This document shows positions 1 to 64,000 of a DNA stretch of 64,000 bases, piece by piece. The position numbers were made by a program, and so were the translations under genes. The notes beneath the pieces were generated by a model. That model saw only the letters and a list, made by a program, of their open reading frames with translations, was not told the origin of the DNA and did not search any database. Numbering within the stretch: the stretch's first letter is position 1; each line of letters starts with the position of its first letter. Source of the stretch: Ophelia neglecta (Eukaryota); the NCBI GenBank assembly GCA_965285935.1, contig OZ260667.1:62062001-62126000 (forward strand), read 5' to 3'.

Positions 1-268
1 CACATTCCAAGTGGATCGCCATTGTGTTGGCAGTATCTGGTTAAAGTATGTCAATAATAATTGTCTTTCATTGTACCTGATCGATGAACCGTCGATATCA
101 ACGAACAGAAGTAAACCTTAGACCAATTATACATTGATCACACCCGTTCTAAGTCTGTGCAAGCCTTAGAAACCAAACGAAAAGGGTCCTGGAGTAGGGA
201 CGTTTCTATCATAATAGGAAGCAAACATAACAAAGGATTCAGGTATTCAGTCTATTAGTTGTAACAAC

Positions 269-3200
269 ATGGCGAGGAGAGACAGGTTCCGTGTGTTCCT
301 CTTCAGTATAATGCTGATCTGTTTGGCGTCCTGCGTCCAAAACGATGTTTCTATGATATTTTATAAACAAAATATATGTGCCACCAATCTCATTGAGATA
401 TCAGCTGCGGGTCGTTTTGAGTGTTCCATTGTATGTTTGACCAGAAGAGCCAAGTGTAGAGGGTTTGTTGTGAGACCAAAGCAGGAAGGAGACGGTATTC
501 TCTGTTATCTGGACCCCGCTAACACTAGCACTCTACTGAACTTTCCGGGGACAGTCACACAGGAGACTTACTACCCAGGTAACTTAAAAATATATAGTTC
601 AAGTGTTATTTTATACAGGAGACGGCCTTCGGTTGTTCCTGTTGTTAGCAGGGTCAGGTTCCAGATGTTCCTATTGGTAAGACAGCAGGTTAAGGGTGTT
701 CGTGTTAATCTAACTGAAAAGTTAAGAGAAAGGCTTCGGGCGTTCCTGGTGGTAGGACAGTTATGTTTTCGTTGTTTTTGTTGGTCAGGGATGGGGGTTA
801 CTGCTTATACCGGCTTTAGGTAATCATGTCGATAGGCGAAAACAGGTTCAGGTGCATTTTTGTAAATGATTCTCCGGTTGCTGTTGCTTTGAGAAAGCTA
901 CTGTTCCTTGTTGGTAGGTGATAGTGTTTGTAAAAGGGACATGATCCAGGTATTCCGATTGGTAGAATAGAAATATCTCGGTCGTTACTGTTGATAAAAG
1001 ATGCAGGTTCCGGTTCCTGTTTGTAGAGGAAAGAGGTGCCAATTGTTATTGTTGGTTGGAGACTAATACGGATGTTTGTGCTGGTAGGAAAGACATGGTC
1101 CTGTTCTCCTTGGTTGGAGAATCAGGTTCCTGGTGCTCCTCTTGGTAGTAAAGAGGATGCGGGATTTCCTGTCGGAAAAAAAATCAGGTCAAGGGTGTTC
1201 CTGTTGGAAGGAAAAGTTTCCGTTCATTTTGGTTCAAAATTTCATTACATTGATGATAAAGGTGTTTATTGGTACCAATACATGACATTTCTTATTGTCA
1301 TACCCACGACTTCTCTTCAAAACACTATTAAACACTATTATATACGGTCGTTTCTTCGCCATACGAGGACACATTATATTGAACTTTGCCCCTATCTATT
1401 TTCGCTATTTCGCTACAATGGCAATAGTATACAAAGGGAAAGGTATTTTATCATACTTTCAGCGGAGATAATGTCATGTTGGTGAACGATGGTCCACTTA
1501 GTTATAGCAACAGGTCCAAATGAGATTTTATCATTTATAATACAGTTCTCCATCGTTATGGAGGTCAACCCAATTAATAGTTGTTTGTTAGGGTGTCCTC
1601 ATCAAGGACATATTTTGAATCATCGAGGAAAATCCCTGGCAAATGTAGATATGCAGCACTTCTATGCTGAACTTTTCGAAATTATAAATGATTTTGTGGA
1701 AGTGTAATAGTTGAAAGGGGTTTGTTTGTGGGTGCTAACAAAGTAGTACACGGCGGATGTGGGAAGAGCAAAGCCACTTTTCTATGACATGCCGTTTCAA
1801 TGAGTTTCATACTACTCAAAGCAAAAGGTTGTTTGGCGCTTTTCAATGAGGATGTTCTTAACCTATGGACGCAATATATATTTCAATCCAGGTTAAATTC
1901 TTGCCTTTTCTTTAAGCCTTAATCTCCACCACAGGACGACTTCTGTCAGCCTCTTCTTCATTTCAATCTCGAGTGATTTACGGACCTCAATGTTCGGTTC
2001 TCGGTGTCCCTAAACCTGGCAGCTGTTTCAGCGGTGCTTGGGTTTCTCGCTCTCCGATGGTCAATGATTGGATTCAGGTGGGCTGACATTAAACTGGTTC
2101 ATTTGATTTAAACAAAAAGTAGCGATGTAACTCCATATTGAAATGGGTTGCTAGTGATGTTGAGTGATGGTTGTATGTGTACCGCATTATCATAACGGAA
2201 TATTTGCACATAATTAATCAAATTTTAACAGTATGAATTATAACAAGGCTAAATAGAAATAATGCATTTTTAGATTTTTATCTCCACAATATGTTACCAT
2301 GGAAGTGGACCAGCTATTGATTGTGAAAGAGAATTAAAACTGAAACTGAAGATTACAAATTACTACAGTGGACCAATTATTACAGGCTTGACTGTAATTC
2401 GAATTATTTAAAAAAAAATAGACATGGTGTTTGGTTATGATTGTAGGCGGACCTAGGTATTCCTTACGAAATAGTCGCCATTGCCACCAAGGGACGCGAA
2501 CCTGGCTACTCACAATGGGTGACGTCATACAAACTGGCCATCTATGACGGAAGTGAGGTCATATTTTACCCCAATGGTGTAGAAGAAACAGCCAAGGTGA
2601 GGCGCCAGAATTATATCTAGAAAATCTCACTTGTTATCACTAATTGACTTATTTAATCGTGGCCAAAATTAGCGCCGGTTACTCCATTGCTGTCAATAGA
2701 AAACTGCGGAAAGCGAGACTAAATATAGTATTCATTTAAGAAATATTTACGATGCCATTTCTGACAGTTTAGAGTGGACTTAAATGATCATTACAGCGAT
2801 GAAAGTATTATACCTAAAAACTGTTACTATACAGTCCTTCGAGGTTATGTCTCAGTACCAACCATTTAACGAGTAGCTAAGCCCAGTAAGTCCCTCATTT
2901 TAGCACATTTTGCTGTGGCAGTTTTTTTTATCTTCAGAACAGGTCCCAGATTTAAAATTATATTACATTTAATAATGAGTTTTCCAGTATAATGCTATGC
3001 TAAATATATTATGCAGCAGTTTTAATGTAAAGTTGTAGGTCCCACATGAAAATTTCTCCGATATGAGATTATACTTGATAATGGTTGTAGGATATAAGTT
3101 AATATAACGTATATTTAAATGACGCCGAAGTAATAATATATTCGGGCAAAATATACCGTGTCTTATGAACATGTGTTAACATCCATTTCTGCTCGTTTTG

Positions 3201-3371
3201 AAATGCTTCGTTTATTTTCTTCAGGTTTTCAGTGGAAACTCTGACGAGGATACTGAAGTAAAGCACACCCTGTGTCCCCCTCTAGTGGCCAGAAGAGTAA
3301 GGCTGTATCCTATTACCTATAACGGTTACTGCAGTGTCTGGTGGGAGCTGTACAGCTTCGCAGATGAATAA
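269..3371 (+). CDS. G1: secreted PAN/Apple + F5/8 type C (discoidin) protein, subfamily A, lacking linker micro-exon (~255 aa)
   Basis: Exons 269-578, 1917-2077, 2447-2596 and 3225-3371 with GT-AG ends and phases 1,0,0 give an open frame. Motifs: hydrophobic N-terminus; PAN-like C-x3-C-x6-C-RGF...C-x-L; discoidin motifs LSASS, AW, DWIQADLG, IATKGR, QWVTSYKL, FSGNSD, ARRVRLYP, WELY. Confidence 0.8.
620..1225. repeat. Degenerate minisatellite (GTTCCTGTTGGTAGGA-like units) in intron 1 of subfamily A genes
   Basis: Recurrent ttcctgttggt/gttcctg motifs at irregular spacing. Also seen at ~37450-37920, 44870-45060 and 53200-53570. Confidence 0.55.
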
Positions 3372-4467
3372 ATTAAAGCAGAAGCGAGCATTTACTGACC
3401 GAAATATGAATGAACCGATAATATAACAAACGATTGCGATAACTGAGTGTGATGAGCACTGTCAGATAATCCAATTCATGTTAACGACCTCCAAACGACC
3501 TTGGACATTGATCCTGACGCTCTACTTATATACCGATTAATCCTTACCTTGGTAACTATATATCAATTTCGAAGGATTCTGTGCCAACAAGGTTATATTC
3601 AACATAATAATATGTATGCGATAAAACTTTGTTCACCATGGAAAACAGGTATGGAACTCAGTGCAGGTTGACGACCTCCAAACATCCTTGGACATTGATT
3701 GAATTCCCATTCCCAAATATTTACATAGTAAGCCATATATTGTACAAACAAGGTTATATTACCACGTTATAATGTCCGGGACAAAGCCTAGATTACCATG
3801 GAAACAGGAGGGTGTAATATGTATATAGGAATATCATGTATAACATTCTTGTCTGAAGAGTATATGAACCCATGTGTCAATATTTTATTTTCTCAAAATT
3901 CATCACAACTAGTTTACTACGCGCTAGTCTTTTCTGCACTGTTTGATTAAATGATTACTTCTTTCAGGTATGTTACACAATTATCTTCACAAGAATACCT
4001 TGCGAGACTCAGGGTTTTTTATCTCAAGGTTTTTATCTCAAGGAAAAGCAACAAAAACCAAATGTAGGTAGAGCAGTTAATAAATTTAAGTCCTTTCTTT
4101 TACTTCTTGTAATTCAGCTGGGAAATTATTGGGCTTTGAGTTTGGACTACGAGATTTAATGTAAAAATCTTACATTCTAAAATTATTCTACGGAAGAATG
4201 ATCAGGTATTGACAATAATAAGGTTTTAACTCGGCCTGAGCTGTCTAGGTCTACCCCCATGAGACCATGAATAACAAAGGAATCCTAATAAAGCAACATT
4301 CCTTCTGCCTCTGCTTGATTTAAACACCAACATCTATGATTTTTCAGCCGTTAAGCAATGCACACAAGTGACCGTCGCCGGTGTAGAACTATGCCCTGGC
4401 ATACCTCCGAAAAGAAAAACACGTAATTATCGAGTACTTGTTAAGATTTTTTCCCGGATTTCAATTA

Positions 4468-4690
4468 GGTCCCGGGTTCTCCTGTCCACAACTATGATAG
4501 TCTCTTTGGAGTTTTGCATCAGCTGTGATTTGTTTCCATGTTTTTTTAGAACATATGTGCAACCAATACCACTGAGGCTTTAGATAATAGGCTTTAGAGC
4601 TCTGCCCTGAAGTGTGTCAGTAGGACAAGGTTGCGTAGAGAGCATACTGTGAAATCACATCAGTGCACAGGTGACGTTTTTTGTGATGAA
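4468..4690 (+). pseudogene. Decayed orphan copy of exon 1 (signal + PAN)
   Basis: Residual exon-1 DNA (ccgggttctcctg...gatttgtttccatg...aacatatgtgcaaccaatacc...gccctgaagtgt) with indels. Paralogous relics at ~21750-21955, 42260-42571 and 57440-57655. Confidence 0.6.
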
Positions 4691-4880
4691 GGCTCAGGCA
4701 TCTCAAGTCAAATGATTATATCGGACACCCATTCATAATCCTTGACCATGTATATCATACAATAATTACTATCGTAGTCGGCTAGAGGCACGTTCAGACT
4801 CTGGTGCGGATATCGGGCACCTATTTAACGTGCTATAAGTATGGGTTGCACAAAACAGTTCGTTATGAACCACCTGATGC

Positions 4881-4985
4881 AACTAAGTAAACGGAACATT
4901 TTCGGGACAAACAGGATTGAGGTCTTGTTAGGATTCATGGCGAATGTGCCCTCAACTGTCTGAGAAGAGGAGAGCTGTGTAGCGG
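4881..4985 (+). pseudogene. Second decayed PAN-exon fragment
   Basis: gaatgtgccctcaactgtctgagaagaggagagctgtgtag = ECALNCLRRGELC, matching ECAVKCLSRGGLC. Paralogue at ~57840-57965. Confidence 0.6.
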
Positions 4986-6621
4986 TAAGTAATCTAGACA
5001 AGGCATCCCTAGATATGTACTGTTTTAAACAGCAACACTGTTAATATTAATGATGCAATAGCAGTAAGTATCGCAAGGAATCTAACTAAGAGTCGCCTTA
5101 CACTCATAAGAGACTGGGGGAGGGGGGGGGGTCATGATTGTGCCAAAAAGCAGAAAATCTTGCCCGTTGAAAGTATATATTTTTTTAGATAAAATAAGTC
5201 AGGTAGATATAAAAATAATGTAAAGATGGTAGCATAATGCAAAGTCTGTACAATCAAAGTCAAGCACAATCGCCGACTGGTAAACATTTGTAGAATTTAA
5301 GGCATAGTTGCAGCTATTTCCCAAATGATGAAAATTAAACCAGTGATTCAAACATGACCACTTGGGTGCAGCACTGTCAACACCAATGAAATAAAATGGT
5401 GAGTAGTAATGGTATGGTATCCATTCGGCAAATAGAAATCAATTATGCTGTGAACTCTGACAGCCTCTGCCCCCCCCCCCCCGCCAACAGTAGTATTGTG
5501 AAAGTTAAAACGTTATGCTATGATTTCAATATGATATGTAAGAAATTAATACCAAAAAACTTGAAACATTTTGTTGATGATATTTGCCAAACGCACTCTG
5601 TCAAAAGGTTTTAAAATATTTGTACCCATCCCGTTCCTCATCTTACAGAGAATAACTCTGACACTCATACCTACCCTACCCTAGTCCGTGGATCGAGGTC
5701 GACGTTGGCAGTTTATTGTATACGAATTGAATTTAAATATTCTATGTAAAAAATGTAAATACAAGTAGTTATGGACTGGAACGTAACGAACGCTTATGAG
5801 ACAACATGAAGTTTATTCACAGAGCACACCGGAAACACATCCAAATCAACTTGCACGGACTAATGGCATCCATTGTATTCTGGACTACTTAGGGTATATA
5901 TGAACGCATATAACTTGTATAGCTCGCTCTGCTGCCTCTGCAGCTGCTGCTAGAGAGATCTCTATATACATAGGTTGCACAAATACTTCGCTGTGAACAA
6001 ACTAGTTGCGTGTGTGACGAACTGATCGAAACAACTTTATAGTATTCAATTCCAACTGGATCATCTGCATGAATATCTGATACCAGATAGCCATGGACTA
6101 AAAGCTATGATACTGGGAGGATCGATGGATACGCTTTTAATCACTAAGAGCCATGTCATGTAAAGAAGTGGAGTATGTTGAAAATGGGCAAAATAGTGAC
6201 GAGGCACAAACGCTCCGACAAAACAACATAATATTTCCTGGTCAACGCCATCACGTATTGTGTTGTTTCTATCTAATCACACATGACTCCATTAGGTTTG
6301 TTGTCTTAAAGTGTTTTCCAGCTGAAGACTATGTACACTGCCATCGTGTTTATGAAAGCTACAATAAACAAGGAGCAATTATCATCGATCTTTTCAGTGT
6401 TTTACATATCCTTCTTCATATAGTTTCCAGGTCTGGGGGGTATTATATTCTCGTCGTTCATATTTTGTCTATTTAGTTAATAAGAATGTGTGTCATTTGC
6501 CAGTCTTAGAATCGTTGGCAACTACATATAGGCTAGTCAAACTAGTTGTGATAACACAATGACACCATCGTTGACCAGATGGGGCGCAACTTTATAAACA
6601 TACAGTAGCACTGTTAGCGAC

Positions 6622-9600
6622 ATGGATGGACGAGACAAGTTCCAGCTATTTCTGTTCATGACTCTACTAGTGACTTGTGTGTTCTGCGTCGAAAGTGAAT
6701 TTGTTTCCTTGCAATTTAGTAAGGGGAAAATATGCGCAGCAAACACACTTAAGGTTTTAGTTAAGAGTCATGCAGAATGTGCCGTAAAATGTCTGAGCCG
6801 AGGAGGGCTGTGCAGAGGGTATTTTGTGGGACCGCATCAGGGCGGAGACGGCTTTCTTTGTGATTTAGACTCACGCAACACTGGTACTCTGCTTTATTAT
6901 ACAAAAACAGTCACTGGAAAGAACTTCTATCAAGGTAATCATTTATTTTATTGAGAGTCGTTTACAGATATAACATTTTATGTAATGGCTTGCGGGTTGC
7001 ATATACTTTATGTATGCAGTTTTGAAATGTTTCTATCGATGGTTAATCCAAACATACAAACAAGTCAAGCAATTTGAGTGCATGAAATAGCCGTTATATT
7101 CCTTGTATTCATGAAATGTTTTACTATTGACGCTTAGTGGAACTGCTTGATCTAAATGTTTCACTGTTAAAAAAATCATTAAGAAATTAATCATGACCAC
7201 TTTTCATAGCAAAAGTTAAAATAGAATGCAATGACACAGGAGAAGTAGCTGTTTCAGGGTTCCATTAATTATTTGCTATTACTAATATATAACATATACA
7301 TTGTGTTTGTAAATGGAATTCACAACTCCTATGTTTACAAGCGCAGTTTAAGGAACAGCATTTCTTTCCCATATATTCACCGAACAATTGGATACAATTA
7401 TTCTAGATGGTTCCACAATAAGTATCCTTATATTATAATAAATGATTTTATATTTCAGAAGCAGCAGGCATTCGTTCGGTGGAAAAGGCAGCACGTAAGT
7501 CAAACTATAGACAACTCCTAACAGGAATACGTTAACAATTGAATATGTTATTAGAGATGAGTAATTTAATGGTTATTTCTTATTAGAAATGACTGATAAT
7601 ATAAATTTTATTGTATCTGTTCAAGGCATTACGGGGTACAATATAGACTGTTGGCTTTTTATAACGCACACTTAGTGTCTAGTATATATTTTCAAAGCCG
7701 CTCACGAATACTAGAGATGATTTTATTCCGGGGATAAACTAGGACATTAAGTTATCAGCATGGTAATGGAAGAAGCAAAAAATACCTAACCATTACCTTC
7801 CCTGTTAAGTGACGTGGATCTCTTTTCGTAACTAGCAGAGCCAAGGGTTCGCTCAAAATATATATCTTTGCCCCTCGATACGCCCTAATTAACGTCCGTG
7901 TTCCGATCTCCGAATACAGCCTTGATCACCACCACAGGAGAACTTCTGTCAGCCTCCTCGTCATGGCCGTATGTACAAAATCACGGACCTCAATGTTCGG
8001 TTCTCGGAGTCCCTACACCAGCAGATTGTTACATGGCATGGGTTTCTAGCAACTCTTCGGGAGGGGATTGGATTCAGGTAAACTGAGTTTATTTTCGGAT
8101 GTCTTTGGTTTGAATAGTCAAAACTGGTGCTATGATATAAGAATGTATAGGCGTATTGTTTTCAGGGCTGTAAGTTAACGCTATTGTTTTTACTAGAAGT
8201 GTCAGGGCGCTAAGGCGACTTGTACATGGCCTCTGCTACTATTTGTGTATTTTTTATGGTGAAACTACCAGGTATCCTTCTCAGATTGCATCAACTTGTG
8301 TATGAATGGGTGGAAAGCGTGCAGGTGAATTGTGGATTTGATGTGATTTGTACTTTTCTTGATTTGTTGGATTTTATGTGTCAGGATTATTATCAGGAAT
8401 GGGCCAGGAATAATCAACTCGGACTCATGCAGGAAACACACACTTAAGTGCAAATGCCAAAAGCTGTTGGTGTGTATTGTTCTGGACTGCCATGTGCTGT
8501 TTGCTGAGTCGCCCCGTCAGTGTCAGGTACAAGCGGGAGGACCTAATTCAACTCAACAGGCCTGGTACAAGAGCTGATGTCCAACTTCTTGCCACACTCC
8601 GATTGGCAGGCATTGTTAAGAGGCCAGCCAGTCGTGGTAGCACTGGAGGTAAGAGGCACTACAGTGCAATCCCGACTGTGATAAACACCCCTCAGTGCTA
8701 CAGCAACCAACTACAAACTGGAGTTAACTGGAACAATCTGACACCTATACATTCTGATGTACATGTACTTGGTCCAGAAATTGACCCCGCATTGCCACAG
8801 CAAATACCTGTGGTAACCAGCTCAGTATCTGTGAGTGCTGATAAACAGGGTTTTATTCTCCTGGATGGGAGAGTATCACCTGGACTGGGTCAAGCCGGTG
8901 TCAATTGTCTCAATCTGCAAAAAGTGAAAATAAATTACCCAAATGTTCAGCCAGAGAGGAAAAAATGTCCCCTTCCTCTTGCTCTCTGCACCTTCAACAC
9001 TAGATCTGTTAAAAATAAGGCTTTGGCTCTCTCCGACTTCATTATCACCACAAATATTGACATTATGTGTTTGACTGAAACATGGCTTGGTTCTGATGTG
9101 GATGGTGTGGTCCTGGGTGACCTGGTTCCACAAGGATATGATATTTTTAGTGCTCCAAGACCGGGGGGCATTCTGGTGGTGGTGTTGCTGTGGTCTATAA
9201 GAAAAACTTGGATGTGAGAATGGTTGACTCGACAATTGATATGAAATTCACCAACTTTGAACATATTGACCTAAACATAAAGGTGAATGATGTGCACCTA
9301 AGACTTTGCACAATATACAGACCCCCACCCTCTAGAAAGAATGGGCTTAAGAAAAACATTTTCTTTGAAGAATGGGCATCATACCTAGAGCGCTGCTCTG
9401 AAATGTCAAAGGAAGTGATTATCACAGGCGATTTAAATTTCCATCTGGACATGCCAGAGGACTGTGATGTCAAACACTTTCTCTCCCTCCTGGACGCACA
9501 TAGCCTAGTGCAACATGTTACCATGCCAACTCACAGGAGAGGCCACATACTCGATGTTGTCATAACCCGTGCTGACTCGTCATTGCTGAATGGTATGCCA

Positions 9601-12600
9601 GGGGCTGTGGATCCATGTATTAGTGATCATGTTGCTGTAATTTCTCATCTGAAACTAGACAAACCAAGGCAGGTTGGAAAGACTTTTACTTTTAGAAAAC
9701 TCAGGAACATTTCGGTAGAGGGTTTGTTGTCTGACATTCTTAGTTCTGAGAAGTTACACTCAAGAGAAAATACAACGGTGACTGAAAAGGCCCAGGGTTA
9801 CATTGATGGACTATCAGAAATTGTTGATAAACACGCTCCGCTGATCTCCAAGACAGTGAAGCTTCGACCAAATACTCAGTGGTATACGAATGAACTGCGT
9901 GACCTGAAACGGCAGTGTCGCCGTGCGGAAAGGGCATATCGTAGGACAAACTTGATGGTTCATTATCAGATATTGCACGAGTTGTGCTTGCAGGCAAATG
10001 CACTGCTCACAAAGAAGAAACAGGATTATTTCTCTGCCAAAATCTCTGAGACAAGTAACCAAGGTGATCTGTTCAGGATCAGCAGGCAACTGATGGGTGA
10101 CAGTGGTGAACCTGTATTACCTTGTCATACATCAACAGGGAAGTTGTCCGAAAAGTTTGGTGAATACTTTGTGTGTAAGATTGCAAAGATACGCCATGAT
10201 TTGCTGAAGTTGAATGACCAGTCTGTGGCTCTGTCGGAGGATTACCTCAGAAAGGTCGAACCATGTTTTGAGGGAGCTCCACTACGGCATTTTGAGCCAA
10301 CTACATGTGATGAAATAAAAAGGATCATCATGAAGTCTCCCACTAAGTCATGTGAATGGGACCCACTACCGACATGGTTACTGAAGTACTGTGAAGCCGG
10401 ACTGACACCTGTGATTGCAGATATTGTAAATTGCTCACTGACTTCAGGCTATGTTCCCGACTGCTTCAAATGTGCACTTGTGCGACCTTTGATTAAGAAG
10501 CCAGGGTTAGATAAAGAGAAACTAAGTAACTTCCGACCAGTATCTAACTTGCCCTTCATTTCAAAAATTCTTGAGAAAGTTGTGGCAAAGAGAATTGATG
10601 ATCATATTCGAAATAACATGCTTCAGGACCCCTTGCAGTCTGCCTACCGTCAGCAGCATTCAACTGAGACTGCTCTGCTTAGAGTTCACTCGGATGTCAC
10701 GGAAGCCCTTGATGCGGGACACATGGTTGCTCTGGTGATGCTAGATTTGTCTGCAGCATTCGACACTATAGATCACACTATTTTTCTCCAACGGCTTGAG
10801 ACAATGTACGGTATCACAGGTGATGCTCTGCGATGGTTTCAGTCATACTTAACCAATAGATCTCAACAGGTCTCTATTGATGGGTCTTTGTCACCCAAGA
10901 GGGAACTATGTTTCGGTCTACCACAGGGATCAGTACTTGGGCCAAAGGGATACAGCATATACTGCCGGCCGGTAGGTTATATTGTGAATCAACATGGCCT
11001 GCGCTATCACTGTTATGCTGATGATACTCAGCTATACCTTGTAATAAAATCAAGGGATGAGTGGAGTGCTGCTTCTGAGTCAATTGAGTTTTGTGTCACA
11101 GATATATGCAGGTGGATGACAAGAAACAGACTCAAGTTGAATGAGGGTAAAACGGAAGTGATCTTTTTCACACCTCAACGCTCACAGGATAGATTTGGTG
11201 ACCTGTCGCTGAGCATTGGAGGGACTATTATTAGACCTCAAAAGTGTGTAAAAAATCTTGGTTGCTACCTAGATTCCCACCTATGTATGGACACACAAGT
11301 AGGTCGGATTGTGAAATCAGGATATTTTCAACTGCGGAACATTGGCCGCATCCGTCGATATCTGACAGAGGATGCGTGCCGTGCCCTCGTGCAGGCACTT
11401 GTTGTGTCAAGACTGGACTATGGCAATGCCTTGCTCATTGGACTCCCTCTTCGTCAAATATTGCGACTGCAGAAGTTGCAAAATGCAGCTGCACGTCTGG
11501 TCTCGGGAGTGAGAGGAAGGGGGCACATCACTCCAGTGTTGCGCCAATTACATTGGTTGCCAGTATGTCAACGGATACATTTCAAAGTCCTTCTATATGT
11601 GTACAAGGCACTTAATGGGCTGGCACCACAGTACTTATCTGAACTATTTGAAATATATGTCCCTCCTAGATCATTGAGGTCTGGAGAAAAACTGTTGCTT
11701 GTGGTGCCGAGGGCAAGAACCACTACTTATGGTGACAGAAATTTTAAGCGGGTTGGTGCAATTCTGTGGAATGAACTTCCTGACAGTCTTAAAAATGCCT
11801 CTTCAGTGAACATTTTTAAAAAAAAACTTAAAACTTATCTTTTTACCTTAGCATATAACTGATCAGTGATAGTATTGTGTGATATTTATTTTGGTTCACC
11901 TATGCATAGAGGATCTGGTATGTGTTTTTGGCACAATTTTAAATCTAGTCTCGTTGGTTCTTATCATATAATGCTATGTAAATACTTTATTCATCATTCA
12001 ACATGTGTATGTTTTTAAATGCCAGTGCCTATTTTTATGTAAAGCGCTTTAGAGTATGTACCATAGATAAAGCGCTCTAGAAATACTGTTAATACTGTTA
12101 ATACTGATACTATATAAGGTTTATGGTGTTATCAGGTAATGAACTATGTGAGTTAAGTTTGCTGTAAGTCGGGGTCAAAGGTTAGATTTGGTTTTCAGGG
12201 ATAAGGAGATGTGTAAGGAGCGTGCACTCTGTTAGCTGCCTAACAGTCTAGTTAAAAAAAACTTTATGTCAATGTTGTTAATATTAGGTAATTTTTTATT
12301 AAGTCAATGTTTTATTTTGGGATGTATAATTTGAAATATTGGTTCATGTTGTCATAACTGTTAGTTATTACAAAAGGTTAGATTTTGTTTCTGAGGTAAG
12401 GAGAAGCGTTAGGAACGTCTATTACATTGACAGTCTAATAGTCTAGTTAAAAAATTTGTTTAGTTCATGACAGTGTTGTTAATATAGGGCAATATTTAAT
12501 AAAGTCAATGTTAGGTTTTAAGAAGTATAATTTATAATACTGGTTCATGTTTTGTAATTGGATACGTAGGCGGATCTCGGCAGTACCTATGATGTAGTTT

Positions 12601-13463
12601 CCATAGCAACACAAGGGCGGGGTGACGCGGCACATTGGGTAAGATCATTCAAATTGGCCGCCTATGAGGGTAATGCTGTCATATATTACCCCTCTGGAAA
12701 AGAAGAAACTGCCAAGGTGAGGCACTAAAAAGAACTTTCCAGAATTTCTTATGCATCAATACCCAAACGTCTGATGTTCATATGCGAATTGGCACAGCTA
12801 TTCCGTAGACAAGTGGTTTATCAGCAAACCTTCAACATCCCCTCTGTATCGCCATTAGGCCATTTATGGTTTACACATGGAAGCAGCAAATATTTTTTAT
12901 TCATACCGGAACCTAATGGCAGCTGATCACGCATCCTAATCAAACATTTACTAATCACGATAACAGTTAATGGTAATGCTCACTACCTAAACTCCTGATC
13001 TAAAGCCATGTAGATCAGCCAATCCTGGTAGAAGGAATAAATCATATATCACTGACCCTTAAATATTTTTTTATAGCGATTTTTTTATAGAGCTATGGTC
13101 AGGTGATAACATCTTTTTCTTAATTTCTTAATTAATCAGCGGTCAACCTGTAGTTCAAACAGAATTTCTATATTCAGTTATGGGTTTCTATTTTTTAATA
13201 ATAGGAATCTTAAATATTTTAGAAATGTATTAAGTCAATTTATTTACGATGGCAGACGAATATATTTTCTTTCAATAATGTTCATGAAAAAAGTATATCG
13301 TTTTATTTTGTTCTAGGTTTTTGATGGAAACCTTGACCAAAACACTACGGAAAAGCACACTTTGTGTCCAGTTCTGGTGACCAGGAGAGTAAGGCTGTAT
13401 GTTTTTACATGCCACAGTATCTGTGGTCTCAGATGGGAGCTTCACGGCTTCGGGGCTGCATGA
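6622..13463 (+). CDS. G2: secreted PAN/Apple + F5/8 type C protein, subfamily B (266 aa), LINE in intron 3
   Basis: Exons 6622-6934, 7459-7494, 7920-8077, 12570-12716 and 13317-13463 (801 nt, open frame, GT-AG). The discoidin domain has TQGRGD and LRWELHGF. Confidence 0.85.
8185..12109 (+). mobile_element. Near-full-length non-LTR retrotransposon (L2-like LINE)
   Basis: Absent at the homologous site in G8 (61150-61185). Flanked by CTAT (8181-8184, 12110-12113; possible TSD). Carries an APE+RT ORF and ends in a TGTAAAGCGCTTT...TAAAGCGCT stem followed by an (AATACTGTT)~3 tail. Confidence 0.9.
8492..11862 (+). CDS. LINE endonuclease/reverse transcriptase polyprotein (one frameshift at G6 run 9163-9168)
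   Basis: APE motifs FNTRS, CLTETWL, GGGVA, IYRPP, GDLNFH, PTH..GHILD, SDH. RT motifs FRPVSNLPFISKILEK, LDLSAAFDTIDH, GLPQGSVLGP, YADDTQLY. L2-type C-terminus HITPVLRQLHWLPV. ORFs 8477-9217 and 9190-11862 join if one G is added. Confidence 0.9.
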
Positions 13464-13777
13464 TTGAAAAACGAATGCACACGAACATACATTCATCATT
13501 GAGCGGGATATACCGAAGTATATTAGTAAATACGAAGGGCGCTGTCTGATAATCCAGTGCATGTTAACGACCTCAAACGACCTTGGACTTATAACTTAAC
13601 CCACTTTGCTTATAACCTGATTTACATTAACATAATAACCATGTTTTAATATTTTCCTTCCTTTAATAAAAAACTTAGCATACTATGTGTTAGAAATTGG
13701 CTGATTTCTTGATGATAAATCATGACTTCTCTGCTGTGTGGAGGTCCAGTTAATTTTCAAAGAGACTATCGCATCCT

Positions 13778-13960
13778 GGACCACCGCACCATAATGTTAA
13801 ACACATTCAACATTAAAGGTTATATTTTCATGTCGCTACCCCACACTTAGATATAAGAAATAAAACTTGTTGAACCACCGCATCATAATGTAAAAATCAT
13901 TTAACATTTACCATTTAATTGTCATGTTCCAACTTCACATTTAGATAAAAAGAATAAAAT
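13778..13960. repeat. ~94-bp tandem repeat downstream of subfamily B genes
   Basis: Unit begins accaccgcaccataat. About 2 copies here and at 26585-26765, and about 2.5 copies at 62628-62862. Confidence 0.55.
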
Positions 13961-16900
13961 GTGTCATAATTCATAACGTCAAAGAAGTTAAACTAGTCCA
14001 TAAATGGAAGAATCTTAATTTGGAAAACAAATTATTCTGATCAATACTAAATGTGACACGTGCTCTTTATTTGTTGATGATCCAGTCCAAGAAAAACATT
14101 TCTTGAAATGAGAATACAACAAATAATTAGGCCGTGTACGTGCACTTATAGTTTATCTTTAAACGCAGTCTTATTGTTCAGACTCAAGATACTAAGTTGC
14201 ATTGTAAATGTACGATTGAAGAAATCTATATATTTTCATTAGAATACACGTATAAACGAGTGAGAAATGTTTGAAATACAATTTCTTAACGGTATTTTTT
14301 GGCCTTCCCTTGCCCTTTGGAATGAGACAGGGCTTTAATTTCGCGAAGACTGTTTGAAAAAAGAACCCATTTTTTATGTTATCACTGACATGTATTTTTT
14401 GGCGAACTGAAAATTTGCAAAAATGAAGAAGCAGTTTCAAACATTACGCTCGATAATGTCCCATATTAATATGTCTGCGACATAACCTAGTTAATCATGG
14501 AAAAAGGCAAATAGTCACAAATGTTAAAGGCAAACTCGCATATAAATTTGTATCATAAGGGAACATGTGCCCATTGTGCTAACATTTTATTACCTTCAAT
14601 ACGCCCCCTCAAGCAAACTATGTGTTAGTGGTCTTTGGACTAGTTGGTAGTAAATAATGGATTCCCGCTGCGTTTTCCCTGACTTTCTTAAAATGATTTG
14701 GTTTTTATCTTCCATGCCATTTGTTCAGTATCTGGTAAGGTTTGGTTTTTATTTTCCATTTTCCCAATTTAGGTTTAATAACAAGAACAACACACTTTGA
14801 ACTGGGCCCAGTTTCTGGTGCCAATCCTAACTAAACTTGGATTTTAATCAGGATTAAAGTAAAAAATAAGGTCCAGAAGCGGCATCACTCTGCTAGAGAC
14901 CTAGTTTAAAAAGAAAAATCTCTCCTCCAACTTTTTTTTCCAAATACTATTCCATATAAATTTGGACGTGATGCACTTTAATTGCCCTGTTCATATCTGG
15001 CATAAAACTTGAGCATCTGTGATAAGGTGAATCACAATGTGTATATCGGACATCCATTGCATTATCGTTCCTAATGTGTATATTGGACACACGTTATTAT
15101 TCCTAACGTATATATCGTACAGACCTTATTAATCATATTGTGTATATCGCACACGAATTATTCATCATAGTGTGTACACAGGACACACGTTATCATTCTT
15201 GTCATGTTTATCTGACAATCTTTATTAATCTCAGTGTATAAATCGGACACCTAATTAATATTCCAAAGATATATATATACCATACAACCATTACTTTTGG
15301 AATTATTTTTATATTTTTAGTAGTATAAATCCGTAAGATTCACATAGAGCCTATCTACCCCACTATGTTCTAGGCGCTTTATATTTAAAGCCAAAAAAGT
15401 AGTATCGAGACAGGTATAAGAAAACATCGTGGTTTTCATAACAACCAACAATAATATTGACTGGTCAATGTATTTATATTGTGTGGTTTATAGCTAATCA
15501 AACATGACTCCATTAGGCTTTAGGGATGAACGTGTTTTTCGTTGAGGTCAGTATTGTATAGCTTATATCTCATCAAACATGACTCCATTAGGCTTTAGGG
15601 TTGAAAGTGTTTAACAGGGAGGGCATAAACACTGTCAATGTCTTTTTGAACGCAGCAACTAACACAGAACAATGACTATCGATCTTGCAGGGCCCTTATA
15701 TATCCTTTTCCATTAGTCTCCAGGTCTCGATTGTATTATACGCCATGGCTTCCTACATTCCCTATTTAGTTTCTAAGAGAATGTGCGATTGACCAGTTTA
15801 AGAATTGACGGCAACCACGAGTAGACCAGGCATTTACCAGACACTAGTGTAAGCGACATGGAGGGACGAGGAAGGGTCCGGGCGCTTCTGTTCCTTACAA
15901 TGATAATCTCTTTGAGGTGTTTCGTCGAATGTGAATTTGTTGCCATGCAATTCAGTTAGGGGAACATATGCGCAGCAAACACAATTCAGATTTTTGTTAG
16001 AGTTCGTACGGAATGTGCCCTAAAATGCCTCAGCCTAGGAGGGCTTTGTAGAGGGTTTTATGTAAGACCACAGCAGGCCGGAGACGGCGTTCTCTGTGAT
16101 CTGGACTCCGGAAACACTAGTACTGTGCTGTACTATACAACAACAGTCACTGAGGAGGCCTACTACCAAGGTAAAAAGAAATTGAACCGCGATATTTTCG
16201 TATTATCATATATAAGCGCCATTTGTAGCTAAGTAGGGTGTACCACAGGTATTCCCTATAAATCTTTTTCATAATTTATTTTAATTTATTTAACATTTGA
16301 AATTTACTATGGCGATTTCATTCAAACACCACCAGTCTCGAAAATACAAGTTACCTTTTAATGGTAAAACATGTATAAATGCTCCCATATATTACCCGCA
16401 GCGAACTATTATGTAGAAAAGCATGATGGAAATTGGTATAATTTTATATACCATTTTAATGGCAACGCTGTTATCTAACAGACAAGCGATCTCTTAAAAG
16501 GCTGTAATGGGAATCGGGAATCAGCTACAAGTTTCGTCGGCGTAGACACTAATTTTAAGTATGCAAACGTTTAGCTACATTTCAAGTCCTTTTTAAGCAT
16601 TATTATATTTATGAAATACTTATATAAATTATGTAATAAATCATGACTTAAAGTGTACCGTATTATGTACGAATATATCAACAGCAGTATCAATAGAAAG
16701 AACTTTCTTATTATTTCTAATCTTTTTATGCTCAGATTGCAATATGGACAAATGTTGATTCCTTCTCATTGTCAGTTATATCAATATAATGAATTCATTT
16801 TTATTTGCTTTATGGTCTAGGGGGAGATATTGTCGACTCTGAAAGTGGCTTGCAGGCCCTGCCAGTCTCTGGCAATGCATGGAATGCCTCCTTATGCTGC

Positions 16901-17489
16901 CCGGCCTGTGTTATAATATCCTCATATCCCCTGGCTGTTCCAGACTTGTTCTGGTGGTCCCTGCGCTAAAACAAACTACGCCATATTGTCATTATACTTA
17001 ACATTCAAAATAAATTATGAACAGAATTGCCCCTACAAATCCTGACTGGCCTATTATTGAGCGACTTGATGTTTTCTTGTATCAAAACAAGGTTTAACTT
17101 CTTAGGTGTCGGACACGGTCAATATTTGTTTTTATGATTGAGAATATTGATTTTGGTAGTTGGGCGGCAAATGGTGTCCCTGAGTCAATAACAACCTCGA
17201 CGGGTAAACATCAAAATATGAATATTACATGAATCGTTTTTGACTAGATGATCTAGGCCTATACTGCCATCTCTGACATTAATGATGATTGTTCATGAAA
17301 GAAGAATATATTGTAGCGATTAATACATCATGCCATCTACCATCTGCTTTTGAGAGATATCACTGACAGTTGTTGTAGCACCATGGCAGACTCATTGGAA
17401 CCCTTAGAATACAAATTATATAATCCCTTTACCGACCTTGGTATTAGGAGACAGACGCAGGTCGTTTCTATTCAAAACAATGAAAGTCT

Positions 17490-17731
17490 TTTTGGTATTT
17501 TGCGACATTTGACGTTTTCCCTACGATTTATCAGGGTCAAGCAATGCGCAACCAACATCATTAAAGTTTCGTTAGGGTCCATGTATAATGTACGTATAAA
17601 TGTCTGAGAAGTAAACGGCTGTGTAGAAGGTATTCTGTGAGAATAAAGCAGGACGGCGTTCTATGTGATCTAGACTGTCAATACTAGTAGTCTGTTGTAT
17701 TTTCAGCATTTAGGACACTTTCTTCCAAGGT
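17490..17731 (+). pseudogene. Decayed PAN-exon copy inside intron 1
   Basis: tgcgcaaccaacatc...tgtctgagaagtaaacggctgtgtagaagg...gacggcgttctatgtgatctagac...ttccaaggt. Paralogues at ~38190-38420 and ~30015-30200. Confidence 0.6.
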
Positions 17732-18719
17732 CACAAAACATCATATATAGTAGTACCATCGTTATGTATTCTGATAAGCCTTATTTAGCACACAAAATGC
17801 AGCTAAATATCTTATGGATACACCGTTTACTTGTCTGTAAAACACAATTACATACGTTTATTTCTTCGTTATACGAGGACACATTACATTGAGCTTTGCG
17901 ATTTATTTACTTTAGCTAATTTGATACAATTTCAATAAGCTACAAATTGAAATATATTTTACTTATCTAAGTATTTCAAGTATGAAATGCCGAATATTAT
18001 TTGCAGGAAAATTATATGTTTGCAGTCAAAAACGTATTATTATTGATACTTTTGACATTAACAGCAGATCGTGTTACTTGTTTAAATTCAGATTTTAACA
18101 ATTCTAATTCTGAACCACTTTTCTGGAATAAAACACATTACAAATACATCGTAATCTACTGTGGTATTATTTCTAATTCTATTAACGGCATTTCAGAATA
18201 TGCACCAGTTCGATCAGTGGAAGAGGCAACAGGTAGGGAACTACTTTGGTACACATCTCAAACTCTAATATATTAAACAGCCAATCGCTTTTTTTTAAAT
18301 AATATGAGGCTGCCCAATTATCCCAACATTGTTTAAGTCTCCCATGTGTGATATAGATGAAGCGTTCCTGCTTTAGAACGATAGTTCAGTTGGTTAATGT
18401 AGCAACAAGCGCAGCTGAGAGATTTTCATTCAGGCATCAACAAATTAGCCCTCACTGCTGTACCTTCCCAACAGGTAATGTGGTATGCCGGGGAAATAAG
18501 ACCTACTCCATTCTTTCTTCAAGTTGTAAAATACAATTTATACAACAAATAATTAATGTATAAACCTTATTAATGGATGTTTGTTAGGGACCCCTCATCA
18601 AGCTGTCATATTTTGCATTCTCGAGGTAGATCCCTAGCAAAGGAGAATATTTACAAAAATTACAAATGATCTTGTGGAAGTGTAGCACTTGAAAGGGGTT
18701 TGGTAGTGGGTGCTAACAA

Positions 18720-19055
18720 GTCTGTCCAACATTTCTCTTGTCTATAAAATGATACCCAATTTGTATGACTCTCTCTCCTTCTTTCCTTGCCCTCTTTCTC
18801 TATGCTATCTTTTTTTTATTTTCGCTTGTTTACGTTCACTTTATGAAATGTTCTCTCAATGTAAATAACATTCGCTCTATATAGCCTTAAGCAGTCTGGT
18901 AACTGGCATCTAATCATGAATATTATGTGGGCGTCCAGCTCATACAGCTCTAGCCATTGCTGGCGTCCACGTTTCTGCTTACTTATTGTCATGAATATAA
19001 ATATATTGTAAATAATTGTCGTTGTAGAATCAAATAAAAATTTTCAATTCAATTC
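18720..19055 (+). mobile_element. Short retroposed insertion (5'-truncated LINE 3' end or SINE)
   Basis: Absent from G1, G7 and G9 at gtgctaacaaagtag. AACAA flanks (18715-18719, 19056-19060). Ends in AATAAA + (TTCAA)3. Confidence 0.6.
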
Positions 19056-22000
19056 AACAAAGAAGTACACTGCGGATGTGGGAAGAGAAAAACCACTATT
19101 CCATTACATACCATTTTTATGAGATTCATACTACTCTAAGCAAAATGTTTGGGGTTAGTAAGGATGCCCTGACCCTAAGGACGCAATATATTTCAATCCA
19201 GTTTTAAATACTTTCCTTTTTTTTCTTTTAGCCTTAATCACCACCACAGGACGATTTCTGTCAGCCTCTTCTTCATTTCAATCTCGAGAGGATTACGGAC
19301 CTCAATGTTCGGTCCTCGGTGTCCTAAACCTGGCGGCTGTTTCAGCGGTGCTTGGGCTTCTGGCTATCCGATGGGCAATGATTGGATTCAGGTCGGCTGA
19401 CATTAATCTAGTTCATTTGGTTTAAACACAAAGTATCGATGTAACTCCCTATTGACATGGGTTGCTAGAGGTGTTGAGTGAGGGTTGATATTTTGATTCT
19501 ATGTGTGTTCTGTGTGCTTACAATTGGCATTATTGTGAAATACCATAATATCTCATAATTCGCCCACATACAATTAATCAAATTTCTAGAAGTATGAATT
19601 TTAACAAGGATAAATAGAAATAATTCTTTTCATTTCCAGATTTTTATCTCCACAATAAGTTACCATGGAAGTGGTCCAGCTATTGAAAGAGAATTAAAAC
19701 TGAAACTGAAGAATACAAATTAAAACAGGGGTGACTGTAATTCGAATTAGTTTTTTAATTGACATGGTTTTGGTTATGATTGTAGGCGGACCTAGGTATT
19801 CTTAACGATATAGTCGCCATTGCCACAAAGGGACGCAAACCTGGCTACTCCCAGTGGGTAACGTCATACAAGCTAGCCACCTATGACGAAAGTGAGGTCA
19901 TATTTTACCCCAATGGGGTAGAAACAACAGCTAAGGTGAGGTGCCAGGAGCATATCTAGAAATCGCAATTGTTATCACTAAATGAAATATATAATCGTGG
20001 CCAAAAAGAGCGTAGGTTACCCCATTGTTGTCAATAGAAAAGAGACTTAATATAGTATCCACTTTAGAAATATTTACGATGCAATTTCTGACAGTTTAGA
20101 GCATATTTAAAGGATCATTATATAGGTGAAAGTATTATACCTAGATACTATTACTATACCGCGCTACGAGGATATGTTTTGTACGAACCATTTAACGATG
20201 AGGTAAGTCCAGTGAATCTGTCATTTAAGCATATTTTGAAGTGGCAGTTTATTTTTTCTCTAGAACTGGTCCCCGATTTAAGGTTGTATTACACATAATA
20301 ATGTGTTTTCCAGTCTAATGCTATGCTACATATATTATGCAGTAGTTTCAATGTAAAGATGTAGTTCCCATATGAAAATGTCTCCGATATGAGGTTTTAC
20401 TTAATAATGGTTGTAGGATATCAGTTAATATAACGTCTATTTAAATGACCCCTACGTAATTTTATATTCGGGCAAAAATATACCGTGTCTTATGACCGTC
20501 TGTTAACATCCATTTCACATCCATCCATTTGAAATATTTCGTTTATTTTCTTCAGGTTTTCAGTGGGAACTCTGACGAGGATACGGAAGTAAAGCACACC
20601 ATGTGTCCCCCTCTAGTGGCCAGAAGAGTAAGGCTGTATCCTATTACGTACAGCGGTCACTGTAGTCTCAGGTGGGAGCTGTACAGCTTCGCATCTGCAT
20701 AAATCAAAACGGAAACGAACATAATCTGAATGAAATATGAATGAACCGATAATATAACAAACTATTACGATAACTGATTGTGATGTCCACTGTTAGATGA
20801 CCCAGTACACGTTTACGACCTCCAAACGACCTTGGACATTGATCCTGACGCGCTGCTTATATACCGATTAATCTTTACCTTGTTAATTAAACATTAATGT
20901 TGAAGGATTCTCTTCGAACAAGGTAATACTCAACATAATAATATGTTTGCAATTTAACCTTATTCACCATGGAAATCACGTTTGGAATTCAGTGCGGGTT
21001 GACAACCTCCAAAAGTCCTTGGACATTGATAGAATTCCTCTTTGTTTAATATTTACATAGTAAGCCATATATTGTGCAAAGAAGGTTATATTACCAGGTT
21101 ATAATGTCTGGGACACAGCCTAGATTACCATGGAAACAGGAGGGTGGAATATGTATATAGGAATATCGTGTATAACAATCTTGTCTGGAGGGTATATGAA
21201 CTTTTGTGATAGACTTTTGCTGCATTGTTTGTTTAAATGATTACTTCTTTATACAATTATCTTTACAAGAATACATTGCGAGCCTCAGGGATTTTATTCC
21301 CATGAAAAGCAGCAAAAACCAAATCTATGGAGAGCAGTTATTAAATTTAAGTACTTTCGTCTACTTCTTGTAATTCAGCTTTTGAATAATTGGGTTTTGT
21401 GATTTTACAACGAGACTTAAAATATTTATCATATAATCTGTCATTATCATACGGAAGATTAATCAGGTATGGATAATAATAAGGTTTTAACTCGGCCTGA
21501 TGAGTCTAGGTTTACCCCAGTAGAGACGTCAATAGCCAAAAAATAATAATTAAGATAAAGCAACATTCCTGCTTCTGCATTATTTAAACATAAATATCTA
21601 TGATTTTTCTGTCGTTAAGCAATGCACACAAGTAGCCGTCAGCGGTGTAAAACTATGATCTGGCACTCCTCCGAAAAGAATTACACGTAATTATCAAGTA
21701 GAAATTATTTAGATTTTGTCCTGTATAATTTTAAAGGGATCCAACACATGTCCATATCTATGATAGTCTCTATGGTGTTTTGCATCAGCTGTGATTTTGT
21801 TTCCATGTTTTTTAGTAATCAAAACATATGTGCATTGTGCAACCAATACCACTGAGGCTTTAGATAATAGGGATTTGCCCTGAAGTGTGTCAGCAGGACA
21901 AGCTTGCGTCGAGTGAAATCACATCAGTGCAGACACTGCGTTTTTTGTGATGAAGACTCTCAAGTCAAATTTATATATCGGAAACCCATTTATATTCCTT

Positions 22001-23704
22001 GAACATATATATCATACAATTATTACTATCGTGGCCGGTTAGAGGTACGTTCTGACTCCAGTACGGATATCGGGTACCTATTTAAGGTGCTATAATCATG
22101 GGTTGCACAAAAGACTTCGCTATGAACCACCTGATAATATGTTGAATTGATCGAAACAGCATCATGATTGTATAACTCCAAATACACCTTATGCATGTTT
22201 ATCTTATACCATAAACATCGATACTTTTCTTAGCTTAAAAGTTCCATCCATTATTAACTCATTCTGCGCCAAACAGATAAGTAAAGGGTTGTTTGAAGGG
22301 TAAATAGTGACGAGGCACGCATACGATGTAAAAACAACCTGGTTGTCATAACAACCAAACCTAATACTGACTGGTCGACGTCATCACGTGCTGTATTGTC
22401 TATACGTATTCAAACACGCCTCCATTAGGCTTGCGGACATAAAGTGTCTTTCAGCTGATGACTATGTACACTGTCATGGTGTTATTGAAAGTGACATCCA
22501 ACACTGAACAATTGACTTTGATCTTTTAAGTGCCGTGTTTATCCTTCTCACTACAGTAACCAGGTCTAGATAGTATTATTCCGCCATGACTTGCTACTTA
22601 CCCTATATTCAGTTTATAACAGTGTGTTCGATTGACCAATCTGAGAATTGATGGCAGCATTGTATAAACAAATCCGCCTAGTTGTTATAACGAAAGGACA
22701 CCATCATTGACAAGATGGGTCGCACCTTTTTTAACATACAGTAGTATTCTGAGCAACATGGAAGGACGAGACAGGGTCCGGGTACTCCTGTACTTAACTC
22801 TACATGCTGTATTATACGGTAACAGCCACTGACGATTTTTATTGATTTTGGAAATATTCAAGGAAACTATGATTTTGAGGTACTTTCATTTGAGAGTCTG
22901 CCTCAAACCAGTGAATCAAAAATGGCCACTTGGGTGCAGCACTGTCAACACAAAATGAAATTTGGCAAATAGGAACCAATTTTGCTGTGAAATCCGTCAG
23001 CCTCTGCGGGGACATTTTGCCCCCCCCCCCCCCAAGTAGTATTTTGAAAAGAGACCTCTCCATTAACATGGGTGGCACAAACATTTCGCTATGAACAACC
23101 TGATAGCGTGGGTGTTGAACTGATCGAAACAACTTTATAGTATTCAATTCCATCTGTATCATCTGCATGAAGATCTGATACCAGGAGGATCGATCGATAT
23201 GCTTTAAACCATAAAATGGCCATGAATTAAAAGCTATGTCATGTAAAGAAGGTGAGAATGTTGAAAAATGGGCAAAATAGTGACGAGGGACAAACGCACC
23301 GACAAAACAACATAATATTGCCTGGTCACCGTCATCACGTATTGTATTGTTTCTACTTAAACAAACATGACTCCATTAGGTTTGTTGTCATAAAGTGTTT
23401 CCTAGCTGAAGACTATGTACACTGTCATTGTGTTATTAAAAGCTACAACAAACATTGAACAATTGTAATCGATCTTTCAGTGCTCTATATATCCTCCTTC
23501 AAATAGTCTCCAAGTCGGGGGTGTATAATACTCTCGTCTTTCAACCTTTCTCTATTCAGTTTATAAGAATGTGTGCCACTTGCCAGTCTTACAATTGTTG
23601 GCAACTACATAAAGGCGAGTCAAACTTGTTGTGATAACACAATGACACCACCGTTGTCCAGATAGGCGGCTAATTAATAAACATACACTAGCCGTGTTAG
23701 CGAC

Positions 23705-26254
23705 ATGGAAGGACGAGACAAGTTCCAGCTATTTCTGTTCATAACTCTACTAGTCTCTCGTGTGTTCTGCGCCGAATGTGAATTTGTTTCCTTGCAATTT
23801 AGTAAGGGGAAAATATGCGAGACGCTTTCTGATATAACACTTTATGCTATGGCTTGCGGCTTGCATATACTTAATGTATGCAGGTTTTAAATATTTCTAT
23901 CGATGTTTGGAACCACACATACAGACAAGTCAAGCAATTTCAGTGTATGAAATAGCCTTTATATCCTTTGTATTCATGAAATGTTTTTTATTGACGCTTA
24001 GTGGAACTGCTTTATCGAAATGTTACACTGTTAAAAAATCATTAAGAAAATAATCATGACCACTTTTCATAGCAAAATTAAAATAGTGTATAATGACACA
24101 GGAGAAGTAGCTGTTTCAGAAATTCATTAATTATATGTTGCTACTAATATATAACATAAACAGTGGATTTTTAAATTGAAATCACCACCCCAATGTTTAC
24201 AAGTGCAGTTTAACGAATAGCATTTCCTTCCCATATATTCATCGAACAATTGGTTCCAGACAATTATTAGATTGTTCCACAATAAATATCCTTAAATTAG
24301 CAATAAGGCATAAAATTGCTTTGTTGTGAGAGTGGTCTGAAACGATCATGATACTCTGAAAGTTAACAGTGTATTCATTAAAGAAATGATTTAATATTTC
24401 AGAAGCAGCAGGCATTCGTTCGGTGGAGGAGGCAGCATGTAAGTCAAACTAGAGACAACTCCCTAACAGGAATATATTGACCATGGATTATGTTATTAAA
24501 AAGGGTTATTTCTTCAAAGAAATGACTAATAGTATATATTTCATTGTATTTACTTTTCAAGGCATTACGGGGTACAATATAGACTTTTCGCTTTTTTGTA
24601 ACGCACACTTAGTGTCTAGTATTTATTTTCAAAGCCGGTCACGAATACTTGAGATGATTTTGTCACACATTCCAGTGATAAACCATGGCATTAAGTTAAC
24701 AGCAAGGTAATGGGAAAAGCAAAAGACCTAACCATCACCTTCCCTGTTATGTGACCTGGCTCTCTTTTCGAAACTAGCATAGCCAAGGGTTCACCTCAAA
24801 ATATATATCTTTGCCTCCTCGATACCCCCTAATTAACGTCCGTTTTCCGATCTCCAAATACAGCCTTGATCACCACCACTGGAGAACTTCTGTCAGCCTC
24901 CTCGTCATGGCCATATACACAAAATCACGGACCTCAATGTTCGGTCCTTGGAGTCCCTACACCAGCAGATTGTTACATGGCATGGATTTCTAGCAACCCT
25001 TCGGGAGGTGATTGGATTCAGGTACACTGTCTTTATTTTCGGATGTCTTAGGTTTGAATAGGAAAACCTGGGGCTGTGATATAATAATGTATAGGCGTAT
25101 GGTTTCAGGGCTGTAGATTAACGATGTATAAAGTTTTATGGTTATTGTTATCAGGTAATGAAATATGTGAGTGAAGTTTGCTGTAAGTCGGGGTCAAAGG
25201 TTAGATTTGGTTATCTGGGATAAAGAGTAATGAAAGTAACGTCTACTCTCTTGGCTGCCTAACAGTCTAGTTAAAGAAACATTATGTCAATGTTGTTAGT
25301 ATTGGGTTATTTTTACTTAAGTCCATGTTTTATTTTGGGATGTATAATTTGAAATACACGTTTTGTAATTGGATACGTAGGCGGATCTCGGCAGTACCTA
25401 TGATGTAGTCTCCATAGCAACACAAGGGCGTGGCGATATGGTACAGTGGGTAACATCATTCAAATTGTCCGCCTATGAAGGTAATGCTGTCATATATTAC
25501 CCTTCTGGAGAAGAAAAAAGTGCCAAGGTAAGGCACTAAGGAGAACTTTCAAGAATTTCTTATGCATCATTACCCCAACGTCTGAGGGTCATAAGCGAGT
25601 TGGGATAGCTATTCCGTAGACAGGTGGTTTTATCAGCCAACCATCAGCATCCCTGCTGTATCGCCATTGGGCCATTTATGGTTTACATGCTAATTTGAAC
25701 CAGAACATATTTTGGCTTATACCGGAACCTGTCCTTTTTGCTCCACTTGCAAAATCAGAAAAGCAATCTAGACACAGGGTCCAATAAATATGAGCGAGTC
25801 CCATTACTCAATAAATTTTGACATGATGGCTTTAATATACACTGAGGACTGGGTAAATTTTCACAATGACTCATACCTTTTCCACCATTTAATCCTTGAC
25901 TTTTGCCTCCAAATTTCTAAATGAATCACCTGGTCAACCTGTAGTTCAAACAGAAGTTCTATATTCAGTTATGGGTTTTTATTTTTTATAATAATAGGAA
26001 TCGTAGACATTTGGAAATAAATGTAGTCAATTTATCTACCATGGCAGACGAATATATTTTCATTCAGTAATGTTAATGAAAAAGTATATCGTTATATTTT
26101 ATTCCAGGTTTTTGATGGAAACCTTGACCAAAACACAACGAAAAAGCACACTTTGTGTCCAGTTCTGGTGGCCAGGAGAGTAAGGCTGTATGTTTTTACA
26201 TGCTACAGATATTGTGGTCTCAGATGGGAGCTGTACGGCTTCGGGTCTGCATAA
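23705..26254 (+). CDS. G4: subfamily B gene with PAN domain deleted; possible secreted discoidin-only protein (~194 aa), otherwise pseudogene
   Basis: About 217 bp deleted after 23819, removing the PAN domain and the normal donor. Exons 24403-24438, 24864-25021, 25381-25527 and 26108-26254 are intact. An internal phase-1 donor A|GTAAGG at 23801/23802 would restore the frame. Confidence 0.55.
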
Positions 26255-27707
26255 TTGAAAAACTAACAGGAACATACATTCATCAATGAACGGGATATAC
26301 CGAAAAAAATTAGCAGAATTTTGTAATTAATTAAATACGAAGGGCGCTGTCAAATAATCCAGTGCATGTTAACGACCTTCAAACGACCTTTGACTTAGAA
26401 CTTAACCCACTTTGCTTATAACCTGATTTATATTAGCAAAATGTCCATGTTTAAATATTTTCCTTCCTTTAATAAAAAACTTAGCATACTATGTGTTAGA
26501 AATTTGCTGATTTCTTGATGATAAATCATTGCTTTTCTGCTGTGTGGAGTTCCAGTTAATTTTCAAAGAGACTGTCGCATCCTGGACCACCGCACCATAA
26601 TAAACACATTCAACATTAAAGGTTTTATTGTCATGTCGCAACCCAACACTTAGATATAAGGAATAAAACTTGTTGAACCACCGCATCATTATGTAAAAAA
26701 CATTTAACATAAACCATTTAATTGTCATGTTCCAAGTTCACATTTAGATATAAAGAATAAAATGTGTCATAATTCATAACGTCAAAGAAGTTAAACTTGT
26801 CCATGAATGGAAGAATCTTAATTAGGAAAACAAATTATTCTGATCAATACTAAATGTGACACGTGTTCTTTATTTGTTGATGATCCAGTCCATGAAAAAC
26901 ATTTCTTGAAATGAGAATACAACAAATACTTAGGCCGTATACGTGCACTTATAGGTTATCTTTAAACGCAGTCTTATTGTTCGGACTCAAGATACTAAGT
27001 TGCATTGTAAATGTACGATTGAAGAAATCTATATATTTTCATTAGAATACGCGAATACACGAGTGAGAAATGTTTGAAATACAATTTCTGAACGGTATTT
27101 TTTGGCCATCCATTGCCTTTTGGAATGAGACAGGGCTGAAAACATGCCCCTTTAATTTCGCGAAGTCTGTTTGAAAAAAGACCCATTTTTTAGGTTATCA
27201 CTGACATGTATTTTTTGGCGTACTGAAAATTTGCCAAAATGAAAAAGCAGTTTCAAACATTACAGGACTATCGGAAACAAAGACTGGAATAGGCCAATCT
27301 TTATTGATTATTCTCATAGGAGACCTGCTGACATTAATATATATTTAAGGTACGGGTTGGAGGAGGGTATATCAGGTTGAGGGAGTGGGGGTTGGGGTGG
27401 GTGGGGGGATTGACGTAGGTGTCTACAAGGGTGTCGGCCCATTGAAAGAAACGGAAGTGAACACCCAGCGGAAAATGTATATTTATCCATTATTATAATC
27501 AACAGTAACAATCAGATTCAAACGTCCTTACATCAATCTCAAGCTTCCCAGTAGTTGATAAACAAGTATTGAAATTAAGAATAAGAAAGTAAAATTCTAA
27601 CAATTGAAAAAAAAAGCATTCAACAGTTTTCCACGACACAACGTGTATAACTAAATCATTCAATAGATGTGGCAGACTATCAATACGTAAGCGCATCTAT
27701 CATGTCC

Positions 27708-27790
27708 GTCTCTCCAGTCGGTGAGTAAGGCTGCATCACATTAAAAAACACGCTGACTGTTGGCCAGGGCGGTACAGCCTCGGGGCTCTA
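27708..27790 (+). pseudogene. Decayed exon-5 (discoidin C-terminus) relic followed by 3'UTR-like sequence
   Basis: ccagtcggtgagtaaggctgcat...gtacagcctcggggct resembles ccagttctgg...agagtaaggctgtat...ctgtacggcttcggggct. Paralogue at ~34792-34878. Confidence 0.45.
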
Positions 27791-28888
27791 TATACCAATA
27801 GGAAAATTAACTAACTAATCGATAAATAAATTAACCTAAAATATGATTACAAACTATTGTGACGAGCTAAATGTGCGCCATAAGATAAATCTTAACAACC
27901 GCCAACTGAACTTGGAAATTGATCAGCATTTTCTTTCCTTATACACTAATTTATTTTACCTAATAAAATAGTTTAATTCCCCATGTTGCCAATGCATATG
28001 CAATTTTCTACTAAAGAAAATGGGGATTAAGTCAGCAGAACAAGCGCACAGCGGCAAACAAGACAATTCTAGTCCACAGTTCTCAACCAATGAAATATAC
28101 CCTGGATGTATAATGATATGTGTTAAAACTTTGCTGATTAGATCGTGCGCAGAGATTGAATGTCACACCCTGTAACCGTGCCACGGACACCATGCATCGC
28201 CCATGCGTGGCATTTGTAGTGCTTAAAGCGCGAACGATACGCTCGTTAATGGCCCATTTTAAGATGTCTGCGACATTACCTAGTTAACTATGGAAAATGG
28301 CAAATAGTCATAAATGTTTTTGGCAAATTTGAAAATAATTTGTATCAATAAGGAACATGGGCCTATTGTGTTAATCTTTGAATACATTCAATATGCCCTT
28401 TCAAGCAGGTTATGTGTAAGTGGTTTGCTGACTAGTTCTTTATAAATAATTGATTCCCAGTTGTCTCTTTCCCAGTTCATCTTCCGTACCATTATTTCAG
28501 TGTCTGATAAGGTTATGTTTTGTTAGGGCTTGCCCTTCTTTAACAATACAGGTTCAATACCTAGAAAAACACTCAATGAACTTTCCCATTCAAAATGTGT
28601 CATAATTGTGGGTTGATTACCCCCTTCGATCAATATTTCTTAACAAAAAGAAGCAACTTTTATGGTCAGCCCTTCTCGCCTCTGCAGTCGATGATGGACC
28701 GTCAATGGTAACCGGCATAGCATTGTATTAGCCATACTAACAATGTCTAAGTGATCAATATTTTGTTGTACACAATTCATAATTCATTACATTGATCGAT
28801 CGTTTAGAATGAAATTAACAACATGTTATAACAAGATTACACAAGGACTGAGATTTGACCAGGCAGTCAGACTAGTAACAGTCACAGC

Positions 28889-31800
28889 ATGGCGAGGAGG
28901 GACAGGTTCCGTTTGTTCCTCTACAGTATTGTACTGGTCTGTTTGGCGTCCTGCGCCAAAAACGATGTCTCTATGATATTTTATAAGCAAAATATATGCT
29001 TTACATATCCCATTGAGACTTTAGTTGCCCGTCGTTTTGGATGTTCCATGGAATGTCTTAGTAGATCTAGAAGAGGAGGCCAGTGTAGAGGGTTTCTTGT
29101 GAGACCAAGGCAGGAAGAAGGCTGGTTTCTCTGGCATATGGACTCCGGTAACACTAGCAGTCATTTGTATTTGTCATCGACCGTCACAGAAGATACCTAC
29201 TACCAAGGTTACGTAAGAATAAATAATCATCCAAAGTTTCATTTTTTCCTGTAAATCAACACTGCACTTAACCAACATTTTAAAATGTTTAAGCTTTGCT
29301 ACAATCTCGCATTTTTTGAAATTAATTTGACCGCGCACAAGTATAATTCTACACAATGAAGAATACAACATAACAAGTTGAATGTTTTATACGTTGAATC
29401 GTTTAATCACGTTCATTAACGTGTCTTACCTAAATGTACATGGGACCTCACGTGTGATTTAGCTGTGATGAGCTGTGCAATTCCTGGCGTAATATTTATT
29501 TGCTAATTGCTACCCAAAACAATTAATGTCACTAGGAGTGTTCCTGTTTATAAGAAAGACAGGTTTTCGGCGGACAGGCAATGACTATAAGTTTCTTTTC
29601 AGCAGATATGTGGTATATTTCTGCTGGCACTTGGCGACTTTTTTGAATGAAGAGTATCATTCTCACTAATGCCTTGTCTATTGAACTCTTAAGCTCAATA
29701 TTTTGTTAGTGTGATATATTAATTCATATATTCTCCAGTCGTTGAATCGCCAATTAAAACTATCATTAAAAAGCATTAACGCTAATATTAATGCCCGAGA
29801 TGTGTAATGTCGTCAAATTCCTGATGGCGGTGTCTATTGCTACAAATACATTTATTCATTCGATCAATATTCTGTAGTAGACAATAAATAAGTCACAAAA
29901 TCGAAGGTAGCTTGGCAGATATCCTGGTAGGTGTTCTAACAACATGGCACACACATAAAACTTGTTCAAACACAACTTCAATGAAAGTTTTGTCTCGTTG
30001 TCGATAATGGGGAGTTTATGGGAAATTTTGATAGACAAAACAAATGCGCAACCAACACACTTGAGGTTTGAGGTAGAGTTCGTGTGCAATGTGCCCTAAT
30101 GGGCTACAGGGCTGTATAGTTGGAATATTGTGAGCCCACAGCAGGGCGGAGAAGGCGCGCTCTGTAATCTAAACTCTAGCAACACTAGTACTGCGTTGCA
30201 ATCAATTCCAAGTTATGTTTAGTAGTAGTGAATGTATGAAATCTCAAGTATAAGTTGCAGAAAAATATTATTTTGACAGTCATAAAAGTAACAATTTTTG
30301 ACACTTGTCTCTATGGCAGCACAGCCAACAACTCCTTTTAAAGTCTGATTAGCAATATTATAGTTCTGAATTTTTTTATTATAAATAATGATTATACACA
30401 TTAATAGAATATTTTTTATGATTAATAATATCGTAATAAAGGTTGATTTCATGTAAATCCATAGAATTGACTGTACTATATCTTTAACTTCATTAACGGC
30501 GTTTCAGGGTATGTATCTACCCGATCAGTGGAGGAGGCAACAGGTAGGATACTACTTTGGTACCCATCTAAAACTGCAAAATACCATGCTACACTACTTT
30601 TACATTCCAATTAGACATCAGGCTGTCATATTTCGAATCCTAAAGCTGAATCCCTAGATCTACAGCACTTCTATGCCGAACTCCTTTTCGAAATTACAAA
30701 TGATCTCGTGGAGTGTTATAGTTGATAGTCGTTTGGTAGTGGGTACGGACATAGCAAGACACGGCGGATGTGGGAAGAGCAAAACCCCTTTTCTATTACA
30801 TGCAATTTTAATGAGTTTCATACTACTCAAAGCAAAATGATATCTGGGGTCTTTCAGTAAGGATGCCCTGAACGTAGGACCCCATTTATTTCAATCTTGT
30901 TTTAAATACTTTTCTTTTAGCCTTAATCACCACCACAGGACGATTCCTGTCAGCCTCTTCTTCATATCGATCTCGAGCTGATCACGGGCCTCAATGTTCG
31001 ATTCTCGGTGTCCCTAAACCAACCAGCTGTTTCAGCAATGCTTGGGCTTCTGGCTCTCCGATGGTCAATGATTGGATTCAGGTAGGCTAACATTATTCTG
31101 GGACACTTGGTTTAAACAATTTTATAAAAACATATACCTTGTTATTGATATGGGTTGCCAGAGCAGATGAGTTATGGTTTTGTACTCAACATGCAACGTG
31201 TGCGTTTTGCATTCTTCTGGCTGGATAGGCATTCACCTAGCAGCGAACTTATACAAGATTATTGCTCGACAGGATCTTATTTCTCTGACGACTCACCCTT
31301 TGTGTACTTGCCCAGCGCATATTAATTGTGGCGCTGGAGAACGATAATTAAATACCACTATAGACCATATTGTTATCAAAAGGTCTACTCTAGACTTTAT
31401 ACAACCCTGCGCAGTCATGTAGAACAATGCTTTTAACCTCAGTGATCAACTACCCATTGTGGCAAAATAGTGATGTAGTGGCAACTCTGTGTCAGTCCGT
31501 TGTTGCTGTCCTAACTGAGGCCGGTAACAAACACGTTCCAAAGTCAAAGTATATACCCTCTTTAAGCCCGTATTGGGAACCGTGTGGTCTAAGCTCGCCC
31601 GAAAAAATGTCATGTCAAAGCGTCACACGTGGACTACAGCTGGCAAACCAAGAGGCAACCACCCACTATTCAAGCAATATAAATAAGCAAAACGCTTTAT
31701 CAGATCCAGAATGCGGCAATGTGATATTAATCTAAAATGGGAATTCCAAAGGGACTTAGAGTCCGCAGACTTTAATCAGAACCTGTTGTGGAAAGTGGTG

Positions 31801-33623
31801 CGAAGCCAACCAGGCGTCTGAAACACTCGAACTGAAAGTTAGTGATAAAACATTGAGATCATCTGAAGATATAGTGCACGCCTGGGAAGAATACTTTTCG
31901 TGTCTCTACACCCCCTCTGAGGAGCCAGGCTTTGAAAATGGATACAAAGCACGAGAGGAAGCCAAGTTTGAAAATACCAAACTTTCCTTATTGAATCACG
32001 TCAGCCAGGGGACTTAAATGAATGACACCTTATTGAACAAGCCGATTCTCATAAGTAAACGACGAAGTTATGTTGCCACGATGGGTACAGGAAAAGCCCC
32101 AGACCATGATAAATTCACGAATTAAAACCTAAAATATGGCGGTTTAAAATGTAGGAGAGACCGTACCTTTTTATGCGTTCAACCGTGTGGTCTAAAGTGG
32201 GTTGTCATGTTTGGCCTATTACCATTTTCCCTACTGTTTCAAAATTAAGCCGCCTGGCACAGATGTTTAAACAAATAGGTCCTATTTTCTAATCGTCATA
32301 TTTTGATATACATAATATTGTAAAGTCTGTATTCTTATATCATGCATAAAGAGGAAATAAAGATAAAATATATGGTTACAATTTGCATTATTGTGATATG
32401 CCGTAGTATACAATTCGTCCACGTGAATTAAATTTCTACCTGTGTGGTTTATAACAAGACAAAATAGAACTTTGTATTTGGACTTTCTGAGGTTCATCGC
32501 CGCAATAAGTGACCATTGAGGTGGGCCATCTTTTAAATGAAAAAGAGAATTAAAAAAATAGCTGAACCTGACCTAATATTGGGCCACATGATATGTGTTT
32601 CACATCAAAATAAGATTACTTAACCTGAGGTGTCGGACACGTTCAATATTCCGGACTATAAAAGGAATATTGAGTGTGGTAGTTTGGCGGCATAAGTTAC
32701 AATTTCGTCTGTTACGTGACTGTTCATCAAATTAGTTTTTAATGGATTTATATTTGGTTATGATTGTAGGCGGACCTTGGTATACCTTACGATATAGTCG
32801 CCATTGCCACAAAAGGACGCAAACCTGGCTCCTCACAGTGGGTAACGTCATACAAGCTAGCCAGCTATGACGGAAGTGAGGTCATATTTTACCCCGATGG
32901 GGTAGAAGAAACGGCCAAGGTAAGGCACAGGAAACATATCTAGAAAATCTCAATGTTATCACTAAATGACTTATATAATCATGTGGCTAAATAATCGCCG
33001 GTTACTTTCTGAAAATTGACAGTTTAGAGTACGTTGAATTTTATCATATCAGTGTAAGTATTATACCTAGGTACTATTTTTATGCTGGACTAATAGCATA
33101 TGTCTCTCTACCAATCATTTAAGAGTATTTAAGCCCAGTGAACCTGCTGTGCGAGTACATTATGCTGTGATGGTATTTTTATCTTCAGAAAAGCTCCCCG
33201 ATTTAATGTTATATTACACACAATAGGTCGTTCTCCGCTATAATGCTATGCTACATATTAAACAGGATTTTCAATATAACGTTGTAGTCCTCATATGCAA
33301 CTGCTTCCGGTATAGTTATTTTTAGTAGCGATTGTCGGACAAGTTTATATTACGTATATTTAAATGATTACCCTGAAGTAGTTATGTAATCAAGCTAAAG
33401 CTTCTGCAGTATCTTATAAATATCCGTTAACTTCCACTTGTGTACATTTGAAATACTTCATTTATACTTTCTTCAGCTTTTCAGTGGAAACTACGACGAG
33501 GATACGGAAGTGAAGCACACCCTGTGTCCCCCTCTGGTAGCCAGAAGGGTAAGACTGTATCCGATTAGCTAACACCGTCACTGTAGTCTCAGGTGGGAGC
33601 TGTACAGCTTTGCAGCTGCATAA
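28889..33623 (+). pseudogene. G5: subfamily A PAN-discoidin gene with premature stop in last exon
   Basis: Exons 28889-29207, 30508-30543, 30921-31081, 32770-32919 and 33477-33623. TAA at 33570-33572 removes the terminal strand (CSLRWELY). The last PAN Cys is replaced by Trp, and the exon-1 donor is weak (GTTACG). Confidence 0.75.
31190..32200 (+). mobile_element. Decayed non-LTR retrotransposon fragment (endonuclease end to pre-RT region) in G5 intron 3
   Basis: Absent from paralogous introns. Fragmentary motifs TTIDHIVI (~31355), WEEYFSCLYTP (~31883) and GKAPDHDKFTN*NLKYGG (~32090), with stops and frameshifts. Confidence 0.65.
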
Positions 33624-35588
33624 ATCAAAACGGAATTGAACTTAATCTGAACGAAATATCAATGAACCGATAATAAAATAAACTATTACGATAACTGAAT
33701 GTGATGAGCACTGTTAGATAATACAATTCATGTTAACGACCTCCAAACGACCTTGGATATTGATCCTGACGCTCTGCTTATATACCGGTTAATCGTTAAC
33801 TTGTTAACTATATGTCAATATAGAAGTTTTCTGTGCCTAGTGCGGATATTGGGCATCTCTGTTTTATAGATGTTTTAATCATGGGTTGAACAAATCTACG
33901 CTTTGATCGAAACTTTATCATCATAATACAATTCCATTGTATCTTCTGGATAAAAATCTTATACCAGGAGCATCGACAGATAATTTTCCATTAATTAAAA
34001 GTTGATTCTGCGTCAAACAGCTAAGTAAAGGCTAATTATGACGGGTAAATTGGAACGAGGCACGCACTAGTGGACTATCCTGGTTGTCATTCTTCGTTAA
34101 CATTGGGGAATGTTGTGTTTATAGTGTGGAAGACGTCGTACTTAGCTACGTAGTTTTTTCTGTGCCTCCTTTACAGCTTCACGCGCTTACAGATTATTGA
34201 TTTTGGTCAGACAGATATTGAGTATATGGAGTCTGAGTCTGTAACCATTGTTAATAATATTGAGAGCCCTAGGATATATTTTATTTGATTGCATCAAATT
34301 TCACAGTATTAAATAGGTTGTCCTCGTTATCATTTATAAATCGTATAAAGCATTGATATTTTTATATTTAGTCAATATACAAAACCTTGATATTTACTAT
34401 TGATCGTCCACCAACCGGAGACACTGATGTGATCGACGTTATTACGTATTAATAGATAGCAAAACAATATTCATCGACTGATTTAGAAAGACAAAGACAA
34501 TCCACTTTCAACAAGCAACATAATTGTAGCATTCAGCGCAAATCTATCGAAATAGATGCTGCAAATTTCGTTTGTGGGCGAAACCATTTACGGCATTTTA
34601 CTCTGAGTACCGTTCCTGGAGGTGCTTGTTAAAGGTTGAGGGTGCGATCCCGATCCGCTACATCAACAGCAACCATCTAATCCAAAGGTACAATATCCAT
34701 ATCCGGCTCCAGGGGTTAATAGCCAAGTAATGAAATAAAGTTTAAAAAGTAAAATTACTAACAATTGTAAAGAGAAGTAGTCTGCAGTTTTCCGTCTCTC
34801 CAGTCGGTGAGTAAGGCTTCATCACATTAAATACCACGCTGACTGTAGGCCGGGGCGGAACAGCTTCGGCGCTGCATATACTATTAGGAAACCTAACGAA
34901 CTAATTGATAAATAAATGAATATAAAATATGATAACAAACCATTGTGACGAGCTAAATGTGCGCTGTGAGATAATCCAGAAATTGTTAACAACCTCTAAA
35001 TGACCTTGGAAATTTACCAGTACTGTCTATACACTAATATCCCTAGGTTGCCAATGCGCACAGATATATTAAACATTATAATACGTTCGCGAAATAACCA
35101 AAGAAATCGTGGCAAACATTTTATAACATTAATTACGCTCCTTTCAAGTCAACTATGTGTTAGTGGTCTGTTGACTAGTTGTTAGTAAATAATTGATTTC
35201 CCTTGCGTCTTTCCCTGATTATCTTTAAATAAATTGGTTTTACCTTCCATGCCATTTTTTCAGGATCTGGTAAGGTTTGGTTTTTGTTTTCAAGGTTCTC
35301 TTCTTAGACAATATAGGTTCAATAACAAGAACAATACACTTTGAACTGGGCCAAGTTTCTGGAAGCAATCTTAACCAAACTTGGATCAAAATCAGGATTA
35401 ATGTCAAAAAATCAGGTCCAGTAACGGCATCACTCTGCTAGAAAACTTCGTGCTAGTTTGTAAAGACATGTCTCTCCTCCAGCTTCTTTTTCTTTATACT
35501 ATTCCATATAAAATTCGATTTGATGCACTTTGATTGTCCTAGTCATATCTGGCAAAAAATCTTGAGCATCTGTGATAAGGTGAATCAC

Positions 35589-35735
35589 AATGTGTATATC
35601 GGACACCCAATGTATTATCGTTCCTAATGTGTATATTGGACACCCAATGTAGTATCGTTCCTAATGTGTATATCGGACATCCATTGTATTATCGTTCCTA
35701 ATGTGTATTTTGGACACACGTTATTATTCCTAACG
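35589..35735. repeat. 37-bp minisatellite (~4 copies)
   Basis: Unit aatgtgtatatcggacacccaatgtattatcgttcct. A more degenerate paralogous array lies at ~15036-15290. Confidence 0.75.
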
Positions 35736-35744
35736 TAAATATGT

Positions 35745-35790
35745 GTGCTGTACTATACAACAGCAGTCACTGAGGAGGCCTACCACCAAG
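35745..35790 (+). pseudogene. 3' stub of a G3-type exon 1 with its donor
   Basis: gtgctgtactatacaacagcagtcactgaggaggcctaccaccaag|gtaaaaag is nearly identical to 16125-16178. The upstream part of the exon is deleted. Confidence 0.7.
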
Positions 35791-37068
35791 GTAAAAAGAA
35801 ACTGATTCAGTCATTGAACCGTGATATTGCCGTATTATCCTTTATAAGGCCACATTTTAGGTAAATAGCGTGTAGATTACCACAGGAATTCCTTAAAAAC
35901 CTATTTGATAATTTATGTTAATATATTTGTTATTTGACATATGCTTTCGCGATTTCATTCAATCAACACCAGTCTCAAAAAAAAGTCAATATTTCCTTTT
36001 ATTATTTGGAATATTGATTTTGGTACTTGGGCGGCAAATGGTGTCCCTGAGTCAAAAACAACCTCGACGGATAAACTTCGAAATATGGATATTACAAAAA
36101 TCGTTTAAACTAGATGATCTAGGCCAATACTGATATCTCTGACATTGATGATGATTATTCAAATGATATTTATAGAAAGCACAATATGGCCTATATGAAG
36201 GAGAAACATTTATTGAATTTAATTGTCAAAAGCCGTCTGAGAGGACCAGATGATGTTTTACAAAAATCAAAAGGCTTTGCAGGCTGCTACCCCCTCCCTC
36301 CAAATAAAAACCACCCGCAGACCGCAAAGCGCCTTCCTGTCACACCACCACACTAAGCCTTCCGCCCCGCCGCGCCGCACCCCCTCCTCGCCGAAGTAAA
36401 TATCCTCCCCAAAAATACAAAAATTGACGGCAGGTCCGTAATGAAAACAAAATAAATCAATGAAGATTGACAAATTCTTTCCTTGGTACTCTTTCGAAAA
36501 GATAAATATAATTGTGTGCCACATTCAAAGTGGATCACCATTGTGTTTGAAATATCTTGTTTAAGTATATCAATAATCATTGACTTTCATTGTATCTGGT
36601 CGATGAAACGTTGACATCAACGAACAGAAGTAAATCATAGATCATTAATATAATAAGTGTAGAGGGTTTTTTGTGAGACCAAAGCAGGAGGAGGCGGTTT
36701 TCTCTGTTATTTGGACTCCGCTTACACTAGCAGTCTACTGAATTGATATATTCCTTCTTTTGTACTTTTTAGAATAGAAATAAACAATTGTGTGCCATAT
36801 TCAAAGTGAATCACCATTGTCTTGGCAGTATCTTGAGTCTGTCAATAATATTGACTTTCATTGTATCTGATCGATGAACCGTCGATATCAACGAACAGAA
36901 GTTAACCACTGGCGATTACTACATTGATCATACCCGTTCTGAGTCTGTGCAAACATGATAAACCAAATAAGAAGGGTCCTGGAGGAGGGAAGTTGCTATA
37001 ACAATAGGACGCAAACATTACAAAGTATTGACTTTCCACCAGGCAGTCAGTCTAGTAGCGGTAACAAC

Positions 37069-40000
37069 ATGGAGAGGAGAGACAGGTTCCGTGTGTTCCT
37101 CTTCAGTATAATGCTGGTCTGTTTGGCGTCCTGCGTCCAAGACGATCTTTCTATGATATTTTATAAGCAAAATATATGTGCCACAAATCTCATTGAGATT
37201 TTAGTACCTGGTCGTTCTGAGTGTTCCATGGAATGTTTTACAAGAGGAACAAAGTGTAGAGGGTTTGTTGTGAGACCGAAGGAGGAAGTAAACGGTATTC
37301 TCTGTTATCTGGACTCTGCTAACACTAGCACTCTGCTGAGTTTTACGGGGACAGTCACAGAGGAAACTTACTACCGAGGTAACGTAAGCATAAATAGTTC
37401 AAACGTTAATTTTACGGAGACGACTTACCTTCAATCCCATTGTTAAGAGTCAGTTTCCGGTTGTTCCTGTTGGTAAGACACACAGGTTAACGGTGCTCAT
37501 GTTTATCAAAGAGACAAGTTTCGAGACACGTTTCGGGATTTCCTGTTTGTAGGAGAGTTTTGTTCTCGTTGTTTCTATTGGTCAGAGATACAGGAAAGGG
37601 TTCCTGCTTGTAAGAGAAACATGTTCTGGTGTTCCTTTTTCTAGAAGAGTGGTTCCGGTTCCTGTTGATATAAGAGAAGGGCTCCGTTTCCAGTTTGTAG
37701 GTCATCCTTTTAGTAAAATTGACATGACCCAGTTGTTACCATTGGTAGAAGAGTCATGTTCCATTGGTAGGAAAGACACTGTCCTATTTCCGATGGTCGG
37801 AGAAACACCTTTCTGTTGCTCCCCTTGGTAGTTAGAGTTGTTCCGGGTTTTCCTGTCCGTGAGGGGGCAGGTCAAAGGTGTTACTCTTTGTAGGAGAGAC
37901 AGGTTTCCATTCCCTTTGGTTTGCAATTTCATTATATTAATGATATTGGTGTCTATTGATACAAATACATACCTCATTCGAAGAATACTTTGTTTTAGAG
38001 ATTAATACGTCATAGCATCGACCGTTTCTTTGGACATATATCACTTACAATGGTTTTAGCAACATCGTGTACACATTTGAACCGTTAGAATACAAATTAT
38101 ACAATCTCGATACTGACCGTGGTGAAATGAGACAGGGGGCCTGTCATTTCTATTCATAACTATTAAATTCTTTTGGGTATTTTGCGTCGAGATTTGACTT
38201 TTTCCATAAGATTTACCAGGGTCAAGCAATGCGAAAACAATACCATTAAAACTTGGTTAAGGTCCATGTATAATGTACGCAATAATGTGTGAGAAGTAAA
38301 CGGCTGTGTAGAAGGTATTCTGTGAGAATAAAGCAGGACGGCGTTCTCTGTACTCTAGACTGGTAATACTAATAGTATGGTGTATATTTAGCATCAGATA
38401 TTTAGGACACCTTCTTCCAAGATAACAAAACAGCATATATAGTAGTATATATGTAATACCATCATTATGTTTTCTGATAATACTTATTTAGCACACAACA
38501 TGCAATACAGTTTCTTACGGCTTAACCCACGACTTTTGTATAAAACACAATAACAAACGTTTATTTCTTTGCCATACGAGGACACATTATATTGGGCTTT
38601 GCGATCTATCCACTTTCACTATTTTGATGCAATAAAATAAATTATTTGTACAATCAAAATAGTCTACAAATTGAAAGCTATTTTTCGTAGTATTGATTGC
38701 TTGTATAAAATGCCAAATATTACTTGCAGCGGAATAATATTTGACAGTAATAAAAGTAGTATGTTTTGACACTTTTGTTATTTACAGAACATCGGGTTAC
38801 TTCTTTGAATGTTGATTTTAGCCATATTGTAATTCTGAACTACTTATGGAATAAGAAACATTACAAGTACATCGTTATCTACTGTTGTATGGTTTCTAAT
38901 TCTATTAACGGCATTTCAGAATCTGCACCAGTTCGATCAGTGGAAGAGGCAACAGGTAGGGAACTACTTTGGTACCCATCTCAAACTCTAATATATATTA
39001 ATCCGCCAATGATTGTTTTTTTACTTACTAACCATAAATCACAATAATAGTATTCCGGGAGGCTGCCCTATTATCCCAACAATGTTTAAGTCTACCGTTT
39101 GGATATAGATTAAGCTGAGACAATGTCACATTGGAGATCGATAGTCCACTTGGTTAATATAGGAACAGGTACAGCTGAGAGATTTTCATTTAGGCATCAA
39201 CTAGTTAACGCTCATTGCTGTACCTACCCAACTATTAATCTGGTATGCCGGTACCAGCCGCTCTATTTTTTCTTCTAGTTGTAAAACACAGTTTATAAAA
39301 CAAATATGTAATGTTTCAATCCCATTAACGGGTGTGTTTTAGGGGCCCCTCATCAAGCTGTCATATTTAGCATCCTCGAGGTAAATACTGAGCTAATGTC
39401 AACATACAGCACTCTTATTCTAAATTCCTTTTCGAAACTATAAATAATCTTGTGGAGGACCCCATATATTTTAATCAAGTTTTAAATACTTGTTTTTCCT
39501 TTTAGCCTTAATCACCACCACAGGACAACTCCTGTCAGCCTCCTCCTCATGGCAATCTCGAGCAGATCACGGAGCTCATTGTTCGGTTCTCGGTGTCCCT
39601 ACTCCTGTCAGCTGTATCAGCAATGCTTGGGCTTCTGACACTCCGATGGTCAATGATTGGATTCAGGTGGGCTTAAATTATTATTGAACATTTGATTTAA
39701 ACAATCCTTCTAAAATATGTAAGTTGTTTTTGATATGGGTTGCCATAGCCGATGAATTATGGTTTTCTTCGCAACACATTATTATAACGTACTAATTGAT
39801 ATTAAGACTGTTTGTTTGTTCAGTATGGTTATAATGTGCAGTAGTGTGATATACCGTAATATCTTACAATTCGCCCACGTGAATAAAATTTTAACCTGTA
39901 TGGCTAATGACAAGACAAATAAAACTTTTTTTTGACTTTCAGATTTTCATCTCCACAATAAGTTACCATAGAGATGGGCCATTTTTTTAATGTAAAAAAG

Positions 40001-41121
40001 AATTATAAGAATATCTGAAACTGGGCTTATATTGGGCGACATGATAAATTTTTATATCATAATAAGATTGATTAACATGATGTGTCGAACACGATCAAAA
40101 TTCCCGACTATTAAAGGAATATTGATTGTGGTAGTTTGGCGGCAAGTTACATTTTCGTCTGATACGTGACTGCTCATCAAATTAGTTTTTAATTGATTAA
40201 TATTTGGTTATGATTGTAGGCGGACCTTGGTATACCTTACGTAATAGTCGCAATTGCCACAAAAGGACGAAAATCTGGCCCCTCACAGTGGGTAACTTCA
40301 TACAAGCTAGCCACCTATGATGGAAGTAAGGTCATATTTTACCCCAATGGGGTAGAAGAAACAGCCAAGGTGAGGCGCCAGAAGTATATCTAGAAAATCT
40401 TTATTGTGATCACTAAATGACTTATATAATCGTGGGGCCAAATGAGCCACGGTTTCTCTATTATTGTCGACAGATAACTGCGGAAAGCAAGACTAAATAA
40501 AGTATCCAGTTTATAAATATATACAATGCAATTTTCTGACAATGAATATTTTAGAATACTTTTAAATTTGTATTATATCGGTGCAAGTATTATACCTAGA
40601 TACTATTTTTATGGTGGGCTAAAAGCAAATGTCTCTTTACCAACTATTTAACGAGTACCTAAGCCCTTTCAACCTGTTGTGCTGGTACATTATGCTGTGA
40701 TAGTATTTTTATCTTCAGAACAGGTCCCCGATATAAGGTTATATTACATGTCAAAAAGATTTCTTCGCCGTGTTACTATACAACATATTATATAGGTTTT
40801 ACATTGTAAGGTTGTTCAAATATGTAAAATTCTCCGGTATCAGGTTATGTACAGTAATGGTTGTATGATATGAGTTGATATGACGTTTATTTAAGTGACC
40901 CTGACAGTGTCGGATAACATTTGTTAACACCCATTTGTTCTCATTTTCACATACTTCTTTTATTCTGTCTTCAGCTTTTCATTGGTAATTCTGACAAGGA
41001 TACAGAAGTGAAACACACCCTGTGTCCCCCTCTAGTGGCCAGAAGAGTAAGACTGTATCCCCTTACTTTCAGCGGTTACTGTAGTCTCAGGTGGGAGCTG
41101 TACAGCTTCGCAGCTGCATAA
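37069..41121 (+). CDS. G6: secreted PAN/Apple + F5/8 type C protein, subfamily A (267 aa)
   Basis: Exons 37069-37378, 38920-38955, 39506-39666, 40220-40369 and 40975-41121 (804 nt, open frame, GT-AG). Confidence 0.88.
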
Positions 41122-41904
41122 ATCAAAACGGAAACGAACATCAACTGACCGAAATATTAACAAACCGATAATATATAACAAACTATTATGATAACTGAAA
41201 GTGATGAGCGATGTCAGAGAATCAAATTCATGTTAACGACCTCCGAACGACCTTGGACATTGATCCTGACGCTATGCTTATATACCAATTAATCTTTACC
41301 TTGTTAACTATGGGGTGGCATAAATATAGGAAAAGATCGTGTACATCAATCGTGTCTGAAACGCATCGGAACCAAATATTTTATTTCCTCAAAATAAACC
41401 ACATCAAAATTACTATTTGTTAGAAATTTGCTGGCTCATTTGTCTTCTCCATATTCTGTTCCACAGTTATTTCATTAAAAGAATACCTTGCGAGCCTCCA
41501 TAACATTAACTCTGTATGTGATAAGAATGCTTTGATTTTATTTTACTTCACGTAGTATATCAAGAGTTATGTTCCTTTGGGCGAGATGCGGTAAGCGATA
41601 TAAATACATTCTTGTTTATCAGGTCTGTGGTATTTTCAGAAACATGAAAACGAAATCTTACAAGGGTGTATGTTCTCTCGAGCTTGTGTAATTGTCTTAA
41701 GTGTAAGCGTAGGCCGTCTTTAAAACCCAGAGTTTTTATTCCGAGGAAAGGCAAACATGACCCAAATCTGTGGAGAACAGTTATTGTAATTTGAGACCTG
41801 TTGGGTACTACTAAGTCAGCTGTAAAATAATTGGGTTTTGTCGTTTTTATTTCGGGAGTTAACATGTTTATCTTATATTCTGTTATTTTTCAACAGAAGA
41901 GCAA

Positions 41905-42000
41905 TCAGGCATTGATGTTAATAAGGTTTTAACGCGGTCTGAGCAGTCTGAGCAGTCAGGCATTGATGTTAATAAGGTTTTAACGCGGTCTGAGCAGTCT
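41905..42000. repeat. 51-bp-period tandem duplication
   Basis: tcaggcattgatgttaataaggttttaacgcggtctgagcagtct occurs twice. Paralogous regions have a single copy. Confidence 0.75.
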
Positions 42001-42259
42001 AGGTTTTCACATAGAGACTTCAATGGCGACAAAGTTAAAGCAACATCCCTACCTCTGCTTGAATAAAACACAAAAGATCTGGGACTTTTCTGCCTTTAAG
42101 TAGTGCACACAAGTAGCCGTCGGCAGTGTAGAACTGTAATCTGGCCCACCTCCGAAAAGAATAACACGTAGTTATCAAGTACAAACTGTTTTGATTTTGT
42201 CCTGTATTTTTTTTAAAGGGTCAGTACACAATTGACAAACGTCTAGCCTTGTTATAAAC

Positions 42260-42571
42260 ATAGAGGGAAAAGACATGTTCCGGGTTCTCCTGTCCATAAC
42301 TATGGATGGTCTCTGGAGTTTCGCATCAACAGTGAATTTGTTTCCATGTCCTTTAGCAAACAGAACATATGCGTAACAAATACCGAAAAGGGTTTAGTTA
42401 AAAGCGTGGTTGAATTCGCCATGAAGCGTCTCAGCAGGGCAGGGTTGTGTAGAGCGCATACGGTAAAATAACATCAGTGCAGAGACGGCGTTCTTGGTGA
42501 TCTAAACCCAGGCATCACAAGTAAGGCTGTATTGTACAGCAAATGTCATCGACGAGGCGCCTACAATCAAA
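42260..42571 (+). pseudogene. Full-length decayed exon 1 (start codon ATG>ATA)
   Basis: atagagggaaaagacatgttccgggttctcctg...gaatttgtttccatgtcctttagcaaacagaacatatgcg...gacggcgttcttggtgatcta...caa a|gtaacc. Contains indels and a stop. Confidence 0.7.
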
Positions 42572-43294
42572 GTAACCATCCTTTTCAGTCTTCAAACTGT
42601 AACAATTTCCCCTCTTCTCGAAGCATTATATTGAATTACGCTACTGCTTATATCTGTTTGTGGAAAACAAACGCAGCAGGTATCGCATGAAAACGAAGAG
42701 TCGTGGTATACTACTCATAAAGATCTTGTCTTAATTGATCAGCGGCCCGGAAGTGAGAAGTCATTTGATCTTAATTACCAATGCACGTTGAAGGTATAGA
42801 TTACATTCATATAATGTAGGTCAGTTAGCAACAATATTTCAATATTAAATGATGGCAGAATATAACACGTTTTAGAAAATCCACATACACTGTTGAAAGT
42901 AACACTAGCAACATGTTGCTGACCATTTTTTCTTTATTTTTTATCAGACTTCAAAGTGAGAAATGTGCAGCTTGGTATGTGTAAGTTATAAACACTCTAA
43001 ATGATAAATTCTGAATTGATCCTGAATACCAAGTGAAATATTTATATCAGACACCCATTTATACTCCTAGATCATATATATCATTATTACAACCGTAGCC
43101 GGTTAGATAAACGTTCTGTTCCTAGTGCGGATATCGGGCACCTATTTTATAGGTGCTATAACCATGGGTTGCAGAAGCAACTTCCCTTTAAACTACCTGA
43201 TTATGTTTGGAATTGATCGAAACACCATGATTATATAATTCTAACTGTATCTTCTGTATGAATATCTAATACAAGGTGCAAAGACTTGCATATC

Positions 43295-43725
43295 TGAGGC
43301 TCCGGCTTGCCCTGTATCCCAGTATGCCCTGGCATGACCTGACAGTCACTGGCATACCCCTGTATGCCCTGGCAGGCCCCGGCTCGTCCTGACATGGCAT
43401 GGCCCTGGAATGAACCGGAGTGCTACAGCTCCGGCCCGGGGCCTTTGAATGCCCCGTTAGGGGCTGGCAGGCCTTGCCAGTGTCTGGCAGTCTATGGAAT
43501 GCCTCCTAATACAGCCCTGGCTAGTAGTATAATATCATCCCCTCCCCTGGTTGTACCTGACGTGCTCTGGGGGGCTTTTGAATGCCCTGGAAGGCCCTGG
43601 AAGGAGCTGGCAGGCCCTACCAGGTACTGGCAGCCTATGGAATGCCTCCTTAAGCTGCCCTGGCTAGTATTTGCATATCATCTCCTCCCCTGGTTGTACC
43701 TGACGTGCTCTAGGGAACCTGGCCT
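43295..43725. repeat. GC-rich degenerate tandem repeat (gccctggc motifs; ~143-bp higher-order duplication)
   Basis: ctggcaggcc...atggaatgcctcctaa...cccctggttgtacctgacgtgctct occurs at ~43464 and ~43608. A single copy lies at ~16850-16960. Confidence 0.6.
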
Positions 43726-45066
43726 AAAACAAACTACGCCATATTTTCATTGTTGTTAACATTCATGATAAACAAATAATAAATTATGAACAGAATATCG
43801 ACTCAAACTCTTGGCTGGCCTAATATTGGGAGACATGATATTTTCTTACATCAAAATAAGGCTGTTTAAACTTCTGATGTGTCGGATACCGTCTATATTT
43901 CTTTTTATAGCAGGGAATATTGATTTTTTCTAGTTGGCCGTTAAAAGGTGTCCCTGACTAAATAACAACCTCGACAGGTAAACTTCAAATTATGGATATT
44001 ACAAGAATGTGTTTTGACCGGATAATCATAAATACTATATTAGGCGCTGATAAAATATTTATTAGATTAAATTGTCAAAAGCTGTCTGAAAGAATCAGAT
44101 AATGTGCTACAAGAATCAAAAGGTCTTGCAGACTGCAAACCCCCTTCCTCTCAAATAAAACCACCCGCAGCCCGCAAAACGCCCCCCTGAGCCCTCTCCC
44201 CCCTACCTATCTCTTCTCCGAAGTACATGTCCTCCCCAGGTATACATTAAATGAGGGCAGGTCCGTATTGTGGACAAAATAAAGCAATGAAGATTGATAT
44301 GCTTGCAGTATCTCGTTAGATTATATCAATAATTATTGACTTTCACTGTCGATATCTACGAACAGAAGTAAACCATAGACCTTTAACACATTGATCAAAG
44401 CCGTTCTGAGTCTAAGAAACCAAACAAGAAGGGTCCTGGAGTAGGGAAGTTTCTATCATAATAGGAAGCAAACATAACAAAGGATTGCCATTCACCTAGG
44501 TATTCAGTCTAGTAGCGGTAACAACATGGAGAGGAGAGACAGGTTCCGCATGTTCCTCTTCAGTATAATGCTGGTCTGTTTGGCGTCCAAAACGATCTTT
44601 CTATGATATTTTATAAGCAAAATATATGCGCCACCAATCTCATTGAGATATTCGCTGCGGGTCGTTTTGAGTGTTCCATTGTATGTTTGACCAGAAGAAC
44701 CAAGTGTAGAGGGTTTGTTGTGAGACCAAAGCAGGAAGGAGACGGTATTCTCTGTTATCTGGACTCCGCTAACACTAGCACTCTACTGAACATTACGGGG
44801 ACAGTCACACAGGAGACTTACTTCCCAGGTAACGTAAAAATATATAGTTCAAGTGTTATTTTTTACAGGAGACGGCCTTCGGTTGTTCCTGTTTTTAGGA
44901 GAATTAAATTTCAGATGTTCCTATTGGTAAGACAGCAGGTTAAGGGTGTTCGTGTTAATCTAACTGACAAGGTTAGAGAAAGGTTTCGGGCGTTCCTGGT
45001 GGTAGGACAGTTATGTTATCGTTGTTTCTGTTGGTCAGGGATGGGGGTTACTACTTATACCGGCTT

Positions 45067-46215
45067 TGTAATTGACCACCTTTCAGTTATAGGTGTTACC
45101 ATGTGTGTGTGTTGAACACTACTATTTATGTCATTTGACGTGGTCTAATTGTAGAGTAGTGCAAATTGTATGTTTTGCTTTATCATGAAACTGAATTATT
45201 GGATGCTCCTTTCACTGTTTGATTGATGCTGGAGGCTCCCTGGGCTTGACACCAATATGGCTACATGTCAACACAAACCAGCTAGGGTATAGCCACAGAA
45301 ATCCTAAAATATCTCAACGTTTTGGACCCATCCAGCCAGTGAGGTTAGTCAATCAAACAGATGAAATGTCCCAGAACACATACGTGTCATTATTATTATT
45401 ATAATTTGTATTGTATTTGATTTACGGTGAAATTCCTAGTCACTATCTAGGTAAATGTAAAATTCCATGTGGTTTGCATATCTAATACATGGGCAGTGCA
45501 TACACTTCAAGCTTGAGTCAGTACAGACTCAAGTTTGTCTATAATTTATTGCTTTGACTTATCTTCCAATAATTACTATTGATTATTTGGCACACATAGC
45601 TGTTGCCTTCCATATTTGATTTAGTTTTGGAAAATGTGTGGAATCTAAATACTTACGTTAATGCCACTGCTTGGTTGATAACAGGCGACAGGGATGTGTA
45701 TGAACTATTTAAATCTCGGTAAATGATTGTGTGCTATTAAGAAATTAAACCTTGGATCCCTTGGGTACTATTGTGGTACATTTAAAGTGATTAAACATTA
45801 TTTATACCTATGACTGTTTCTAAAACCATAACTTACCTCGTTGGTCTAGTAAGTGATTTGGCATAGTAAATAATGCCTCCACATACATTTCTTATTGCTC
45901 GCCTTGGTCGCTCGCACAGTTGTATTTATATCGAAGTCTATGTAACTTCCCCAATTTGTACAACCTACGGTATTACTCCTACGTGTATTATTTTCTCCAT
46001 TACTTACCTTTAATACAGGTTGGTCTCATAAATGCTTGCATGTTAGTTCATGTTGCTAGAATGTGTCCTTTTGTTAATTTCAGTTTAAACCGTGTTCAAG
46101 TGTCTGTGAGGTAACACATATATGAACTATGGAATAAACTACAGTCATTAAGCCACACGCGTCTTGACTCATTGGAATTTTGACTATTATCATAATGTAG
46201 ATTTGGTCCACTACA
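45067..46215 (+). repeat. 5' LTR (1149 bp)
   Basis: TGTAATTG...CACTACA. Repeated at a constant offset of 6971. AATAAA at 46133-46138. Confidence 0.95.
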
Positions 46216-46263
46216 TTACAGTTTAAACTCATTTGCCATAAAGACTATCCCAGTTACGACAAC

Positions 46264-49200
46264 ATGGAGAACCTTGATGAACTTAAGAAGTCAAGGGGAA
46301 CGGCAAAAGGCAATGCTACCAGACTGATGAACCAAATAGTGACACTTATGGGAGATTCTACAAACTTGGCTGTCGTGCAGGAGAAGTTAAGCACATACAA
46401 AGAAGCTGTCACAAGATTTCAAGAATCTCATCAATTATACCATGCTAACCTTACAACGGAGGAGAACATCACGGAGTCTGAGTTGTACTGGGCTCAAGAA
46501 TTCCAAGTTTTGGAAGAGTTTATAACAAGTGTTGATGCCTGGATACAACAGAGGACAACAACTCCCCAAGTAACAGTACGAGAGGATGAGACAACTCCAG
46601 ATGAGGAAAATTCTGATGACGACAATGACATTGAAAAACAACTCCAAAAGGAAAATGAAAAAATGGAGGCCTTGGAGCAAAGAAACGAGCTGAATTGGAG
46701 TTTGCTCGAATACATCTTGAACGCGAGGCTCTAGAATATGAGGCAGATCTTGCCTTAAAGGTAAACGCAGAAAAGGAGAGCTTACGAAATCTACGTCAGC
46801 GGATGGAATCTTCCACACCAGAAGCTTATGCTGGACCCTCAAGAACCAACACTAGGCTCCGAGAATCTTGGGAACCATCAGGAGTAAACCCGGACCAGTC
46901 GGTCGTTAACCAGAGTATTCTTGAACTTACTCAATCTCTATGTTTAGCCGTCAATGAAAATCAGTCACAAACCAGGTCTCTTGTACAATCAATACAGACA
47001 CCAAATGTGGAGCTAGATAACTTTGATGGCAGTCCGCTGCAATATTGCAGGTTCATGAACTCCTTCGATTTAATGATCGCTGATGAGATAGCAGACAGCA
47101 GAAAATTGAGGCTTCTCCTGCAGTATTGTAAGGGTGAAGCACGTACCGCACTTGAGGGATGCGAAGTTATATGTGATGCAGGGGCTGCATACAAGGAAGC
47201 CAGGAAAATATTACAGAGTCGTTTCGGTGACAAGTATACAATAGCACAAGCCTTTATCGACAAAACACAGAACCACCCTAACGTCACAGAGGAAACTCTT
47301 CGTAGGTACGCAGACACTTTGGCCAGTGCAATGAGGACTCTGGAACAGCTGGGATACCTTCATGAACTGGAAACACAGCGAAATCTCTGTGCAATGATAG
47401 AGAAGCTTCCTGAACGGTTTATAAACCGATGGTTGAGTAAGAATCGAGAAATCAAAGCTAAGGGAGGACATCCAAAGATGCATGACGTGGTGGACTACGT
47501 GCAGAGTCTTGCTGAGGGGGTAACTGACTCTGTATACGGACAGCTTGCCATGAGAAGTAAGAACCGCAAATCACCTCAAACATCAGGGCGACCAGACCGC
47601 AACAGTCGGAAAACAGGATCATATGCCGTGCATACCGGAAATGAGTCGCACCACTTTATAAAAGGGTCTGGTCCCACAAAGAGTCCTAGCACCACTGCTC
47701 CGCGGGTAAGAACATGTATTATTTGCGGTCAGGACCACGCCATCATCAACTGCAGCCAGTTTAGAGGCATGAGCATCAAGGAACGCTCGCAATGTATCAT
47801 AAGAAAGGGTCTGTGTATTAATTGTTTCACTCCTGGTCATATAGGTTCCGACTGCCCCAAACCATATCGCTGTACTGTTGATCAATGTGGCAAGAAACAC
47901 AGCAAATTTCTGCACTTCAAACGGACCCCACAGAGCTCTGATGTTTCTTCTCCAGATGCTTCAACAGAATCATGTGTATCACCCACGCCTGGCATTGCCA
48001 GTGCGCAGAGCAGTGCTGAAACTTCACCAAAAGTCAATTGCAACTTCGTTGGCAGTACAACCGGGAAGGTGGTTCTTCCTATTGTTCCCTTACGAATACG
48101 TGGAAAAGGCTTTCACGAATATGTTGACACCTACGCTCTTTTAGACACTGGTACAAGTCAAACCTTCTGTTCTGAAACACTTGTAAACCGGTTGGGGTTA
48201 CCGAAAGAATGGGTCACATACACCCTTACAACTCTGGAATCAGAGAATACCATGGCTGAAGGCTATGTTGTCAGCCTACAAGTCTCCGACTTGCAGGAAA
48301 CTAATCTGCACGTGCTAGATAACGTACTTACCAGACCGACGATCAATGTGGGTCTCTCAAGTCTGATTAAGAGGACTGATCTACAAAAATGGCCTCATTT
48401 GAAGGATCTACTTGTACCTGAGGTCGATTGCACGGAGGTCCATCTGGTGATCGGCGGAGATGCACCAGATCTTCTGCATCCTCTGGAGGTGCGATCCGGA
48501 AAGGCAGGCGAGCCATATGCTGTACGCACCATATTGGGTTGGAATTTCAATGGACCTGTCAGTAGATATCTACCAAACAAGTTAACATCCTGCTTCACGC
48601 AGGCTAATGTAAACCTACAGCAACAAGTTGAAAAATTCTTCCAGCTGGAGGATTTGGGAGGAGAAAAACACTCAGAGTCTTTTTCCTTGAATGACCGCCG
48701 AGTCCTGTCCATATGGGGAGAAGATACCCAATTGATTAATGGCCATTACTCTACAACAATACCATTTCGCAACCGGCCACCAAACCTGCCTGATAACCGA
48801 GTCATGGCTGAACACCGTTTGCGGCTATTGGGTAAGCGCCTCATGAAAGACGAGGCTCTGAGGAACATGTACAATAAGGGTATGTTTGACCTTCTCTCCA
48901 AAGGCTACGCAGAAACTGTCCCCAGCGAATGCCTGAGTAGAAATGATGGCTATGTGTGGTACCTACCACATCAACCCGTGGTACATCCTAGGAAACCGGG
49001 AAAGGTACGCATCGTGTTCGATTGTGCTGCTAAGTTCAAAGGCATCTGTCTGAACGACGCCGTGCTTCAAGGACCGGACCTGACTAACAAGCTGGTCGGC
49101 GTATTGCTTAGGTTCCGTCAGGAACATATCGCCCTAATAGCAGACATCGAAGGGATGTATCATCAAGTACGAGTGGCGACCTTGGATAGAGACTCCCTCC

Positions 49201-51927
49201 GCTTCCTGTGGTGGAAAAATGATGATCCCACGAACGAACCTATAATCTGTCGGATGACAGCTCACCTTTTCGGTGGCGTTTGGTCACCAAGCTGCGCCAA
49301 CTTTGCTCTGCGAAGGTGTGCTGATGAACAGCAAGATTTCTATGACACAGAAACCGTGGACATAATAAGGAACAATTTTTATGTTGATGACTGTCTGAGA
49401 TCAATCCCCTGTGATGAAGCTGCAGTCCGTCTGGTGGATCAGCTAAAGGAACTTCTCAGTCAAGGAGGATTTCGCCTCACAAAGTTTATCAGTAATTCCA
49501 GAGCAGTCATCAAGCATATTCCAGAGGAGGATCTTGCAAAGGGCATATCATCCATCGACCTGGAAAAAAAGCTCTCTACCAGCAGAACGAGCACTCGGTG
49601 TTCTCTGGCAGGTTGAAACGGATACCTTCAGTTTTGACGTTGTACCAAGTCAAAAACCATATACCAAACGAGGACTACTCAGTCTCATGAGTTCCGTCTT
49701 CGACCCACTAGGCTTTGTAAGCCCATTTATCCTGAAAGCAAAACTACTTTTTCAGGCCATGTGCAGGAAGGGTTGCAAGTGGGATGAAATCATGAATGAT
49801 GACATCCATAAGCAGTGGAAAAATTGGCTTCAAGACCTTCCCAAGATAATAGACCTCACTATCCCTCGCTGCATCAAACCGCAAGGCTTCCAAATGGCGG
49901 AAGCACAATTACACCATTTCGCGGACGCATCTGAGTCCGCCTATGGCTCTATATCATACCTGCGTCTCAAAGGTGCAAATGGCGAAATTCACGTTACGCT
50001 CCTTGCGTCCAAGGCTAGGCTAGCCCCCATCAAACCAATGACCATTCCTAGGCTTGAATTAGCAGCGGCGGTAGAATCAGTAAAGATGGACAGGATGCTT
50101 AGACATGAGCTTCAACTGACCCTGAAAAAGTCTGTGCTGTGGTCAGATTCCATGATTGTACTCTGGTACCTAAATACCAACGACAAGAGATACCAAACCT
50201 ATGTAGGGAATCGCGTGGCCTTTATACGAGAGCATACGGAGCCGCAGCAGTGGAGACACGTCCCTACCAAAGAAAATCCAGCGGATGATGTGTCTAGAGG
50301 ACTCACAGCCACAGAGCTCGTAGCTTCAACACATTGGGTCACTGGACCAAGTTTTCTCGCCGAGACAGAAGAAAACTGGCGAGCTCTACCGGAATTATAT
50401 GGCTCTGAAATAGAGAACATCGCTGAGGTTAAGCGTGAGCCTCAAGTCTACTTCACTGAGAAGAGTGTACCTTGCGCATTGGAAACTTTACTAACATACT
50501 ACTCTTCATGGCAACGCCTACGCAAAGCAATTGCCTGGATTTTGCGTACTAGGCATTCGCTTCACATGAAAGAGAGGTTGTCACTTGATCCACTTAGTAT
50601 ACGAGAGCTGAAGGCAGCAGAAACGGAGATATTTCTTCAGGTTCAGCAGGCCTTGGACCTCTCCAGTAAAGGACAACAGCGGCGGCTTACTCCTACCAGA
50701 TACAAGGACGGGCTGTACCGCGTTAAAGGGCGACTTAGCCTTTCTAACATTGCTACCTCGGCCAGACATCCTGTTATACTGCCTGCCGACCACCACGTGA
50801 CAAAGTTACTGATCCATTCATATCATCTCTGCACCGGCCACTCCGGAGCAGAACGTGTCCTCGCCGAAATACGCCAACGCTTCTGGATCATTAAAGGACG
50901 AAGGACGGTGCGAGCAGTTCTATCAAAATGTATACCTTGCAAGAAACAACGTGGAAGGGTCGAGAGCCAGTTTATGGCCGATTTACCTTTTGATCGAGTA
51001 AAATCGGGTGATCCACCATTCACCTTTGTTGGAGTGGATTATTTCGGACCATTCTATACCAAACGAGCTCGAGCCGAGCAAAAAAGATACGGGTGTCTCT
51101 TTACTTGCCTGACCACCCGTGCCATACACCTGGAGGTCAGTAACAGTCTGGAGACCGACTCCTTCTTGAACTGTCTGAACCGGTTCATTGCTCGTCGAGG
51201 TGAACCAACGGAAATTCGTTCAGATAACGGCACAAACCTTGTCGGTGGGAAAACTGAGCTACGAAAGGCAATCCGCGAGTGGAACCATACTCACATCGCT
51301 AACGCACTTCAACAGAAGGACGTCCAATGGATCCTAAACCCACCCGGTGCCTCCCATATGGGAGGTGCTTGGGAAAGAATGATACGCACGGTCCGAGCAG
51401 TCCTGAACGGCCTACTCAGGGAACAAAGGCTAGATGACGATGGCCTACACACATTGTTTTGCACTGTGGAAAGCATAGTCAACGGTCGAACCATCACTAA
51501 GCTCTCGGACGACCCCACAGATGCCACACCCCTAACTCCCAATCACCTCCTCTTGCTCAGAGCTGGTCCCTCTTTGCCACCAGGGAACTTCGTTAAGCAG
51601 GACCTTTATAGGAGACGTTGGCGACAGGTCCAGTACCTGGCTGATGTATTCTGGTCACGATGGGTGAAGGAATATCTCCCGTTGCTGCAAGAGAGACATC
51701 GGTGGACGAAGCCTGAACGCAACTTTACTGTTGGGGATATAGTACTAGTAAAGAACGAGGCTACTCCTAGGAACCGTTGGCCCCTTGGATTGGTAACTGC
51801 GGTGTATCCTGGCGTCGACGAACTTGTGCGTTCCGTGCAGCTGAGATTCAACAATGGTGTATTCGACCGACCTATAAGCAATCTCTGTTTGCTGGAAGCA
51901 GTTGATAGCCCAGCCAAAGTAGGATGA
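46264..51927 (+). CDS. Bel/Pao gag-pol polyprotein (two 1-nt frameshifts at ~46680 and 49564-49570)
   Basis: Gag core FDGSPLQY; three Cys/His knuckles (CIICGQDHAIINC, CINCFTPGHIGSDC, CTVDQCGKKHSKFLH); protease LLDTG; RT YLPHQPV, RIVFD, YVDD; RNase H FADASESAYG, IPRLEL, NPADDVSRG; integrase HHCC, GVDYFGP, SDNGTN, GGAWERMI. Confidence 0.95.
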
Positions 51928-52037
51928 GCTTTACAAATTAATCTCTTTGTCAATATTTGCGCCTTGTTGTTAAATTTGTGCTCAATTACTTGTGTTCGGT
52001 AAATGCAATGTAGCCCCATTCGCATTGTGGGGCGGGA

Positions 52038-53186
52038 TGTAATTGACCACCTTTCAGTTATAGGTGTTACCATGTGTGTGTGTTGAACACTACTATTTAT
52101 GTCATTTGACGTGGTCTAATTGTAGAGTAGTGCAAATTGTATGTTTTGCTTTATCATGAAACTGAATTATTGGATGCTCCTTTCACTGTTTGATTGATGC
52201 TGGAGGCTCCCTGGGCTTGACACCAATATGGCTACATGTCAACACAAACCAGCTAGGGTATAGCCACAGAAATCCTAAAATATCTCAACGTTTTGGACCC
52301 ATCCAGCCAGTGAGGTTAGTCAATCAAACAGATGAAATGTCCCAGAACACATACGTGTCATTATTATTATTATAATTTGTATTGTATTTGATTTACGGTG
52401 AAATTCCTAGTCACTATCTAGGTAAATGTAAAATTCCATGTGGTTTGCATATCTAATACATGGGCAGTGCATACACTTCAAGCTTGAGTCAGTACAGACT
52501 CAAGTTTGTCTATAATTTATTGCTTTGACTTATCTTCCAATAATTACTATTGATTATTTGGCACACATAGCTGTTGCCTTCCATATTTGATTTAGTTTTG
52601 GAAAATGTGTGGAATCTAAATACTTACGTTAATGCCACTGCTTGGTTGATAACAGGCGACAGGGATGTGTATGAACTATTTAAATCTCGGTAAATGATTG
52701 TGTGCTATTAAGAAATTAAACCTTGGATCCCTTGGGTACTATTGTGGTACATTTAAAGTGATTAAACATTATTTATACCTATGACTGTTTCTAAAACCAT
52801 AACTTACCTCGTTGGTCTAGTAAGTGATTTGGCATAGTAAATAATGCCTCCACATACATTTCTTATTGCTCGCCTTGGTCGCTCGCACAGTTGTATTTAT
52901 ATCGAAGTCTATGTAACTTCCCCAATTTGTACAACCTACGGTATTACTCCTACGTGTATTATTTTCTCCATTACTTACCTTTAATACAGGTTGGTCTCAT
53001 AAATGCTTGCATGTTAGTTCATGTTGCTAGAATGTGTCCTTTTGTTAATTTCAGTTTAAACCGTGTTCAAGTGTCTGTGAGGTAACACATATATGAACTA
53101 TGGAATAAACTACAGTCATTAAGCCACACGCGTCTTGACTCATTGGAATTTTGACTATTATCATAATGTAGATTTGGTCCACTACA
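52038..53186 (+). repeat. 3' LTR (1149 bp)
   Basis: Direct repeat of 45067-46215. The ORF track gives identical peptides in both LTRs. Confidence 0.95.
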
Positions 53187-55094
53187 GGCTTTATGTAATC
53201 ATGTCGATAGGAAAGACAGGTTCTGGTGCCTTTTTTCTAAGATATGCTCCGGTTGCTGTTGCTTTGAGAAAGGTACTGTTCCTTGTTTGTAGGAGATAGT
53301 GTTGGTAAAAGGGACATGTTCCGGTGTTCCTGTTGGTAGGAGGTGCAGGTTCCAGTTCCTGTCTGTAGAGGAAAGAGGTGCCAATTGTTATTGTTGGTTG
53401 GAGGCTAATACGGATTTTTATGCTAGTAGGGTAGACAAGGCCCTGTTCACTTGGTTGGGGAAACAGATTCCTGGTGCTCCTCTTGGTAGTGAAGAGATTC
53501 CGGGATTTCCTGTCGGCAAAAGGATCAGGTCATGGTGTTCCTGTTGGAAGGAGAGGTTTCCGTTCATTTTGGTTCACAATTTCATTACATTGATGATAAA
53601 GGTGTGTATGGGTAGCAATACATGAAATTTCTCATTGTCACACCCACGACTTCTCTTTTAAACACTATTAAACACTATTATATACGGTCCTTTCTTCGCC
53701 ATACGAGGACACATTATATTGAACTTTGCGCCCTATCTATTTTGGCTATTTCGCTACAATCGCAATAGTCTACAAAGGGAAAGGTATTTTATCATAGTAT
53801 TTCATGTATGAAAGGTCAAATATTATTTGCAGCGAAATATTATTTTTACAGTTTTTTCATTAACCGAGGATCGAGTTACTTTGGTTTTGATGTCAACAAT
53901 AATGTAATTTTTAAGTACTTAAATATTACAAATACATCGTAATATACAAATTAGGTATTTAGAGAATAACAATAACACCATATTATACATTTCAGGGTAT
54001 GTGCCGTTTCAATCGGTCCAAGAAGCAACAGGTAGGATACTACTTTGGTACTCATATTAAACTCATATATATCAATCCGCCAACCATTGTTTTCTACTTA
54101 CTAACCACAAATCACAATAATATGACTCCTATGGGGCTTCCCTATCATCCAGACGTTGTTTAATTTTAACGTGTGATATAGTTTTAGCGCAGGTCCTGTC
54201 ATGTTGGTGAACGATGGTCCACTTAGTTAAATCAATGGTGCAAATGAGATGTTATCATTTTGGCAATTAATAATTAACATTAATTGTTGTACATTCCCAC
54301 TGGTTAATCTGGTATGCCGGGGAGGTAAGGCCAATTCTATTCTTTCTTCAAGTTGTAAAATACAGTTCTAGAACAATAATGAAATGTGCCCATCGTATTG
54401 GAGGTCAATTAATAGTTGTTTGTTAGGGGGTTCTCATCAAGGACATATTTGAATCATCGAGGCAAATTCCTGGCAAATGTAGATATGCAGCACTCCTTTG
54501 CTGAACTCCTTTTCGAAATTATAAATGATTTTGTGGAAGTGTAATAGTTGAAAGGGGTTTGTTTGTGAGTGCTAACAAAGTAGTACACGGCGGATGTGGG
54601 AAGAGCAAAGCCACTTTTCTATGACATGCCATTTTAATGAGTTTCATACTACTCAAAGCAAAAGGTTGTTTGGCGTTTTTCAATAAGAATGCTCTTAACC
54701 TAAGGACGCAATATATTTAAATCCAATTTAAATTCTTACCTTTTCTTTTAGCCTTAATCACCACCACAGGACGATTTCTGTCAGCCTCTTCTTCATATCA
54801 ATCTCGAGCGGATCACGGGCCTCAATGTTCGGTTCTCGGTGTCCCTACCCCTGGCAGCTGTTACAGCGTTGCTTGGGCATCTGACTCGCCGATGGTCAAT
54901 GATTGGATTCAGGTGGGCTGGCATTGTTCTGGGCCATTTGGTTTAAACAGAAAGTAGCGATGTAACTCCCTATTGACATGGGTTGCTAGAGGTGTTGAGT
55001 GATGGTTGTGTGTGAAACGCACTATCTTATCGGAATGTTTGATATTTTGAACAAATATGTGTTCAGTATGCATAAGTGTGATACTCCGTTATAT

Positions 55095-55316
55095 ATAAAA
55101 GGCGCAGAAAATTCATCGGGATGCATAAAATGTTGTACTTATTACATTAACTTCATATAATGTCCTATATATTAACCTGCCTGTCTTATACAATTATTAC
55201 TGTATAAACTTATTTTTGGTATCTAAATTTTGTGGTATACAGTTCATATGATTACTGCTGATATTGTTTCATACACACAAGAATGTATTTTCTTAGTGCC
55301 AATAAACAAACAAACA
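55095..55316 (+). mobile_element. Probable short retroposed 3'-end fragment in G7 intron 3
   Basis: Sequence is absent from paralogous introns and ends in AATAAA(CAAA)2CA. The 5' boundary is approximate. Confidence 0.4.
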
Positions 55317-58300
55317 GTATTAAATCACACAAATACAATTAATTGAATCACTAATTTTTATAGATTATAACGAGGCAAAATAGAACTTACTATTTGAATT
55401 TACTGATTTCCATTTTCACAATAATTTACTATGGATCATTTGAATGTAAAGGAGAATTAAGGATCATCTGAAATAGAAGAGAAAATTAATGCAGGAGAAG
55501 AATTATTAATTCTAATTAATTTTTAATTGATATGTTATTTGGTTATGATTGCAGGCGGATCTAGGTATACCTTACGCAATATTCGCCATTGCCACAAAAG
55601 GGCGCAAAACTGACATCTCACAGTGGGTAACATCATACAAGCTAGCCACCTATGACGGAAGTGAGGTTATATTTTACCCCAATGAGGTAGAAGAAACAGC
55701 CAAGGTAAAGCACAGGAAGCGTATCTAGAAAATCTCAATTGTTATTACTAAATGACTTATATAATCATGTGGCCAAATGATCGCCGCTTATTTTCTGAAA
55801 ATTGACAGTTTAGAGTATGTTAAAATTTTATTATATCGGTGTAAGTATTATACCTAGATACTATTTATATCCTGCGTTGCGAGCAAATGTCTCTCTACCA
55901 AAATCTAAGACTACCTAAGCCCAGCGAACCTGTTGTGCTAGTACATTATGCCATTTAAGGTTATATTACATATAATAATGTGTTCTCCGCCATAAAGCTA
56001 TTCTACATAATAAAGAGGATTTTCAATGTAAGGTTGTATTTCTCATATGCAAATGTCTCTAATATAAAGTTATACTTAGTAACGGTTGTCGGACATAAGT
56101 TTATATTACCTATATCTAAATAACCCTGAAGTAGTTATATAATCCTTTCAAAAGCTTCTGCAGTATCTTATGAATATCCGTTAACTACCACTTGTGCACA
56201 TTTGACATACGTCGTTTATTCTTTCTTCAGCTTTTCAGTGGCAACTACGACAAGTATACGGAAGTGAGGCATACCCTGTGTCCCCCTCTAGTGGCCAGAA
56301 GAGTAAGGCTGTATCCCATTACGTACAGCGGTCACTGTAGTCTCAGGTGGGAGCTGTACAGCTTCGCAGCTGCCTAAATTGAACGGAAACGGAATAATCT
56401 GCACGAAATATGAATGAACTGATAATATAACAAACTATTACGAAAACTGATTGTGATATCCACTGTTAGATGACCCAGTACACGTTTACGACCTCCAAAC
56501 GACCTTGGACAATGATCCTGACGCTCTGCTTATATACTGATTAATCTTTACATTGTTAAATATATATCAATATCGAAGGATTCTGTGCGAACAAGGTTAA
56601 ATTCAACATAATAATATGTTTGCCATATAACCTTGTTAACTATGGAAATCACGCATGGAATTCAGTGCAGTTTGACGAACTCCAATCATCATTGGACATT
56701 GATTGAATTGCTCTTTGTTTAATCTTTACATAGTAGGCCATATATTGTGCAAACAAGGTTATATTATTACGTTATAATGTCTGGAACAAAGCCTAGATTA
56801 CCATGGAAACATGTGGGTGTAATATGTATTTAGGAATATCATGTAGTTTAGTACTAGTTTAGTTTAGTACACGCTAGTCTTTTCTGCATTGTTTGTTTAA
56901 ATGATTACTTCTTTCAGGTATGTTACCCAATTATCTTTACAAGAATACCTTGCGAGCCTCAGGGTTTTATCTCCAGGAAAAGCAACATTACCAAATCTAG
57001 GGAAAGCAGTTAATAAATTTACGTCCTTCTTGTAATTCAGCTGGGAAATTATTGGGCTTTGAGTTTTGACTACGAGATTTAATGTAATAATCTTACATTC
57101 TGAAATTATTCTACGGAAGAATTATCAGGTTTTGATAATACTAAGGTTTTAACTCGGCCTGAGCTGTCTAGGGCTACCCTCATGGGACCAGAATAACAAA
57201 GGAATCCTTATAGAGCAACATTCCTGCCTCTGCATGATTTAAACACAAACATCTATGATTTTTCTGCCGTTAAGCAATTCACACAAGTGACCGTTGGCGG
57301 TGTAGAACTATGCCCTGGCCCACCTCCGAAAAGAATAACACGTAATTATAGAGTACAAATCGTTAAGATTTTGTCCTGTATATTCTTAAAAGGTTCTAAC
57401 ATAAGTTGACTTAAATTTAGTTACCCGGGTTTCAATTAGGTCCCGGGTTCTCCTGTCTATAACTATGATAGTCTCTTTGGAGTTTTGCATCAGCTGTGAT
57501 TTGTTTCCATGATTTTTAGAACATATGTGCAACCAATACCACTGAGGCTTTAGATAATAGGCTTTAGAGCTCTGCCCTGAAGTGTGCCAGTAGGACAAGG
57601 TTGCGTAGAGGGCATACTGTGAAATCACATCAGTGCAGAGGCGGCGTTTCTTGTGCATCTCAAGCCAAATGTTTATATCGGACACCCATTCATAATCCTT
57701 GACCATGTATATCATACAATTATTACTATCGTAGCCGGTTAGAGACACGTTCAGACTCTAGTGCGGATATCGGGTAACTATTTAAGGTGCTATAAGTATG
57801 GGTTGCACAAAATCGAGTTCGTTATGAACCACCTGATGCAACTAAGTAAACGGAACATTTTCGCAACAAACAGAATTGAGGTTTGGTAGGATTCATGGCG
57901 AATGTGCCCTCAGCTGTCTGAGAAGAGGAGGGCTGTGTAGAGGGGTTTTTGTAAGACCATAGCAGTAAGTAATCTAGACAAGGCATCCCTAGATATGTAC
58001 TGTTTTAAGCAGGAACAATGTTAATATTAATGATGCAATAGCAGTAAATATCGCAAGGAAACTAAGAGTCGCCTTACACTCATAACAGGCTGGTAACGGT
58101 TCATCGCCGGGCGGAAGCAGGGAGGGGGGGGGGGGGTTCATGAGTGTGCAAAAAAGCAGAACATCTTGCACGTTAAAAGTATATATTATTTTGAGATAAT
58201 ATAAGTCAGGTAGATATAAAAATAATGTAAAGATGGTAGCATAATGTAAAGTCTGTACAATCTAAGTCAAACACAATGGCAGACTGGTAATTATTTGTAG

Positions 58301-59608
58301 AATTTAAGGCATAGTTGCAGCTATTTCCCAAATGATGAAAAATTAAACCAGTGAATCAAACATGACCACTTGGGTGCAGCACTGTCAACACCAATGAAAT
58401 AAATGAAATAAAATGGTGAGTAGTAATGTTATGGTATCCATTTGGCAAATAGGAACCAATTCTGCCGTGAAAGCTGAGCCTCAAAGTAGTATTTTGAAAG
58501 TTAAGAAGTAGTGCTATAATTTCAATATGATATGTAAGAAGTTAGTACGAAATATTATGTTTAATATTGTTGATGATATTTGCCCAACGCACTTTGTCAA
58601 AAAGTTTTAAATTATTTGTACTCATCCCGGCATCATCCCAGAGACTTACACTATGTTAATAACCCCGACACTGATACTTACCCTGCCCTAGTCGTTGGAT
58701 CGAGGTCGATGTCGGCAGAGTTAACTGTATACGAATTGAATTTGATTACATTAAAACGAAATGTAAGTAGTTTTGGACTGGAACGTAACGAACGCTTATG
58801 AGACAACATGCAGTTTATTCACAGAACACACCGGAAACACACCCAAATCAACTTGCAGGGACAACTGGTATCCATTGAATTCTTGACTATCTACGGTATA
58901 TGTACACGCATGTTACTTAGATAGCTCGCTCTGCTGCCTCTTCGCTGCTGCTAGAGAGATCTCTATATACATAGGTTGCACAAACAATTCGCTATGAACA
59001 ACCTGATAGCGTGGGTGTTGAACTGATCGAAACAACATTATAGTATTCAATTCCAACTGTATCACCTGCATGAATATCTAATACCTGATAGCCATGATAC
59101 TAGGAGGATCGATGGATACGCTTTTAATCACTAAGGGCCATGTCATGTAAAGAAGTGGAGGATGTCGAAAATGGGCTAAGTAGTAAAGAGGCATAAACGC
59201 ACCGACAAAACAACATAATATTGCCTGGTCACCGTCATCACGTATTGTGTTGTTTCTATCTAATCACACATGACTCCATTAGGTTTGTTGTCGTAAAGTG
59301 TTTTCCAGCTGAAGACTATGTACACTGCCATTGTGTTTATGAAAGCTGCAATAAACACGGAGCAATTATCATCGATCTTTTCAGTGTTTTACATATACTT
59401 CTTCATATAGTTTCCAGGTCTGGGGGGTATTATATTGTCGTCTTTCATATTTTGTCTATTTAGTTAATAAGAATGTGTGTCATTTGCCAGTCTTAGAATC
59501 GTTGGCAACTACATATAGGCTAGTCAAACTAGTTGTGATAACACAATGACACCATCGTTGACCAGATGGGGCGCAACTTTATAAACATACAGTAGCACTG
59601 TTAGCGAC

Positions 59609-62296
59609 ATGGATGGACGAGACAAGTTCCAGCTATTTCTGTTCATGACTCTACTAGTGACTTGTGTGTTCTGCGCCGAATGTGAATTTGTTTCCTTGCA
59701 ATTTAGTAAGGGGAAAATATGCACAGCAAACACACTTGAGGTTTTAGTTAAGAGTCATGCAGAATGTGCCGTAAAATGTCTGAGCCGAGGAGGGCTGTGC
59801 AGAGGGTATTTTGTGGGACCGCATCAGGGCGGAGATGGCTTTCTTTGTGATATAGACTCAGGCAACACTAGTACTCTGCTTTATTATACAAAAACAGTCA
59901 CTGGAAAGGACTTCTATCAAGGTAATCATTTATTTTATTGAGAGTCGTTTACAGATATAACATTTTATGTAATGGCTTGCGGGTTGCATATACTTTATGT
60001 ATGGAGGTTTGAAATGTTTCTATCGATGTTTAATCCAAACATACAAACAAGTCAAGCAATTTGAGCGCATGAAATAGCCGTTATATTCCTTGTATTCATG
60101 AAATGTTTTTCTATTAACGCTTAGTGGAACTGCTTGATCTAAATGTTTCACTGTTAAAAAAATCATTAAGAAATTAATCATGACCACTTTTCATAGCAAA
60201 AGTTAAAATAGAATGTAATGACACAGGAGAAGTAGCTGTTTCAGGGTTCCATTAATTATTTGCTATTACTAATATATAAAATATAAAGTGTATTTGTAAA
60301 TGGAATTCACAACTCCTATGTTTACAGAGCAGTTTAAGGAACAGCATTTCCTTCCCATATATTCACCGAACAATTGGATACAATTAGTCTAGATGGTTCC
60401 ACAATAAGTATCCTTATATTATAATAAATGATTTTATATTTCAGAAGCAGCAGGCATTCGTTCGGTGGAAGAGGCAGCACGTAAGTCAAACTAGAGACAA
60501 CTCCTAACAGGAATACGTTAACAATTGAATATGTTATTAGAGATGAGTAATTTAATGGTTATTTCTTCTTAGAAATGACCGATAATATAAATTTTATTGT
60601 ATCTGTTCAAGGCATTACGGGGTACAATATAGACTGTTGGCTTTTTATAACGCACACTTAGTGTCTAGTATATATTTTCAAAGCCGCTCACGAATACTAG
60701 AGATGTTTTTATTCCGGGGATAAACTAGGACATTAAGTTATCAGCATGGTAATGGAAGAAGCAAAAAATACCTAACCATTACCTTCCCTGTTAAGTGACG
60801 TGGATCTCTTTTCGTAACTAGCAGAGCCAAGGGTTCGCTCAAAATATATATCTTTGCCCCTCGATACGCCCTAATCAACGTCCGTGTTCCGATCTCCGAA
60901 TACAGCCTTGATCACCACCACAGGAGAACTTCTGTCAGCCTCCTCGTCATGGCCGTATGTACAAAATCACGGACCTCAATGTTCGGTTCTCGGAGTCCCT
61001 ACACCAGCAGATTGTTACATGGCATGGGTTTCTAGCAACTCTTCGGGAGGGGATTGGATTCAGGTACACTGAGTTTATTTTCGGATGTCTTTGGTTTGAA
61101 TAGTCAAAACTGGTGCTATGATATAAGAATGTATAGGCGTATTGTTTTCAGGGCTGTAAGTTAACGATATATAATGTTTATGGTGTTATCAGGTAATGAA
61201 CTATGTGAGTTAAGTTTGCTGTAAGTCGGGGTCAAAGGTTAGATTTGGTTTTCTGGGAAAGGGGGTATGTAAGGAGCGTGCCCTCAGTTGGCTGCCTAAC
61301 AGTCTAGTTAAAAAAAAACTTTATGTCAATAATGTTAATATTAGGTAATTTTTTATTAAGTCAATGTTTTATTTTGGGATGTATAATTTGAAATACTGGT
61401 TCATGTCGTCATAACTGTTAGTTATTACAAAAGGTTAGATTTTGTTTCTGAGGTAAGGAGAAGCGTTAGGAACGTCTATTACATTGGCAGTCTAATAGTC
61501 TAGTTAAAAAATTTGTTTAGTTCATGACAGTGTTGTTAATATAGGGCAATATTTAATAAAGTCAATGTTAGGTTTTAAGAAGTATAATTTATAATACTGG
61601 TTCATGTTTTGTAATTGGATACGTAGGCGGATCTCGGCAGTACCTATGATGTAGTTTCCATAGCAACACAAGGGCGGGGTGACGCGGCGCATTGGGTAAC
61701 GTCATTCAAATTGGCCGCCTATGAGGGTAATGCTGTCATATATTACCCCTCTGGAGAAGAAGAAACCGCCAAGGTGAGGCACTAAAAAGAACTTTCCAGA
61801 ATTTCTTATGCATCAATACCCAAACGTCTGATGTTCATATGCGAATTGGCACAGCTATTCCGTAGACAAGTGGTTATATCAGAAAACCTTCAGCATCCTT
61901 TCTGTATCGCCATTTTTCACAATGAGATTTTTTCACCATATGATCCTTTGACTCGTGCCTCCCAATTTCTTAATGAATCTCCGGTTCAAACAGAAGTTCT
62001 ATATTCAGTTATGGGTTTCATTTTAATAATATTAGGAATCTTATATATTTGGAAATAAATGTAGTGAGTCAATTTATATACTATGGCAGACGAATATTTT
62101 TTATTCAATAATGTTCATAGGAAAAATATATAGTTTTATTTTGTTCCAGGTTTTTGATGGAAACCTTGACCAAAAAACGACGGAAAAGCACACTTTGTGT
62201 CCAGTTCTGGTGACCAGGAGAGTAAGGCTGTATGTTTTTACATGCCACAGTATCTGTGGTCTCAGATGGGAGCTGTACGGCTTCGGGGCTGCTTGA
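59609..62296 (+). CDS. G8: secreted PAN/Apple + F5/8 type C protein, subfamily B (266 aa)
   Basis: Exons 59609-59921, 60445-60480, 60906-61063, 61627-61773 and 62150-62296 (801 nt, open frame). Very close to G2. Confidence 0.88.
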
Positions 62297-62627
62297 TTGA
62301 AAAACGAATGCACACGAACATACGAACATACAATTAAGTAAATGTGAAGGGCGCTGTCAGATAATCCAGTGCATGTTAACGACCTTCAAACGACCTTGGA
62401 CATGAAACTTGACCCACTTTGCTTATAACCTGATTTATATTAGCATAATTACCATATTTTAATACCGAAGAAGATGAACCAGAACCCATTGTGTAAATTC
62501 TTTCTTTCCTTCAGTAAAATACTTCAAGCATACTATGTGTTTAAAATTGGCTGATTCATTGTTGTTTAATCAAGACTTCTCAGCTGTGTGGAGTTTCTGT
62601 TTAGTTTCAAAGAGACCGTCGCATCCT

Positions 62628-62862
62628 GGACCACCGTACCATAATATAAAACACATTCAACATTAACCATTTAATTGTCATGTCCCAACCCCACACTTAG
62701 ATATAAGGGATAAAATTTGTTGGACCACCGCACCATAATGTAAAACACATTTAATATTAACCATTTAATTGTCATGTCCCAACCTCACATTTAGATAGAA
62801 GGGATAAAATTTGTTAGACCACCGCACCATAATGCAAAAAACACATTTAATATTAACCATTT
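62628..62862. repeat. ~94-bp tandem repeat (~2.5 copies)
   Basis: gaccaccg(c/t)accataat recurs at ~62629, ~62723 and ~62817. Confidence 0.7.
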
Positions 62863-63374
62863 ATTAAATATACTGAATATTAACTTGTACTGCACTTGGA
62901 AATGAATATATTCCGTATAGTAGACTAGAACGTCAAATATTTCTCACAAAAGAAAAAAACGAACCACGGTGCATTGCGATAAATCCATTCAAACAAAACC
63001 AAGTGTAGAATCTGGAGAGATTTCCTGATTATTTCTTGAAATTAGAATACAACAAATACTTGGTATACGTGCATTTACAGATTATCTTTAAACGTTGTCT
63101 TATTGTTCAGACTCAAGTTATAACTAAGTTGCATTGTATATGTACGATCAAAGAAATCTAGATGGTTTCATTAGAATACTCGAGTGAAAAAAAGTTTTAA
63201 ATACAATTTCTTAACGGTATTTTTTGGCCATTCATTGCCTGTTAGAATGAGACTAGGCTTTAGTTTTGGTGTCAACAATAATGTAATTTTTAAGTACTTA
63301 AATATTACAAATACATCGTAGTATACACAATAGATATTTAGAGAATAACAATAACGCCATATTATACATTTCAG

Positions 63375-63410
63375 GGTATGTACCGTTTCAATCGGTCCAA
63401 GAAGCAACAG
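63375..63410 (+). other. G9: subfamily A micro-exon 2 of a headless gene continuing beyond the window
   Basis: ttcag|GGTATGTACCGTTTCAATCGGTCCAAGAAGCAACAG|gtagg. The downstream intron matches G1 1455-1890. No exon 1 lies between G8 and this exon. Confidence 0.7.
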
Positions 63411-64000
63411 GTAGGATACTACTTTGTTACTCATATCAAACTCATATATATCAATCCTCCAACCATTTTATTATACTTAATAACCACAATTCACAATAAT
63501 ATGACTCCTATGAGGCTGCCCTATCATCCAGACGTTGTTTAATTTTAACATGTGTGATATACTTTCAGCGGAGATAATGTCATGTTGGTGAACGATGGTC
63601 CACTTAGTTATAGCAACAGGTCCAAATGAGATTTTATCATTTATAATACAGTTCTCCATCGTTATGGAGGTCAACCCAATTAATAGTTATTTGTTAGGGT
63701 GCCCTCATCAAGGACATATTTTGAATCATCGAGGAAAATCCCTGGCAAATGTAGATATGCAGCACTTCTATGCTGAACTTTTCGAAATTATAAATGATTT
63801 TGTGGAAGTGTAATAGTTGAAAGGGGTTTGTTTGTGGGTGCTAACAAAGTAGTACACGGCGGATGTGGGAAGAGCAAAGCCACTTTTCTATGACATGCCG
63901 TTTCAATGAGTTTCATACTACTCAAAGCAAAAGGTTGTTTGGCGCTTTTCAATAAGATTGCTCTTAACCTATGGACGCAATATATATTTCAATCCAGGTT

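What the first reader, a model, noticed from the sequence alone, without database searches (positions are those of the whole stretch)
269..64000. Expanding tandem family of secreted PAN/Apple-discoidin (F5/8C) two-domain proteins
Seen: at least 9 same-strand paralogues with the same 5-exon plan (310-319/36/158-161/147-150/147 nt), in two subfamilies, mixing intact, truncated and decayed copies. The ORF track shows them only as unrelated fragments. Established: PAN/Apple and F5/8C domains bind glycans, lipids and proteins, and birth-and-death tandem arrays are typical of invertebrate recognition proteins. Inference: a lineage-specific repertoire of secreted bivalent lectin/opsonin-like or adhesive/matrix proteins. 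I do not recognise this minimal SP-PAN-FA58C family as a named gene.
Basis: partly seen in the sequence, partly recalled or inferred. Interest (0 to 1): 0.85.

Follow-up and report, generated by a model that had tools for sequence, protein, structure and literature searches.

The report
Tandem array of secreted PAN-discoidin genes
The window is a slice of a roughly 425-kb cluster in an invertebrate genome holding about 48 copies of a small secreted two-domain protein (a PAN/Apple-like module joined to a discoidin domain); it is a real, apparently unnamed family, but an ordinary kind of lineage-specific expansion of binding proteins.

Summary
There are two deep subfamilies, A and B (54% protein identity).

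- **State of the copies:** G2, G6 and G8 are intact five-exon ORFs. G1 has lost the 36-nt exon but stays in frame. G3, G5 and G7 are broken. G4 and G9 lack exon 1.
- **Discoidin domain:** supported by Pfam and by profile matches to solved structures, searched exon by exon.
- **PAN/Apple domain:** Pfam does not see it. Cysteine spacing, two AlphaFold models whose best PDB matches are PAN/Apple domains (Z only 4.4-5.0) and protein-language-model neighbours all agree on it.
- **Wider context:** the array runs over about 425 kb with about 48 copies. In 264 kb that I annotated, 21 of 30 units keep an open ORF. dN/dS is about 0.25 in the discoidin framework and higher in its loops.
- **Novelty:** no protein relative of exon 1 turned up in two very large libraries, apart from one weak algal-looking repeat protein.

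No RNA evidence could be obtained, and function is inferred only. The scan noted the same array earlier in an upstream window (s1-734137).

The parts
269..3371 (+). G1, subfamily A1. Exons: e1 269-578 (310 nt), e3 1917-2077 (161), e4 2447-2596 (150), e5 3225-3371 (147, TAA). Exon 2 lost. In-frame 255-aa ORF.
   Evidence: Sequence read. Boundaries and ORF. Loss of the exon 2 acceptor. Pfam F5_F8_type_C on e4 and e5.
6622..13463 (+). G2, subfamily B. Exons: e1 6622-6934 (313), e2 7459-7494 (36), e3 7920-8077 (158), e4 12570-12716 (147), e5 13317-13463 (147, TGA). Intact 266-aa ORF. A LINE sits in intron 3.
   Evidence: LINE.
15858..20702 (+). G3, pseudogene. B-like e1 relic 15858-16170 with an in-frame TAG; decayed A-type e1 remnant about 17571-17675; e2 18197-18232; e3 19232-19391 (160 nt, 1-nt deletion); e4 19786-19935; e5 20556-20702.
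23705..26254 (+). G4, subfamily B. e1 truncated to 23705-23818 (signal-peptide part only). e2 24403-24438, e3 24864-25021, e4 25381-25527 and e5 26108-26254 are still open in frame (161 aa).
28889..33623 (+). G5, subfamily A3. Exons: e1 28889-29207 (319), e2 30508-30543, e3 30921-31081, e4 32770-32919, e5 33477-33623. Premature TAA in e5, and a conserved PAN cysteine replaced by Trp.
37069..41121 (+). G6, subfamily A2. Exons: e1 37069-37378 (310), e2 38920-38955, e3 39506-39666 (161), e4 40220-40369 (150), e5 40975-41121. Intact 267-aa ORF.
42260..42571 (+). Solitary decayed exon-1 relic (5 stops). Similar relics or fragments lie at about 4529-4986, 21754-21963, 29991-30198, 36655-36743, 38147-38360 and 57523-57965.
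44526..56377 (+). G7, subfamily A1, pseudogene. e1 44526-44828 (303 nt, 7-nt deletion causing a frameshift), e2 53996-54031, e3 54752-54912, e4 55555-55704, e5 56231-56377. Intron 1 holds an 8.1-kb LTR element.
59609..62296 (+). G8, subfamily B. Exons: e1 59609-59921 (313), e2 60445-60480, e3 60906-61063 (158), e4 61627-61773 (147), e5 62150-62296 (TGA). Intact 266-aa ORF.
63375..64000 (+). G9, A1-type unit without exon 1. e2 is at 63375-63410; e3 would start just past the window end. The 1,704 bp from 62297 to 64000 are 99.9% identical to an upstream array segment that leads into a unit with no exon 1 and a frameshifted e3.
8477..11862 (+). LINE-type retrotransposon (AP-endonuclease plus reverse transcriptase) inserted in G2 intron 3. 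It interrupts the gene but is not part of the family.
45067..53186 (+). BEL/Pao LTR retrotransposon in G7 intron 1. LTRs 45067-46215 and 52038-53186 are 100% identical over 1,149 bp. gag-protease-RT ORF at 46695-49616; Pao peptidase-integrase ORF at 49534-51927.

Best explanation
The window is part of a large tandem array, evolving by birth and death, of protein-coding genes for small secreted two-domain proteins.

Each intact gene encodes about 255-270 residues in this order:
- a cleavable signal peptide;
- a PAN/Apple-like module of about 75 residues (exon 1);
- a 12-residue acidic linker (36-nt exon 2);
- one discoidin (F5/8 type C) beta-barrel of about 150 residues, split over exons 3-5.

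There is no membrane anchor.

Shown: the gene structure, the open frames, purifying selection on the discoidin framework, and the array's growth by recent segmental duplication with decay of some copies.

Inferred: the mature proteins act outside the cell as soluble recognition or bridging molecules (lectin/opsonin-like). The discoidin apical loops would bind a glycan, lipid or matrix ligand, and these loops are the most variable part between paralogues. The PAN module would supply a second binding surface or oligomerisation. Subfamily A has an odd number (9) of cysteines after residue 26, which would allow an intermolecular disulfide.
For: **Gene structure and coding state**
- Conserved ATG, splice sites and stop codons in 8-9 units of the window and 30 units in 264 kb; 20 intact five-exon ORFs plus G1.
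- Exons are alignable between subfamilies at 72-74% nucleotide identity while the introns are not.
- Exon 2 is conserved between A and B with its splice signals.

**Selection**
- dN/dS is 0.34-0.48 for PAN and 0.22-0.29 for the discoidin framework. It is 0.44-0.81 in the putative loops.
- An unbiased sliding window puts the highest pN/pS (2-3.5) in the loop just before the conserved DWIQ motif.

**Discoidin domain**
- Pfam F5_F8_type_C matches e4 at profile positions 40-72 and e5 at 85-126.
- Profile hits to solved discoidin domains: e4 to discoidin-2 at 1.9e-6 and to CASPR2; e5 to factor V/VIII C domains down to 4e-11, neuropilin, retinoschisin and lactadherin.
- The FA58C_1 signature, recalled from memory, matches 21 of 21 joined ORFs across the e3/e4 junction.

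**PAN module**
- Cysteine spacing C-x14-C-x3-C-x6/9-C-x15-C in 21 of 21 copies.
- AlphaFold models with strand-helix-hairpin topology (pLDDT 60 and 64, core about 70).
- In an all-against-48,161-chain structural search, the top hits of both models are plasminogen PAp, kallikrein and FXI apple domains, SML-2 and the HGF N domain (Z 4.4-5.0).
- Nearest named ESM-Atlas clusters are PAN_1/PAN_4 at 0.93.

**Secretion**
- The N-terminus has a basic n-region, a hydrophobic core of about 14 residues and small residues before the mature part, and there is no C-terminal hydrophobic tail (read).

**Array scale**
- 91 exon-1 matches, all but one within C12:61.865-62.290 Mb.
- About 47 exon-5 matches in the same interval.
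- Window segments are 91-99.9% identical to other array segments.
Against:
- Pfam PAN models give no hit even at E up to 1, and PDB sequence profiles give none.
- Foldseek E-values are about 1 and all VIA-align Z values are at most 5, below the level the tool calls safe.
- Single-exon Pfam scores for the discoidin domain (19.6 and 26.4 bits) are below the 28.2-bit cut-off, because the exons had to be searched apart.
- The canonical discoidin N-to-C disulfide and the FA58C_2 signature are absent.
- dN/dS stays below 1 when averaged over the loops, and I chose the loop boundaries partly by eye.
- The ligand is unknown.
- Five of the nine window units are defective.
Confidence: 0.5

Rival explanations
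1. Same proteins, different role. They are structural, adhesive or matrix components (for example egg coat, cement, mucus or biomineral matrix). Many near-identical copies would then serve dosage rather than diversity of recognition.
For: Many copies are nearly identical: within B, 86-99% protein identity. Whole segments are 98-99.9% identical, which fits dosage amplification. Overall dN/dS is below 1. Discoidin and PAN domains occur in matrix and adhesion proteins (established knowledge; the leech LAPP PAN protein binds collagen, PMC7191736 read).
Against: Replacement changes concentrate in the discoidin loops, with a local pN/pS above 2, which a pure dosage model does not predict. There are no repeats or low-complexity stretches typical of structural matrix proteins.
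Confidence: 0.25
2. The array is largely a genomic by-product: recent segmental duplication of one or a few working genes. Most copies would be unexpressed and on their way to decay, and copy number could be inflated by assembly.
For: Nine of 30 units in 264 kb, and five of nine in the window, are broken. Solitary exon-1 relics are everywhere. Transposons have landed in introns. Very high identity between segments means little time for selection to act.
Against: 21 of 30 units keep open frames and canonical splice sites despite dS of 0.1-0.2 within subfamilies and about 0.9 between them, with framework dN/dS about 0.25. Copies differ by private substitutions and private transposon insertions, which argues against simple assembly duplication.
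Confidence: 0.12
3. The exon-1 module is not a PAN/Apple domain but a lineage-specific cysteine-rich fold that only resembles the strand-helix-hairpin arrangement.
For: No Pfam or PDB sequence match. Model confidence is only 60-64. Z is at most 5 and Foldseek is not significant. There are five cysteines rather than four or six.
Against: Two separate models put PAN/Apple entries in four of the first five ranks or better, out of 48,161 chains. All ten best ESM-Atlas hits that carry a family fall in the PAN family or clan. The C-x3-C-in-helix cysteine spacing matches plasminogen/HGF-type PAN modules (from memory). The single library hit, P0001, carries the same spacing in four repeats.
Confidence: 0.2

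Closest known systems
Retinoschisin (RS1)
   Same: A small secreted protein built as signal peptide, short cysteine-rich N-terminal module and a single discoidin domain. The exon-5 profile matches its discoidin domain (E 6e-5). Extra cysteines may allow disulfide-linked oligomers.
   Different: The N-terminal module here looks PAN/Apple-like rather than an RS1 domain. The discoidin terminal cysteines are missing, and cysteines sit in or near the loops instead. The present family is a 48-copy array, not a single gene. Oligomerisation is untested.
Dictyostelium discoidin I / II
   Same: Best PDB sequence match for exon 4 (discoidin-2, E 1.9e-6). They also lack the canonical terminal disulfide (from memory) and act as lectins.
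   Different: Discoidins pair the domain with a C-terminal H-type lectin domain and have no signal peptide. Here a PAN-like module precedes the domain and a signal peptide is present.
Coagulation factor V/VIII C domains, lactadherin and neuropilin b domains
   Same: Canonical F5/8C fold. Exon 5 matches them at E down to 4e-11. By motif anchors, three of the variable segments line up with the membrane-binding spikes of the FVIII C2 domain (from memory).
   Different: Those are parts of large multidomain proteins with the N-to-C disulfide. The ligand of the present family is unknown.
PAN/Apple modules (plasminogen PAp, HGF N domain, FXI and prekallikrein apple domains, leech antiplatelet protein, apicomplexan MIC4 and SML-2 lectins)
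   Same: Best structural matches of both exon-1 models, and the same core cysteine spacing. Several are protein- or galactose-binding modules on secreted proteins.
   Different: No sequence-profile match. There are five cysteines instead of four or six. None of the listed proteins combines PAN with a discoidin domain.
Tandemly expanded invertebrate recognition families (for example FREPs, VCBPs, C1q-like and F-type lectin arrays)
   Same: Secreted binding domains in large lineage-specific tandem arrays, with birth and death and variation focused on binding loops.
   Different: Different domains. No somatic diversification and no immune expression has been shown here.

Membership tests
F5/8 type C (discoidin) domain, Pfam PF00754 | Match to the Pfam profile above the gathering score | tested here: inconclusive
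   Exons were searched apart. e4 scores 19.6 bits (profile 40-72) and e5 26.4 bits (profile 85-126), against a cut-off of 28.2. e3 alone gives no hit. The joined protein was not sent to the tool.
F5/8 type C (discoidin) domain, Pfam PF00754 | Sequence-profile similarity to solved discoidin domains | tested here: met
   The e4 profile matches discoidin-2 (1.9e-6), CASPR2 and lactadherin. The e5 profile matches FV/FVIII C domains (4e-11 to 1e-7), neuropilin, retinoschisin and DDR1. The e3 profile has no hit.
F5/8 type C (discoidin) domain, Pfam PF00754 | PROSITE FA58C_1 signature (pattern recalled from memory) | tested here: met
   A regular expression matches all 21 open joined ORFs, spanning the e3/e4 splice junction.
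F5/8 type C (discoidin) domain, Pfam PF00754 | PROSITE FA58C_2 signature ending in G-C, and the N-to-C terminal disulfide | tested here: not met
   None of the 21 matches. The proteins end in S-F or G-F plus 2-3 residues, and no cysteine precedes the ASSS motif. This is a variant feature, not a reason to exclude the fold.
PAN/Apple domain (Pfam PAN_1, PAN_4) | Match to a Pfam PAN profile | tested here: not met
   No family at E up to 1 for exon 1 of G1 or G2. No PAN chain found in the PDB profile search.
PAN/Apple domain (Pfam PAN_1, PAN_4) | Core cysteine pattern with C-x3-C on the helix pairing with two later strand cysteines | tested here: met
   C-x14-C-x3-C-x6/9-C-x15-C is present in 21 of 21 copies, with invariant cysteines in alignments A2 and A3. 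The pairing itself was not verified.
PAN/Apple domain (Pfam PAN_1, PAN_4) | Fold: a central helix packed on an antiparallel sheet with a long hairpin | tested here: inconclusive
   AF2 pLDDT is 60 and 64, with strand-helix-hairpin order. PAN/Apple chains fill the top ranks in VIA-align (the first seven rows, the first five), but Z is only 4.4-5.0. Foldseek is not significant. ESM-Atlas neighbours are PAN_1/PAN_4 at 0.93.
PAN/Apple domain (Pfam PAN_1, PAN_4) | Apple-type third disulfide linking the first and last cysteines of the module | tested here: not met
   Only five cysteines lie in exon 1 after the signal peptide, and there is no sixth at the C-terminal end of the module.
Retinoschisin family | RS1 N-terminal domain and the cysteines that build the octamer | tested here: not met
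   The N-terminal module resembles PAN rather than RS1, and the C-terminal cysteine is absent. Only the discoidin domain is shared.
Dictyostelium discoidins | C-terminal H-type lectin domain | tested here: not met
   The ORF ends 3-5 residues after the discoidin domain.

The most novel reading that the evidence does not exclude
The PAN-discoidin array is one branch of a very large family in this animal: at least 150 discoidin terminal exons genome-wide. Under this reading it is a germline-encoded diversified recognition repertoire. Paralogues would differ chiefly in one disulfide-stapled discoidin loop that is under diversifying selection, giving a new non-immunoglobulin, non-lectin-classic immune receptor set comparable in logic to FREPs or VCBPs.
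Probability: 0.2. Interest if true: 0.7.

Novelty: new variant of a known kind. Interest (0 to 1): 0.42.

Why it matters
If expressed, this is an unannotated, lineage-specific family of about 48 secreted binding proteins with a domain pairing for which I found no described precedent, and with a non-canonical cysteine layout in the discoidin domain. It sits inside a genome-wide expansion of small discoidin genes. Together these would be a substantial and so far undescribed part of this animal's extracellular recognition or adhesion toolkit.

It also offers a clean natural series for two questions. The first is how discoidin loops tune ligand choice, since there are many paralogues with a conserved framework and variable loops. 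The second is how higher-order tandem arrays grow and decay. It does not reveal a new mechanism or domain type.

Tried and rejected
- **Joined proteins:** these were used only inside local scripts (ORF check, alignment, tree, dN/dS, pattern match). They were never sent to Pfam, PDB, homology or folding tools, so no whole-protein Pfam score, signal-peptide prediction or full-length model exists.
- **Pfam on exon 1:** no family.
- **PDB profile search with exon 1:** only a chance-level hit, E 0.11. With exon 3: nothing relevant.
- **Foldseek on both exon-1 models:** nothing significant.
- **Protein relatives of exon 1:** one hit in 1.84 billion representatives (P0001, E 4.6e-7) and none in the word-indexed library for lengths 101-322 aa. 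Cross-species distribution therefore could not be assessed. The tools hold no other animal genomes.
- **The look-up of encoding contigs with the G1 exon-1 ORF:** not on record.
- **Rest of the array:** I did not try to get those letters another way, so the downstream 170 kb and the discoidin clusters without PAN are known only from search tables.
- **Ancestral-state counting of substitutions:** Pairwise Nei-Gojobori counts were used instead.
- **First scan for exon 2:** used the wrong phase and found only intron minisatellite units. Corrected.
- **Literature:** four searches found no described PAN-plus-discoidin family. In the leech saliva paper the two domains are on separate proteins.
- **Other ORFs in the window, both strands:** no Pfam family apart from one sub-threshold chance-level hit.

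Full report
**What is in the window**

The sequence is eukaryotic (38% G+C, short ORFs, spliced genes). A tblastn with the first ORF shows exon-1-like coding sequence at 269, 6622, 15858, 23705, 28889, 37069, 44526 and 59609, plus about ten decayed pieces, all on the + strand. All-against-all comparison of stop-to-stop ORFs, then blastn, shows exactly eight + strand copies each of three further exons.

Alignments of the eight copies show a conserved ATG, AG acceptors, GT donors and stop codons. Mapped sizes are 310/313/319 nt for exon 1, 158/161 for exon 3, 147/150 for exon 4 and 147 for exon 5.

**The 36-nt exon 2**

Exon 1 ends in phase 1 and exon 3 starts in phase 1, so the ORF is open with or without exon 2. 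My first scan used the wrong phase and found only intron repeats.

With the right phase, every B gene has a 36-nt candidate with a pyrimidine-rich CAG acceptor and a GTAAGT donor. A local alignment then finds its homologue, with CAG and GTAGG borders, in the A genes. About two thirds of the bases are shared between subfamilies, while the flanking intron is unalignable.

Exon 2 is therefore real. It encodes a 12-residue acidic linker. In G1 the acceptor and the start of the exon are deleted. G1 remains an in-frame 255-aa ORF by joining e1 to e3.

A ninth unit begins at the window end: exon 2 at 63375-63410, no exon 1. Window 62297-64000 is 99.9% identical to a stretch about 155 kb upstream that leads into a unit with no exon 1 and a frameshifted e3.

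**State of the copies**

| Unit | Subfamily | State |
|---|---|---|
| G1 | A1 | Open four-exon ORF, exon 2 lost |
| G2 | B | Intact five-exon ORF, 266 aa |
| G3 | A | In-frame TAG in its upstream exon-1 relic, 1-nt deletion in e3 |
| G4 | B | Only the first 114 nt of exon 1 remain; e2-e5 are open |
| G5 | A3 | Premature TAA in e5, Cys-to-Trp change in the N-domain |
| G6 | A2 | Intact five-exon ORF, 267 aa |
| G7 | A1 | 7-nt deletion in e1 and an 8.1-kb LTR element in intron 1 |
| G8 | B | Intact five-exon ORF, 266 aa |
| G9 | A1 | No exon 1 |

These calls rest.

**Domains**

I searched exon by exon, by reference. The joined proteins were used only in local scripts and were not sent to any search or folding tool.

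*Discoidin domain.*
- Pfam F5_F8_type_C matches e4 (profile 40-72) and e5 (85-126). Each is just under the whole-domain cut-off, as expected for fragments.
- Profiles of e4 and e5 from many paralogues hit solved discoidin domains. e4 hits discoidin-2 at 1.9e-6. e5 hits factor V/VIII C domains at 4e-11 to 1e-7, and also neuropilin, retinoschisin, lactadherin, CASPR2 and DDR1.
- The FA58C_1 signature, which I recalled from memory, matches all 21 open joined ORFs across the e3/e4 junction. This also supports that splice.
- The FA58C_2 signature with its terminal cysteine matches none. The usual N-to-C disulfide is replaced by cysteines inside or next to the loops.

*Exon-1 module.*
- Pfam and PDB sequence profiles see nothing.
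- Three independent lines point to PAN/Apple. The first is an invariant C-x14-C-x3-C-x6/9-C-x15-C spacing.
- The second is two AlphaFold models (pLDDT 60 and 64, core about 70) with strand, helix and long-hairpin order. In a search of 48,161 representative chains their top ranks are filled by PAN/Apple entries: the first seven rows and the first five. These include plasminogen PAp, plasma kallikrein and FXI apple domains, the Sarcocystis lectin SML-2 and the HGF N domain. Leech antiplatelet protein, MIC4 and MANEC follow lower down.
- The third is the ESM-Atlas feature neighbours, which are PAN_1/PAN_4 clusters at 0.93.
- Each line is weak alone: Z is at most 5 and Foldseek E is about 1. Together I put PAN/Apple at about 0.8.

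*Ends of the protein.* By inspection the N-terminus is a signal peptide and there is no C-terminal anchor.

**Beyond the window**

The window is G000:C12:62,062,001-62,126,000. An exon-1 profile finds 91 matches in the 762-Mb genome. All but one weak hit lie in C12:61.865-62.290 Mb, and 48 are near full length. Matches are on the + strand up to 62.18 Mb and on the - strand from 62.19 Mb. About 47 exon-5 matches lie in the same interval.

I fetched the 200 kb upstream and annotated 264 kb in all. It holds 30 units with exons 3-5, of which 20 are intact five-exon ORFs, plus G1, along with many solitary exon-1 relics. A maximum-likelihood tree gives clades A1, A2, A3 and B. Protein identity is 54% between A and B, 82% within A and 90% within B.

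Window segments are 91-99.9% identical to other array segments. The array therefore grows by recent multi-gene segmental duplication.

**Selection**

| Region | dN/dS |
|---|---|
| Whole gene | 0.37-0.44 |
| PAN module | 0.34-0.48 |
| Discoidin framework | 0.22-0.29 |
| Four segments at the canonical apical-loop positions | 0.44-0.81 |

Loops differ from framework on eight independent sister pairs (Fisher p = 9e-5), with the caveat that I set the loop borders partly by eye. A sliding window, which has no such bias, puts the one strong peak (pN/pS 2-3.5, small counts) in the loop around the conserved AW, just before DWIQ.

The genes are thus under purifying selection on the fold. Constraint is relaxed, or selection is diversifying, on at least one loop.

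**Relatives**

A profile of the exon-1 module found one protein in 1.84 billion cluster representatives. It carries four repeats with the same cysteine spacing (P0001, E 4.6e-7). The word-indexed library found none. Four literature searches found no described PAN-plus-discoidin family.

The exon-5 profile shows that the discoidin part has many relatives in this genome without a detectable PAN exon. About 20 lie on C12 at 58.4-61.2 and 63.7-64.4 Mb. Large clusters lie on C2 (103-105 Mb) and C8. In total there are at least 150 matches, which is a lower bound.

**Interpretation**

Shown: a real family of spliced genes, maintained by selection, for small secreted PAN-like plus discoidin proteins, in a birth-and-death array.

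Inferred: extracellular binding through the discoidin loops, with the PAN module as a second site or oligomerisation element. A soluble recognition role is my first choice (0.5). A matrix or adhesive role comes second (0.25).

Not available: transcripts, full-length domain scores and models, ligands and cross-species distribution.

Noticed in passing
window 45067-53186: BEL/Pao LTR retrotransposon with two 1,149-bp LTRs that are 100% identical and long open gag-pol ORFs. It is a very recent insertion, and no other copy exists in the 264 kb examined.
   Followed up: partly
window 8477-11862: LINE-type element (AP-endonuclease plus reverse transcriptase, 890-aa ORF) in the sense orientation inside intron 3 of the otherwise intact G2.
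   Followed up: partly
window 615-1215 (G1 intron 1) and 37420-37660 (G6 intron 1): Degenerate minisatellite with a period of about 36-38 nt. It is found only in A1/A2 introns, and its unit resembles the signal-peptide-coding start of exon 1: 3-4 hits against 0.08 expected in shuffles. TRF does not report it.
   Followed up: partly
G000:C12 58.4-59.3, 60.2-61.2 and 63.7-64.4 Mb; C2 103-105 Mb; C8 3-4, 10-12 and 16 Mb: At least 100 further discoidin terminal exons with the same exon size, closely related to exon 5 of this family, but with no PAN exon-1 match nearby. The discoidin gene expansion in this genome is therefore much larger than this array. One cluster may be the coiled-coil-discoidin family of note s1-732119.
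   Followed up: no
P0001 (library protein, 504 aa): The only library relative of the exon-1 module. It carries four tandem repeats of about 92 residues with the same C-x14-C-x3-C-x6-C spacing plus two more cysteines. No Pfam PAN call; the source organism is not given.
   Followed up: partly
window 13780-13959 and 62627-62863: 94-nt tandem repeat (1.9 and 2.5 copies) a few hundred bases downstream of the stop codons of the B genes G2 and G8. Related sequence lies after G4 (about 26490-26740).
   Followed up: no
window 15068-15198 and 35589-35717: 32- and 37-nt tandem repeats sharing a core motif, lying between gene units (upstream of G3 and of G6).
   Followed up: no
window 6593-6621 and 59580-59608: A TATAAA motif lies only about 29 nt upstream of the ATG in the B genes G2 and G8 (G4 has AATAAA). 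Either the 5' UTR is very short or an upstream non-coding exon exists.
   Followed up: no
window 15858-16170 with 17571-17675: G3 carries two exon-1 remnants: an upstream B-like relic and a decayed A-type one. The same pair (a solitary relic about 1.6 kb upstream of an A2 gene) recurs four times in the upstream array, so it is part of the duplicated higher-order unit.
   Followed up: partly
G000:C12:54794038-54794157 (-): The single weak exon-1-like match outside the array (E 3.6e-10, 40 residues).
   Followed up: no
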